From NCBI GenBank assembly GCA_018652045.1, contig JABICX010000001.1, forward strand, positions 5,107 through 69,106: 64,000 nt of DNA, in the 5' to 3' direction. Position 1 is the stretch's first letter; the number at the start of each line of letters is the position of its first letter. The stretch comes from Candidatus Woesearchaeota archaeon. GTDB taxonomy: Archaea; Nanobdellota; Nanobdellia; UBA10117; JABICX01. The notes beneath the pieces were generated by a model, which was not told the origin of the DNA, ran no database searches, and saw nothing but the letters and a program-made list of their open reading frames with translations. Shown here one piece after another: positions 1 to 64,000 of this stretch. The translations under genes and the position numbers were made by a program.

Positions 1-1209
1 ACTAAACCCGATAACTACTTCTTAGATAATACTGACTGCGACGACACTGATGATAATATACATCCAGGCGCAACCGAGACCTGTGATGGAGCGGACCAAG
101 ACTGTAACGGTCTAGTAGACGACGACGCAACAGATATGAGTACCTATTACCTTGATGCAGATGGTGATGGATACGGTATTGCTCAGAGCACGCAAGCATG
201 TACTTTACCTGCAGGATACGCCAATGTTGCTGATGACTGTGATGATACTGAAGAAACCGTCAATCCCGGAAGAACTGAAATCTGCGACGGCCTTGATAAT
301 AACTGCGACACCGTTGTTGACGAGGGATACGTTGATACGGACAATGATGGTGAGAAGGATTGTTTAGATGATGACGATGACGGCGACGGCGACCTAGACA
401 CAACAGATTGTAAGCCACTAGACGCTACGATCCATGCCGGAGCTGAAGAAATCTGTGGAAACAATATCGATGAGGACTGTGATGGACAAGATGAAGTGTG
501 TTATGAGTTGCAAGATGCAGATGGAGATACCTTCAAAGAAGATGTAGATTGTGATGATAATAATGATAAGGTCTATCCTGGCGCAACAGAGTTATGCGAT
601 GGATTAGATAATGATTGTGATGATCCACCTCAGATTGATGAGAACTGGGATGTTGGAGAGATCTGTTATTCAACTGGAGATGGTGCCTGTAGAACGGAAG
701 GCGTTAAGGTTTGTGATACAGAGTATAGGACTAAATGTAATGCAGTAGATGGTACTCCAACAACCGAGATATGTATTAATGGAATCGATGAAGACTGTGA
801 CGGAACCGCAGACGACGGTTGTCAATGTACGCCTAATGATAAACAGCAGTGTGGTTCTACAGATGTTGGTGAATGTGAATACGGTGAACAGACTTGCGCT
901 GCAAACGGCATATGGGGTTCGTGTATTGGCGCAACCGAGCCAGTAGCAGAAGTATGTAATAATAATCGCGATGAAGATTGTGATGGAACACCTGACAACG
1001 GCTGTGATTCAGAATGTCCAATCGGTGATGTAAATGGAGACTGTAGCCTAACTGTTAGCGATTTAATTGTGATCGCAAATAATATTCTAAATCCAGATCA
1101 GTATGATGAATGCAATGATATAAATATATGTGATGCTAATGAGGATAATCAAGTAACGGTTAGCGATCTAATCATGTTCGCAAACATAATCCTTGGAGGG
1201 GGTGGCTGA
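1..1209 (+). CDS. Cys/Asp-rich surface protein with putative metal-binding (MopE-like, DCDD..HPGA.E.CDG.DNNC) repeats and a C-terminal dockerin; 5'-partial
   Basis: Frame is open from base 1 (TKPDNYFLDNTDCDDTDDNIHPGATETCDGADQDCNG...), so the ORF-track start at 136 is internal. Repeated DCDD-x-PGAxExC-DGxDNNC motifs. C-terminus has two Ca-loop/helix repeats GDVNGDCSLTVSDLIVIANNIL / DANEDNQVTVSDLIMFANIIL, the dockerin pattern. Confidence 0.85.
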   Translation, partial: TKPDNYFLDNTDCDDTDDNIHPGATETCDGADQDCNGLVDDDATDMSTYYLDADGDGYGIAQSTQACTLPAGYANVADDCDDTEETVNPGRTEICDGLDNNCDTVVDEGYVDTDNDGEKDCLDDDDDGDGDLDTTDCKPLDATIHAGAEEICGNNIDEDCDGQDEVCYELQDADGDTFKEDVDCDDNNDKVYPGATELCDGLDNDCDDPPQIDENWDVGEICYSTGDGACRTEGVKVCDTEYRTKCNAVDGTPTTEICINGIDEDCDGTADDGCQCTPNDKQQCGSTDVGECEYGEQTCAANGIWGSCIGATEPVAEVCNNNRDEDCDGTPDNGCDSECPIGDVNGDCSLTVSDLIVIANNILNPDQYDECNDINICDANEDNQVTVSDLIMFANIILGGGG

Positions 1210-4200
1210 TGAAACAACTGAAAATTAGTCTGTTGATAATTCCTTTGCTACTGCTTGCTAGCGTCTCAGCACTTACAATATCTTGCCAAGATGTAGTCTA
1301 TGATGGTTCTACGTCAAGTGTAACTGTCCCACTTTACATCGATGCTGACGCAGAAGTTGCGGGATTCCAGTTTGACCTATCTTTTTCTGAGACGATTATT
1401 GACTACCAAACGTTTACCAAAGTACCTGCAAAGTTAGATGTTGACCCTTCAATTACAGACAGAGGTTCATCTATTTTTGCATTAGCTTGGACGTTTCCAC
1501 CAAGAGACGTTATTTTAGGTAACGGAAACATTGCAAATATACAGTTTACACCTGTAAGTGTTGGAACATCTTATATTGGTTTCTCAAATGAAGACGTTTC
1601 TGACTTAGATGGACAGATACCAGCTACATTTATAGATTGTAATGTAGAGATTCAAGCACTACCTTCGTCAGAGTGTACCGTAAACTCTGAGTGTGATGAT
1701 AATCTTTTCTGTACAAATGATGCGTGCCTAATTGATTCTTGTGTATATACACCAAAAAACATTGATGATAGTAATTCATGTACTTTAGATGTATGTGACG
1801 AAATACTTGATGCTGAGACCCATGATTTAATACTAACCTGTACTGACGCAGACGGATGTTGTCCAGATGCATGTGATTCAACTACAGATTCTGACTGTGT
1901 AGGTTCATGTACGGTTGATTCAGAATGTCTTGATGGCCTATGGTGTAATGGTCAAGAGTACTGTAATGGTGATGTTTGCGCGTCACGAAGTGCTCCAAAC
2001 TGTGGAAAAGATGCCACATGTGTTGATGGAACATGTAATGAGTTAGCAGATCTAACTGATAACGCCGGTACATGTGACTATGATACAGACTCTTGCGAGT
2101 GCGATGTTGTTGATGATCCTGCCTGTGACGATGGCGATGAATGTACTACTGATAGTTGTAGTCTTCCATTAACTAATGGCGATGGCACCTGTCAGCATGC
2201 TGTTATCGATAGCTGTGCGCCATGTGTAGATTTAGATGGAGATGGATATGGTGAAGGTGCGGGATGTACTGGTGCAGATTGCGATGACGATGACGTTGAC
2301 GTACATCCAGGAGCTACTGAAATCTGCGACGATGAAATTGATAATGATTGTGTAGGTGGTGATGCTGTATGTCCTGAAGAGCTACCAAATATAGAAGCAA
2401 CTGACTTTAGATTAAGTGGGCTGCGACGATTAAACCAAGAACTTAACCTAATAACCATTCTTTCAAATACAGGTACGGCTGACGCAGGTGGTTTTGATAT
2501 AACATATACCGCGATCGACCCTGGTTATTCATTTATAGATATGATTTTAGTTGGTACATACACAAATATCGAAGAGATCGGTGGCATCTATGTAGAGAGT
2601 TTAGTGAAAGACACAGTAGACTACGAAGCTTCATTTACGTGGGATGTCGATATATATGGGGAATATGATATATGTTCATACGCAGATCAATTACAGGCAA
2701 TTCAAGAAGAAGGCGAGATCTGGGATGATATGTTCCGTGGACAAGAAGATAATGTCGCCTGCTACGCAGATCTAAATGGCGAATATCTCGAGATATGGCA
2801 ATGTATTGAAGATACTGAATGTAGTGTTGATGATGCACCTGCGTCCGAGTGGGGCGCATGCGTTGGTTTTACAGATAACTGCGACACTACAGGATTACAA
2901 GAACGAACGATATATACGCCTTTGTGCGAATTAAGCACACATACATGTGGTTATTCTGAAGAAGTCGAGTCGCAAGAGTGTACGCGAACCATCACACCAG
3001 TACCTGAGGTGTGTGATAATATCATTGATGATGATTGTAATGGTGCTGCTGACGAACTTGACCCTACTTGTGTCGATGCATGCACAACTCTAGCTGAATG
3101 TGATGATGACGATCCATGTAATGGTGCAGAAACCTGTACAGATGGAGCCTGCGTGCCCGGAACGCCAATGGTTTGCGATGATGATTTATTCTGTACAGGT
3201 ATAGAAACTTGTGACGTTGCTCAAGGTGGATGTGTAGCTGGAACTCCACCAGATTGTAGTGATGACAATACATGCACAGTTGATAGCTGTAATGAGACTA
3301 CTGATCAGTGTGATATTGATGCAACTGGATGCACATGTACGGTAGATGCTGATTGTGGAGTTTCTGATGGCTGTACTACTAATACATGTAATGCTGCAGG
3401 ACTATGTGATACGCCTATCGTGGAAGTAGATGATACTGAATGTGATGATGATCTTTTCTGTACAATAAATGATCGATGCCTATCAGGTGTATGTGAATCT
3501 GATCCTGTAGATGTCGAAGACCCTATAGCATGTACTGATGATTATTGTGATGAAGCAAGTCGTACTATATGGCATAGAACAAATAGAACCGCCTGTGACG
3601 ATGGAAGTGTTTGTACGGTGGACATATGTCATTCAACCAATGATTTTGAACGTTTCCCGGGTGGATGTGAGAACAGGCCTGCAGAATGTACTGACGATGA
3701 CGGCTGTTGTCCTGCAGCATGTACTACTGCTACAGATTCTGACTGCCTAGAGAATTGTGATGATGGTATTTGTTCTGCTGAAGAGAATTGTCTAAACTGT
3801 GAAGCTGATTGTGGATGTGGTGATGGACAAGACTGTGGAAGTAATGGATTATGCATCGTTCTTGACTGTGAGCCTAGTTGTACTGGAAAAACCTGCGGAC
3901 CTGATGGATGTGGAGGTAGTTGCGGAACCTGTACAGGTAACGATACATGTAGTTCAGGTGTATGTACCTCTTGTACTGATACTTGTGATAGTCTTAATCT
4001 CGAATGTGGAACTTGGGTAATCTGTGGAAATAGTACTTCGTGTGGTGGTTGTGATAATGATGATTATTCATGTAATAACCAAGGTACATGTGAACGTACA
4101 AACCGACGAAGGGGGTCTACGCAAGTATTCCAGCAATATACATATAGCTATCAATGTAATGATTCAACAGACAATGACAATGACGGATTTGTTGACCTGA

Positions 4201-4676
4201 AGGATACAGATTGCGACTCACCATCAGATGATAGTGAATATTATCAACCTAAACCAAACCCAGGACAGTGGAATTTACCGTTACCACGAGACTCAAGTCC
4301 ACCACCTGTAATCGAGCGAGCAGTATGTGGTGATGACTTTTGCTCACCTACAGAGACTGCAGATAGTTGCGCATTAGATTGTAAGAAGTCGAATATTATA
4401 TGGTTCGGTGTAGTTGGCATATTATTCGCCATATTTGTATTTATCTTGTTTAGACACTATCGATCACGTACTGTCAAGCCAACTAACTTTGATGTAGACA
4501 CACAATTGGAGCAAAAACCAGTTCAAACTGCCCCTAAAACACATGTAAACCCCACTCTAGCAGCATATATTCAGCGAGAAAGAGGTGCGGGATTCCATAA
4601 TACAAAGATACGTGAGATACTTATCAAGAAAGGGTGGAAAGCTTCGGACGTAGACGCAGCACTTCGAAACGTTTAA
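1209..4676 (+). CDS. Membrane-anchored Cys-rich surface protein: signal peptide, cohesin-like domain, CDDxNxCTxDxC repeats, CARDB-like domain, C-terminal TM and short cytoplasmic helical domain
   Basis: MKQLKISLLIIPLLLLASVSA signal peptide. VTVPLYID..VAGFQFDLSF..IANIQF..GTSYI matches a cohesin pattern. Many CDDxxxCTxDxC repeats. TM IIWFGVVGILFAIFVFILF, then tail LAAYIQ..G..IREILIKKGW..VDAAL. TGATG stop/start overlap with the upstream gene. Confidence 0.85.
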   Translation: MKQLKISLLIIPLLLLASVSALTISCQDVVYDGSTSSVTVPLYIDADAEVAGFQFDLSFSETIIDYQTFTKVPAKLDVDPSITDRGSSIFALAWTFPPRDVILGNGNIANIQFTPVSVGTSYIGFSNEDVSDLDGQIPATFIDCNVEIQALPSSECTVNSECDDNLFCTNDACLIDSCVYTPKNIDDSNSCTLDVCDEILDAETHDLILTCTDADGCCPDACDSTTDSDCVGSCTVDSECLDGLWCNGQEYCNGDVCASRSAPNCGKDATCVDGTCNELADLTDNAGTCDYDTDSCECDVVDDPACDDGDECTTDSCSLPLTNGDGTCQHAVIDSCAPCVDLDGDGYGEGAGCTGADCDDDDVDVHPGATEICDDEIDNDCVGGDAVCPEELPNIEATDFRLSGLRRLNQELNLITILSNTGTADAGGFDITYTAIDPGYSFIDMILVGTYTNIEEIGGIYVESLVKDTVDYEASFTWDVDIYGEYDICSYADQLQAIQEEGEIWDDMFRGQEDNVACYADLNGEYLEIWQCIEDTECSVDDAPASEWGACVGFTDNCDTTGLQERTIYTPLCELSTHTCGYSEEVESQECTRTITPVPEVCDNIIDDDCNGAADELDPTCVDACTTLAECDDDDPCNGAETCTDGACVPGTPMVCDDDLFCTGIETCDVAQGGCVAGTPPDCSDDNTCTVDSCNETTDQCDIDATGCTCTVDADCGVSDGCTTNTCNAAGLCDTPIVEVDDTECDDDLFCTINDRCLSGVCESDPVDVEDPIACTDDYCDEASRTIWHRTNRTACDDGSVCTVDICHSTNDFERFPGGCENRPAECTDDDGCCPAACTTATDSDCLENCDDGICSAEENCLNCEADCGCGDGQDCGSNGLCIVLDCEPSCTGKTCGPDGCGGSCGTCTGNDTCSSGVCTSCTDTCDSLNLECGTWVICGNSTSCGGCDNDDYSCNNQGTCERTNRRRGSTQVFQQYTYSYQCNDSTDNDNDGFVDLKDTDCDSPSDDSEYYQPKPNPGQWNLPLPRDSSPPPVIERAVCGDDFCSPTETADSCALDCKKSNIIWFGVVGILFAIFVFILFRHYRSRTVKPTNFDVDTQLEQKPVQTAPKTHVNPTLAAYIQRERGAGFHNTKIREILIKKGWKASDVDAALRNV

Positions 4677-4730
4677 TCACAGTACCTTTTAGTCTAAGCA
4701 AAGCTTAGCCAATAAGTCGTCCTTCGGAAG

Positions 4731-4740
4731 CCTTATAAAC
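4731..4740 (+). promoter_or_regulatory. Putative archaeal TATA box for the toprim-dnaG operon
   Basis: AAGCC-TTATAAA about 45 nt upstream of ATG 4784. Confidence 0.5.
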
Positions 4741-4783
4741 ATAGATTTGCCTCTTATTAACATAAACACGAAGAGCAAGGTCA

Positions 4784-5158
4784 ATGCTTACTCACGTTCA
4801 CGAGCTCCTTTTGGAGCAACTCAATCAATTAAAAAACCTGAAAAACGACGAGATAATCGTTGTTGAAGGAAAAAACGATATGCGAGCGCTAAGAAAGCTC
4901 GGAATTGATTCTAGCATCTTCTTGTTAAATAACAGATACAAAAGTCTGGTTGAAAGATCAGAATCACTAGCAAAATCCAGCCGAGTAATACTCCTGCTGG
5001 ATACAGATCAGAAAGGTCAAGAACTAACAAAACAAATGCAAAATCATCTTAAAGATCAAGGTGTTCACGTGAACACCAAACTTGGAAAAACCTTACTACG
5101 AACGGCAGGTTGCCGCACAGTAGAGAGTTTAGCTAGCGTTCTGAATAAGACTGGATAG
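4784..5158 (+). CDS. Small stand-alone Toprim-domain protein (RNase M5/primase-like)
   Basis: IIVVEGKND and ILLLDTDQKG Toprim motifs (conserved E and DxD); immediately upstream of dnaG. Confidence 0.85.
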   Translation: MLTHVHELLLEQLNQLKNLKNDEIIVVEGKNDMRALRKLGIDSSIFLLNNRYKSLVERSESLAKSSRVILLLDTDQKGQELTKQMQNHLKDQGVHVNTKLGKTLLRTAGCRTVESLASVLNKTG

Positions 5159-5175
5159 TATCTAGGAAATTGAAA

Positions 5176-6480
5176 ATGGGAAAAATAAGTCCAGTATCAA
5201 TAAAATACAATATATCAGCGAATATTTCGCTTACAGGTGTTGCAGACAGACCCGATGTAATCGGAGCTGTTTTCGGTCAGACCGAAGGTCTACTTGGCTC
5301 AGAATTAGAGTTGAGAGAGCTGCAAAAAACAGGCAAGATAGGCCGTATAGAAGTTAATCTGAGAAATCAGGGTGGAAAATCAGACGGAACTATAGTTATT
5401 CCATCAAGTATGGGAAAATCTGAAACAGCAATTATTGCTGCAGCTATAGAGACAATAGATAGAGTTGGCCCATGTAACGCTCGGATTAAAGTTAATGAAA
5501 TTCAAGATGTAAGAGTCTCAAAAAGAGATTTTATTCTGAAGAGAGCAGAAGAGCTATTAAGAGAGTTAGTTCAGACACTCCCAGATTCAACAGAGTTCAC
5601 AAATAAGGTAACTCAGACAGTTAGAACCATGGAAGTTAATGACTATGGTAAGGATAAGTTACCTGCAGGACCTATGATTGACGGTTCTGACGATATAATC
5701 GTTGTTGAAGGAAGAGCTGACGTTATAACCTTACTAAAGTACGGTATGCGAAACGCTATATCCCTTAATGGAAAAGACTCTACTGGAACGCTTACTAACC
5801 TGATGCGCCAGAAGGTAGTCACACTTTTTGTTGATGGCGACCGTGGTGGAGATCTAGTTATTAAGAAACTAGCCGGTATGGCAGACATTGACTTTGTAGT
5901 CAAGGCTCCAGATGGAAAAGAGGTAGAAGAGCTAACTCTCAAAGAGATTCAGAAGGCACTTCGCGGTAAGCAAGGTTGGGATGATTACGCAAATGAGCAC
6001 GACATTTCAGAAAGTAAACCTACTAGATCAACTAGCAGATCAACTAGCAGATCAACTAGCGGAACTTCAACTAGAACAACCGGTCGAGCAACAAGTAGAA
6101 CCTCAACTCGAGCACCTACTAGATCAACTAGCTCAAGATATTCTAGAGATAGACCTCAAACAAGTAGATCTAGAACATCTGAAGATACCTTTGTTGAAAA
6201 GCATAAAGATGCAATAAAGGGACTAGCTGACGATCTGATAGGTACACGTGGAGCCTATGTGCTTGACGATGGCTTGAATATCTTGGGAAAGGTTCCGGTT
6301 AAGGAACTTGACGAGACACTAAACGACATCAGTGAGAATGTTTTCGCAATTATAATGGACGGAACCGTTAACTCAGCTTTAGCTGAAACTATTGACAAGA
6401 AGCGAGTTAAGTACGTCATTACAAAGAGCGATAAAAACGAGTCGGTTAGAGGCAAAGTTATACTTTTCAAAGAGCTTTAA
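5176..6480 (+). CDS. dnaG: Archaeal DnaG (primase-like, exosome-associated protein)
   Basis: DVIGAVFGQTEGLLG..ELRELQKTGKIGRIEV N-terminal signature; Toprim VVEGRADV and FVDGDRGG; APDGKEVEEL. ATG at 5176 preferred over TTG 5170. Confidence 0.95.
   Translation: MGKISPVSIKYNISANISLTGVADRPDVIGAVFGQTEGLLGSELELRELQKTGKIGRIEVNLRNQGGKSDGTIVIPSSMGKSETAIIAAAIETIDRVGPCNARIKVNEIQDVRVSKRDFILKRAEELLRELVQTLPDSTEFTNKVTQTVRTMEVNDYGKDKLPAGPMIDGSDDIIVVEGRADVITLLKYGMRNAISLNGKDSTGTLTNLMRQKVVTLFVDGDRGGDLVIKKLAGMADIDFVVKAPDGKEVEELTLKEIQKALRGKQGWDDYANEHDISESKPTRSTSRSTSRSTSGTSTRTTGRATSRTSTRAPTRSTSSRYSRDRPQTSRSRTSEDTFVEKHKDAIKGLADDLIGTRGAYVLDDGLNILGKVPVKELDETLNDISENVFAIIMDGTVNSALAETIDKKRVKYVITKSDKNESVRGKVILFKEL
6025..6060 (+). 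repeat. In-frame 12-bp tandem repeat (AGATCAACTAGC x3) encoding RSTS in the DnaG linker
   Basis: Three perfect copies at 6025, 6037 and 6049. Confidence 0.9.
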
Positions 6481-7729
6481 GCTCTTTGAACTCTTTCTTT
6501 ATTTCTTTTAGAATATCATCTACTAGTCGTACCTTTCGAGGTAGGTCAACATATAGCTTACCTTTACTTGTTTTTATAGCATAATTCTTCCATTCTTTTC
6601 TAAAAGCCGTACAATGTTCGGTTAGATTAGCTGGAGGACCCCAATGTCTAAAGCTAGTAGATAGTATCTTCGGGTCAAGATAGAACCACAGTAAGGCAGG
6701 ACCTTTCTTATCCCAGTACCAGCTCTTTTTTACAATCTTAAAATCAAAGTTTTCTAAAAGCCGTTCAATATCTTCAAAAGTCTTAAGAATCTTACAACCC
6801 GCAACGTCGATCGTTGTATCTTGATCAGGTTGCACTTCGAACAGAAGTAAACGATTCTTACTTTTCCAACCTTTAATCTGGATAGCAGTAACCTTCTTTT
6901 CAACAAAGAAGCTAGGTCTTGGGTCTGCTAAAAAGCGTTGACATAACTTCTTAAGGTCTTTAAATTTCTCGTCAGATAGAGCAGCAGCAGCGTTTCGTTC
7001 TGGCTGAATTGGGTCAACAAGAATAATTGGGCTTACAAGCTTAGACTCATTCATAAGTAACATAAGCTGTTTTTCGTTCATATACGCATGCTCTGGATCT
7101 ATAATCACGCGATCTCGCCACTTGCTGATTGCACGTACTAGCTTTAGAAATCCACCATGATGAATCGTCATAACCTCAATAACATGCCCAGAGATTCCTC
7201 GAATAAACGACTCAGCCCCGTATAGATTGTTAGCCTTGAAAAAGTGCTTTGCTAGGCGGATATCATTACTAAGATTTAGCTGACGAGTTCGCTTTGATAG
7301 CCAGATAAAATGAAGTGGAGAGACATCTGTGATATTTAGCATCATCTTAGGGTTGCTGATCTTAAGAACTGGGATGATTTCAATATCATAGCCTTGGTAG
7401 CGCGTCTGGAAGTAGTCTCGAGACCCATGCAGCAACCTATATTCTTTGAAACAGCTTTTAACTATTTTCTCAGCAAATGTAGCTAGTTGATCACTCTGAG
7501 TTTTATACTTCTGATAGTCAAAACGTAAGAAACAGTCAATATCATGTATGCCTGGAAGCCAGGTGTTTTTTGCAACAGAACCACCAACAACTAGTTCAGC
7601 ACCATACTTGCTTGCTTTTTCATTAACTATCTGAATAATTTCTTGGGCTGCTGAGCTGACTTTTCTTAGCTCATCCGGAGTAGGTGTAACAAGTTTCCTA
7701 GCAGAATCCAACACATGATTATACTTCAT
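6467..7729 (-). CDS. cca: CCA-adding enzyme (archaeal class I tRNA nucleotidyltransferase)
   Basis: GGSVAKNTWL...DIDCF NTase motif; DVSPLH; YGAE..IRGISG; LVDPIQPERNAAAALS; HWGPP. Confidence 0.95.
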   Translation of the reverse strand: MKYNHVLDSARKLVTPTPDELRKVSSAAQEIIQIVNEKASKYGAELVVGGSVAKNTWLPGIHDIDCFLRFDYQKYKTQSDQLATFAEKIVKSCFKEYRLLHGSRDYFQTRYQGYDIEIIPVLKISNPKMMLNITDVSPLHFIWLSKRTRQLNLSNDIRLAKHFFKANNLYGAESFIRGISGHVIEVMTIHHGGFLKLVRAISKWRDRVIIDPEHAYMNEKQLMLLMNESKLVSPIILVDPIQPERNAAAALSDEKFKDLKKLCQRFLADPRPSFFVEKKVTAIQIKGWKSKNRLLLFEVQPDQDTTIDVAGCKILKTFEDIERLLENFDFKIVKKSWYWDKKGPALLWFYLDPKILSTSFRHWGPPANLTEHCTAFRKEWKNYAIKTSKGKLYVDLPRKVRLVDDILKEIKKEFKELKAL

Positions 7730-7771
7730 ATATAATCTATATGCTGTAGAATTATAAAAGTTCCCGAAGAA

Positions 7772-8233
7772 CTACGCAGTAGACTTGCTTAAATGAGTAA
7801 TGTGGTTAAAATGGTCTTTAACTTTAATAAATGCGACTAGATCATTTAATTCAGAATAAACTGACTCACCTTTTTCTGCCTTTTTTACGTGAGGTAATAT
7901 TCTAGTGCCAAATCCTAACAATACATCACTGGCGTTCTTTTTGTGAGCTTCAGATATGTCAGGGTTTTCACTAACCATCATTCCAATCAATGCACTCGTA
8001 GTATATGGATTTGCGCCAATTTGGTTTAACATACTTTTAGCTTCTTCGATCCGGTTAGGATCGCTTAGTGCATGAACCAAGAATCGTATATTTGAGCGAA
8101 TCATTTTTTTCTCACTAGGTTCGTGTAACTCAAAGAAGTGCGTAGCAGTCTCTAACGCACTTATAGCTACCTGACGCATTGTTTCAGGTGAGTATATGAG
8201 TGGATCACCAATATATGTACTATCATCTGTCAT
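7772..8233 (-). CDS. Hypothetical alpha-helical protein
   Basis: 153-aa ORF filling the gap between cca and the antiporter on the same strand; no recognised motif. Confidence 0.6.
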   Translation of the reverse strand: MTDDSTYIGDPLIYSPETMRQVAISALETATHFFELHEPSEKKMIRSNIRFLVHALSDPNRIEEAKSMLNQIGANPYTTSALIGMMVSENPDISEAHKKNASDVLLGFGTRILPHVKKAEKGESVYSELNDLVAFIKVKDHFNHITHLSKSTA

Positions 8234-8263
8234 AGTACTACTTCAAAATAACCGTTTAAAAGC

Positions 8264-10018
8264 TTAACGGTCCCAGAATTTCAATAAATCCTTCTGCCCA
8301 GAGTCATTTCCATGCCGGAATAGTGACGGTGCATGTCGTTCTATTAGTTCATGGCTTCGGATCTTTTCTAACTCAACGATCTGTCTTAGTCTAAGTACAT
8401 CGATTATATTCTTGTTGTGGAAATTTCGTAATACGTCGGATAACTTTTCACCAGCTAGCATAGCAGGTAAGATAACATAGTCTGCGCCATCTTCATACAG
8501 CTTAAGTGCCTCATCAGTACTTGCTGCAACACTAAAGAACAAAGCATTTTGACTGTGCTGCTTTAGGTTACGTATAATTGCACGATTGGTTATGTGACTT
8601 GGTATTGTAGATATGATCGCGTATGCTTGGCCAAGATCAAGTCTTTCAAGTATCTCTGGATCTTCAGCATCACCACAGATACAGTTTATGTCTCTAGCAA
8701 TCAAACCCTGTATAATATCAGGGTTATAATCTACAACAACGATCCGTTTTCCTAATTCATGAACTGCCTCGACGATCTTTCGTCCAGTGTGATCTGCTCC
8801 AAAGACTACAATATGATCCTCTAACTTTCCAGGTATGTGACTCAGATCGTGTGCAGATTTTTGGTTAAAGAAAAACAATATGTGACCGATCTTATGATAG
8901 ATTATATCATCATATTTTATTAGATAGGTGGTTAGAAGCATAGTAATTGCAGTTAGTATAATTGCAATAGATAGTATGTTATCAGATATCTGACCTATCA
9001 AGACCCCTTGCATAGCAAGAATGATAGAGAACTCACTAACCTGTGCTAGACCGAAGCCAGATAGGAAAGAGGTTCTTCGAGCGTATTGTTTTAGGCTAGC
9101 AAGTGCACCAATAATCAAAGGTTTTCCAAGCAGAACAATAAGTAAGAATACAATTATTGGAATAACTAGTGATCGGTCAAGCGTAGGTACAATCTGAATA
9201 CCAATTGCTACAAAGAAGATCGTGACAAAGAAATCTCTAATCGGCTTAACTCGTCCGATGATCTCAATGTTATACGGGAAGTTTGCTAGAGCAACTCCTG
9301 CGATAAACGCTCCAATGGCAATGGAGAAACCAAGATACGCTGCAGCTCCAGAAAAGACAAAACACCATGCTAACGCAAACATAAACAATAGTTCCTGAGA
9401 TTCAGCAACTTTCTTGAAAAAGAGTGGAAGAATATACTTTGCAGATAGAAGCGCAGTAAGTACTAGACTAATACCCATAAGGCCCAACTTGGCAAAGCTC
9501 ATAGCTGAAACATCTGTGTTCAGTAAGAGCGTCAGAGCTATAATAACAATGACATCCTGAACTAGAAGTATGCCTAACATTATTCGACCATGCAAGGTGT
9601 CTAGCTCACGGCTGTCTGATAACATCTTGATTACGACGAGAGTACTACTAAACGCTAGAATTAGACCTAGGTATAGGCTCTCAATGGTTGAAAATCCAAA
9701 GAAGCGAGAGACTAAGAATCCAATTCCAGTAACTAACCCAACCTCACCCAATCCAATGAGCGAAGCACTTCCACCTACTTTTTTTAGTCGTTCAACGCTT
9801 AGCTCAAGCCCAACAACAAACAACAATAGTGCAATACCTAACTCTCCAATGTTCTTTACAAAATCAATGTCATGAATCAACTTTAATCCAAAAGGTCCTA
9901 TGATGATACCGCCGATAATATATGCTAGAATCGCTGGCTGTCTAAGGAACTTTGCGATTATGCCGATTGTGGCAGCTATTATGATTATAATCGATATGTC
10001 AAACAAGACTGGATCCAT
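8264..10018 (-). CDS. Kef-type cation:proton antiporter (CPA2) with C-terminal TrkA-N/RCK domain
   Basis: About 12-13 TM segments; LLLFVVGLELS, AFSST, GILLVQD, LAQVSEFS motifs; C-terminal HIVVFGADHTG..VVVDYN..GDAED. Confidence 0.92.
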   Translation of the reverse strand: MDPVLFDISIIIIIAATIGIIAKFLRQPAILAYIIGGIIIGPFGLKLIHDIDFVKNIGELGIALLLFVVGLELSVERLKKVGGSASLIGLGEVGLVTGIGFLVSRFFGFSTIESLYLGLILAFSSTLVVIKMLSDSRELDTLHGRIMLGILLVQDVIVIIALTLLLNTDVSAMSFAKLGLMGISLVLTALLSAKYILPLFFKKVAESQELLFMFALAWCFVFSGAAAYLGFSIAIGAFIAGVALANFPYNIEIIGRVKPIRDFFVTIFFVAIGIQIVPTLDRSLVIPIIVFLLIVLLGKPLIIGALASLKQYARRTSFLSGFGLAQVSEFSIILAMQGVLIGQISDNILSIAIILTAITMLLTTYLIKYDDIIYHKIGHILFFFNQKSAHDLSHIPGKLEDHIVVFGADHTGRKIVEAVHELGKRIVVVDYNPDIIQGLIARDINCICGDAEDPEILERLDLGQAYAIISTIPSHITNRAIIRNLKQHSQNALFFSVAASTDEALKLYEDGADYVILPAMLAGEKLSDVLRNFHNKNIIDVLRLRQIVELEKIRSHELIERHAPSLFRHGNDSGQKDLLKFWDR

Positions 10019-10104
10019 ATAGATCTATATGCTCGTCTGTATAAATAATTTCTTGTTTTCTCAAGTATACTATTAATTAAAAACCAACATCGAGAGGTAA
10101 TGCC

Positions 10105-10971
10105 ATGCGAGATAAAGTACTCTCTCTTCTCAAACAGCACGGACCAATGTTGCCGGTGGAGATCGGAAGCAAGTTAGGTATAGATAGTTTCATGGCCAAA
10201 GCCTTCCTGGCAGATCTTGTTGAGTCTGGAGAGGTAAAGATTAGTAAAGAGAAGCTAGCAGAGTCTAATATGTATTACCTTCCAGGTCAAGATAGTCAGG
10301 TACAGGTGAAAATGTCGCAGATAACTGTTGATCACAATAAGACTGCAAGAACCTACGGCGTTCCGACGGTTAGCGCAGACCCTAAACTACAGGCTAAACG
10401 AGATGCCTTTACTCAAAGGCTTCGTGAGATTGAAGAAGCAGAGCTTAAGAGACGGGCTAAATCTGTTAGTCAACCACCACCTTCAAGATCAATATCAAGA
10501 CCTACACCTCGACAGGTAGTAATGCCTATCGCAGCACCTCAACCACGACCTACACCAATACAGAGACCTTCACTCGCACCCGTTAAAGCACCAATATCTA
10601 AATCAATGCCACCACCTCCAATGCTTGATAAGGCTGCTGAGACTGCATACGAACCTGAAGCAAAACGGACATTCTTAGATCAGGCAATGGACTGGCTTCG
10701 TATGGAAGGGACTGAGATCATCGAGGAGCTTAGCTCTAAGAAGAATGAGATGGAGTTGATTGTTAATGTGTATACTGATTTTGGTAAGGTCAACTTCTAT
10801 ATGAAGATTAAGAATAAGAAGTCCATAACTGAGGCAGATCTTATGGCGATCTATGCAGGAGCAATGGAGAATAAGTGCCCAGCTGTACTCGTAACGAACG
10901 GTAATCTAGCTAAGTCCGCAGAAGCCTTTCTTGATGAGAAGGGCTGGATCATTAAAGTTAAGAAACTCTAG
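10105..10971 (+). CDS. Hypothetical protein: N-terminal wHTH, Pro-rich linker, C-terminal restriction-endonuclease-like domain
   Basis: N-term VLSLLKQHGPMLPVEIGSKLG..AFLADLV (HTH-like); central PPP-rich region; C-term YMKIKNKKSITEADL..AVLVTNGNLAKSA resembles an Mrr-like fold. Confidence 0.6.
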   Translation: MRDKVLSLLKQHGPMLPVEIGSKLGIDSFMAKAFLADLVESGEVKISKEKLAESNMYYLPGQDSQVQVKMSQITVDHNKTARTYGVPTVSADPKLQAKRDAFTQRLREIEEAELKRRAKSVSQPPPSRSISRPTPRQVVMPIAAPQPRPTPIQRPSLAPVKAPISKSMPPPPMLDKAAETAYEPEAKRTFLDQAMDWLRMEGTEIIEELSSKKNEMELIVNVYTDFGKVNFYMKIKNKKSITEADLMAIYAGAMENKCPAVLVTNGNLAKSAEAFLDEKGWIIKVKKL

Positions 10972-11005
10972 CAAACCTTAAATTATAGCTTAGATTATAC
11001 ACATT

Positions 11006-11842
11006 ATGAAGATCAAACCACACATTACACATTCTACGTTTGTATTTTTTGCGTTCGTCTTTATTATAAGTGTAATATCCATATACGCACCCGTAATCGG
11101 CATAAAAATTGATTATAAGATGATATTTTCAGCAACATCTTTGCTATTTGGTATTCTGGCAGGGTTCTCCATATCAATATTGTGGGGTAGACAGGAGACT
11201 GTTCGTGGCGTGTTAAATTCTGAAACCGCAATTCTTTATTCTATATATTTTAGGTCAGCAATTTTAGGTGAGAAAGTACAGAAAAAGCTTGCAGAGCTTA
11301 TTGATAAGTATTTAATTACAACGTTAGAATGCCCTTTGCATATGTTCGAGACATCTCGCGATGACTTTGTTAGTATATATACATACATTCGTGAGTTAAA
11401 GGTAAATGAGGTGTTGTTTTGGCATCGAAATAAGATATTAGAGTGGTTAGAAAAAGACTTCAAGAATCGAGTTAATACAACGTTTCATGCTAAAACCATG
11501 CTTGTTCCTTATCTTAGTTACTCTGTCTTTCTGCTTGGATCAATGCTTTTAGGTTTAATCATATATATGCGTGAGCCAACAATGACTTCAAAAGTCATTA
11601 CAATAATGTTGAGCTCAGTAGTTTTCTTAGTAATGCTTCTAATCCGCGATCTCAATCAGATGAAACTTTGGGAGAATATCTTCATTGAGGTAGGAGTTAA
11701 TCAGATTTTTGATGTGCTTGGAAAGAAACGCTTCTACAACCAGACTTTACTGAAGTTACATTACCAGGAGCCAAAACCTGGAGAGACCTACCGTACCATC
11801 GTAAACGGCAAAATGATAGAGAAAACAGCTCCAGCAAAATAG
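11006..11842 (+). CDS. Four-TM membrane protein (DUF4239/bestrophin-like)
   Basis: Two N-terminal and two C-terminal TM helices around a helical soluble domain; LLFGILAGFSI..W and LIRDLN patterns. Confidence 0.6.
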   Translation: MKIKPHITHSTFVFFAFVFIISVISIYAPVIGIKIDYKMIFSATSLLFGILAGFSISILWGRQETVRGVLNSETAILYSIYFRSAILGEKVQKKLAELIDKYLITTLECPLHMFETSRDDFVSIYTYIRELKVNEVLFWHRNKILEWLEKDFKNRVNTTFHAKTMLVPYLSYSVFLLGSMLLGLIIYMREPTMTSKVITIMLSSVVFLVMLLIRDLNQMKLWENIFIEVGVNQIFDVLGKKRFYNQTLLKLHYQEPKPGETYRTIVNGKMIEKTAPAK

Positions 11843-11857
11843 TTCTGATAGGTAGTC

Positions 11858-11864
11858 TTATAAA
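11858..11864 (+). promoter_or_regulatory. TATA box of the tRNA gene
   Basis: TTATAAA ending 24 nt before the mature tRNA 5' end. Confidence 0.65.
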
Positions 11865-11887
11865 TTAAAGTTCTGAATTCTAGCTAT

Positions 11888-11962
11888 AGCGGGATGGGGC
11901 AGTCTGGAGTGCCCGTCGGGCTCATAACCCGAAGGTCGTTGGTTCAAATCCATCTCCCGCTA
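11888..11962 (+). tRNA. Initiator tRNA-Met (CAT)
   Basis: Acceptor stem AGCGGGA/TCCCGCT with A1-U72 and discriminator A; anticodon arm TCGGG-CTCATAA-CCCGA with three consecutive G-C pairs; T-loop TTCAAAT; no intron; CCA not encoded. Confidence 0.96.
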
Positions 11963-12064
11963 TTTTGTGTTTATTTAGTATAGAATAGCCTAAGCTATCT
12001 TATATTAACTATGTTTAGTTGTGAAGCCACCGTTCTCGAACGTAATTAACACACATTAAAATCG

Positions 12065-12183
12065 TTATAGACATAACGTAGGATTATAATACGTAGTTTG
12101 TACTTAAAACTACTGGTTAATGGTGTTAAGCTAGTACTATTATAGACATAACCTAGTATTATTATGGATATAACGTAGTACTA
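12065..12183 (+). repeat. Imperfect 22-bp direct repeats, candidate transcription-factor binding array
   Basis: TTATAGACATAACGTAGGATTA (12065), TAATGGTGTTAAGCTAGTACTA (12118), TTATAGACATAACCTAGTATTA (12140), TTATGGATATAACGTAGTACTA (12162); the last three are in tandem. Confidence 0.75.
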
Positions 12184-12194
12184 AAAACATAACC

Positions 12195-12202
12195 TTTATA
12201 TA
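12195..12202 (+). promoter_or_regulatory. TATA box for the wHTH-giant protein operon
   Basis: TTTATATA directly downstream of the repeat array; purine-rich leader with GAGG before ATG 12272. Confidence 0.6.
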
Positions 12203-12271
12203 TACTATATTGTACGTATAAACATCTCTTGGGTAGGGTGTAATTGAGCGAGGAAAGTGGGTAGTCTCTAG

Positions 12272-12547
12272 ATGGTTCGGGTCAGTGTAGCTAAAGGTAA
12301 AAAAAGGGGAGCGGGAAAGCGCTCTTTCTCAAAAATACGTAAATTATTACTTGTTAGCCTCGCAGCAGGCCCAAAAAACTTAAATGAACTCTCAAAAATT
12401 TCTAAGGTAAACTGGCGCACCACGCGCAACCACATCGCTTTTTTAGTTGGCATGGGATATGTCAAGGAAATTTTCACTAGCCCACAAGTACGCATCTTTG
12501 AAATAACAAAGCATGGTATGGAGGGGCTAGCTAGAAATGCAGTCTAA
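12272..12547 (+). CDS. Winged helix-turn-helix (ArsR-like) regulator, paralog 1
   Basis: IRKLLLVSL..GPKNLNELSKISKVNWRTTRNHIAFLVGMGYV..RIFEITKHG; overlaps the giant-gene start by 11 nt. Confidence 0.85.
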   Translation: MVRVSVAKGKKRGAGKRSFSKIRKLLLVSLAAGPKNLNELSKISKVNWRTTRNHIAFLVGMGYVKEIFTSPQVRIFEITKHGMEGLARNAV

Positions 12548-15500
12548 GGTCTCTCAGTTTGCTTTCATTATAGCGTTTATCATAGTTCTTCTATCCTTAA
12601 CTACCCAAGTTGATTTAAGCGGAACAGTTACTGGAAAAACCACCGCCGGCGTAGCAGATGACTACGAGCACAGCCTAGAGATTACCGCAGACACAAGTTC
12701 TGAGATTATAACCCAAGAGATAGTCTTTGACCAATACAAACCCGACACCTGTGCAGAAGGAATAGCTATCTACACCGGATCTGGCGATGAGGTCTCATTT
12801 GAGACCTCTGATGACCAGTATAACGAGACATCTTGCCTTAGCACCATAATTTCATTTTCTAACAGTATCTACCACGAACCTGTTGAAGAAGAACCTTCTA
12901 CCGAACCAGAAGATCCTACCTATGCGATACCTGAACCTGAAGAACCTGTAGACGACCCTGCGCCAACCGAACCTGAAGAACCTGAATACTCAACACCTGA
13001 AACCCAACCTGAAGCATCTGAGGAAGCTGTAGCGGAAACAGGCGAGACTGAGTCAGAATCTGACCCACTGAGCGAACAAAGTTCGCGCGGCCTTTCTGAG
13101 CAAAGCTCAGATCGGGAATCCGAACCATCTGGAGACGATACCCAAACTCAGTCTGAGCCTGCCTCAGAACCAGTTCCTTCTGAAGAACCAACTCCCGAGT
13201 CAATACCTGAACCTGAATTTGGAATCACTGGAGCAGTTTCTGGAATGCCTGAAGGTGAGCAGACCATGACCTATTACATCTTCTATGGTAAGATCGTAGA
13301 AGCACCTGTTGAAGAACCAACTAACGAAACAGAAGAAGAGCCAAACGAGACTGTAGACGAACCCGTTAATGAGACTAACGAAACAATCAATGAAACAATC
13401 AATGAGACTGTTAATGAAACAATACAGCCAATAAATGCGACCATTAACGAGACAGTTGAACCAATATCAAATGTTACAGCCCGAGTTCGAACAATTCAGT
13501 CAAATGTAACGATTTTCCAGCCAGTTATTTGGCAACAATTTATTGAGCCTGACCAAGATACAGAAACTTTGGAATTTGAAGTTCCAGAGCCAGCAACCAA
13601 TATTAAAGTAACAAAAATCAAAGAAACTGGCGAAGAGCACATTATTCCAGATGAGCATTTAGAAGGTGTTGATTTAGAAGATTTAGATGAATTTACTATT
13701 GCAGCTAACCCTGTGGAAGGGGAACCAACACCCGAAGAAACAACACCCGAACATGTAAATGAAACAGTTGAACCTGAAGAGATAATAAATCCCGAATTCT
13801 CAATTACAGGTGCAGTAACCTCTGAAGCACTTCGAGAACAGGCAATTGCATTCTGGAACTTGTTCCTGAACTTATTTAGAGGAGGAATCACTGGATTTGT
13901 AGTATCTGAACCACAAACAGAACTACTTGAAGTTCCAAATAAAACAATCACAATTAATGAAAATATAACTCCGCAAGATGAAATTGTAATTGAATACGAA
14001 ACTCCTGCTCCAATCACAACTGAAGAACAAACCTCCTTTGGAAAAAGAGTAGTTGTTTCTTCAGATATCCACTATGAAAATGTTCTAACTTACACTAATA
14101 TTGAACAGCAGGTATCTGAATCAGCAATCAAGCTTTACTGGCTTAAAGAGACGCAAAGCTTTGATAATGAAACCAACGAAACAACAACATTTGTAGATCG
14201 AACCGATGTTACTAATGATCTTGAGATCGAGCTATGGAAGTTAGATACTGATGGAGATGGTAGGATAGACTACCTTGAATGGATTACCCCTCACCTTTCA
14301 AACGAGACTTTTGAAATTGAATTAACCATACTAACTGTTCAGAGCTACCCTGCATTACACGGTAACTGGACAGTTGATTTCAACACAACTGGAACCGCAA
14401 ATCTAACAATTCAGGCAACAAATGGAACAACTTGGAGTGATGAATATAATGAAAGTGTTGATTTAGAGTTCTTGAACCTAACCTGTGGAAATGAATCTGT
14501 GAACTACTCTTGGATTAATGATACTGTTTTTGTTGAAGATTATTCTTGTAATGAAACTGGTTTTGAGATTAGTAGCCCACACACGCACGGCGTACACACA
14601 ATAAGATTCCAATTTGGAGATCAAGTAGCATATGCATACAATAGTGTTACTTTAAATGAATTTAATTATCACTTTGATGGATCTCCACCGAATTCTGTAG
14701 ATAATGTACAGGATGTCTATCTATCAGGTGATTTGTTATATATAACTTCAACAGATGATGATGAAGTTTCCATACTTAATGTCTCAGACCCAACAAGCAT
14801 AGCTGCTTTAGATGGTTATGTTGATACAGCTTATTCATTTTCAGTAGAGCAGGTTCATGAGGTAATGGTCATCGGAGACTTACTTTATACAATTAGTGTT
14901 GCTGATGACAATTTTAATATACTTAATGTCTCAGACCCAACAGCAATATCTACCACTGGCGGTGGTTCTTATTTAGATAATAGTGCAGACGGTTCTATAG
15001 ATAATCCTTTGGGTATGGATATAGTAGGTGATTTAGCATATGTAACATCTGCTGCAGATGATTGTCTGACGATTATAAATGTTTCAAACCCTACTACAGT
15101 AGTTGGTGGAACGGGAGATATTGGTAGTCTTTGTGATAGTACTAACTTAAACACTGCCAATGAAGTAGTAGTCTCAGGAGATTACGCATATGTTGCTGCG
15201 GCTGGAGGAGGTTCCCAAGGTTTAGCTATTATAAATGTCTCAGACCCAACAAGTCCTACGCACGTCGCACAGTATACAAATGCAACAGAACCATTAAACA
15301 CGCACTCTCCGTATGCTCTGGATGTATATGGAGACTATGTTTTCTTAGGTGCATATAGTGATGGATTTAGTGGAATAGTTGTAATTGATGTTTCAGATCC
15401 AGAAAATCCAAATGCAGTAGCATCATATAAAGATGAGGATGGACCAGATTCAATCGATGGACCAATGGATGTTCAAGTATCTGGTCAAGGTAATTATCTG

Positions 15501-18500
15501 TATGTAGCAAGTTATCTAGACGCTTGTTTTACTATCCTTGATATATCTGACCCAGCAACACCAACTGCGGTAGCTAGTTACTGTAATACTACGACAATCG
15601 CTGGCGCGTATGATATAGCGATTTCAACAGATACTGAAACCGCATTTATCGCTGGCTCGACTGCGAGTTCAGGTGTAGTATCTTTTGTAAATATTACAGG
15701 TTATTCTGAAACAACTGCTGGGCCACCATCAATGTCTTCAGCAAGTATATTACCGGCAGTACCAAAAACATCAGATGATTTGCAAGGTTCCTGCCTAGCA
15801 ACAGATAATAATGATACAGTTACTTATTACTATGAATGGTTTAAAGATGATATATCAGATAGCAGTGGAAGTAGTGTAGGTCATGCTCCTGGAAGCGCAG
15901 TTAATTTAGATAACATAAGTGCTGCAAGTACTTCAGATAATGAAGAATGGATCTTTTCCTGTCTTGCTGATGATGGTGCAGATAATTCTAGCTGGATGAA
16001 TAGTAGCACTGCAACAGTGGGTAATATACCTCCAGGAGATTTTACCGCAGTTACATTAGCATCCTCTTCAGGCGCTAATTTATTTTCTGACAATCTTTCA
16101 GTTACATGGACAGAAAGCACCGATAATAATGGAGATACAGTCTATAACATCACTGACTGGAGATTAAACGGATCCTCAATAGCTGTCCTCAACATGCCAT
16201 TTGAATCCAACAGAAGCGGACAAGCTGGCGCAATAGTTAGAGATTATTCAACTCAAAACACAAATGGAACCTTTTCTGGATTTGATTGGGATGCAGATTC
16301 TGGTTGGCGAAATGACACGTGGTGCGCAGTTGGAGGCTGTTATGAATTTGACGGAACAGATAATTACATCTCTCTGCCAAACAACGCTTTTGATGAATAT
16401 ACACAGGGAACTATTCTTTTATGGGTATATCCAACAGACCTAAGTGCAACCGGATGCATGTATTCATATGGAGATGATTTTAATGATGCGAAATTTATTA
16501 ACTTTGCGAGTCAATCATCTGGAAAAGTTAGGTTAGCTTTGAGAGAGGACACAAGTGCAAATGACGTACTAATGGATAGTGATAATAATGTACTAAGCCA
16601 AGACATGTGGAATCACGTTGCAGTAACTAACAATGGAAGTACGTGGATTATGTACATAAATGGAACTGAAGTACCCTTCACGGTGACTGAAGAAGGAACT
16701 GCTACAGAGGGAATGTGGTTTGATGATATTGCTCCTTCTGCAGAACGTTCTTGCATAGGCGCACTATGTAGAGATGATGATAGAACTTTCTTTCAAGGAG
16801 GTGTGGACGAATTCCAGATATATAACCGTAGTCTTACTCCTGAACAAATAAGTGAAATATATCAAGCAGGTGTAGCGAATCACTCTATACAGAACCTCAA
16901 CGCTAATGAAACATCTGCAGATGATGCATGGACAGTTGCAGTTACTCCAAATGATTTGCTAGATGATGGATCAACAAATGTTTCAAATCAATTAGATATA
17001 CTCGCAGTTAATCTCTGTGCGCCAGCATCTGATGTAGAGCTAACCGCAAACAAAACTTGTGCGAGCTTGCATATCGAATCAGGCATTACTGTAAACACAT
17101 CAACTTTTGCATATTCAGTTACTGGCGATGTATTTATTAACGGAACATTAAACGCGAGTCAGGGTAAGAACCAGACTTTTAGATCGTTAGATATTAATTC
17201 AGGTGGAACCTATCACGAACCTGCAGATACCACAAAAATAACGTCTGAAAATAGTCTTGGATCTGCAGTAGATTGTGATGGTACGTATGTTGGTAACGGT
17301 GGATATTTGTTAATAAATACTAATCAGCTAGATACTAATATCGATCTAAAATGTGTGAGTGGAAGCGCGCACGACTTAGAAATTGATCTAACTAATACTG
17401 GTTATGATGCAACCGTTAGTGGTGCTGGTACTGGCGGACTGTATCTAACGGGAGATTTGATTATTGATGATGGTGAATTAGATACAGATAATCATATTGT
17501 AAATATAACGGGTGAACTATGGATACAGGCTGGCGGATATTTTGATACACGTGGAGATACAGTTGCACACGAATTTGGTGCAATAGATCTCGACAGTAGT
17601 GGTTATTTTTATGAAGGCGACGGAAAAATTATAATTGATTCAGAAGCCAGTTCTTACGCAATAGATTGCGATGGTTATTGGGTAGATGACGCCTCAACAA
17701 CGTCAATCGAGACTAATACCAATACCGCAATGGATATTTACTGTCAGACTACGGGTTATCGTCTGACTAACCTTGATATTAAACTCGGAAGTTCAGCCTA
17801 TGAGGTTACTACTACCACAACAATGTATATCGGTAAAACCTTGACCATAAAAGAAGGTGCTCTAGATACATCAGTTGGTTATTTTGGCACACATGAACCA
17901 ATAATTGTTATTGAAGATGGCGGGTTTTTGGATCTGGCTAGCAATAATAATGGTATAAATGTAGAGTCTGTTGATATTCAATCAGGTGGATCTTTTACAG
18001 GACCTAATAATATAATCTCAATAAATGCAAGTTCTGGAACCTGCTGGAATAATGCAGGTACATTTACAGCAGCGAGCGCGTCAACAGTTGAGTTTGATGG
18101 AGGTTGTACAGTAGTAACTGGTGGAACAGGGACTGGAAATGATTTTGCCAATGTTCAGTTTGATGGAGGAACAACAACTCTAAGCACAAATGGAATTGAT
18201 GTAGATGGATGGCTATTGTTAAATGGTGGATCATTTGATGCGAATGGCCAAGCAGTAACTGTTGTAGGAGATACCAATGTAACAAGTGGAACACTTACGG
18301 GTGGAGCTGGCGCAATGACCTTTGGGTCACTAACTATCGCTTCTGGCCAGACTTATTCAGCAACCAGCGGAACAACCACTATCACAAGCGAAGCAACTTC
18401 AGGATATGCGATTAGTCATTTGTCAGGTGGAACTTTGACAGCAAATTCAGGAATAATAAACGTAACAACTTCAGCAACAACTTCACTTGACTTTAGTGGA

Positions 18501-21500
18501 ACAGGAAATCCATATACTATAGAAGTTACTGGCGGAACAAAAGTCTGGCAACAAAATACTGCTCTCGATGGTAATCTAACAGTATCTTCTGGAACATTTA
18601 GAGCAAATAGTGCAGCTAAGACTTTAACTGTAACGGGTGATGTTGATGTCACTGGAACGCTAGGAGGTGGATCTCAAACTGCAGCAAACTCTTTCGGCTC
18701 ACTAACCATAAATTCTGGTGGAACCTATGAAGCTACAAGCGGAACAACCACAATCACTAGCAAGGCAAGTAATGATTATGCTTTAGATAACGATGGAACA
18801 CTTACACATAATTCAGGAACAGTTAATATAACTACGGGAGCTACAACATATATAGATGTAGTTGAGTCTGGTGGAGTGTATAATCTTGAAGTAGATAGTG
18901 GAAATATTGTTTCTTGTGTAAATAGTGCACCAACAATAGCAGGTAACTTAACTGTGTCTTCTGGAACATTTAAGATGGATAGTAGCAGTGCAAGCTTAAC
19001 TGCAACTGCGGATGTAGATGTTACTGGAACACTTGGCGATGGTTCTGACTCAGGTGCATTTACTTTCGGATCTCTAACTATCAACTCAGGCGGAACATAT
19101 TCAGCAACCAGCGGAACAACAACAATTACAGGAGAGGCGCCAAGTGGATTTGCTTTAGATAATGATGGAACTTTAACAGCAAATTCAGGATTAATTAATA
19201 TAACTACTACTGGAAGCACATTTATAGATATTCTTGGAACAGTAGCAGGAAATCCTTATGATTTAGAATATGATTCATCTGGAGGATATTTGACAATATC
19301 AGGTAATAATTCTGCTGTAGATAATAATTTAATAATAGATGCAGGACAATTCCGGCCAGGTAATAATGATGATTTTAATGCTACAGGTGATGTAACTGTT
19401 GCAGGTGGACAATTATATGATGGCGATGAGACAGGTACAGCTACATTTGGTTCCCTAACAATCAACTCAGGTGGGACATATGATGCTACAAGTGGAACAA
19501 CAACAATGAAGGGAGACTTTTCAAATGCAGGAATTTTCACGCATAATGATGGAACCGTTACAACAGCAGGAACAGATGTAAATATATCTGGAACTGTTGA
19601 CCCTGCGTTCTACGACTTAACAATTGGATCTGGAACTGCACACCTTAAGAGCAATATGACTGTAGAAAATGCACTAACTGTTTCAGGAAGCACAGAGGTT
19701 GACCTGTATGGCTATAATTATACCTTTGGAACTGCTTCGGCAGCTGGAACAATTGCAAACTCTGGAACTGTTGATGTTGGTACTACAAGTCAAGATATCC
19801 AGCTTTACGCAGCTAGTGAATCTTATTACTTTACTGTAACTGGCACAGATATTGACTGGAACGACAAATCTGGAACAAACTGGTATGTCAAATGGGTTGA
19901 CTATGACCCAAACGTAGATACTGGAACTGGAACCAACCTTAATCTTACATGGGATGGAGATGTTATCTTTGATGGCTTCACTATGCGAAATGGATTTACA
20001 TTAGATCCACAATCTTATGACTGGACAACTGCGTCGGACACATGGATAGATGGTAAGGTAGTTAGTGGATCTGGATACCATAACCTACACACATTAGTTA
20101 CTAGCACAAATGCAGATTATACTGCTACAAGCGGGCGGACTCGAGTCTATAATCGAATGAGTGGAAATGGAATCAACTTAGGAGCTAGTGGAACTTTCAA
20201 CCACAACAACGGTCACATGGAGGTAGCTGGCCAGTCAACGGCACAGGCAATCGTGGTTAGTAATGGCGCAACCTTCTATGACCTGAATATATCAAATACT
20301 GCTGGAAGCTATGTCTATCTAAAGTCGAATATTGTGGTTGATAAGGATATGTGGGTAGAATCAGATACTTTTGATTCTATTGGCTATAATGTAGGTGTCT
20401 CTGGAGGCGTCTATGTAACTGGTGGCGAATGGAATGCTTCAACTGGAACAAACACTGTTGGAAATTTAACTATTTCATCAGGTGCATCTGTAAACGCTAC
20501 ATCTGGTGTCTTGACGATCAATGGCTCGCTATTCAACAACGCAGGAAGTTTCTATCCAGATAGTGGAACTGTTGCGTTCAATGGCGCATCTACAACCATC
20601 ATGGGAAACACGGGCTTTTCTGAGCTGCGTATCTCTGGAAATGTAACAGATGATGGCGATTCTAATTACACTGTAATGAATGTCACATCTGTTGGTAATT
20701 TTACGTATAATACCAGTAACTATGACTACAATGTAACCTACTATAAAGCAACGGGCGGATATGTAGGTATTGCATCTAGTTCAACTCTTACATCTAATAC
20801 TACCTATTGGAATGGAACTGCAGATGGAAACAAGCTAACTGCTAATACAACGGGAGCAGCTTACTTTGTAGATGTTATTGAAGCAGGTTCTAACTGGTGG
20901 GTTGGTGGCTGGAACAGTGCACCAACAATGACTAGTGCAGATATCCAACCAGATCCAGCATATACAACCAGCGCGTTACTTGGATATTGTAGAGCAGATG
21001 ATTCAGAGAGTGATAATGTAACTTTCCACTACCAGTGGTACAATAACAGTGTTTCAGTTGAGACGGGATATAATTCAACATCTCTACTGCAGGGAGTGGA
21101 GTATGTTATCCACGCTCTGACTAGTGGAAATATCTCAAAAGGTGAAAACTGGACTTTTGCATGTATTGCACAAGATGATTTAGCTAATGCTTCAGCGTGG
21201 ATAAATGATTCAGTTTTAATCTCAAACACAGTTCCAACAGCTTTCACCTCAGTTGTATTGGCTGCAACAAATACCTCTCTAAACAACACCAATCAGAACC
21301 TGACCGTTACCTGGACCGATGGTTCAGACTCAGACTCAGACGCAATATACAACATCACCGACTGGAGACTTAACAGCACATCCATAGCAGTTCTAAACAT
21401 GCCATTTGATTCCAATAGATCAGGCCAGTCTGGCTCGATTGTCCGAGACTATTCAACTAATACAAATAATGGAACTTTAGAAGGAAATCCGCAAGGGGTC

Positions 21501-24500
21501 ACGGTAGGTAGAATTGGTGGAGCGTATGCTTTTGACGGATCTGGCGATTACATCAATCTAGGCGCAACAAACGCACTTATTGGTAATAATAACCAAAATA
21601 TAACTGTCTCATTATGGGTGAATACAACAGACACTGTTGCAAAATATGCATTTTCTTTAAAGCGTCAAAGTGGTGCGAATAGTACTCTTTTGAGTGTATG
21701 TAGTAATTATGGTAGTGTTGGAACGCTAGGGTTCCTGACGCGAGAATATGATGATTCTGGACATGATTATATGACTTATGATGGGGATTATAATGACGGC
21801 AGCTGGCACCATGTTGTTGCAATAGTAGATGGACTAAATCGATACTTGTATATTGATAATGTATTGAGAGGTAGCGATGCCTTAGGTATGCAAGATGTAA
21901 CGAGTAATACTGATGAAGCAACAATCGGTGGTTTTGGCGCATCTACCACCAGTCTTGATTTTACAGGACACCTTGATGATGTAAAAGTATTCAACCGATC
22001 ACTGACTCCTGAGCAGATTGATCAGATCTACAACGCAGGACTGGCAGGACATTCAGTCCAGAATATGTCCTTTAACGAGACTGTAGTCAATGATACTTGG
22101 ACAGTTGCAGTCACACCAAACGACTTGGAATCGGATGGAACTACCACAACATCAAACAGCGTAACAATCATAAACAATGCACCAAGCATATCAACTGTCG
22201 ACCTTACGCCAGATAGCCCAACAACCGATGACCATCTGACATGTACAGTAACGGGTGGAGCTGATGTGGATGGAGATTCTTTGACATATACATATGACTG
22301 GTATGAAGACCAAGTCTTTAATCAATCTTATGTACAATCTGGAGCATCATATGTTCTAAATCGAAGCAACATATCTGCTGGAGAGGTCTGGAACTGTACT
22401 GTAACGCCTTGGGATGGCATTGAGAACGGAACGGCTATAACTGATTCAGTTACAGTAGCGCAAGGGTGTATAGTTGACTCAGTTACAGGTAATATTACAC
22501 TGACTTCCAATCTAGCTTGTTCAACTTTAGATATATATGCAGGTTATGTCTTAGACACAAGCACATACACACTTACTGCAACTGGTGCAACAGAGATCAA
22601 CGGAACAATAGACGCATCATCTAGCACTGCAGTATCTTTTGCAGCAGTAACTATACAATCTGGAGGAACTTATACTGCCACATCTGCAACAACAACAGTA
22701 ACGGGTGATGCTGCTAACTCCGGAACATTTACGCACAACAACGGACTTCTGTATAGAACAGATCCATCGGGAGAGTGGAATGGATTTACGGGAACTAACG
22801 CTTTCTATAACTTTCAGAACGAAGGTGGATATACTATGGATGGAAATGTTATGCAAATTATTAACCAACTTAGTGGCTCAGAAACATTTAATGTGTATTA
22901 CAACGGCAAGTTAATTTTAGGAAATGAGTCTCAATCTGGAACGGTAGATATGACTGCAGACACCGACCTCACAACTAACCTAAAGTATAGTAATACTATA
23001 ATGGCTGCAAGTGAGCTATACCCCGCAATCATAAAAAACGCGTATGTTAATACTTTAAGTGGTTCTGGAACCCTAACTTTAAACAATACAGACTGGCAGT
23101 TAGCATTCACAACAGGTGGATATGGAACGGGAACAGTTAAACTTGATGGTGACGCGAAGTTTGACGCATTTACAATAACTGCGGGAGATACATTGGACTT
23201 GAATGGGCAGAGAGTCGAGTTTGATGGAGCAATCACAAATTCAGGAAGCATAGATTTAGACGGCGCTTTAGTTTATGTTAATTCAGGTAATCCAAACTGG
23301 GATGGCGCAAGCGGTGTTACGGGACAGAGCACATCAGATATTGTGTTCACAGGAACCTTTTCAGCAATGCCTGACGACAGCCACAGAACGATATTTGTAA
23401 ATACTGCTGGAACAGTTACGCTAAATACAGACTACTTCTTTAATTATGGACAGGTGATTGTCGGAGCAGGAGAGCTAGATACTGGCTCAGACAGAAAGAT
23501 TGGTTCAGTATCAAGCCCAGTTGATAATCTAACAATCGCGACCGGCGGAACCTTAGACGCACATGCTTCTAATATCGTTGTAGATCAAAACTGGAAAGCT
23601 ACAGGTGGATTAATTGGAAAATCTGCTTTAGATCTGGATGGTAGTAGTGAAGGGGTTAATGTAACTGATGATGAGAGTCTAGATATTACTACAGCAATTA
23701 CTGTTGAAGCATGGATAAAGACAGATGATGTAGAAAACAATAACGGAATGATTGTCTGTAATCAGAATCAACCAATTGCTAACGCAGGTTATTTTATATA
23801 TGCAAGAGGCGTTGACGATACCTTTAATTTTGCTGCATATACTTCAAGCGAAGTAGGTGACGCTAAGTATACTGTAGATTCAAGTGTTAATAGTCGGTGG
23901 GTGCATTTAGTTGGAACATACGATGGTTCTAATATACGTTTATATATGGATGGGAAGCTAGTTAATGAAACTGCTCTGACAGGCACAATTAATATATCTT
24001 CAAGTAACCTCGGTATTGGATATCGGGATGAAGGTAGTAGTCTAAACTTTGATGGAGCTATTGGAAAAGTTTCTATCTGGAATGGTACATTAACGCAATC
24101 AGAGATCCGTTCTAACATGTTTGCAGATTGTGCTGGAAATTCTAATCAATCTACATTAGTTAGTTGTTACCAATTTGACGAAGGAACTGGAACATCTGTA
24201 GCTGATTCAATTGGAAGTAATACTGGAACCGCAAGTGGAAGTGGAGTTTGGGCAGGAACACCAACATTTAGCTATGATACATCAACTGTAAACCTGACTG
24301 GAACTGGATCACTAATGGTTGCAGACTCGCCAAGCGCCAGAGATTTCTATAATCTAGAAGTTGCACAGTCAGGTAAGACAACAACAATCTCTCCAATTGG
24401 ATCTGGTGTTAATCATGATATATATGGAAAGTTCACAGCCGGAGCAGGAACGCTATCTGTTTCAAACAATGGTAGGTTAGTTATTGGTGGAAGTGATGCA

Positions 24501-27500
24501 CCGGTAGATGAAGGAGCTACGTTCAGCGCATTCCAATATGTTACATATAACACTGGAACTGCTAACATTACTGGCTCAACTTACGCAGGTCTGTATTCAT
24601 ATACAGAAAATAGATACTTACTTGGTAATGTGTCTGTAGCAGGCGCAACCGGTGCAATGACTGCTGGCAAAGCAATACTCTCAAATGGATATAACATAAC
24701 AACTGAAGATATTACTGCTACTGGAGAGCTTAACCTGTCTGCAGGATCAGTTTTGATATTTGAGGACACAGCCGGAGCAGCAGTATCTGGATCTGGTGGA
24801 GTTTACGCAGAAGGTGCAGCTGGAAACTTAGTTGGAGTACATTCAGCAGGAACAGAACACTGGGACTTCAACGAAACAGCATTTAATACTACTTGGAACT
24901 ACGCCAACGTCAGCTATGGAAACAACACCGGAACCGCTACGATTATTGTATACAATGGAAATGACTATGGCAATAACATGCCTGCTGGCATGTGGGTTTT
25001 CTCAACAGCGACGCCTGATAACTGTCTATTTGGTGGGGATGCAACCCTAACTGCGAACCTAACCTGTGGTAATCTCGGAATCTCTGCAGGCGCAGTTGTT
25101 ACAGATGCATATAGCATCAACGCAACTGGAGACGCAGAGATCAACGGAACCCTCAACGCATCAACAGGCGGTCCTCAATGGTTTGGAAGTATGATCATTA
25201 ATAGCGGCGGTACATATGAGGCCACAGCAGGAACTACGGAAATAAATAGCGAAACTGGATCTGGAATCGCATTCAGGGTTAACTCAGGTGGAACCTTTAC
25301 GCACAGTAATGGATTAGTCAACTTTACTGGACCCGAAACCTGGTTCTACCTCATATCAGGGTCATCAGGTAATTTCTATGACTTAGAGGTTGCTTCTGGA
25401 AATAAACTTTCTTGTGGAAGTAACATGATTATGAGTAACGACTTCATCATATCTTCTGGCGAGTATGAATGTGCAGCAATAACTACTGTAACTGGAGACA
25501 CAAATATTACTGGAACCGTAGATATTAATAGTGGCTATGCTTTCACAACAGGTTCACTTACAATTAATTCAGGCGGAACCTACCAAGCAACCTCTGGAAC
25601 AACAACAATCACTAGTGAGAGTTCTGCAGGTTACTCAATATACTCAAAAACAGGTAGCACCTTCACATCAAATAGTGGATTAGTAAACGTAACATATAAT
25701 GGCGTCTCTAACATTGGAATCGGTGATAATGCTACAAAGTTACATGACTTGCATATTCAGAGTAGCACTAAGTACTTTAATGGACAGTCAAACTCACATG
25801 TAAAGTTGTCAGGGGATTTAATTGTATATGGTGGAACTGTCCGGAGTGGATCTTCATCTGGAGAGATTTTAGTTAGTGGTGATGTTAATGTTACTGGTGG
25901 AACACTTGGATGGAGTGGAGCATCTGGTGCCAACACATTTGGTTCACTAACAATCAACTCCGGAGCAACATATTATGCTACTAGCGGAACAACAGAGATA
26001 ACCAGTGAGAATACGGGTGGGTATGCATATGACAACGATGGAACTTTCACAAACAACTCTGGAACTGTAAGATTCTCAACAGCTGCACCAACACTAATAG
26101 ACACTTCAGGAACAGTAGGAAGCTTCTACGATCTGATTTTGAATCACGCCAGTCTCGATCTGATACAAGACACAGCACTGGTTGTTGGAAACGACCTAAC
26201 AGTCACAGCAGGAAACATGAACACATCAGATAACAACTATGCCCTAACTGTAACAGGCGACGCAGATGTTACTGGAACTCTTACTGGCCAAGCTTCTGCA
26301 GTCTCACTTGGTTCACTAACAATCAACTCTGGCGGAACATATGATGCAACTTCCGGCGTAACAACAATTACTAGTGAAGCTGGAAGTGGATATGATTTAG
26401 ATTTAAATAGTGGAAGTACTTTTACACATAATGATGGTACTATAAATATAACCTATACTACGGGATATGCTTCATTAGACCTTAGTTCTACAGGAGACTT
26501 TTATAATTTAGTGTTTGCTATTGGTGCCCAACGTAATTCTATTATAACGTATGCTGGAGGAACAATGACTGTAGCGAATGATTTAACAATAGAAAGTGGG
26601 ATATTTGACATAAATAATAGAGCATTTGATGTTACGAGAGACGTTTCAGTTACCGGAACATTAGATAGCGATTACTTATCAACAGGAACTCAGGATATAA
26701 GTTATGGTTCGCTTACAATCAACTCAGGTGGAGTACATAGGGCTACAAGCGGAACAACAACAATCAACAGCAGCTTCTCACGAGTAGGAACACTCACTCA
26801 CAATTCAGGAACAATCGCATTCAACAACGATACAGTTGCACAGATCACTGGAGATACAACATTCTACAACCTTAACACCAACGCAGCAGTCTTCAACAGC
26901 TCAGACGACAACATCACAATCGCTAGTGGTGGAACTCTGACACAGGGCGGAAACATTACTGCAAACATACTAGATATTCGAGGAACAATGGCTATTGGCG
27001 CTGGAGAAGAGATCACTTTTGAAGATACAGTGGGATCGGGATTCGCAGGAACTGGAACCTTAACAATCGCAGGTTCTTCTGGCGACCTAGTAAACATAAC
27101 CTCTGCAGGAACAACAGCATGGCGGATGCCACACCCAACATTAAACTCAACTTGGAATTACGCAGCGGTTAGTTATGGAAACAACACCGGTGCAGATACT
27201 ATTGTTGTCTATGATGGAACTGATGAAGGAAGCAATGGCCCATTGGGAATGTGGGTATTTGATAGTAATGCTTGTATCTTTGCTGGTAATGTCACGCTGA
27301 CCGCCAATCTAACCTGTTCTAGCTTCCAGATAGAATCTGGTGCCGAAGTAAGTACTGATACGTATAGTGTTAATGCAACGGGTGCAGCATATCTAAATGG
27401 AACTCTGAATGCTTCACAAGCCGGAGACCAATGGTTTGGCTCAATGAGGGTGAACAGTGGTGGAGTATACTCAGCAACCAGCGGAACAACAACAATAACT

Positions 27501-30500
27501 TCAGAAGACGCATCATACGCATTATATTGCGCAGGAGTATTTACCCACAACAATGGAAACGTAACATATGCATCTACCATCCCAGATACCTGGATCTGGC
27601 CACAATGTTCATCTGGCACGTTCAACAATATTGTTTTCTCAACTGCTGATGATATAGTGTATTGGGCAAGTGGCGAAACTATATCAGGTAATGTAACTGT
27701 AAATGACGGTAATATTGCGATTGGCGCAGATCCAGTAGGATTAATTATTACTGGAGATGTTGTTATCAACGGCGGAGTACTAAACAACCTTGGTGGAACA
27801 AATACAGGCGATTGGTCATTTGGTTCACTAAAAATCAACACAGGTGGAGAGTATAACGCAACAAGTGGAACAACAACAATAACCAAGCGAACCGTCGGTG
27901 GGTATAACTTTCAGGTCAATGGTGGAACCTTTACCCACAACAGCGGAACAGTTAACATTTCTGCAGGAGATTATTTCACCGTCACACCGTCTACGTTCTA
28001 TAATCTGGGGATATTAGCTAATACTGACTGGGCAGGTAATGTGGCCGTTGCGAATGACTTAACAGTATCTGCCACTTCTTTAGGAACATATGGTGGATCT
28101 GGCGATTTAACTGTAACAGGAGACGTAACTGTTGCCAATAGTGGAACGCTTGATGGTGGTGCTGAAGCATTATCTTTTGGATCCTTAACAATCAACTCAG
28201 GCGGAACATATGAAGCTACAAGCGGAACAACATTATTGCATGGTGAAGGAAAAGCTAGCGAAACAGTAATCTGGGCGCTTAACTCGGGTGGAACATTCAA
28301 TCATAATCAAGGTACTGTGGAGTTCTCACATAAGACACAGTACTCTCGAGCACTGATGGGTACACTAGAACCAACCTTCTATAATCTTAGAATGTCTGGA
28401 AACGACTATGGTTGGTCTATATTAATGGTTCGAAAAGACATAACTGTAATCAATGAATTATCTGGTGACGTTCAAAATAATCTCTTTACAATGTATGGGA
28501 ATGACTTAGTATTTACTCTAGGAAACGCGTCACAGGCAGCTAACGTATCTACCTTGACATTAAATGGACAGACCTACAATAATGGATACTGGTATGGTGC
28601 AAGTGCGGATTATCCTGCAGTATTTACGAATAATAACTTAAGGTTCATACAAGGTAATAGCGCAAATACGCAATATGCACAGACGTATATTAAATGGTTA
28701 GACTTCCAAGAGACAGTGACCTCGTCTAATACAGACAATGGTATAGTTACTCTGACTGGACCGGTTACTTTTGATGCATATACTCTAGCTTCAGGAGACA
28801 CCTTCGAACTGAATGGCCAAGAAGCAACCATTAGCGGAAACCTAGCTAGCTCTGGAACTTTCACCGGAGCAGAAGGAAACCTATCATTATCTGGAACAGG
28901 CCAGACAATGAGTGGTGTAATTGATAATATAACTCAGATAAATGTTAGCTCAACAGTAGATTTAACTGTCCAATCAGGGACCAATGTCAGCTTTGCTGAC
29001 ATAGTAGGTGCAGGATTCGCAGGAACTGGAAACCTAACCATATCAGGATCAGATGGCAATTTAGCCCGAATAACATCTGGAGGAACTACCAACTGGGTGG
29101 TTCCTCACCCTACCCTTAACACCTCTTGGAACTACGTAAATGTATCTTACGGAAACAACACAGGAACAGACGTAATCATAGTCAACAATGGAACAGACTA
29201 TGGTAACAACGTACCTGTAGGAATGTGGGTATTCAACTCACCAACTTCACCAGCTAACTGTACATTCGCAGCCACCACAACTCTTACAGCGAATCTAACC
29301 TGTAATAACCTCTATGTTGAATCAGGAGTCACCTTAAGCACAGACACATACAGCATCAACGCTACTGGCGATGCTAGTTTCAACGGAACTGTTAATGCAT
29401 CAGCTGGCGGAGACCAATGGTTTGGAAAGACCAATATAAATGATGGTGGTGGAATGTATCACGCAACATCTGCATTCACATCAATCAACGGGTATTTTAC
29501 AATTGATGGAGACTTCCTTCACAACGACGGAACAATGCTATTTACATCAAGTATGATGTATATATATCCAAATAGCTCAACATTCTATAACATTACGCAG
29601 ACAAATACTGTCTATGTTGGAGAGCCACTAACGGTTATCCATATGTATAATCAGTCCTCTGGGCAGCTAAGACTTACAAATGGAATGGGTACACTTACGT
29701 TAGGTAATGACACACAGGCTGGAACACTGTTTGGTGCTTCTGGCGCTAGTACTATACAACCATATTCTACAACAATTCAGGCAGCAAACCAGCTTTATCC
29801 TGGCGTAATTACTGATAACGGAAACTTATGGTGGGGTCAGGCTGGAACAAAGACATTCAAATGGCTTAATTTTACAAGCGCATTACAAGTAGATGATGGT
29901 GGAGGTATTGGTATACAACTGACTGGCGACTGTTCCTTTGCAGCAGTTTCAATTAGTTCAGGAGAGACCTTTGACCTGAATGGACAGCGAGTTGAGTTTG
30001 GTGGAGAGCTTGATATTCTTAGTGGTGGAGACCTTGGTCAAGCTGGCGCCCAGATTGTTATGACTGGAGCTGCTCGACCAGACTATGATGGAACCATAAC
30101 TGGAAAAGCAGATATTATCTATGACAGTACCGCCAGCCCAGACATTGATGGCGGCGGAACATATTCATTTGGAACAATCTTTACTCGTGAAACCTCTACC
30201 TTAGCAATATACCCTGGCACAACCATAGATCAGTTTATAGTTGGATCTGGAACATTTAGCACCAATGACCTACAACTTGACGCTTCTAATCTAACTATTG
30301 CAAATGGCGGAACGCTATCTGGAGGCGCTTCAGCAATCAATGTAGCTGAGAACTGGAAATCATCTAGTGGACCAATTGGAAGATATGCTCTAGATCTAGA
30401 TGGAAGTACGGAGTATGTTAATACTGCACAGGATATAGATATGTTCTACTTCATGGACGAAGAAAATCGAACACAAGAAGCATGGTTCAAAGTTAATTCT

Positions 30501-33500
30501 ACCGGACAACACGTTGTAATGGCGTATCAACCCGTTGACGCTAATTTTGGCGGAGTTCCTCGAGGTGGTTTATATGCCAACTCCAATTACTTATACTTAG
30601 AATGGTATGGAACTGAAGATGGCGATTCGCTAGCGTATCATTCTATTTCAACACCAATAGAAATAGATCAGTGGTATCATGCAGTATCTGTACATGAGGA
30701 TAGCAAATATTATTTCTATCTTGACGGAAAGCTTGTAAACATTTCAGGAACAACAACACATGGAAATTATGCAGACGCGAATACTGATATTGTATATATT
30801 GGAGTAACTAGTGATGGTAATGCTAAGTTCTTTGACGGACATATTGGTAGAGTTTCTATCTGGAACGTATCTCTACAAGCAGACGATATTAGAGCAAGTA
30901 TGTTTCAACCATGTACAACCTTAAGTAACCAATCTGAACTGGTCTCTTGCTGGCAATTTGATGAAGGAACAGGAACAACTGTAGCTGACTCAATCGGCTC
31001 TAACACAGGAACCGCAAGTGCATCAACAGTCTGGGCAGCAGGAGGAACCTTCACTGAAGGAACCTCTACAGTTAACATGACTGGAACAGGGTCAGTTATA
31101 GTTGATGATGATCAAGACTTCTACAACATTGAGGTTGCTAACTCTGGCCAGACAACAACAATCACCTGTCCAGAAAATGGTTATGGTGAAGCTGACGTAT
31201 ATGGAAAACTGTCCAGTGGAGCTGGAACTCTAAGTAAGGTTAGCATGGCTTCATGGGAGATTCTCGGATCAGACGCACCAACAGATGGAACCTCTGCAAA
31301 CAACATATTTGAGACATCTAGAATCATATACAACGGAGCAGCTAATGTTACAGGTTCAGGATATTACTATCTGATTGTAAATTCTGCAGATGCATATCTA
31401 CTTGGAAATGTTACTGTTACAGCTGGAGATGATTACACCGGCATCGGAGCTGGAGACTCTCTAAGTAGCAATGGATACAATATGTCCGTAGATAGATTGC
31501 GAATTAATGGAAATCTTAACTTAACAGCAGGTTCTGTTCTAACGTTCGATGATGCAACAGGTTTTGAAACCAGTGACGGTACATTTAATGTAGTTGGCGC
31601 AAGCGGAAACCTCGCTACAATCGAATCTGCTTCAGCAACCGCTTGGGAATTTAATGCAACCGCTGTGACTAGCACATGGAACTACGCCAACGTCAGCTAT
31701 GGAAACAACACAGGAACAGACGTAATCTTCGTCAACAATGGAACAGACTATGGTAACAACGTACCTGTAGGAATGTGGGTATTCAACTCACCAACTTCAC
31801 CAGCTAACTGTACATTCGCAGCCAACACGACACTTACTGCTAACCTAACCTGTAACAACCTAGGTGTTGAAACGGGGGTGGCATTAGTTACTTCTACATA
31901 TAGTGTGAATACTACTGGATGGGCAGAGCTTAACGGAACGCTTAACGCAACTTCAGGAACTGGCCAACAATTTAATTCGATGACTATTCGAGCAGCAGGC
32001 GCATACGAAGCACCTAGTTCCGCAGTTACTAACATAACCACAACAACTAACATCTACGGAGACTTCCTACTTGAGAGCGGAAACTTGAGCACAGGATCCG
32101 CACTAACTACGGCATACGCAATAACACTTTACAGTGGCGGCCGCTTTGATGGTAGTACGGGTTATCATGAAACTGGATCTATCTCATGTCCAAGTGGATC
32201 AACGTGTGATCTGACATCTGGAACAACCAACTTTGTAACTCGACGAGGAAGCTACAACTCATACTTCATCTATTGCGCAGATGATGATTCATCAATAAAC
32301 CACAACAATGGTACAGTTAACATAACTTTGGGCACAACAAGTTATATGTTATACAATACAGACGAACTAACTTTGTACAATGTTGAGACTGATGGTGGTC
32401 TTTATGATGGAACAGGTAGTGGGTATAAGTTAAATGTCGAAGGTAATCTTACTCTCGGAAGCTCATATACTTTCTACAACAATGGTATAATCAATGTAAC
32501 TGGAGATGTTATACAGAACGCAGGAACATTCGGAAAGTCGGGTGTTAGAACGTTTAATCAAGATGTATATTTCGGATCGCTTACTATAAATAGTGGAACA
32601 TACTCAGCAACCAGCGGAACAACAACAATCACAAGTAAAAATTCTGGAAGTGGCTGGACAATAGATAATGACGGAACTTTCACAGCTAATTCAGGAACAG
32701 TTAATATAACCTATGGATCGGCAGCTTGTGAGTTTGATATTCTTGGAACTGGAGCACTTTACAATCTAGAACTAAATTGTGGCGGAAATATTGCTAAATC
32801 ATATGGTGCAACAACAACAATTGATAATGATTTAACTATAAATAACGCTTTATTTAGAACAGATAATAATCGAGCAGTAACTGTAACTGGTGATGTTGTA
32901 GTTAACAATGGCGGAACCTTAGGAAACGCAGAAACAGCAGCATGGTCTTTAGGATCCTTAACAATTAACTCTGGCGGAACATACTCAGCAACAAGCGGAG
33001 CAACAACAATCACCAACTACTTCTCAAATGCCGGAACATACACACATAACTCTGGAGACATAGTATTCAGTAACGATACTCTAGCACAGTTCACTGGAGA
33101 CGCAACATTCTACAATCTTACAACCAACGCAGCCGTCTTCAACTCATCAGACGACAACATCACAATAGCAACCGGAGGAACTCTAACTCAGCAAGGAAAC
33201 ATCACAGCAAACATCTTAGACATTCGTGGAGAGATGAGTATTGGTGCTGGAGAGAAAGTCACCTTTGATGATACAACTGGATCGGGATTCTCCGGAACTG
33301 GAAACCTAACCATCGCAGGTTCAGACGGCAACCTGGCAAATATCACCAACGCAGGAACTACAGAATGGACAATGCCACACCCAACTCTAAATTCAACTTG
33401 GGATTATGTAGCAGTCTCATATGGAAACAACACCGGAACCGAAGCAATTATAGTTTACGAGGGAGCAGACGAGGGCAACAACGTAGATGATGGAGAGTGG

Positions 33501-36500
33501 ATATTCTCCTTTGCAGCAGCACCAGCTAACTGTTCATTTGCAGCTAACACAACCCTAACAGCTAACCTAACCTGTTCAAAGCTAGATGTTCTAGCTGCAG
33601 CAACAGTCGTTACAGACACATACTCAATCAATGCTACTAGCGATGCAGAAGTAAATGGAACCCTGAATGCTAGCCAGGGTGGAGATCAGTGGTTTGGTAG
33701 TTTGGATATTAACTCTGGTGGAACTTATTACGCAACTAACGGAACAACAACCATCACAAGCGAAGAGGGTTCACATTACGCATTTTATAATAATGGTGGA
33801 ACACTCACTCACAATTCAGGAATTTTCAACTTCACACAAACTGCTTCTGAAGGAGCTTATTCACAGATATATGATAATGGTGCAGGAGATCTAAATAATT
33901 TAGTAGTTGGAACAACTGGATCAAATCAATTAAGGCAGATTGGAGCATTAACTATAGAAGGTAATCTTACATCTGAAGCTAGCTCAGAGTATGCTTTCGG
34001 CGGATCATCTACACGTCATTTAACTGTAAATCAGAATGTAGTAATTGATGGAGATGTAAATGGTGGAAGTAATGGTGCATCAGGAACATTTGGTTCTCTA
34101 ACAATCAACTCTGGCGGAACATATTCAGCAACGAGTGGAACAACATCTATTGATGGTGATTTAGATAATAATGCTGGATCTAGTGGTTATGTACATAATG
34201 ATGGAACACTTTCATTTGTAAATGGTGGTGGATATTTATATGGTGGAGAAGGAGTCTTCAATGATATTACATATAGTGGTGGAGTAAATTACGTTGACTT
34301 TAGTGAGAATCTAACTATTATAAATTCAACAAATCTATATGCTCGTTTTGGAAGAGATACTGAACAAATCATAACTCTTGGAAATTCAACACAAAGTGCA
34401 ACAATTGGTGGTGCAGGATACAGTGCAATGTTCGGAACATATGATGCTACATTCCAAGCAAATAGTTCTGCCTACCCAACAGATTGGTCACAAACATTCT
34501 ACTTTGGAACTGGAGAAATAATTAGTTTGAAATGGATAAACTTCACACAAGATATAGCTACCGGCGGAGACGGCGAGAATATATCTATTACAGGAGACAG
34601 CTGGTTCCAGAATCTGAGCGTAACTGGAAATGATGTCTTGAATATTACAGATTCATCTACACTGTACACAGATGTTCTGGACTTAAATGGAACACTTACT
34701 TCTGGCTCAGGAAATATCACAAACAATAACAATGCTCAATGGCTAGCTCACTTCGATTTAGCAGATAATTACACTTGGGACTCAACTAATATTTCAGAAG
34801 GTAACAACACTGGAGCTGTAGTCATCAACGCACAGAGCGCTACAGACGGAGGCAACAATGTACCAGATGGAATGTGGCTATTTGGCGGAGCAGGAGTTTC
34901 ATGTCTCTTCTCCGGAAACACTACTCTAACTGCTAACTTAAGCTGTTCAACTCTCGGTGTTGAATCTGCAGCTACTGTAGCAACCTCAACATATTCAATT
35001 AATGCTACTAGTGATGCAGAAGTAAATGGAACTCTAAATGCTTCTGCAGGTGGATCACAATGGTTTGGCTCAATGACTCTTCAGTCAGGTGGAACTTATG
35101 AAGCTAATATTGGAAATACAACAATAAATAATGCACCAAATGGGGATTATGCATTTTATGGTTATTCAGGATCAACTCTTACACACAACGATGGAACTTT
35201 TGTGTTTTCTTCAGGTGAAAATTCTTTCGTAAGAACTGAAGGTAATGGTGTATTTTATAATATTATCGTAGACAAATCGGGGTATAAACTAAATACTCCA
35301 CATGTTGGCGATTTAACTGTTGAAAGTAATTTAACAGTAACTGCTGGAGAAATAGATAGAGTTACTGCAGATAAGATCATAAATGTAACGGGGGACGTTG
35401 ATATTACTGGAACAATTGATTTAAGTGGAGAAAGTGGAGGCGCTTATTTTGGTTCTCTAACAATCCAATCTGGCGGAACATATGATGCTACAAGCGGAAC
35501 AACAACTATCACAAGCGAAAATACTGGAAGTGGATTTGCGTTTAATGATCTTGGGACATTTACACATAATAATGGTATATTGAATATTACAACAAGTGCT
35601 TTTACTGAATTTAGGGGAACGGCTTATGATCTAATAGTTAGCACAGGCAGTTTTCTAGTATATAGAAGCATTACTATCGCAGATAATAATGTGACTATTG
35701 ATTCAGGAACGTTAAGGAGTAATAATTATGGAAATGATTTAACAGTTACAGGAGATGTTTTAATACGTGGCGGAACTTTAGGACTTTCAATTCCAGAAAG
35801 TGGAGATTGGTCATTTGGCTCATTAACAATCAATTCAGGCGGAACCTTTGAAGCTACAAACGGAACAACAACCATCACAAATGAATCTGCTGGAGGATAT
35901 GCAATAAACCATGACGGAACACTAAACAACAACACGGGAATCTTTAATATAACAACAGTTGATGCAACGCTATTAGATTTAACTGGAACTGGAAATCTTA
36001 ATGATCTTGTAATGAACACAAGTAGTATAGCAAGTATTGTTGATACAACTACTATTGATGGCAATCTAAATATATCTTCTGGAACTTTCCAATCAAATAA
36101 TGATAATCGAGCTCTAACTATAACTGGTGATGTTATAATTAATGGAGGTCAATTAGATTCAGGTTCAGAAGCAGGAGCAAGATCATTTGGCTCACTTACA
36201 ATCAACTCTGGAGGAACCTATGATGCAACCTCGGGAACAACAACAATCTCAGGAGACTTTGATAATGATGGAACCTTTACCCACAATGATGGAATTTTGG
36301 AGTTCAGCAACTTTACTGGAAATGATCAGAGACTAGGTGGTGGAACATTCTACGATATTGTTGTAAGTGGAAGTGGAAGCTCATGGGTAGAATTATATGC
36401 AGAAACTTCAGCTACAATCCTAAACTCATTGAATCACACAAGTGGAGAAGACTTATACTTACGAAATACATTTACTTTTGGAAACACCACACAAGCAGCA

Positions 36501-39500
36501 ACAATAAACATGGATGGAGAAGGTAGCGGCGATCGCGTATCCTCTTCAACTAGTTGTAAGATATATGGAGCAAGTGAATCTTATCCCGTAGTTATAACTG
36601 GCGCAAGAGATTTCATGTATTGGGATAATATTAATTTCAAGTGGGTAGATTTCCAAATCAATACATCAACAGATGATAGAAGTAAAACGATCACATTGGA
36701 TGGAACATCTTGGTTTAGAGACATAACTGTAGACACAACAGATATATTTGATACTGGAACATCTACGCTTTACATGAATAATTTAACTTTAGTTGGAAAC
36801 CTAACCAGTGGAGCTGGAAACATAACCAACAACACAAACGCACAGTGGTTAGCCCACTTCGACAATGCAGACACCTACACCTGGAGTTCAACAAACATAA
36901 GCCAGGGAAACAACACAGGAAGTTTAGTAATAAACGCACAGAGCGCTACAGACGGAGGAAACAACGTACCAGATGGAATGTGGCTATTTGGCGGAGAGGG
37001 AGTAGCATGTCTATTCTCTGCAAATGATACACTAACAGCTAACCTAACTTGTGCCTCACTTCAGGTAGAGGCAGCAGCTACTCTAGTAACTGGCGAATAC
37101 AGCATCAACGCAACTGGAGATGCAGAAGTAAATGGAACTCTTGACGCATCATCTGGTGGAAATCAGTGGTTCGATTCTTTAACTATTCAAGCTACTGGAA
37201 CATACACCGCTACAAGTGAAAATACTACCATATCTGGTGTTGGAGTCAGTAGTTATAATGCAGTATTATATGTAGGCGGAACATTTGACAATAACACAGG
37301 AACATTTGTATTTAATCACCAAGACAGTGGAAGCTACCGAAGTAATTTAGGTTATGAAGAGAGCAATGGCGGACAATTACATAATGTAATTGTAGATACG
37401 AACGGCATACAGAGTTTTGAAGCAAATACTGTAATAACTGGAAATCTTACTGTAGATGCTGGAACTGCCCAAACAAATAATGCTGCTTGGACGTGGGACA
37501 TTACAGGCGATGTTGTAGTTAATTCTGGCGGAACACTTGGCGCTGCAAGTAGATCTGCAGATTACTCTTTCGGTTCACTAACAATCAACTCAGGCGGAAC
37601 ATATTCTGCTACAAACGGAACAACAACAATAACTGATGAAAATCCAAGTGGATATGCGTTTGTTAATGATGGAACATTTACACACAATTCTGGAACAGTT
37701 ACAATAACAACTGATGCAAATACTTATTTAGATTTAACTGGAAGTGGAAATGTATATAATTTAATTACTAATCGAAGTGGTAGGGCTTATGATTGGACAA
37801 TTGCAGCTACTATTGATAATGATTTAACTGTTACTGCTGGAACTCTTAGAGCAAGTGGAGTTGGTGATAATCTTATAGTTACAGGTGATGTTGATATTAC
37901 TGGGATTTTAAGTGATAATGCTAGAGGTGTTGTAATGACTTTTGGTTCACTGACAATCAACTCAGGCGGAACATACTCCGCAACCTCAGGCACGACAACC
38001 ATAACAAGCGAAGCAGATAGTGGATATGGCTGGGACAATGATGGAACATTTACTGCTAACAGTGGAACTGTTAACTTTACATATGGTACTGGAACGCTGC
38101 TAGATGCAGTTGGAACAAGTGGAACTTTCTATAACTTAATCTTCTCAGGAACCAGTACCACTCTGATGACAGACCTAGATGTAGAAGGTAACCTAACTGA
38201 GAACAGTGTTGGCGCACTGATAACTAACGCTAATAACAAATACATAAATGTAACTGAAAATGTTGTAATTGGCGGTCAGATTGGTGACGCAACAGAAACA
38301 GCAGATTGGACATTTGGTTCACTAACAATCAACTCAGGTGGAGTCTATTCTGCTACAAGCGGAATAACTGAAATAAACAATACGGCGCTAAATACATATG
38401 CATTAAATAATGATGGAACTCTTACTGCAAATGGCGGAACTATTAATATAACTTCACAAACAGCGTCACAATATTACCTTGATATTGCAACAGGTTCGGG
38501 AAATCCATATAATTTTGTAGTTGATATTGGTGGAGGAAATTCATTGAAGTGGATATTTGATGGAGGTGTTATTGATGGTAATCTTACTGTTCAATCGGGA
38601 ACATTTAACTCAAACGCAGACCTGTACGATCTAACTGTAACAGGGGATACTGTAGTTTCAGGAACATTATCTAATGGTGGAAGCGATGCTATGACTTTCG
38701 GCTCCCTTGCAATCAAATCTGGCGGAACATACTCCGCAACTTCTGGAACAACTACAATAAATAGTGAAGATGGTTCTAACCACGCGCTTGATTGTGATGG
38801 AACTTTTACAGCTAACTCAGGAAATGTTAGTATTGAGACTGGAGCATCAACCATTGTTGACATCCTATGTACTGGAAGTCTGTATGATCTAGATATCGAC
38901 AATACGGGTGTAGCAACATATTGGGAACATGATGCAGCAACAATTGCTAATGATTTAGTAATTACTGCAGGCAGTTTCCGAGCAGGCACTACAACCCACG
39001 ACATTACTGTAACTGGTGACGTGCTTGTGCAAAATACTGGAACGCTTGGAATCGCTACAGAAAGCGGAGCAAGATCCTTTGGTTCACTGACAATCAACTC
39101 AGGCGGAACATACGTTGCTACAAGCGGAACAACAACATTAACATCTGAGTCAGGAAGTGGACGAGTAATTGATGTAGATACTGCTGCGACATATACACAC
39201 AACAATGGAGAATTAGCCATCACCACCAACACAGCAACAGCGTTTGTCAGTTACGAAAACATATTCAATAACATAACAATCAATAACGCTGGAAGCTACA
39301 CACAGATGGTTGGAAATGTAACTGTTGCAGATACACTAACAGTTAACTCTGGAAAAGACCTGTATGTTGGAAGCGGACAAGATAACATATTAATCATAGG
39401 AAATAGCACACAATCTGGAAGTATCGTATCGACAGGAGATTTTATTGTAAATGCTTATACAGGTTATACTCAAGTTATTAAGGGAGCAAGTTCAGCGTAT

Positions 39501-42500
39501 CCTCTTGTCGCGACCGGAACAAACTGGAATTGGGATCAGCAAGCTCCAGGAAATACATTAAATCTTTCCAATATTGACTATCAAATTAATGGATCAACAG
39601 GTGGAGATGGAATATTAATTCAGTTAGTTGGAGATACATGGTTCAGAAACATGACGGTTAGTTCAGGAGATGCTCTTAGCATTACAGGTTCAGCAACGCT
39701 ATACACCGATGTCCTAGACCTATCTGGAAACCTAACCAGCGGAACTGGAAACATAACCAACAACACCAACTCACAATGGTTAGCACAGTTCGATTCAGCA
39801 AATACTTACGCATGGGATAGTACAAACATATCCAAAGGTAACAATACGGGAGCATCTGTGATAAATGCTCTGACTGCAACTGATGGAGGCAACAACGTAC
39901 CTGCAGCGATGTGGAAGTTCACTGGCGGAACAGTTACTCTCGACAATCCAAATACTAGTTGGACAGTTGGTGCTAATGCAACCTTTGACTGTTCAGCAAC
40001 CAACACAGATGTAGCTCTGGCAAACATAAGCCTGTACCATAACAACACCGGAACCTTCCACAACAACGGAACAGTTTCGGTCTCAGGAACATCTGCTTCA
40101 GCACAGTTCAATGTAAGCACGCTACAAGAGAATGGATTTGAATGGTATTGCGAAGCTTGTGATGCAGTAAGCTGTGTTGTCTCAAGTGATAACCGAACCG
40201 TAACTGCAGATACAACAACTCCAACCATTAGCTACCTTGCAGATGTATGGGTAGACGCAACTCGGATCGGAACCTGGAGAGATGTAGTTGTCAACCTAAC
40301 ATCTTCTGACACAAACAACCAATCAACTTTCCTAGACTGGAATAAGACGCTAGTTGGATATTGGAGCATGGACGCAGTTTCAGGATCAACCGTACTTGAC
40401 AACTCAACCTGGCAGAACAACGGAACTCTCGAAGGTGGTGCTACACCAACCCAAGGTAAGTTCGGCAAAGGAATGAAGTTTAATGGTGATGATGAAGTAA
40501 TTAGAATGGGTGAGATCACTTCGGGACACCCACTCATGCTAGCTAACTCAAATATAACAATATCTGCATGGTTTAAACAATATAGTGGAGATACATACCA
40601 ACGAATTGTTGATAAATCCACGGCAGGTAATAGTGCAAATGGTTACGGGCTTGCTGCGCATACTAATCGAGATATTTACTTATTAGTTGACGGCTCTTAT
40701 TATCGGACAGATACTAGTGCATATAATTTTGGAGAATGGACGCACGTTGTGGGTGTTGTAACTGAAGATACTTTTGAAATATATATTGATGGTGTAAATC
40801 AAACGGGAGGTAGTTGGTCTGGAAGCGCTAAGTTACCTCCAGATGCTACAGCTAATCTAAGTATTGGATCATGGAATCATGCAGATGCTAGAGAAGTTAA
40901 CGGATCAATCGATGAAGTTCAGATCTACTCTCGAGCATTATCAGCTAATGAAATACGCGCATTGTACGATGCTAACGCTAATCAGTATAACAAGACATGG
41001 ACAGGTCTGACTGAGGGACAGAGCTATACATACACAGGATATTCTGTTGACTTGGGAGCTAACAAGAACGAGACAGCTGAGAGAACAGTCACAATCAACA
41101 ACATACCAACTACCTTCACAAGCGTAGCTATGGCATCATCAACGGCAGCTAACATCACGTCTGACAACCTGTCAGTTAGCTGGACAGATGGAACTGATGG
41201 AGACTCGGACACAATATACAACATCACTGACTGGAGAGTAAATGGATCTAGTATAGCTGTCCTTAACCTGGCTTTTGATAGTAACCGTTCTGGAACAACT
41301 ACAGCAGTTATCCGAGACTATTCAACTTTTGAGAACAACGCAACTCTGGGAAATACAACTACCGGTAGAGCACCAGCATGGACATCTTCTTGTCAGATTG
41401 GAGGATGTTACGAATTCACTGCCGCAGGAGAGGAGAAGATAAATATTTCCAATACGGTTTTGACTGGTTTAAGTACGGTCACAACTGAATTATGGATTAA
41501 AACTTCTGGATCTGCTCAGGGAGTAATAACTGGAGCAAATCCTACCTATAATAATGAGTATCTAATTTACGATCAATCATCCTTACGGCTCTATGTACAT
41601 GATTCTAATTGGAATAGTGGCGTTTCAATTAATAATAATGCATGGCGTCATGTTGTATTCACCTGGGACGGATCAAACGGAACTGTAAAATTATTCGTAG
41701 ATGGTGTGTTCCAAAATTCTGGTACAGTAAATACAGGGGCATTAACTATACCTGTAAATGGATTATGGCTTGGAGCAGAGCAAGATTCCGTTGGTGGTGG
41801 ATTCCAAGCATCGCAAGAGTTAGTAGGGTTCTTAGATGAAGTACGCATTTACAACCGGAGCTTGAGTGCAGATCAAATCTGGGCCAACTATGTGGCAGGT
41901 AATGCCTCTCTCTCAGTTCAGACTATGGTCTCAGATGAGACTGGCAAGAATGATGTATGGTCGGTGTCTGTAACTCCTAATGACTTGTATGAAGATGGAC
42001 CTAACACAACATCTGATTCGTTGACCCTTGTAAGCACAGCTCCAAATCCACCAACCTCTATCACACCAGCATCTGGAACATGGGGTGGAGACAACAGCTC
42101 AATGGAGCTGAACTGTTCAGGCGCGTCGGACAATGACTCTGACACAATAACATACTCAATAGAATCTAACCGAACAGGTAGCTGGACTGAGGTAACTACT
42201 GGCCTGGCAGACGGCAACTACTCGTGGGACATATCTAGCTACGACAATATAGTTGGAATCAACTTCAGATGTTGGGCAACAGATGGAGCACTTAACTCTA
42301 GCAAGTATACTGCAAGCGCAAGTGTAAACTTGGACAACTGGGGACCACGATGGAGCAGCCCAAGCAAGAACGCATCTACAGTCTATAATGGATTGAACAT
42401 CAGCCTGAACACAACCTGGACAGAGACACAGGCAGCAGATGTCGGGCTCGCAGGATTCATCTTCTCATCAAACGACAGTGGTAGCTGGACAAATGGCAGC

Positions 42501-43073
42501 TATACAGTACTTAACGGAACAACCAATGTATCTACATATGAACTTGAGGTAACAACCTCTGCAGGTAATACGGTTGGTTGGTACTTCTGGACCAATGATA
42601 CACAGGGTAACACAAACCAGACTGATCTACAGACATTCACTATCGGCAACAAGTCCATCGCAATAGCAGTTTCTGACCTTCTAGATGCAGGGGTACGGTG
42701 GGTAATTCAGAGTCTTCCATCAACTAGAGCGAACGCGTCATATAACAACGGAACATCTGACACGAGCTATTATGTAACCGTTACTTCAGTTGGCACAAAT
42801 GTAGACCTATCTATTGCAGCAGATGGCAACCTGACAACATCTGGCGGATCAGTTCTGGACATCAGTAACGAAGAGTTCAGATACAATACTTCTGAAACAG
42901 ATGTAACTAATAGCGACTATTACACCATGGCTACAACCAACAACACAATTGGTTCTAACATTGTCAACGGTACAACTTCCTACATGAAGTTCTACCTAAC
43001 GGTTCCAGGTAACCAAACTGTCGGAATTTACAATAACACATTATCTGTCTATGCAGAGGAGAGTTCACTATAA
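12537..43073 (+). CDS. Giant 10,178-aa secreted/surface adhesin-like protein
   Basis: Uninterrupted 30.5-kb ORF. N-terminal hydrophobic segment; acidic E/P-rich linkers; LVIVD-type propeller repeats (~14700-15700). Six LamG/ConA-like domains (~16190, 21390, 23620, 30380, 40350, 41260; WxHV..LYxDG..DExxIYNRxL). About 30 FGSLTINSGGTYxATSGTTTI repeats, Ig-like domains, and a C-terminal pilin/WxL-like domain. No C-terminal TM. Confidence 0.92.
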   Translation: MQSKVSQFAFIIAFIIVLLSLTTQVDLSGTVTGKTTAGVADDYEHSLEITADTSSEIITQEIVFDQYKPDTCAEGIAIYTGSGDEVSFETSDDQYNETSCLSTIISFSNSIYHEPVEEEPSTEPEDPTYAIPEPEEPVDDPAPTEPEEPEYSTPETQPEASEEAVAETGETESESDPLSEQSSRGLSEQSSDRESEPSGDDTQTQSEPASEPVPSEEPTPESIPEPEFGITGAVSGMPEGEQTMTYYIFYGKIVEAPVEEPTNETEEEPNETVDEPVNETNETINETINETVNETIQPINATINETVEPISNVTARVRTIQSNVTIFQPVIWQQFIEPDQDTETLEFEVPEPATNIKVTKIKETGEEHIIPDEHLEGVDLEDLDEFTIAANPVEGEPTPEETTPEHVNETVEPEEIINPEFSITGAVTSEALREQAIAFWNLFLNLFRGGITGFVVSEPQTELLEVPNKTITINENITPQDEIVIEYETPAPITTEEQTSFGKRVVVSSDIHYENVLTYTNIEQQVSESAIKLYWLKETQSFDNETNETTTFVDRTDVTNDLEIELWKLDTDGDGRIDYLEWITPHLSNETFEIELTILTVQSYPALHGNWTVDFNTTGTANLTIQATNGTTWSDEYNESVDLEFLNLTCGNESVNYSWINDTVFVEDYSCNETGFEISSPHTHGVHTIRFQFGDQVAYAYNSVTLNEFNYHFDGSPPNSVDNVQDVYLSGDLLYITSTDDDEVSILNVSDPTSIAALDGYVDTAYSFSVEQVHEVMVIGDLLYTISVADDNFNILNVSDPTAISTTGGGSYLDNSADGSIDNPLGMDIVGDLAYVTSAADDCLTIINVSNPTTVVGGTGDIGSLCDSTNLNTANEVVVSGDYAYVAAAGGGSQGLAIINVSDPTSPTHVAQYTNATEPLNTHSPYALDVYGDYVFLGAYSDGFSGIVVIDVSDPENPNAVASYKDEDGPDSIDGPMDVQVSGQGNYLYVASYLDACFTILDISDPATPTAVASYCNTTTIAGAYDIAISTDTETAFIAGSTASSGVVSFVNITGYSETTAGPPSMSSASILPAVPKTSDDLQGSCLATDNNDTVTYYYEWFKDDISDSSGSSVGHAPGSAVNLDNISAASTSDNEEWIFSCLADDGADNSSWMNSSTATVGNIPPGDFTAVTLASSSGANLFSDNLSVTWTESTDNNGDTVYNITDWRLNGSSIAVLNMPFESNRSGQAGAIVRDYSTQNTNGTFSGFDWDADSGWRNDTWCAVGGCYEFDGTDNYISLPNNAFDEYTQGTILLWVYPTDLSATGCMYSYGDDFNDAKFINFASQSSGKVRLALREDTSANDVLMDSDNNVLSQDMWNHVAVTNNGSTWIMYINGTEVPFTVTEEGTATEGMWFDDIAPSAERSCIGALCRDDDRTFFQGGVDEFQIYNRSLTPEQISEIYQAGVANHSIQNLNANETSADDAWTVAVTPNDLLDDGSTNVSNQLDILAVNLCAPASDVELTANKTCASLHIESGITVNTSTFAYSVTGDVFINGTLNASQGKNQTFRSLDINSGGTYHEPADTTKITSENSLGSAVDCDGTYVGNGGYLLINTNQLDTNIDLKCVSGSAHDLEIDLTNTGYDATVSGAGTGGLYLTGDLIIDDGELDTDNHIVNITGELWIQAGGYFDTRGDTVAHEFGAIDLDSSGYFYEGDGKIIIDSEASSYAIDCDGYWVDDASTTSIETNTNTAMDIYCQTTGYRLTNLDIKLGSSAYEVTTTTTMYIGKTLTIKEGALDTSVGYFGTHEPIIVIEDGGFLDLASNNNGINVESVDIQSGGSFTGPNNIISINASSGTCWNNAGTFTAASASTVEFDGGCTVVTGGTGTGNDFANVQFDGGTTTLSTNGIDVDGWLLLNGGSFDANGQAVTVVGDTNVTSGTLTGGAGAMTFGSLTIASGQTYSATSGTTTITSEATSGYAISHLSGGTLTANSGIINVTTSATTSLDFSGTGNPYTIEVTGGTKVWQQNTALDGNLTVSSGTFRANSAAKTLTVTGDVDVTGTLGGGSQTAANSFGSLTINSGGTYEATSGTTTITSKASNDYALDNDGTLTHNSGTVNITTGATTYIDVVESGGVYNLEVDSGNIVSCVNSAPTIAGNLTVSSGTFKMDSSSASLTATADVDVTGTLGDGSDSGAFTFGSLTINSGGTYSATSGTTTITGEAPSGFALDNDGTLTANSGLINITTTGSTFIDILGTVAGNPYDLEYDSSGGYLTISGNNSAVDNNLIIDAGQFRPGNNDDFNATGDVTVAGGQLYDGDETGTATFGSLTINSGGTYDATSGTTTMKGDFSNAGIFTHNDGTVTTAGTDVNISGTVDPAFYDLTIGSGTAHLKSNMTVENALTVSGSTEVDLYGYNYTFGTASAAGTIANSGTVDVGTTSQDIQLYAASESYYFTVTGTDIDWNDKSGTNWYVKWVDYDPNVDTGTGTNLNLTWDGDVIFDGFTMRNGFTLDPQSYDWTTASDTWIDGKVVSGSGYHNLHTLVTSTNADYTATSGRTRVYNRMSGNGINLGASGTFNHNNGHMEVAGQSTAQAIVVSNGATFYDLNISNTAGSYVYLKSNIVVDKDMWVESDTFDSIGYNVGVSGGVYVTGGEWNASTGTNTVGNLTISSGASVNATSGVLTINGSLFNNAGSFYPDSGTVAFNGASTTIMGNTGFSELRISGNVTDDGDSNYTVMNVTSVGNFTYNTSNYDYNVTYYKATGGYVGIASSSTLTSNTTYWNGTADGNKLTANTTGAAYFVDVIEAGSNWWVGGWNSAPTMTSADIQPDPAYTTSALLGYCRADDSESDNVTFHYQWYNNSVSVETGYNSTSLLQGVEYVIHALTSGNISKGENWTFACIAQDDLANASAWINDSVLISNTVPTAFTSVVLAATNTSLNNTNQNLTVTWTDGSDSDSDAIYNITDWRLNSTSIAVLNMPFDSNRSGQSGSIVRDYSTNTNNGTLEGNPQGVTVGRIGGAYAFDGSGDYINLGATNALIGNNNQNITVSLWVNTTDTVAKYAFSLKRQSGANSTLLSVCSNYGSVGTLGFLTREYDDSGHDYMTYDGDYNDGSWHHVVAIVDGLNRYLYIDNVLRGSDALGMQDVTSNTDEATIGGFGASTTSLDFTGHLDDVKVFNRSLTPEQIDQIYNAGLAGHSVQNMSFNETVVNDTWTVAVTPNDLESDGTTTTSNSVTIINNAPSISTVDLTPDSPTTDDHLTCTVTGGADVDGDSLTYTYDWYEDQVFNQSYVQSGASYVLNRSNISAGEVWNCTVTPWDGIENGTAITDSVTVAQGCIVDSVTGNITLTSNLACSTLDIYAGYVLDTSTYTLTATGATEINGTIDASSSTAVSFAAVTIQSGGTYTATSATTTVTGDAANSGTFTHNNGLLYRTDPSGEWNGFTGTNAFYNFQNEGGYTMDGNVMQIINQLSGSETFNVYYNGKLILGNESQSGTVDMTADTDLTTNLKYSNTIMAASELYPAIIKNAYVNTLSGSGTLTLNNTDWQLAFTTGGYGTGTVKLDGDAKFDAFTITAGDTLDLNGQRVEFDGAITNSGSIDLDGALVYVNSGNPNWDGASGVTGQSTSDIVFTGTFSAMPDDSHRTIFVNTAGTVTLNTDYFFNYGQVIVGAGELDTGSDRKIGSVSSPVDNLTIATGGTLDAHASNIVVDQNWKATGGLIGKSALDLDGSSEGVNVTDDESLDITTAITVEAWIKTDDVENNNGMIVCNQNQPIANAGYFIYARGVDDTFNFAAYTSSEVGDAKYTVDSSVNSRWVHLVGTYDGSNIRLYMDGKLVNETALTGTINISSSNLGIGYRDEGSSLNFDGAIGKVSIWNGTLTQSEIRSNMFADCAGNSNQSTLVSCYQFDEGTGTSVADSIGSNTGTASGSGVWAGTPTFSYDTSTVNLTGTGSLMVADSPSARDFYNLEVAQSGKTTTISPIGSGVNHDIYGKFTAGAGTLSVSNNGRLVIGGSDAPVDEGATFSAFQYVTYNTGTANITGSTYAGLYSYTENRYLLGNVSVAGATGAMTAGKAILSNGYNITTEDITATGELNLSAGSVLIFEDTAGAAVSGSGGVYAEGAAGNLVGVHSAGTEHWDFNETAFNTTWNYANVSYGNNTGTATIIVYNGNDYGNNMPAGMWVFSTATPDNCLFGGDATLTANLTCGNLGISAGAVVTDAYSINATGDAEINGTLNASTGGPQWFGSMIINSGGTYEATAGTTEINSETGSGIAFRVNSGGTFTHSNGLVNFTGPETWFYLISGSSGNFYDLEVASGNKLSCGSNMIMSNDFIISSGEYECAAITTVTGDTNITGTVDINSGYAFTTGSLTINSGGTYQATSGTTTITSESSAGYSIYSKTGSTFTSNSGLVNVTYNGVSNIGIGDNATKLHDLHIQSSTKYFNGQSNSHVKLSGDLIVYGGTVRSGSSSGEILVSGDVNVTGGTLGWSGASGANTFGSLTINSGATYYATSGTTEITSENTGGYAYDNDGTFTNNSGTVRFSTAAPTLIDTSGTVGSFYDLILNHASLDLIQDTALVVGNDLTVTAGNMNTSDNNYALTVTGDADVTGTLTGQASAVSLGSLTINSGGTYDATSGVTTITSEAGSGYDLDLNSGSTFTHNDGTINITYTTGYASLDLSSTGDFYNLVFAIGAQRNSIITYAGGTMTVANDLTIESGIFDINNRAFDVTRDVSVTGTLDSDYLSTGTQDISYGSLTINSGGVHRATSGTTTINSSFSRVGTLTHNSGTIAFNNDTVAQITGDTTFYNLNTNAAVFNSSDDNITIASGGTLTQGGNITANILDIRGTMAIGAGEEITFEDTVGSGFAGTGTLTIAGSSGDLVNITSAGTTAWRMPHPTLNSTWNYAAVSYGNNTGADTIVVYDGTDEGSNGPLGMWVFDSNACIFAGNVTLTANLTCSSFQIESGAEVSTDTYSVNATGAAYLNGTLNASQAGDQWFGSMRVNSGGVYSATSGTTTITSEDASYALYCAGVFTHNNGNVTYASTIPDTWIWPQCSSGTFNNIVFSTADDIVYWASGETISGNVTVNDGNIAIGADPVGLIITGDVVINGGVLNNLGGTNTGDWSFGSLKINTGGEYNATSGTTTITKRTVGGYNFQVNGGTFTHNSGTVNISAGDYFTVTPSTFYNLGILANTDWAGNVAVANDLTVSATSLGTYGGSGDLTVTGDVTVANSGTLDGGAEALSFGSLTINSGGTYEATSGTTLLHGEGKASETVIWALNSGGTFNHNQGTVEFSHKTQYSRALMGTLEPTFYNLRMSGNDYGWSILMVRKDITVINELSGDVQNNLFTMYGNDLVFTLGNASQAANVSTLTLNGQTYNNGYWYGASADYPAVFTNNNLRFIQGNSANTQYAQTYIKWLDFQETVTSSNTDNGIVTLTGPVTFDAYTLASGDTFELNGQEATISGNLASSGTFTGAEGNLSLSGTGQTMSGVIDNITQINVSSTVDLTVQSGTNVSFADIVGAGFAGTGNLTISGSDGNLARITSGGTTNWVVPHPTLNTSWNYVNVSYGNNTGTDVIIVNNGTDYGNNVPVGMWVFNSPTSPANCTFAATTTLTANLTCNNLYVESGVTLSTDTYSINATGDASFNGTVNASAGGDQWFGKTNINDGGGMYHATSAFTSINGYFTIDGDFLHNDGTMLFTSSMMYIYPNSSTFYNITQTNTVYVGEPLTVIHMYNQSSGQLRLTNGMGTLTLGNDTQAGTLFGASGASTIQPYSTTIQAANQLYPGVITDNGNLWWGQAGTKTFKWLNFTSALQVDDGGGIGIQLTGDCSFAAVSISSGETFDLNGQRVEFGGELDILSGGDLGQAGAQIVMTGAARPDYDGTITGKADIIYDSTASPDIDGGGTYSFGTIFTRETSTLAIYPGTTIDQFIVGSGTFSTNDLQLDASNLTIANGGTLSGGASAINVAENWKSSSGPIGRYALDLDGSTEYVNTAQDIDMFYFMDEENRTQEAWFKVNSTGQHVVMAYQPVDANFGGVPRGGLYANSNYLYLEWYGTEDGDSLAYHSISTPIEIDQWYHAVSVHEDSKYYFYLDGKLVNISGTTTHGNYADANTDIVYIGVTSDGNAKFFDGHIGRVSIWNVSLQADDIRASMFQPCTTLSNQSELVSCWQFDEGTGTTVADSIGSNTGTASASTVWAAGGTFTEGTSTVNMTGTGSVIVDDDQDFYNIEVANSGQTTTITCPENGYGEADVYGKLSSGAGTLSKVSMASWEILGSDAPTDGTSANNIFETSRIIYNGAANVTGSGYYYLIVNSADAYLLGNVTVTAGDDYTGIGAGDSLSSNGYNMSVDRLRINGNLNLTAGSVLTFDDATGFETSDGTFNVVGASGNLATIESASATAWEFNATAVTSTWNYANVSYGNNTGTDVIFVNNGTDYGNNVPVGMWVFNSPTSPANCTFAANTTLTANLTCNNLGVETGVALVTSTYSVNTTGWAELNGTLNATSGTGQQFNSMTIRAAGAYEAPSSAVTNITTTTNIYGDFLLESGNLSTGSALTTAYAITLYSGGRFDGSTGYHETGSISCPSGSTCDLTSGTTNFVTRRGSYNSYFIYCADDDSSINHNNGTVNITLGTTSYMLYNTDELTLYNVETDGGLYDGTGSGYKLNVEGNLTLGSSYTFYNNGIINVTGDVIQNAGTFGKSGVRTFNQDVYFGSLTINSGTYSATSGTTTITSKNSGSGWTIDNDGTFTANSGTVNITYGSAACEFDILGTGALYNLELNCGGNIAKSYGATTTIDNDLTINNALFRTDNNRAVTVTGDVVVNNGGTLGNAETAAWSLGSLTINSGGTYSATSGATTITNYFSNAGTYTHNSGDIVFSNDTLAQFTGDATFYNLTTNAAVFNSSDDNITIATGGTLTQQGNITANILDIRGEMSIGAGEKVTFDDTTGSGFSGTGNLTIAGSDGNLANITNAGTTEWTMPHPTLNSTWDYVAVSYGNNTGTEAIIVYEGADEGNNVDDGEWIFSFAAAPANCSFAANTTLTANLTCSKLDVLAAATVVTDTYSINATSDAEVNGTLNASQGGDQWFGSLDINSGGTYYATNGTTTITSEEGSHYAFYNNGGTLTHNSGIFNFTQTASEGAYSQIYDNGAGDLNNLVVGTTGSNQLRQIGALTIEGNLTSEASSEYAFGGSSTRHLTVNQNVVIDGDVNGGSNGASGTFGSLTINSGGTYSATSGTTSIDGDLDNNAGSSGYVHNDGTLSFVNGGGYLYGGEGVFNDITYSGGVNYVDFSENLTIINSTNLYARFGRDTEQIITLGNSTQSATIGGAGYSAMFGTYDATFQANSSAYPTDWSQTFYFGTGEIISLKWINFTQDIATGGDGENISITGDSWFQNLSVTGNDVLNITDSSTLYTDVLDLNGTLTSGSGNITNNNNAQWLAHFDLADNYTWDSTNISEGNNTGAVVINAQSATDGGNNVPDGMWLFGGAGVSCLFSGNTTLTANLSCSTLGVESAATVATSTYSINATSDAEVNGTLNASAGGSQWFGSMTLQSGGTYEANIGNTTINNAPNGDYAFYGYSGSTLTHNDGTFVFSSGENSFVRTEGNGVFYNIIVDKSGYKLNTPHVGDLTVESNLTVTAGEIDRVTADKIINVTGDVDITGTIDLSGESGGAYFGSLTIQSGGTYDATSGTTTITSENTGSGFAFNDLGTFTHNNGILNITTSAFTEFRGTAYDLIVSTGSFLVYRSITIADNNVTIDSGTLRSNNYGNDLTVTGDVLIRGGTLGLSIPESGDWSFGSLTINSGGTFEATNGTTTITNESAGGYAINHDGTLNNNTGIFNITTVDATLLDLTGTGNLNDLVMNTSSIASIVDTTTIDGNLNISSGTFQSNNDNRALTITGDVIINGGQLDSGSEAGARSFGSLTINSGGTYDATSGTTTISGDFDNDGTFTHNDGILEFSNFTGNDQRLGGGTFYDIVVSGSGSSWVELYAETSATILNSLNHTSGEDLYLRNTFTFGNTTQAATINMDGEGSGDRVSSSTSCKIYGASESYPVVITGARDFMYWDNINFKWVDFQINTSTDDRSKTITLDGTSWFRDITVDTTDIFDTGTSTLYMNNLTLVGNLTSGAGNITNNTNAQWLAHFDNADTYTWSSTNISQGNNTGSLVINAQSATDGGNNVPDGMWLFGGEGVACLFSANDTLTANLTCASLQVEAAATLVTGEYSINATGDAEVNGTLDASSGGNQWFDSLTIQATGTYTATSENTTISGVGVSSYNAVLYVGGTFDNNTGTFVFNHQDSGSYRSNLGYEESNGGQLHNVIVDTNGIQSFEANTVITGNLTVDAGTAQTNNAAWTWDITGDVVVNSGGTLGAASRSADYSFGSLTINSGGTYSATNGTTTITDENPSGYAFVNDGTFTHNSGTVTITTDANTYLDLTGSGNVYNLITNRSGRAYDWTIAATIDNDLTVTAGTLRASGVGDNLIVTGDVDITGILSDNARGVVMTFGSLTINSGGTYSATSGTTTITSEADSGYGWDNDGTFTANSGTVNFTYGTGTLLDAVGTSGTFYNLIFSGTSTTLMTDLDVEGNLTENSVGALITNANNKYINVTENVVIGGQIGDATETADWTFGSLTINSGGVYSATSGITEINNTALNTYALNNDGTLTANGGTINITSQTASQYYLDIATGSGNPYNFVVDIGGGNSLKWIFDGGVIDGNLTVQSGTFNSNADLYDLTVTGDTVVSGTLSNGGSDAMTFGSLAIKSGGTYSATSGTTTINSEDGSNHALDCDGTFTANSGNVSIETGASTIVDILCTGSLYDLDIDNTGVATYWEHDAATIANDLVITAGSFRAGTTTHDITVTGDVLVQNTGTLGIATESGARSFGSLTINSGGTYVATSGTTTLTSESGSGRVIDVDTAATYTHNNGELAITTNTATAFVSYENIFNNITINNAGSYTQMVGNVTVADTLTVNSGKDLYVGSGQDNILIIGNSTQSGSIVSTGDFIVNAYTGYTQVIKGASSAYPLVATGTNWNWDQQAPGNTLNLSNIDYQINGSTGGDGILIQLVGDTWFRNMTVSSGDALSITGSATLYTDVLDLSGNLTSGTGNITNNTNSQWLAQFDSANTYAWDSTNISKGNNTGASVINALTATDGGNNVPAAMWKFTGGTVTLDNPNTSWTVGANATFDCSATNTDVALANISLYHNNTGTFHNNGTVSVSGTSASAQFNVSTLQENGFEWYCEACDAVSCVVSSDNRTVTADTTTPTISYLADVWVDATRIGTWRDVVVNLTSSDTNNQSTFLDWNKTLVGYWSMDAVSGSTVLDNSTWQNNGTLEGGATPTQGKFGKGMKFNGDDEVIRMGEITSGHPLMLANSNITISAWFKQYSGDTYQRIVDKSTAGNSANGYGLAAHTNRDIYLLVDGSYYRTDTSAYNFGEWTHVVGVVTEDTFEIYIDGVNQTGGSWSGSAKLPPDATANLSIGSWNHADAREVNGSIDEVQIYSRALSANEIRALYDANANQYNKTWTGLTEGQSYTYTGYSVDLGANKNETAERTVTINNIPTTFTSVAMASSTAANITSDNLSVSWTDGTDGDSDTIYNITDWRVNGSSIAVLNLAFDSNRSGTTTAVIRDYSTFENNATLGNTTTGRAPAWTSSCQIGGCYEFTAAGEEKINISNTVLTGLSTVTTELWIKTSGSAQGVITGANPTYNNEYLIYDQSSLRLYVHDSNWNSGVSINNNAWRHVVFTWDGSNGTVKLFVDGVFQNSGTVNTGALTIPVNGLWLGAEQDSVGGGFQASQELVGFLDEVRIYNRSLSADQIWANYVAGNASLSVQTMVSDETGKNDVWSVSVTPNDLYEDGPNTTSDSLTLVSTAPNPPTSITPASGTWGGDNSSMELNCSGASDNDSDTITYSIESNRTGSWTEVTTGLADGNYSWDISSYDNIVGINFRCWATDGALNSSKYTASASVNLDNWGPRWSSPSKNASTVYNGLNISLNTTWTETQAADVGLAGFIFSSNDSGSWTNGSYTVLNGTTNVSTYELEVTTSAGNTVGWYFWTNDTQGNTNQTDLQTFTIGNKSIAIAVSDLLDAGVRWVIQSLPSTRANASYNNGTSDTSYYVTVTSVGTNVDLSIAADGNLTTSGGSVLDISNEEFRYNTSETDVTNSDYYTMATTNNTIGSNIVNGTTSYMKFYLTVPGNQTVGIYNNTLSVYAEESSL
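29151..29274 (+). repeat. 124-bp near-identical internal duplication, copy 1 (module junction)
   Basis: Matches 31701-31824 with 2 mismatches (ATCATA vs ATCTTC). Confidence 0.9.
31701..31824 (+). repeat. 124-bp near-identical internal duplication, copy 2
   Basis: Matches 29151-29274, offset 2550 nt. Confidence 0.9.
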
Positions 43074-43327
43074 TGGCAACAAAGCAAGCAGCACATAAGA
43101 GAACATTCAGAGAGATCAGAAAGTCTCTCCTACTGAACCTTACACAGGGTCAGAAGAATGTCAATCAGTTAGCTGATGCTGCCCATGTTAACTGGCACAC
43201 AACACGTAGACAGATGATCTACTTAATCGGGTTTGGATATGCTCGCTACGTTGTCAACTATCCACAAGTAAAGATCTTTGAAATCACTGAAAAGGGGATG
43301 GATGCTCTAGATCATAAAAAGGTATAA
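43073..43327 (+). CDS. Winged helix-turn-helix (ArsR-like) regulator, paralog 2
   Basis: 33/68 identities by hand to 12272..12547 (VNWxTTR, PQVxIFEIT); TAATG stop/start overlap with the giant gene. Confidence 0.85.
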   Translation: MATKQAAHKRTFREIRKSLLLNLTQGQKNVNQLADAAHVNWHTTRRQMIYLIGFGYARYVVNYPQVKIFEITEKGMDALDHKKV

Positions 43328-43350
43328 TAAGTTTGAAAATGGAATATACT

Positions 43351-43914
43351 ATGCATAAGATTAGTTTGATTCTAGCACTGTTGGTATTAATGACACCACA
43401 AGCATCCGCTATGAAAGGCGTCGGCATTGTATATGGTACTGTGATAAGTAATGTTGACGAAGGCGAAACAGCCTGCTTTGACTATGGTGTATACAACCCT
43501 TGGGATCAGGATGTAAAGATCATACTAACTGTATCAGGTGACCTTGCTGAGCTTAATGCATTTAGCGAGAATGTTGATGTGCCTGCAGGCACAACCCATG
43601 ACAAAGCAAAGTCGGTTGAGATTTGCTTTGATGTACCTAAAGTCTATTCTTACACCTGTCCCGATACCCCGATAGTGCTATCAGGTAAAGTAATCGCTAC
43701 AGAGTATTATCCAGCAGGTGTATCTGGAACTGGCTCAACAACCTCGGTTTCAGCAGCAGCGCCGCTTGAGATGAGAGTCAGATGCGATGCAGACAAGGGA
43801 GTCCAATTCACGACACAATACTTCTTTATTGGTGCAGGCATAGCGATTCTGCTAGCCGCACTATATGTAATGAGAAAATTCTTCAAAACCCATAAAATCA
43901 TCAAAAAGCGCTAA
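43351..43914 (+). CDS. Secreted single Ig-like domain protein with C-terminal TM anchor (DUF916-like)
   Basis: Signal peptide MHKISLILALLVLMTPQASA; beta-rich domain (YGVYNPW..VDVPAG..VEICFDVP..GKVIA); TM FFIGAGIAILLAALYVM plus basic tail. Alternative starts at 43333 and 43339. Confidence 0.7.
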   Translation: MHKISLILALLVLMTPQASAMKGVGIVYGTVISNVDEGETACFDYGVYNPWDQDVKIILTVSGDLAELNAFSENVDVPAGTTHDKAKSVEICFDVPKVYSYTCPDTPIVLSGKVIATEYYPAGVSGTGSTTSVSAAAPLEMRVRCDADKGVQFTTQYFFIGAGIAILLAALYVMRKFFKTHKIIKKR

Positions 43915-43998
43915 TTTTCCCTTTTACCCCCTCAAAATGGTGAAAATATGGGCTAAAAAGAGGCATTTTTAGGCATTTTTAAGGCTATAGTGGAAAGA

Positions 43999-44071
43999 TT
44001 TTAATACTACTGTTAATGTAGTTAACACATACATGGTTAAAACTACGTTAAATATGTTAATGTAGTTAACA
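43999..44071 (+). promoter_or_regulatory. BRE/TATA followed by two identical 17-bp operator-like sites
   Basis: GGAAAGA-TTTTAATA (TATA 43999-44006). TGTTAATGTAGTTAACA at 44011-44027 and 44055-44071, 44 bp apart, with form TGTTAA-N5-TTAACA. Inverted core AACTACGTTA at 44041. Confidence 0.75.
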
Positions 44072-44886
44072 TGTCTTTGGGGCAAAAAGTGGCTGACCAG
44101 CCGAAGAAGTTAGTAGGCATAGGTATAGGTAGATATACTCTAATTAGCTATAGCCCCAAACTATCTAGTTCTGAGCTAGTAAAGTTCCATTATGCGCTTT
44201 TAGGTAGAGGCAAACAACCTGGCCTTCTTCGAAAAACGCATAGCATAAAGCTAGCTAATTCTGTTATTCTTGCCCCCAAGGCATATAGTAAAGAAGTTCT
44301 TGACTTCTTGAGAACTTGGAAATGTAACATTTCCACGAAGGAAATCATAAACAAGGTTTCCGATGAGAAAAAGTTGCAACAGGCTGCTAAGAAGCTTGTA
44401 GCTAAGCGACGAGACATATCAGATGTCCTACTTGTGGACGCCAGCCTGATCTCAAAAAAGGCTAAATCTAGCCCAGTTGTCTGCCTTCTAACTCACTCAA
44501 AAACACCACAACGAATCGCACAAAACCTGCAAAGCGAGATTGGCCTACCCGTTATCTTTGTACAAGCAGATCAGTTATTCACCCCTAAATATTCTTCCAT
44601 TGTTGATGCCTTAAAACAAGGTACGAGCCTCATTACATCAAAGACTTTTGCCCCAAAGACTTTGTTTGTCTATTCGACAAAGCACATAAAAGGCTCAGAT
44701 AAAGTCCGCTTCTTTTACGATCTAAAAGGACGCGGCAAACAAAAGGGTATCATAGAGAGCACTCGTAGCGAGTTCTTTGCTAAGTCAGTGATTATCGCAC
44801 CTAGCAAGAGCGTCGAAGCTATGCAGAAGTTCTTGACCAAGTGGAAGTGTCAGTACGAAAAAATGGAGGTAGCTGAAAGTGTCTAG
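44071..44886 (+). CDS. Basic cytoplasmic protein: two Cas2/ferredoxin-like domains flanking a degenerate minimal nucleotidyltransferase-like domain
   Basis: Internal duplication YTLISYS..VKFHYALLGRGKQPGLL..KLANSVILAP..FLRTWKC versus TLFVYS..VRFFYDLKGRGKQKGII..FAKSVIIAP..FLTKWKC. Middle segment ISDVLLVDAS..LKQGTSL lacks GS/DxD. Confidence 0.6.
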   Translation: MSLGQKVADQPKKLVGIGIGRYTLISYSPKLSSSELVKFHYALLGRGKQPGLLRKTHSIKLANSVILAPKAYSKEVLDFLRTWKCNISTKEIINKVSDEKKLQQAAKKLVAKRRDISDVLLVDASLISKKAKSSPVVCLLTHSKTPQRIAQNLQSEIGLPVIFVQADQLFTPKYSSIVDALKQGTSLITSKTFAPKTLFVYSTKHIKGSDKVRFFYDLKGRGKQKGIIESTRSEFFAKSVIIAPSKSVEAMQKFLTKWKCQYEKMEVAESV

Positions 44887-63435: not shown

Positions 63436-64000
63436 ATGAACAAAAAACAAGTCCGCGAAATATTTAGTACGTATGATCTTGGCGAGTTTAGAAGTTGGAG
63501 TCCTACCAAGATGGGTTTTGGTAATGATAATTATGTTGTTAAAACAACTAAAGGTAAGTACGTATTAAGAATATACCGAGATGTGCGCAAAATTTCCGAG
63601 CTTAGATATGAAGTCGAGTTTACAGACCATTTGCTAGCAAAAGGATTTCCATATGAAATACCAAAATGGTTGCCTAATAAATCGGGAGAGTTAATCTCTA
63701 CGTTTAATGGTCGAATGTATATAATCTATAAATACCTGCCCGGCATTGTTGTTGAGAAACCTACTAATGCACAAGTTAGACAGGTAGCTAAGATGATATC
63801 GATACTGCATAAAATGTCTGTGGGATTTAAACCAAAGAGCGACAAAGATTGGGGAAATGCGTTTACAACACACTGGCAAAAAGCAGAGTTGAATGATTAT
63901 GCACCACGGGCTAAAAAACAAAACACTACGCGAAGTAAGCTTCTTTTGAAGAATGAGATGTATTATCGAAGATTGTTAGATGACGTTGATAAGAAGTATG
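63436..64000 (+). CDS. APH/homoserine kinase type II-fold phosphotransferase paralog; 3'-partial
   Basis: Not in the ORF track because there is no stop in the window. Translates as MNKKQVREIFSTYDLG..GFGNDNYVVKTTKGKYVLRIY..YEVEFTDHLLAKGFPY..YKYLPG..ILHK, matching the N-lobe of 57562..58509. Confidence 0.8.
   Translation, partial: MNKKQVREIFSTYDLGEFRSWSPTKMGFGNDNYVVKTTKGKYVLRIYRDVRKISELRYEVEFTDHLLAKGFPYEIPKWLPNKSGELISTFNGRMYIIYKYLPGIVVEKPTNAQVRQVAKMISILHKMSVGFKPKSDKDWGNAFTTHWQKAELNDYAPRAKKQNTTRSKLLLKNEMYYRRLLDDVDKKY

What the first reader, a model, noticed from the sequence alone, without database searches (positions are those of the whole stretch)
12537..43073. 10,178-aa protein with hierarchical modular architecture
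A single 30.5-kb gene is a very large investment for a probably small genome. Order: TM, acidic linkers, an N-terminal block (QPVIW..YETPAP..HYENVL..PHLSN..VQSYP), an ~8-blade LVIVD-type propeller, Ig/LamG, then nine beta-helix-like modules. Each module opens with a Cys pair of the type CxFxxxxTLTANLTC (~17010, 22465, 25020, 27270, 29255, 31805, 33530, 34900, 37005). Most close with GNNTG...DxGNN..GMWxF. Two more LamG domains and the pilin-like domain follow. The modules hold different numbers of ~125-aa repeats. Inference: a rigid rod, possibly hundreds of nm long, studded with glycan-binding domains. I saw no enzymatic or toxin domain.
Basis: partly seen in the sequence, partly recalled or inferred. 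Interest (0 to 1): 0.75.

Follow-up and report, generated by a model that had tools for sequence, protein, structure and literature searches.

The report
Giant archaeal surface fibre with docking domain
A tiny marine archaeon spends about 4% of its genome on one 10,178-residue surface protein, built of beta-helix rods and sugar-binding domains, whose last domain is predicted to clip onto a small membrane protein encoded just downstream.

Summary
ORF 12537-43073 (+) is an unbroken 10,178-aa frame (1.07 MDa, pI 4.05) in a 0.69-Mb DPANN (Woesearchaeota) genome. All nine Cys-pair openers sit at the stated coordinates. It has one N-terminal hydrophobic segment, acidic linkers, an LVIVD propeller (7 repeats, not 8) and six LamG domains. 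It has 33 copies of a ~125-aa repeat in nine modules, and no enzyme or toxin family. A model of module 7 (pLDDT 61) matches only right-handed beta-helix proteins (Z up to 17.6).

Giant LamG-rich archaeal surface proteins are already in print, so the protein itself is a new member of a known kind. Two things are new.
- The N-terminal block is an unannotated tandem beta-sandwich, found in 132 of 301 sampled genomes of the phylum.
- The last ~150 aa ("domain X") define a conserved cassette: a payload protein ending in X, a small membrane protein with X, and a signal-peptide/beta-sandwich/TM protein. It was complete in 18 of 18 loci examined.

Complex prediction (0.87; best control 0.02) puts the small protein's N-terminal strand into the giant's X domain, as in donor-strand complementation. 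This parallels the bacterial WxL and Pam pili, without sequence membership. Nothing here has been tested experimentally.

The parts
12537..43073 (+). Giant gene, 10,178 aa, 1.066 MDa, pI 4.05
12537..12626 (+). N-terminal signal peptide or signal anchor (aa 1-30). It is the only hydrophobic segment in the protein.
   Evidence: Kyte-Doolittle scan
12867..13466 (+). Acidic E/P/T-rich linker (aa ~111-310). A second short linker lies at aa ~380-425.
   Evidence: sequence
13467..14657 (+). N-terminal block. The structured core (aa ~480-707) is two beta-sandwich domains with an EF-hand-like DxDxDG loop. It belongs to no Pfam family.
   Evidence: Model pLDDT 86.8. Ig/cohesin-like matches at Z<=9.9. 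1,798 representative clusters at E<=1e-3. No Pfam or PDB sequence match.
14679..15701 (+). LVIVD beta-propeller, 6 strict plus 1 degenerate repeat (aa ~715-1055)
   Evidence: Pfam PF08309, 66.2 bits; motif count
15720..16907 (+). Ig-like domain (aa 1062-1165) followed by LamG type 1 (aa 1166-1457)
17016..22466 (+). Module 1 (8 repeats plus cap), followed by Ig-LamG-Ig (aa 2795-3309; LamG at nt 21234-22076)
22467..39926 (+). Modules 2-9. Each opens with C..TLTANLTC and closes with GNNTG..GNN..MWxF. They hold 1, 5, 3, 1, 3, 2, 4 and 6 repeats, and five of these eight carry a ~170-aa cap segment (modules 2, 4, 5, 7, 8, 9; module 1 has one too, seven in all).
   Evidence: Module 7 model and beta-helix matches.
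23592..24236 (+). LamG type 2 embedded in module 2 (aa 3686-3900). Its paralogue in module 5 lies at nt 30354-31019 (aa 5940-6161).
40377..41936 (+). Two C-terminal LamG domains (aa 9281-9481 and 9524-9800)
42594..43070 (+). Domain X (aa 10020-10178), the C-terminal attachment module and predicted donor-strand acceptor
   Evidence: Paralogues in own genome. BLASTP E 4e-9 to ORF 44879-45745. Complex prediction 0.87 against 0.02.
12272..12547 (+). 91-aa winged-helix ORF that overlaps the giant's start codon
43073..43327 (+). 84-aa winged-helix paralogue whose start overlaps the giant's stop
   Evidence: HTH_45 at E 8e-4, below the cut-off.
43333..43914 (+). 193-aa protein with signal peptide, beta-sandwich and C-terminal TM (family 'A193'), a chaperone-like candidate
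   Evidence: Sequence. Present in 18 of 18 loci.
44071..44886 (+). 271-aa cytoplasmic protein with two copies of an ~85-aa FxYxLxGRG domain (family 'B271')
44879..45745 (+). 288-aa 'small X' protein: cytoplasmic tail, TM, ITGFAG motif, predicted donor strand, then domain X
46087..46722 (+). 211-aa protein with basic tail, TM and beta-rich ectodomain (family 'D211')
46777..47898 (+). 373-aa protein with signal peptide, an A193-like N-domain, a weak CARDB-like region and a C-terminal TM (family 'E373')

Best explanation
The gene encodes a real, exported and probably heavily N-glycosylated surface fibre of a marine DPANN (Woesearchaeota) archaeon.

The long middle part is a chain of nine right-handed beta-helix modules. 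This is seen only at model level. My estimate of its length, about 130-180 nm, is an inference. The chain carries a 7-repeat LVIVD propeller and six LamG lectin-type domains. These most likely bind surface glycans or glycoproteins of a host or partner cell (inferred from the families).

The protein is the largest known member of a 'payload-X' family. Its last ~150 residues (domain X) act as an attachment module. The N-terminal strand of the co-encoded small membrane protein (ORF 44879-45745) is predicted to insert between the C-terminal strand of X (antiparallel) and the strand at aa ~10049-10061 (parallel). That is donor-strand complementation. It would tether the fibre's C-terminus to a membrane-embedded base.

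The signal-peptide/beta-sandwich/TM proteins of the cassette (43333-43914 and 46777-47898) are candidate membrane-anchored chaperones. This is by analogy only.

Whether the N-terminal hydrophobic segment is cleaved (leaving a free distal tip with the conserved N-block and propeller) or kept (leaving both ends at the membrane) is open.
For: - The frame is intact. GC is like that of the genome.
- LVIVD and six LamG domains are found, and no enzyme family.
- N-x-S/T sequons number 345, against 219 +/- 12 in 200 shuffles with a maximum of 263.
- The beta-helix fold: all 50 listed VIA matches are beta-helix/solenoid proteins. Examples are Vag8 (Z 17.6, 317 aligned, rmsd 4.0), EtpA (Z 16.4, 369 aligned, rmsd 5.8), HMW1 (15.1) and pertactin (14.7).
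- Orthologues exist in both other genomes of the genus. G001 has a 7,075-aa frame cut by a contig end. G002 has a 7,844-aa N-part and a 3,043-aa C-part carrying 34 and 13 repeats.
- Domain X occurs 4 times in the own genome, as two big/small pairs.
- The X profile is found in 17 of 39 genomes of the order, and in 16 of these 17 as a small ORF plus an upstream larger ORF ending in X (325-10,180 aa).
- In 18 of 18 loci examined, payload-X, small X and an A193-like gene lie together.
- Complex prediction gave ipSAE 0.87, 0.88 and 0.87, with 0.02 as the best of 3 controls. The runs share >=88% of contacts and the partner's pLDDT is >=84. In the tool's calibration the mark was reached by 116 of 157 solved complexes and 2 of 215 mismatched pairs; these counts hold only roughly, because my own alignments were used.
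- The contacts run 144~24, 146~22, 148~20 and 151~17 (antiparallel), and 34~20, 36~22 and 38~24 (parallel).
- A TG-x-A motif lies after the TM in 18 of 18 small X proteins.
Against: - The module model is of middling confidence (pLDDT 61). The junctions are below 50, and Foldseek found nothing at E<=0.001.
- The complex is a prediction made from shallow alignments (5 and 4 rows). The two chains are paralogues, which models may pair by strand swap.
- No structure of X alone was obtained.
- Pfam WxL, WxLIP_PGBD, Peptidase_M73 and SCPU find nothing in the genome even at E<=10. The analogy therefore has no sequence support.
- The giant also has an N-terminal hydrophobic segment without an obvious AxA cleavage site. 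An N-terminal anchor is therefore equally possible, and X could instead be the distal end.
- No host, no ligand and no evidence of expression are known.
- The order of the middle modules rests on one short-read assembly.
Confidence: 0.55

Rival explanations
1. Classical N-terminally anchored adhesin. The N-terminal hydrophobic segment stays in the membrane. The acidic linker and conserved N-block form the base that crosses the S-layer. The beta-helix rod projects outward, and the LamG-LamG-Ig-X end is the distal tip that binds the host. The predicted X/small-X contact would be irrelevant, or would serve only for folding.
For: - There is a single N-terminal TM-like segment without a clear cleavage motif.
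- The N-block sits near the N-terminus of proteins with many different payloads. It was found in 132 of 301 genomes, and 19 of 19 scanned relatives had no Pfam family on it but carried varied cargo. That pattern suits a common base.
- Nanohaloarchaeal giant proteins are read this way in PMC10266531 (passages read).
Against: - It does not explain why every protein ending in X is followed by a small membrane protein with the same domain (16 of the 17 genomes with X; 18 of 18 loci).
- It does not explain the strong, control-clean strand-insertion prediction.
Confidence: 0.2
2. Polymeric donor-strand-exchange pilus. Small X and/or the 211-aa protein polymerise into a fibre, and the giant caps it as tip adhesin. 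This would be the archaeal counterpart of the WxL (Elr) or CPR Pam pili.
For: - The locus logic is the same as for Elr. That system has a small protein made of the shared domain, a large protein with variable payload plus the C-terminal shared domain, and a signal-peptide/Ig/TM chaperone (bioRxiv 10.64898/2026.10.17.759780: abstract and sections 8 and 12 read; PMC10599100: abstract).
- The predicted donor strand runs antiparallel to the acceptor's C-terminal strand, as in ElrD-ElrD.
Against: - In 13 of 18 loci small X carries a conserved ~95-aa cytoplasmic tail and comes with a cytoplasmic partner gene (B271). In the other 5 loci both are missing. This suggests that small X stays in the membrane as a base rather than leaving as a pilin.
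- There is no sequence relation to WxL or DUF916.
Confidence: 0.15
3. Shed or matrix protein. The fibre is released and forms a glycan-binding extracellular matrix or protective coat, not a host-attachment device.
For: Tip-less or matrix roles are discussed for related bacterial systems. The protein has no enzyme or toxin domain.
Against: The conserved pairing with membrane proteins and the predicted tether argue for retention on the cell.
Confidence: 0.07
4. Assembly artefact. The 30.5-kb frame is a chimera of several shorter genes joined through their repeats.
For: - Logan contigs of four runs break inside the gene, and none spans it.
- Database fragments stop at aa 3233 and start at aa 7964.
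- The full-length protein was not returned in the 5,499-17,499-aa search.
Against: - There is no stop in 30.5 kb.
- The repeats are only 60-84% identical at DNA level.
- Depth is even at about 6-10 in four runs, and 6 of 8 module junctions inside nt 20000-39999 are bridged by listed contigs.
- A same-genus orthologue adds up to >=10,887 aa and is colinear over long blocks that span junctions.
- Other genomes of the class hold 9,000-10,022-aa frames headed by the same N-block.
Confidence: 0.03

Closest known systems
Huge LamG-bearing archaeal surface proteins (survey in PMC11573180)
   Same: More than 5,000 aa, archaeal, and Laminin_G_3 is the dominant recognisable domain. The paper calls the function 'not understood' (passages read).
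   Different: Here the bulk is a modular beta-helix rod. In addition, a conserved N-block and a C-terminal docking domain with its own gene cassette are defined.
Nanohaloarchaeal giant 'SPEARE' proteins (SVXNc_0300, 9,409 aa; PMC10266531)
   Same: A DPANN giant surface protein of about 1 MDa with low pI, an N-terminal signal, beta-propeller, Ig and LamG-type parts. It is proposed to mediate host contact.
   Different: Those proteins end in a TM region plus a VirB4/TraG-like ATPase. This one has a single N-terminal TM, no ATPase and ends in domain X. A 6,873-aa metagenome protein (P0036) combines an N-block-like part with HerA/DUF87 domains, which links the two kinds only through the N-terminal part.
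Bacterial beta-helix fibre adhesins (EtpA, HMW1, FHA; autotransporter passengers such as Vag8, pertactin, Ag43)
   Same: The predicted right-handed beta-helix rod matches them best (Z 14.7-17.6). They are also long, repeat-built, glycosylated adhesins.
   Different: This protein has no TPS domain or beta-barrel translocator, there is no outer membrane, and no sequence relation was found.
WxL (Elr) pilus of Bacillota (bioRxiv 10.64898/2026.10.17.759780; PMC10599100)
   Same: The locus logic is the same: a big protein with variable payload plus a C-terminal shared domain, a small protein with that domain, and a signal-peptide/Ig-like/C-terminal-TM protein. The donor strand is predicted antiparallel to the acceptor's last strand.
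   Different: There is no match to the WxL or WxLIP_PGBD models. The organism is an archaeon without sortase or cell wall. Small X mostly keeps a cytoplasmic tail and TM. Polymerisation is not shown. The preprint reports the WxL system as confined to Bacillota.
Pam pili of CPR bacteria (PMC13278184) and archaeal donor-strand filaments (threads PMC9715654, bundling pili PMC9245690, cannulae PMC12518558)
   Same: Donor-strand-linked surface structures in ultrasmall episymbionts or in archaea. Pam uses membrane-anchored chaperones with a C-terminal TM (passages read).
   Different: For the three archaeal papers I saw only the search listing. No sequence relation was tested except Peptidase_M73 (TasA/ABP type), which found nothing. 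None of these systems carries a 1-MDa payload.

Membership tests
Huge archaeal LamG surface proteins | At least 5,000 aa and at least one Laminin_G_3 domain | tested here: met
   10,178 aa. PF13385 at E 2e-37 to 3e-41 in each third of the protein. Six copies by own HMMs.
LVIVD beta-propeller (PF08309) | Score above the Pfam gathering cut-off; tandem LVIVD repeats | tested here: met
   66.2 bits against 20.2. 6 strict plus 1 degenerate repeat at ~51-aa spacing.
Right-handed parallel beta-helix fold | Solenoid of short strands that superposes on solved beta-helices | tested here: met
   Module 7 model. All 50 listed VIA rows are beta-helix/solenoid proteins at Z 11-17.6. Caveats: pLDDT is 61 and Foldseek's best E is 0.067.
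Two-partner-secretion / autotransporter adhesins | TPS secretion domain or C-terminal beta-barrel translocator | tested here: not met
   No such Pfam or NCBIfam family anywhere in the protein.
Nanohaloarchaeal SPEARE giant proteins | C-terminal membrane region with a VirB4/TraG-like ATPase | tested here: not met
   No ATPase family. The only hydrophobic segment is aa 1-30.
WxL pilus system | WxL domain (PF13731) on the small and large proteins | tested here: not met
   hmmscan at E<=1 lists no WxL for X or for ORF 44879-45745. PF13731 finds nothing in the whole genome at E<=10. The Atlas's nearest named cluster is WxL at 0.76, with TM 0.37-0.39, which is a lead only.
WxL pilus system | DUF916/DUF3324 membrane-anchored chaperone | tested here: not met
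   PF06030 finds nothing at E<=10. PF11797 was not tested. An analogous signal-peptide/beta-sandwich/TM gene is present in 18 of 18 loci.
WxL pilus system | Locus with a large payload protein and a small protein sharing one C-terminal domain | tested here: met
WxL pilus system | N-terminal donor strand inserted antiparallel to the acceptor's C-terminal strand | tested here: inconclusive
   Predicted only: ipSAE 0.87 against 0.02 as best control, with the contact pattern given. No experiment has been done.
WxL pilus system | Polymerisation of the small subunit into a fibre | not tested
TasA / archaeal bundling pilus; SCPU (archaic chaperone-usher) pilins | Match to Peptidase_M73 (PF12389) or SCPU (PF05229) | tested here: not met
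   No match in the genome at E<=10.

The most novel reading that the evidence does not exclude
DPANN archaea of this order possess their own donor-strand-complementation display system. It would be a third, sequence-unrelated counterpart of the bacterial WxL and CPR Pam pili.

In this reading, domain X is an incomplete Ig-like acceptor. The TG-x-A segment that follows the membrane helix of the small X protein is the donor strand. The signal-peptide/beta-sandwich/TM proteins are membrane-anchored chaperones. Payloads from about 200 to 10,000 residues are plugged onto a membrane base or a short fibre.

The giant itself starts with a similar motif behind its own hydrophobic segment. It could therefore also donate a strand, allowing head-to-tail chains of 1-MDa subunits that reach and hold host cells.
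Probability: 0.35. Interest if true: 0.85.

Novelty: new variant of a known kind. Interest (0 to 1): 0.62.

Why it matters
DPANN archaea are thought to live attached to other cells, but how they hold on is largely unknown. Their largest genes are annotated as hypothetical.

This work turns one such gene into a defined architecture. It has a conserved N-block, a beta-helix rod studded with lectin domains, and a docking domain. It is also tied to a small conserved gene set that can be tested at the bench.

If the docking prediction holds, donor-strand attachment with membrane-bound helpers would be a shared solution of ultrasmall symbionts in both prokaryotic domains. The roughly 1,800 protein clusters that carry the N-block would also gain a first functional frame.

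Tried and rejected
- Expression: no RNA holder was listed for the gene, so nothing can be said about expression.
- Foldseek on the module 7 model gave no match at E<=0.001. VIA was needed.
- PDB sequence searches gave nothing useful. Profile A3 gave only EF-hand noise (E 0.26), and A1 and A5 gave nothing.
- The ESM Atlas gave only unnamed clusters at 0.88 for the N-block.
- NCBIfam gave nothing usable for the giant or for 13 neighbouring proteins.
- Pfam at E<=1 gave nothing credible for domain X or the cassette proteins, apart from weak CARDB (0.0035) and HTH_45 (8e-4).
- Toxin or enzyme cargo (the CdiA/FhaB idea) was rejected, because no such family was found.
- An S-layer protein was considered and dropped, on size and on the cassette context.
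- Module order by short contigs: the contigs break at shared words. The listed 'joints' have short sides of 20-62 nt and look like repeat jumps, so they neither prove nor disprove the order.
- The strict opener/closer motif is narrow in distribution. It was found in 3 loci of the species-representative genomes and in 5 of 41 relatives including the own genome.
- Paper searches found no description of this family or cassette: 'LVIVD'+'DPANN' gave 0 papers, the Woesearchaeota/giant/surface terms gave nothing specific, and 'DPANN'+'donor strand' gave 2 papers, neither on archaeal systems of this kind.
- Supplements of the cited papers were not opened and may list such proteins.

Full report
**The gene and its genome**

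The window holds an uninterrupted frame at 12537-43073 (+) of 10,178 codons. The window lies on contig C12 of a 685,416-bp assembly in 25 contigs, rated 88.5% complete. The gene is therefore 4.46% of the assembled DNA.

The neighbours include an archaeal CCA-adding enzyme, RNase HII, AspRS and SMC. Records of the nearest relatives are titled Candidatus Woesearchaeota. The GC content of the gene (0.37-0.42) is close to that of the contigs (0.38-0.41).

**Anatomy**

Going from the N-terminus:
- One hydrophobic segment at aa 1-30, the only one in the protein.
- A small Cys-pair domain.
- A ~200-aa acidic E/P/T linker.
- Six strict plus one degenerate LVIVD repeat.
- An Ig-like domain and a LamG domain.
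- Nine modules.
- An Ig-like region, two LamG domains, two Ig/FN3-like domains and a final ~150-aa domain that I call X.

Eight modules end with GNNTG...GNN...MWxF.

An HMM of the ~125-aa repeat finds 33 copies at E<=1e-5. By module the counts are 8, 1, 5, 3, 1, 3, 2, 4 and 6. A ~170-aa 'cap' segment recurs in seven modules. Modules 2 and 5 are paralogous super-modules that each enclose a LamG domain.

The protein is 1.066 MDa with pI 4.05. It is rich in T, G, S and N. N-x-S/T sequons are enriched: 345 against 219 +/- 12 in shuffles. In an archaeon this suggests dense N-glycosylation, but that is an inference. Pfam and NCBIfam show no enzyme or toxin family.

**Is the frame an assembly artefact?**

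- The repeat copies are 60-84% identical at the DNA level. That is too diverged for simple collapse.
- Two database fragments match aa 1-3233 (99.85%) and aa 7964-10178 (99.95%). Both end at the ends of ~41-kb contigs. Their sources are masked, so I cannot say they are independent of this sample.
- Contigs of four marine runs from four studies cover nt 20000-39999 in all 30 bins, at depth about 4-16. Most pieces are >=99% identical, with 8 base differences listed.
- Six of the eight module junctions in that stretch are bridged by a listed contig with >=31 nt on both sides. No contig spans the gene, and the breaks fall at shared words.
- The same-genus genome G002 carries an orthologue in two pieces, of 7,844 and 3,043 aa. 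They stop and restart about 100 residues apart at a module junction, so the whole is >=10,887 aa. It is colinear with this protein over blocks of 1,739 and 2,046 aligned positions that cross junctions. It holds more repeats, 34 + 13.

The module number therefore varies between relatives. The giant size is a property of the lineage and not of one assembly. Long reads are still needed for the middle of the gene.

**Fold of the modules**

Module 7 (aa 6952-7460) was modelled with the other modules as its alignment. It gave an all-beta model of mean pLDDT 61. Values were 80-88 over the opener and first repeat, and below 50 at both junction ends.

Foldseek found nothing at E<=0.001, although its weak list was mostly beta-helix proteins. 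The wide VIA search gave 141 chains at Z>=8, and all 50 listed rows are beta-helix/solenoid proteins, nearly all right-handed parallel beta-helices. They are led by Vag8 (Z 17.6, 317 aligned, rmsd 4.0), EtpA (16.4), a phage tailspike (15.4), a yeast adhesin (15.3), HMW1 (15.1) and pertactin (14.7).

For length, I take 6,685 residues as helical (aa 1494-9130 minus the inserted Ig and LamG parts). I recall 18-25 residues and 0.48 nm per turn. The rod would then be roughly 130-180 nm if straight. That is an inference, and the stiffness of the junctions is unknown.

**The N-terminal block**

An exhaustive HMMER search with aa 310-720 found 1,798 representative clusters at E<=1e-3 and 320 at E<=1e-30. 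Identity was typically 40-55% over aa ~480-705. The block lies a few hundred residues from the N-terminus of proteins of 246 to 7,093 aa.

Nineteen of these proteins were scanned. None has a Pfam family on the block. Their other domains are LamG arrays, Beta_helix/NosD, FG-GAP, DUF2341 or Big_13.

A profile of the block hits 132 of 301 sampled genomes of the phylum, all in the same class, and 106 of 225 genera. One of the positive genomes is unpublished; without it the tally is 131 of 300. The block sits in frames of up to 10,022 aa.

With 30 relatives as alignment the model is confident (pLDDT 86.8) and shows two beta-sandwiches. The second (aa ~597-707) resembles Ig-like, cohesin and Gram-positive adhesin or pilin domains at Z<=9.9. 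That score does not stand out from background.

The block is therefore a widespread, unnamed module that heads large surface proteins of these archaea.

**Domain X and its cassette**

- The last ~150 residues match the C-terminal part of the 288-aa ORF 44879-45745, 1.8 kb downstream (BLASTP E 4e-9).
- The own genome has four copies in two pairs: giant plus the 288-aa ORF here, and a 1,353-aa beta-helix protein plus a 275-aa ORF on contig C23.
- The genes between and after them are paralogous too. They are also kept downstream of the orthologues in G002, G005 and G018.
- Across the order, the X profile hits 17 of 39 genomes (9 of 21 genera). In 16 of these 17 it occurs as a small ORF (154-312 aa) plus an upstream larger ORF ending in X (325-10,180 aa).
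- In the 18 loci I fetched, 18 of 18 hold payload-X, small X and a ~190-280-aa protein with signal peptide, beta-sandwich and C-terminal TM.
- Thirteen of the 18 also hold a cytoplasmic protein (B271). In exactly those loci small X carries a ~95-aa cytoplasmic tail. In the other five loci both are missing.
- Every small X has TG-x-A a few residues after its membrane helix (18 of 18).
- Six of 11 payload-X proteins with complete N-termini also carry the N-block.
- Only 1 of the 149 listed N-block hits other than the window's own fragment ends in X. The two modules are therefore independent.

**Predicted docking**

I folded the giant's X domain (5-row alignment) with the ectodomain of small X (4 rows). 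The score was ipSAE 0.87, 0.88 and 0.87, against 0.02 for the best of three controls. The runs shared >=88% of contacts and the partner's pLDDT was >=84.

In the tool's calibration this mark was reached by 116 of 157 solved complexes and 2 of 215 mismatched pairs. These counts hold only roughly here, because my own alignments were used.

Residues 11-27 of the small-X construct, the stretch right after its membrane helix, contact the giant's last strand in antiparallel register. They contact the strand at construct residues 30-42 in parallel register. This is the geometry of donor-strand complementation.

It is a prediction only. The two chains are paralogues, and no solved relative exists by sequence.

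**Comparison with known systems**

- Giant LamG-rich proteins are the commonest kind of huge archaeal protein, and their function is called not understood (PMC11573180, passages).
- Nanohaloarchaea have 8,880- and 9,409-aa surface proteins. These end in a VirB4-like ATPase, which this one lacks (PMC10266531, passages).
- A preprint on giant genes notes few archaeal proteins above 10,000 aa (10.1101/2023.11.21.568195, passages).
- The cassette logic matches the WxL/Elr pilus of Bacillota and the Pam pilus of CPR bacteria. Both are built by donor-strand exchange with membrane-anchored chaperones.
- The Pfam models for WxL, WxLIP_PGBD, Peptidase_M73 and SCPU find nothing in this genome at E<=10. 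The system works like these pili, as far as prediction goes, but it is not a member of them.
- My searches found no paper describing this family or cassette.

**Verdict**

The protein itself is a new, very large member of a known kind. The docking domain and its cassette are a new variant of donor-strand display systems. They are supported only in silico.

Noticed in passing
window 12272-12547 and 43073-43327: Two paralogous small winged-helix ORFs (91 and 84 aa) flank the giant gene. One overlaps its start codon and the other its stop codon. Copies sit in the same place in G002 and G001. They may be regulators of the locus.
   Followed up: partly
window 44071-44886 with 44879-45745; loci L012-L029: The cytoplasmic B271 protein (two FxYxLxGRG domains, no family) is present in 13 of 18 loci. 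These are exactly the loci where small X has a long cytoplasmic tail. In the 5 loci with tail-less small X (197-206 aa) it is absent. Its stop overlaps the start of small X. This hints at a cytoplasmic partner of the base protein.
   Followed up: partly
giant aa 29-33, 228-231, 423-426 and 451-454; window ORFs 44879, 46087, 49368; P0034, P0036: A short [ILV]TG[FYA] motif follows membrane or hydrophobic segments in many exported proteins of this locus and of relatives, including proteins without domain X. It could be a processing signal or a general donor-strand start. It remains unexplained.
   Followed up: partly
G000 contig C23, about 62000-80166 (locus L016): The same genome holds a second, smaller copy of the whole cassette: a 1,353-aa N-block/beta-helix protein ending in X, followed by the 262-, 162-, 275-, 234- and 365-aa paralogues.
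   Followed up: yes
window 1-1209 and 1209-4676: The tail of a 2,104-aa frame that starts before the window carries five MopE-type metal-binding motifs and a weak dockerin match. It is followed by a 1,155-aa ORF with no family. These are probably further surface proteins.
   Followed up: no
window 49368-52892: A 1,174-aa membrane protein has Big_9/cadherin-like and tandem-95-type repeats and an ITGF motif after its last N-terminal membrane helix. It is conserved downstream of the cassette in G002.
   Followed up: no
window 53449-56271 (-): A MoxR AAA ATPase, DUF58 and VWA/BatA gene trio lies on the opposite strand.
   Followed up: no
protein P0036 (6,873 aa, metagenome): It shares the N-terminal part (30% identity to giant aa 334-734) and also carries LamG plus DUF87/HerA-type ATPase domains, like the nanohaloarchaeal giant proteins. 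The N-block may therefore head both kinds of giant protein.
   Followed up: no
window 11887-11963: A tRNA-Met gene lies about 300 nt upstream of the winged-helix ORF that precedes the giant gene.
   Followed up: no
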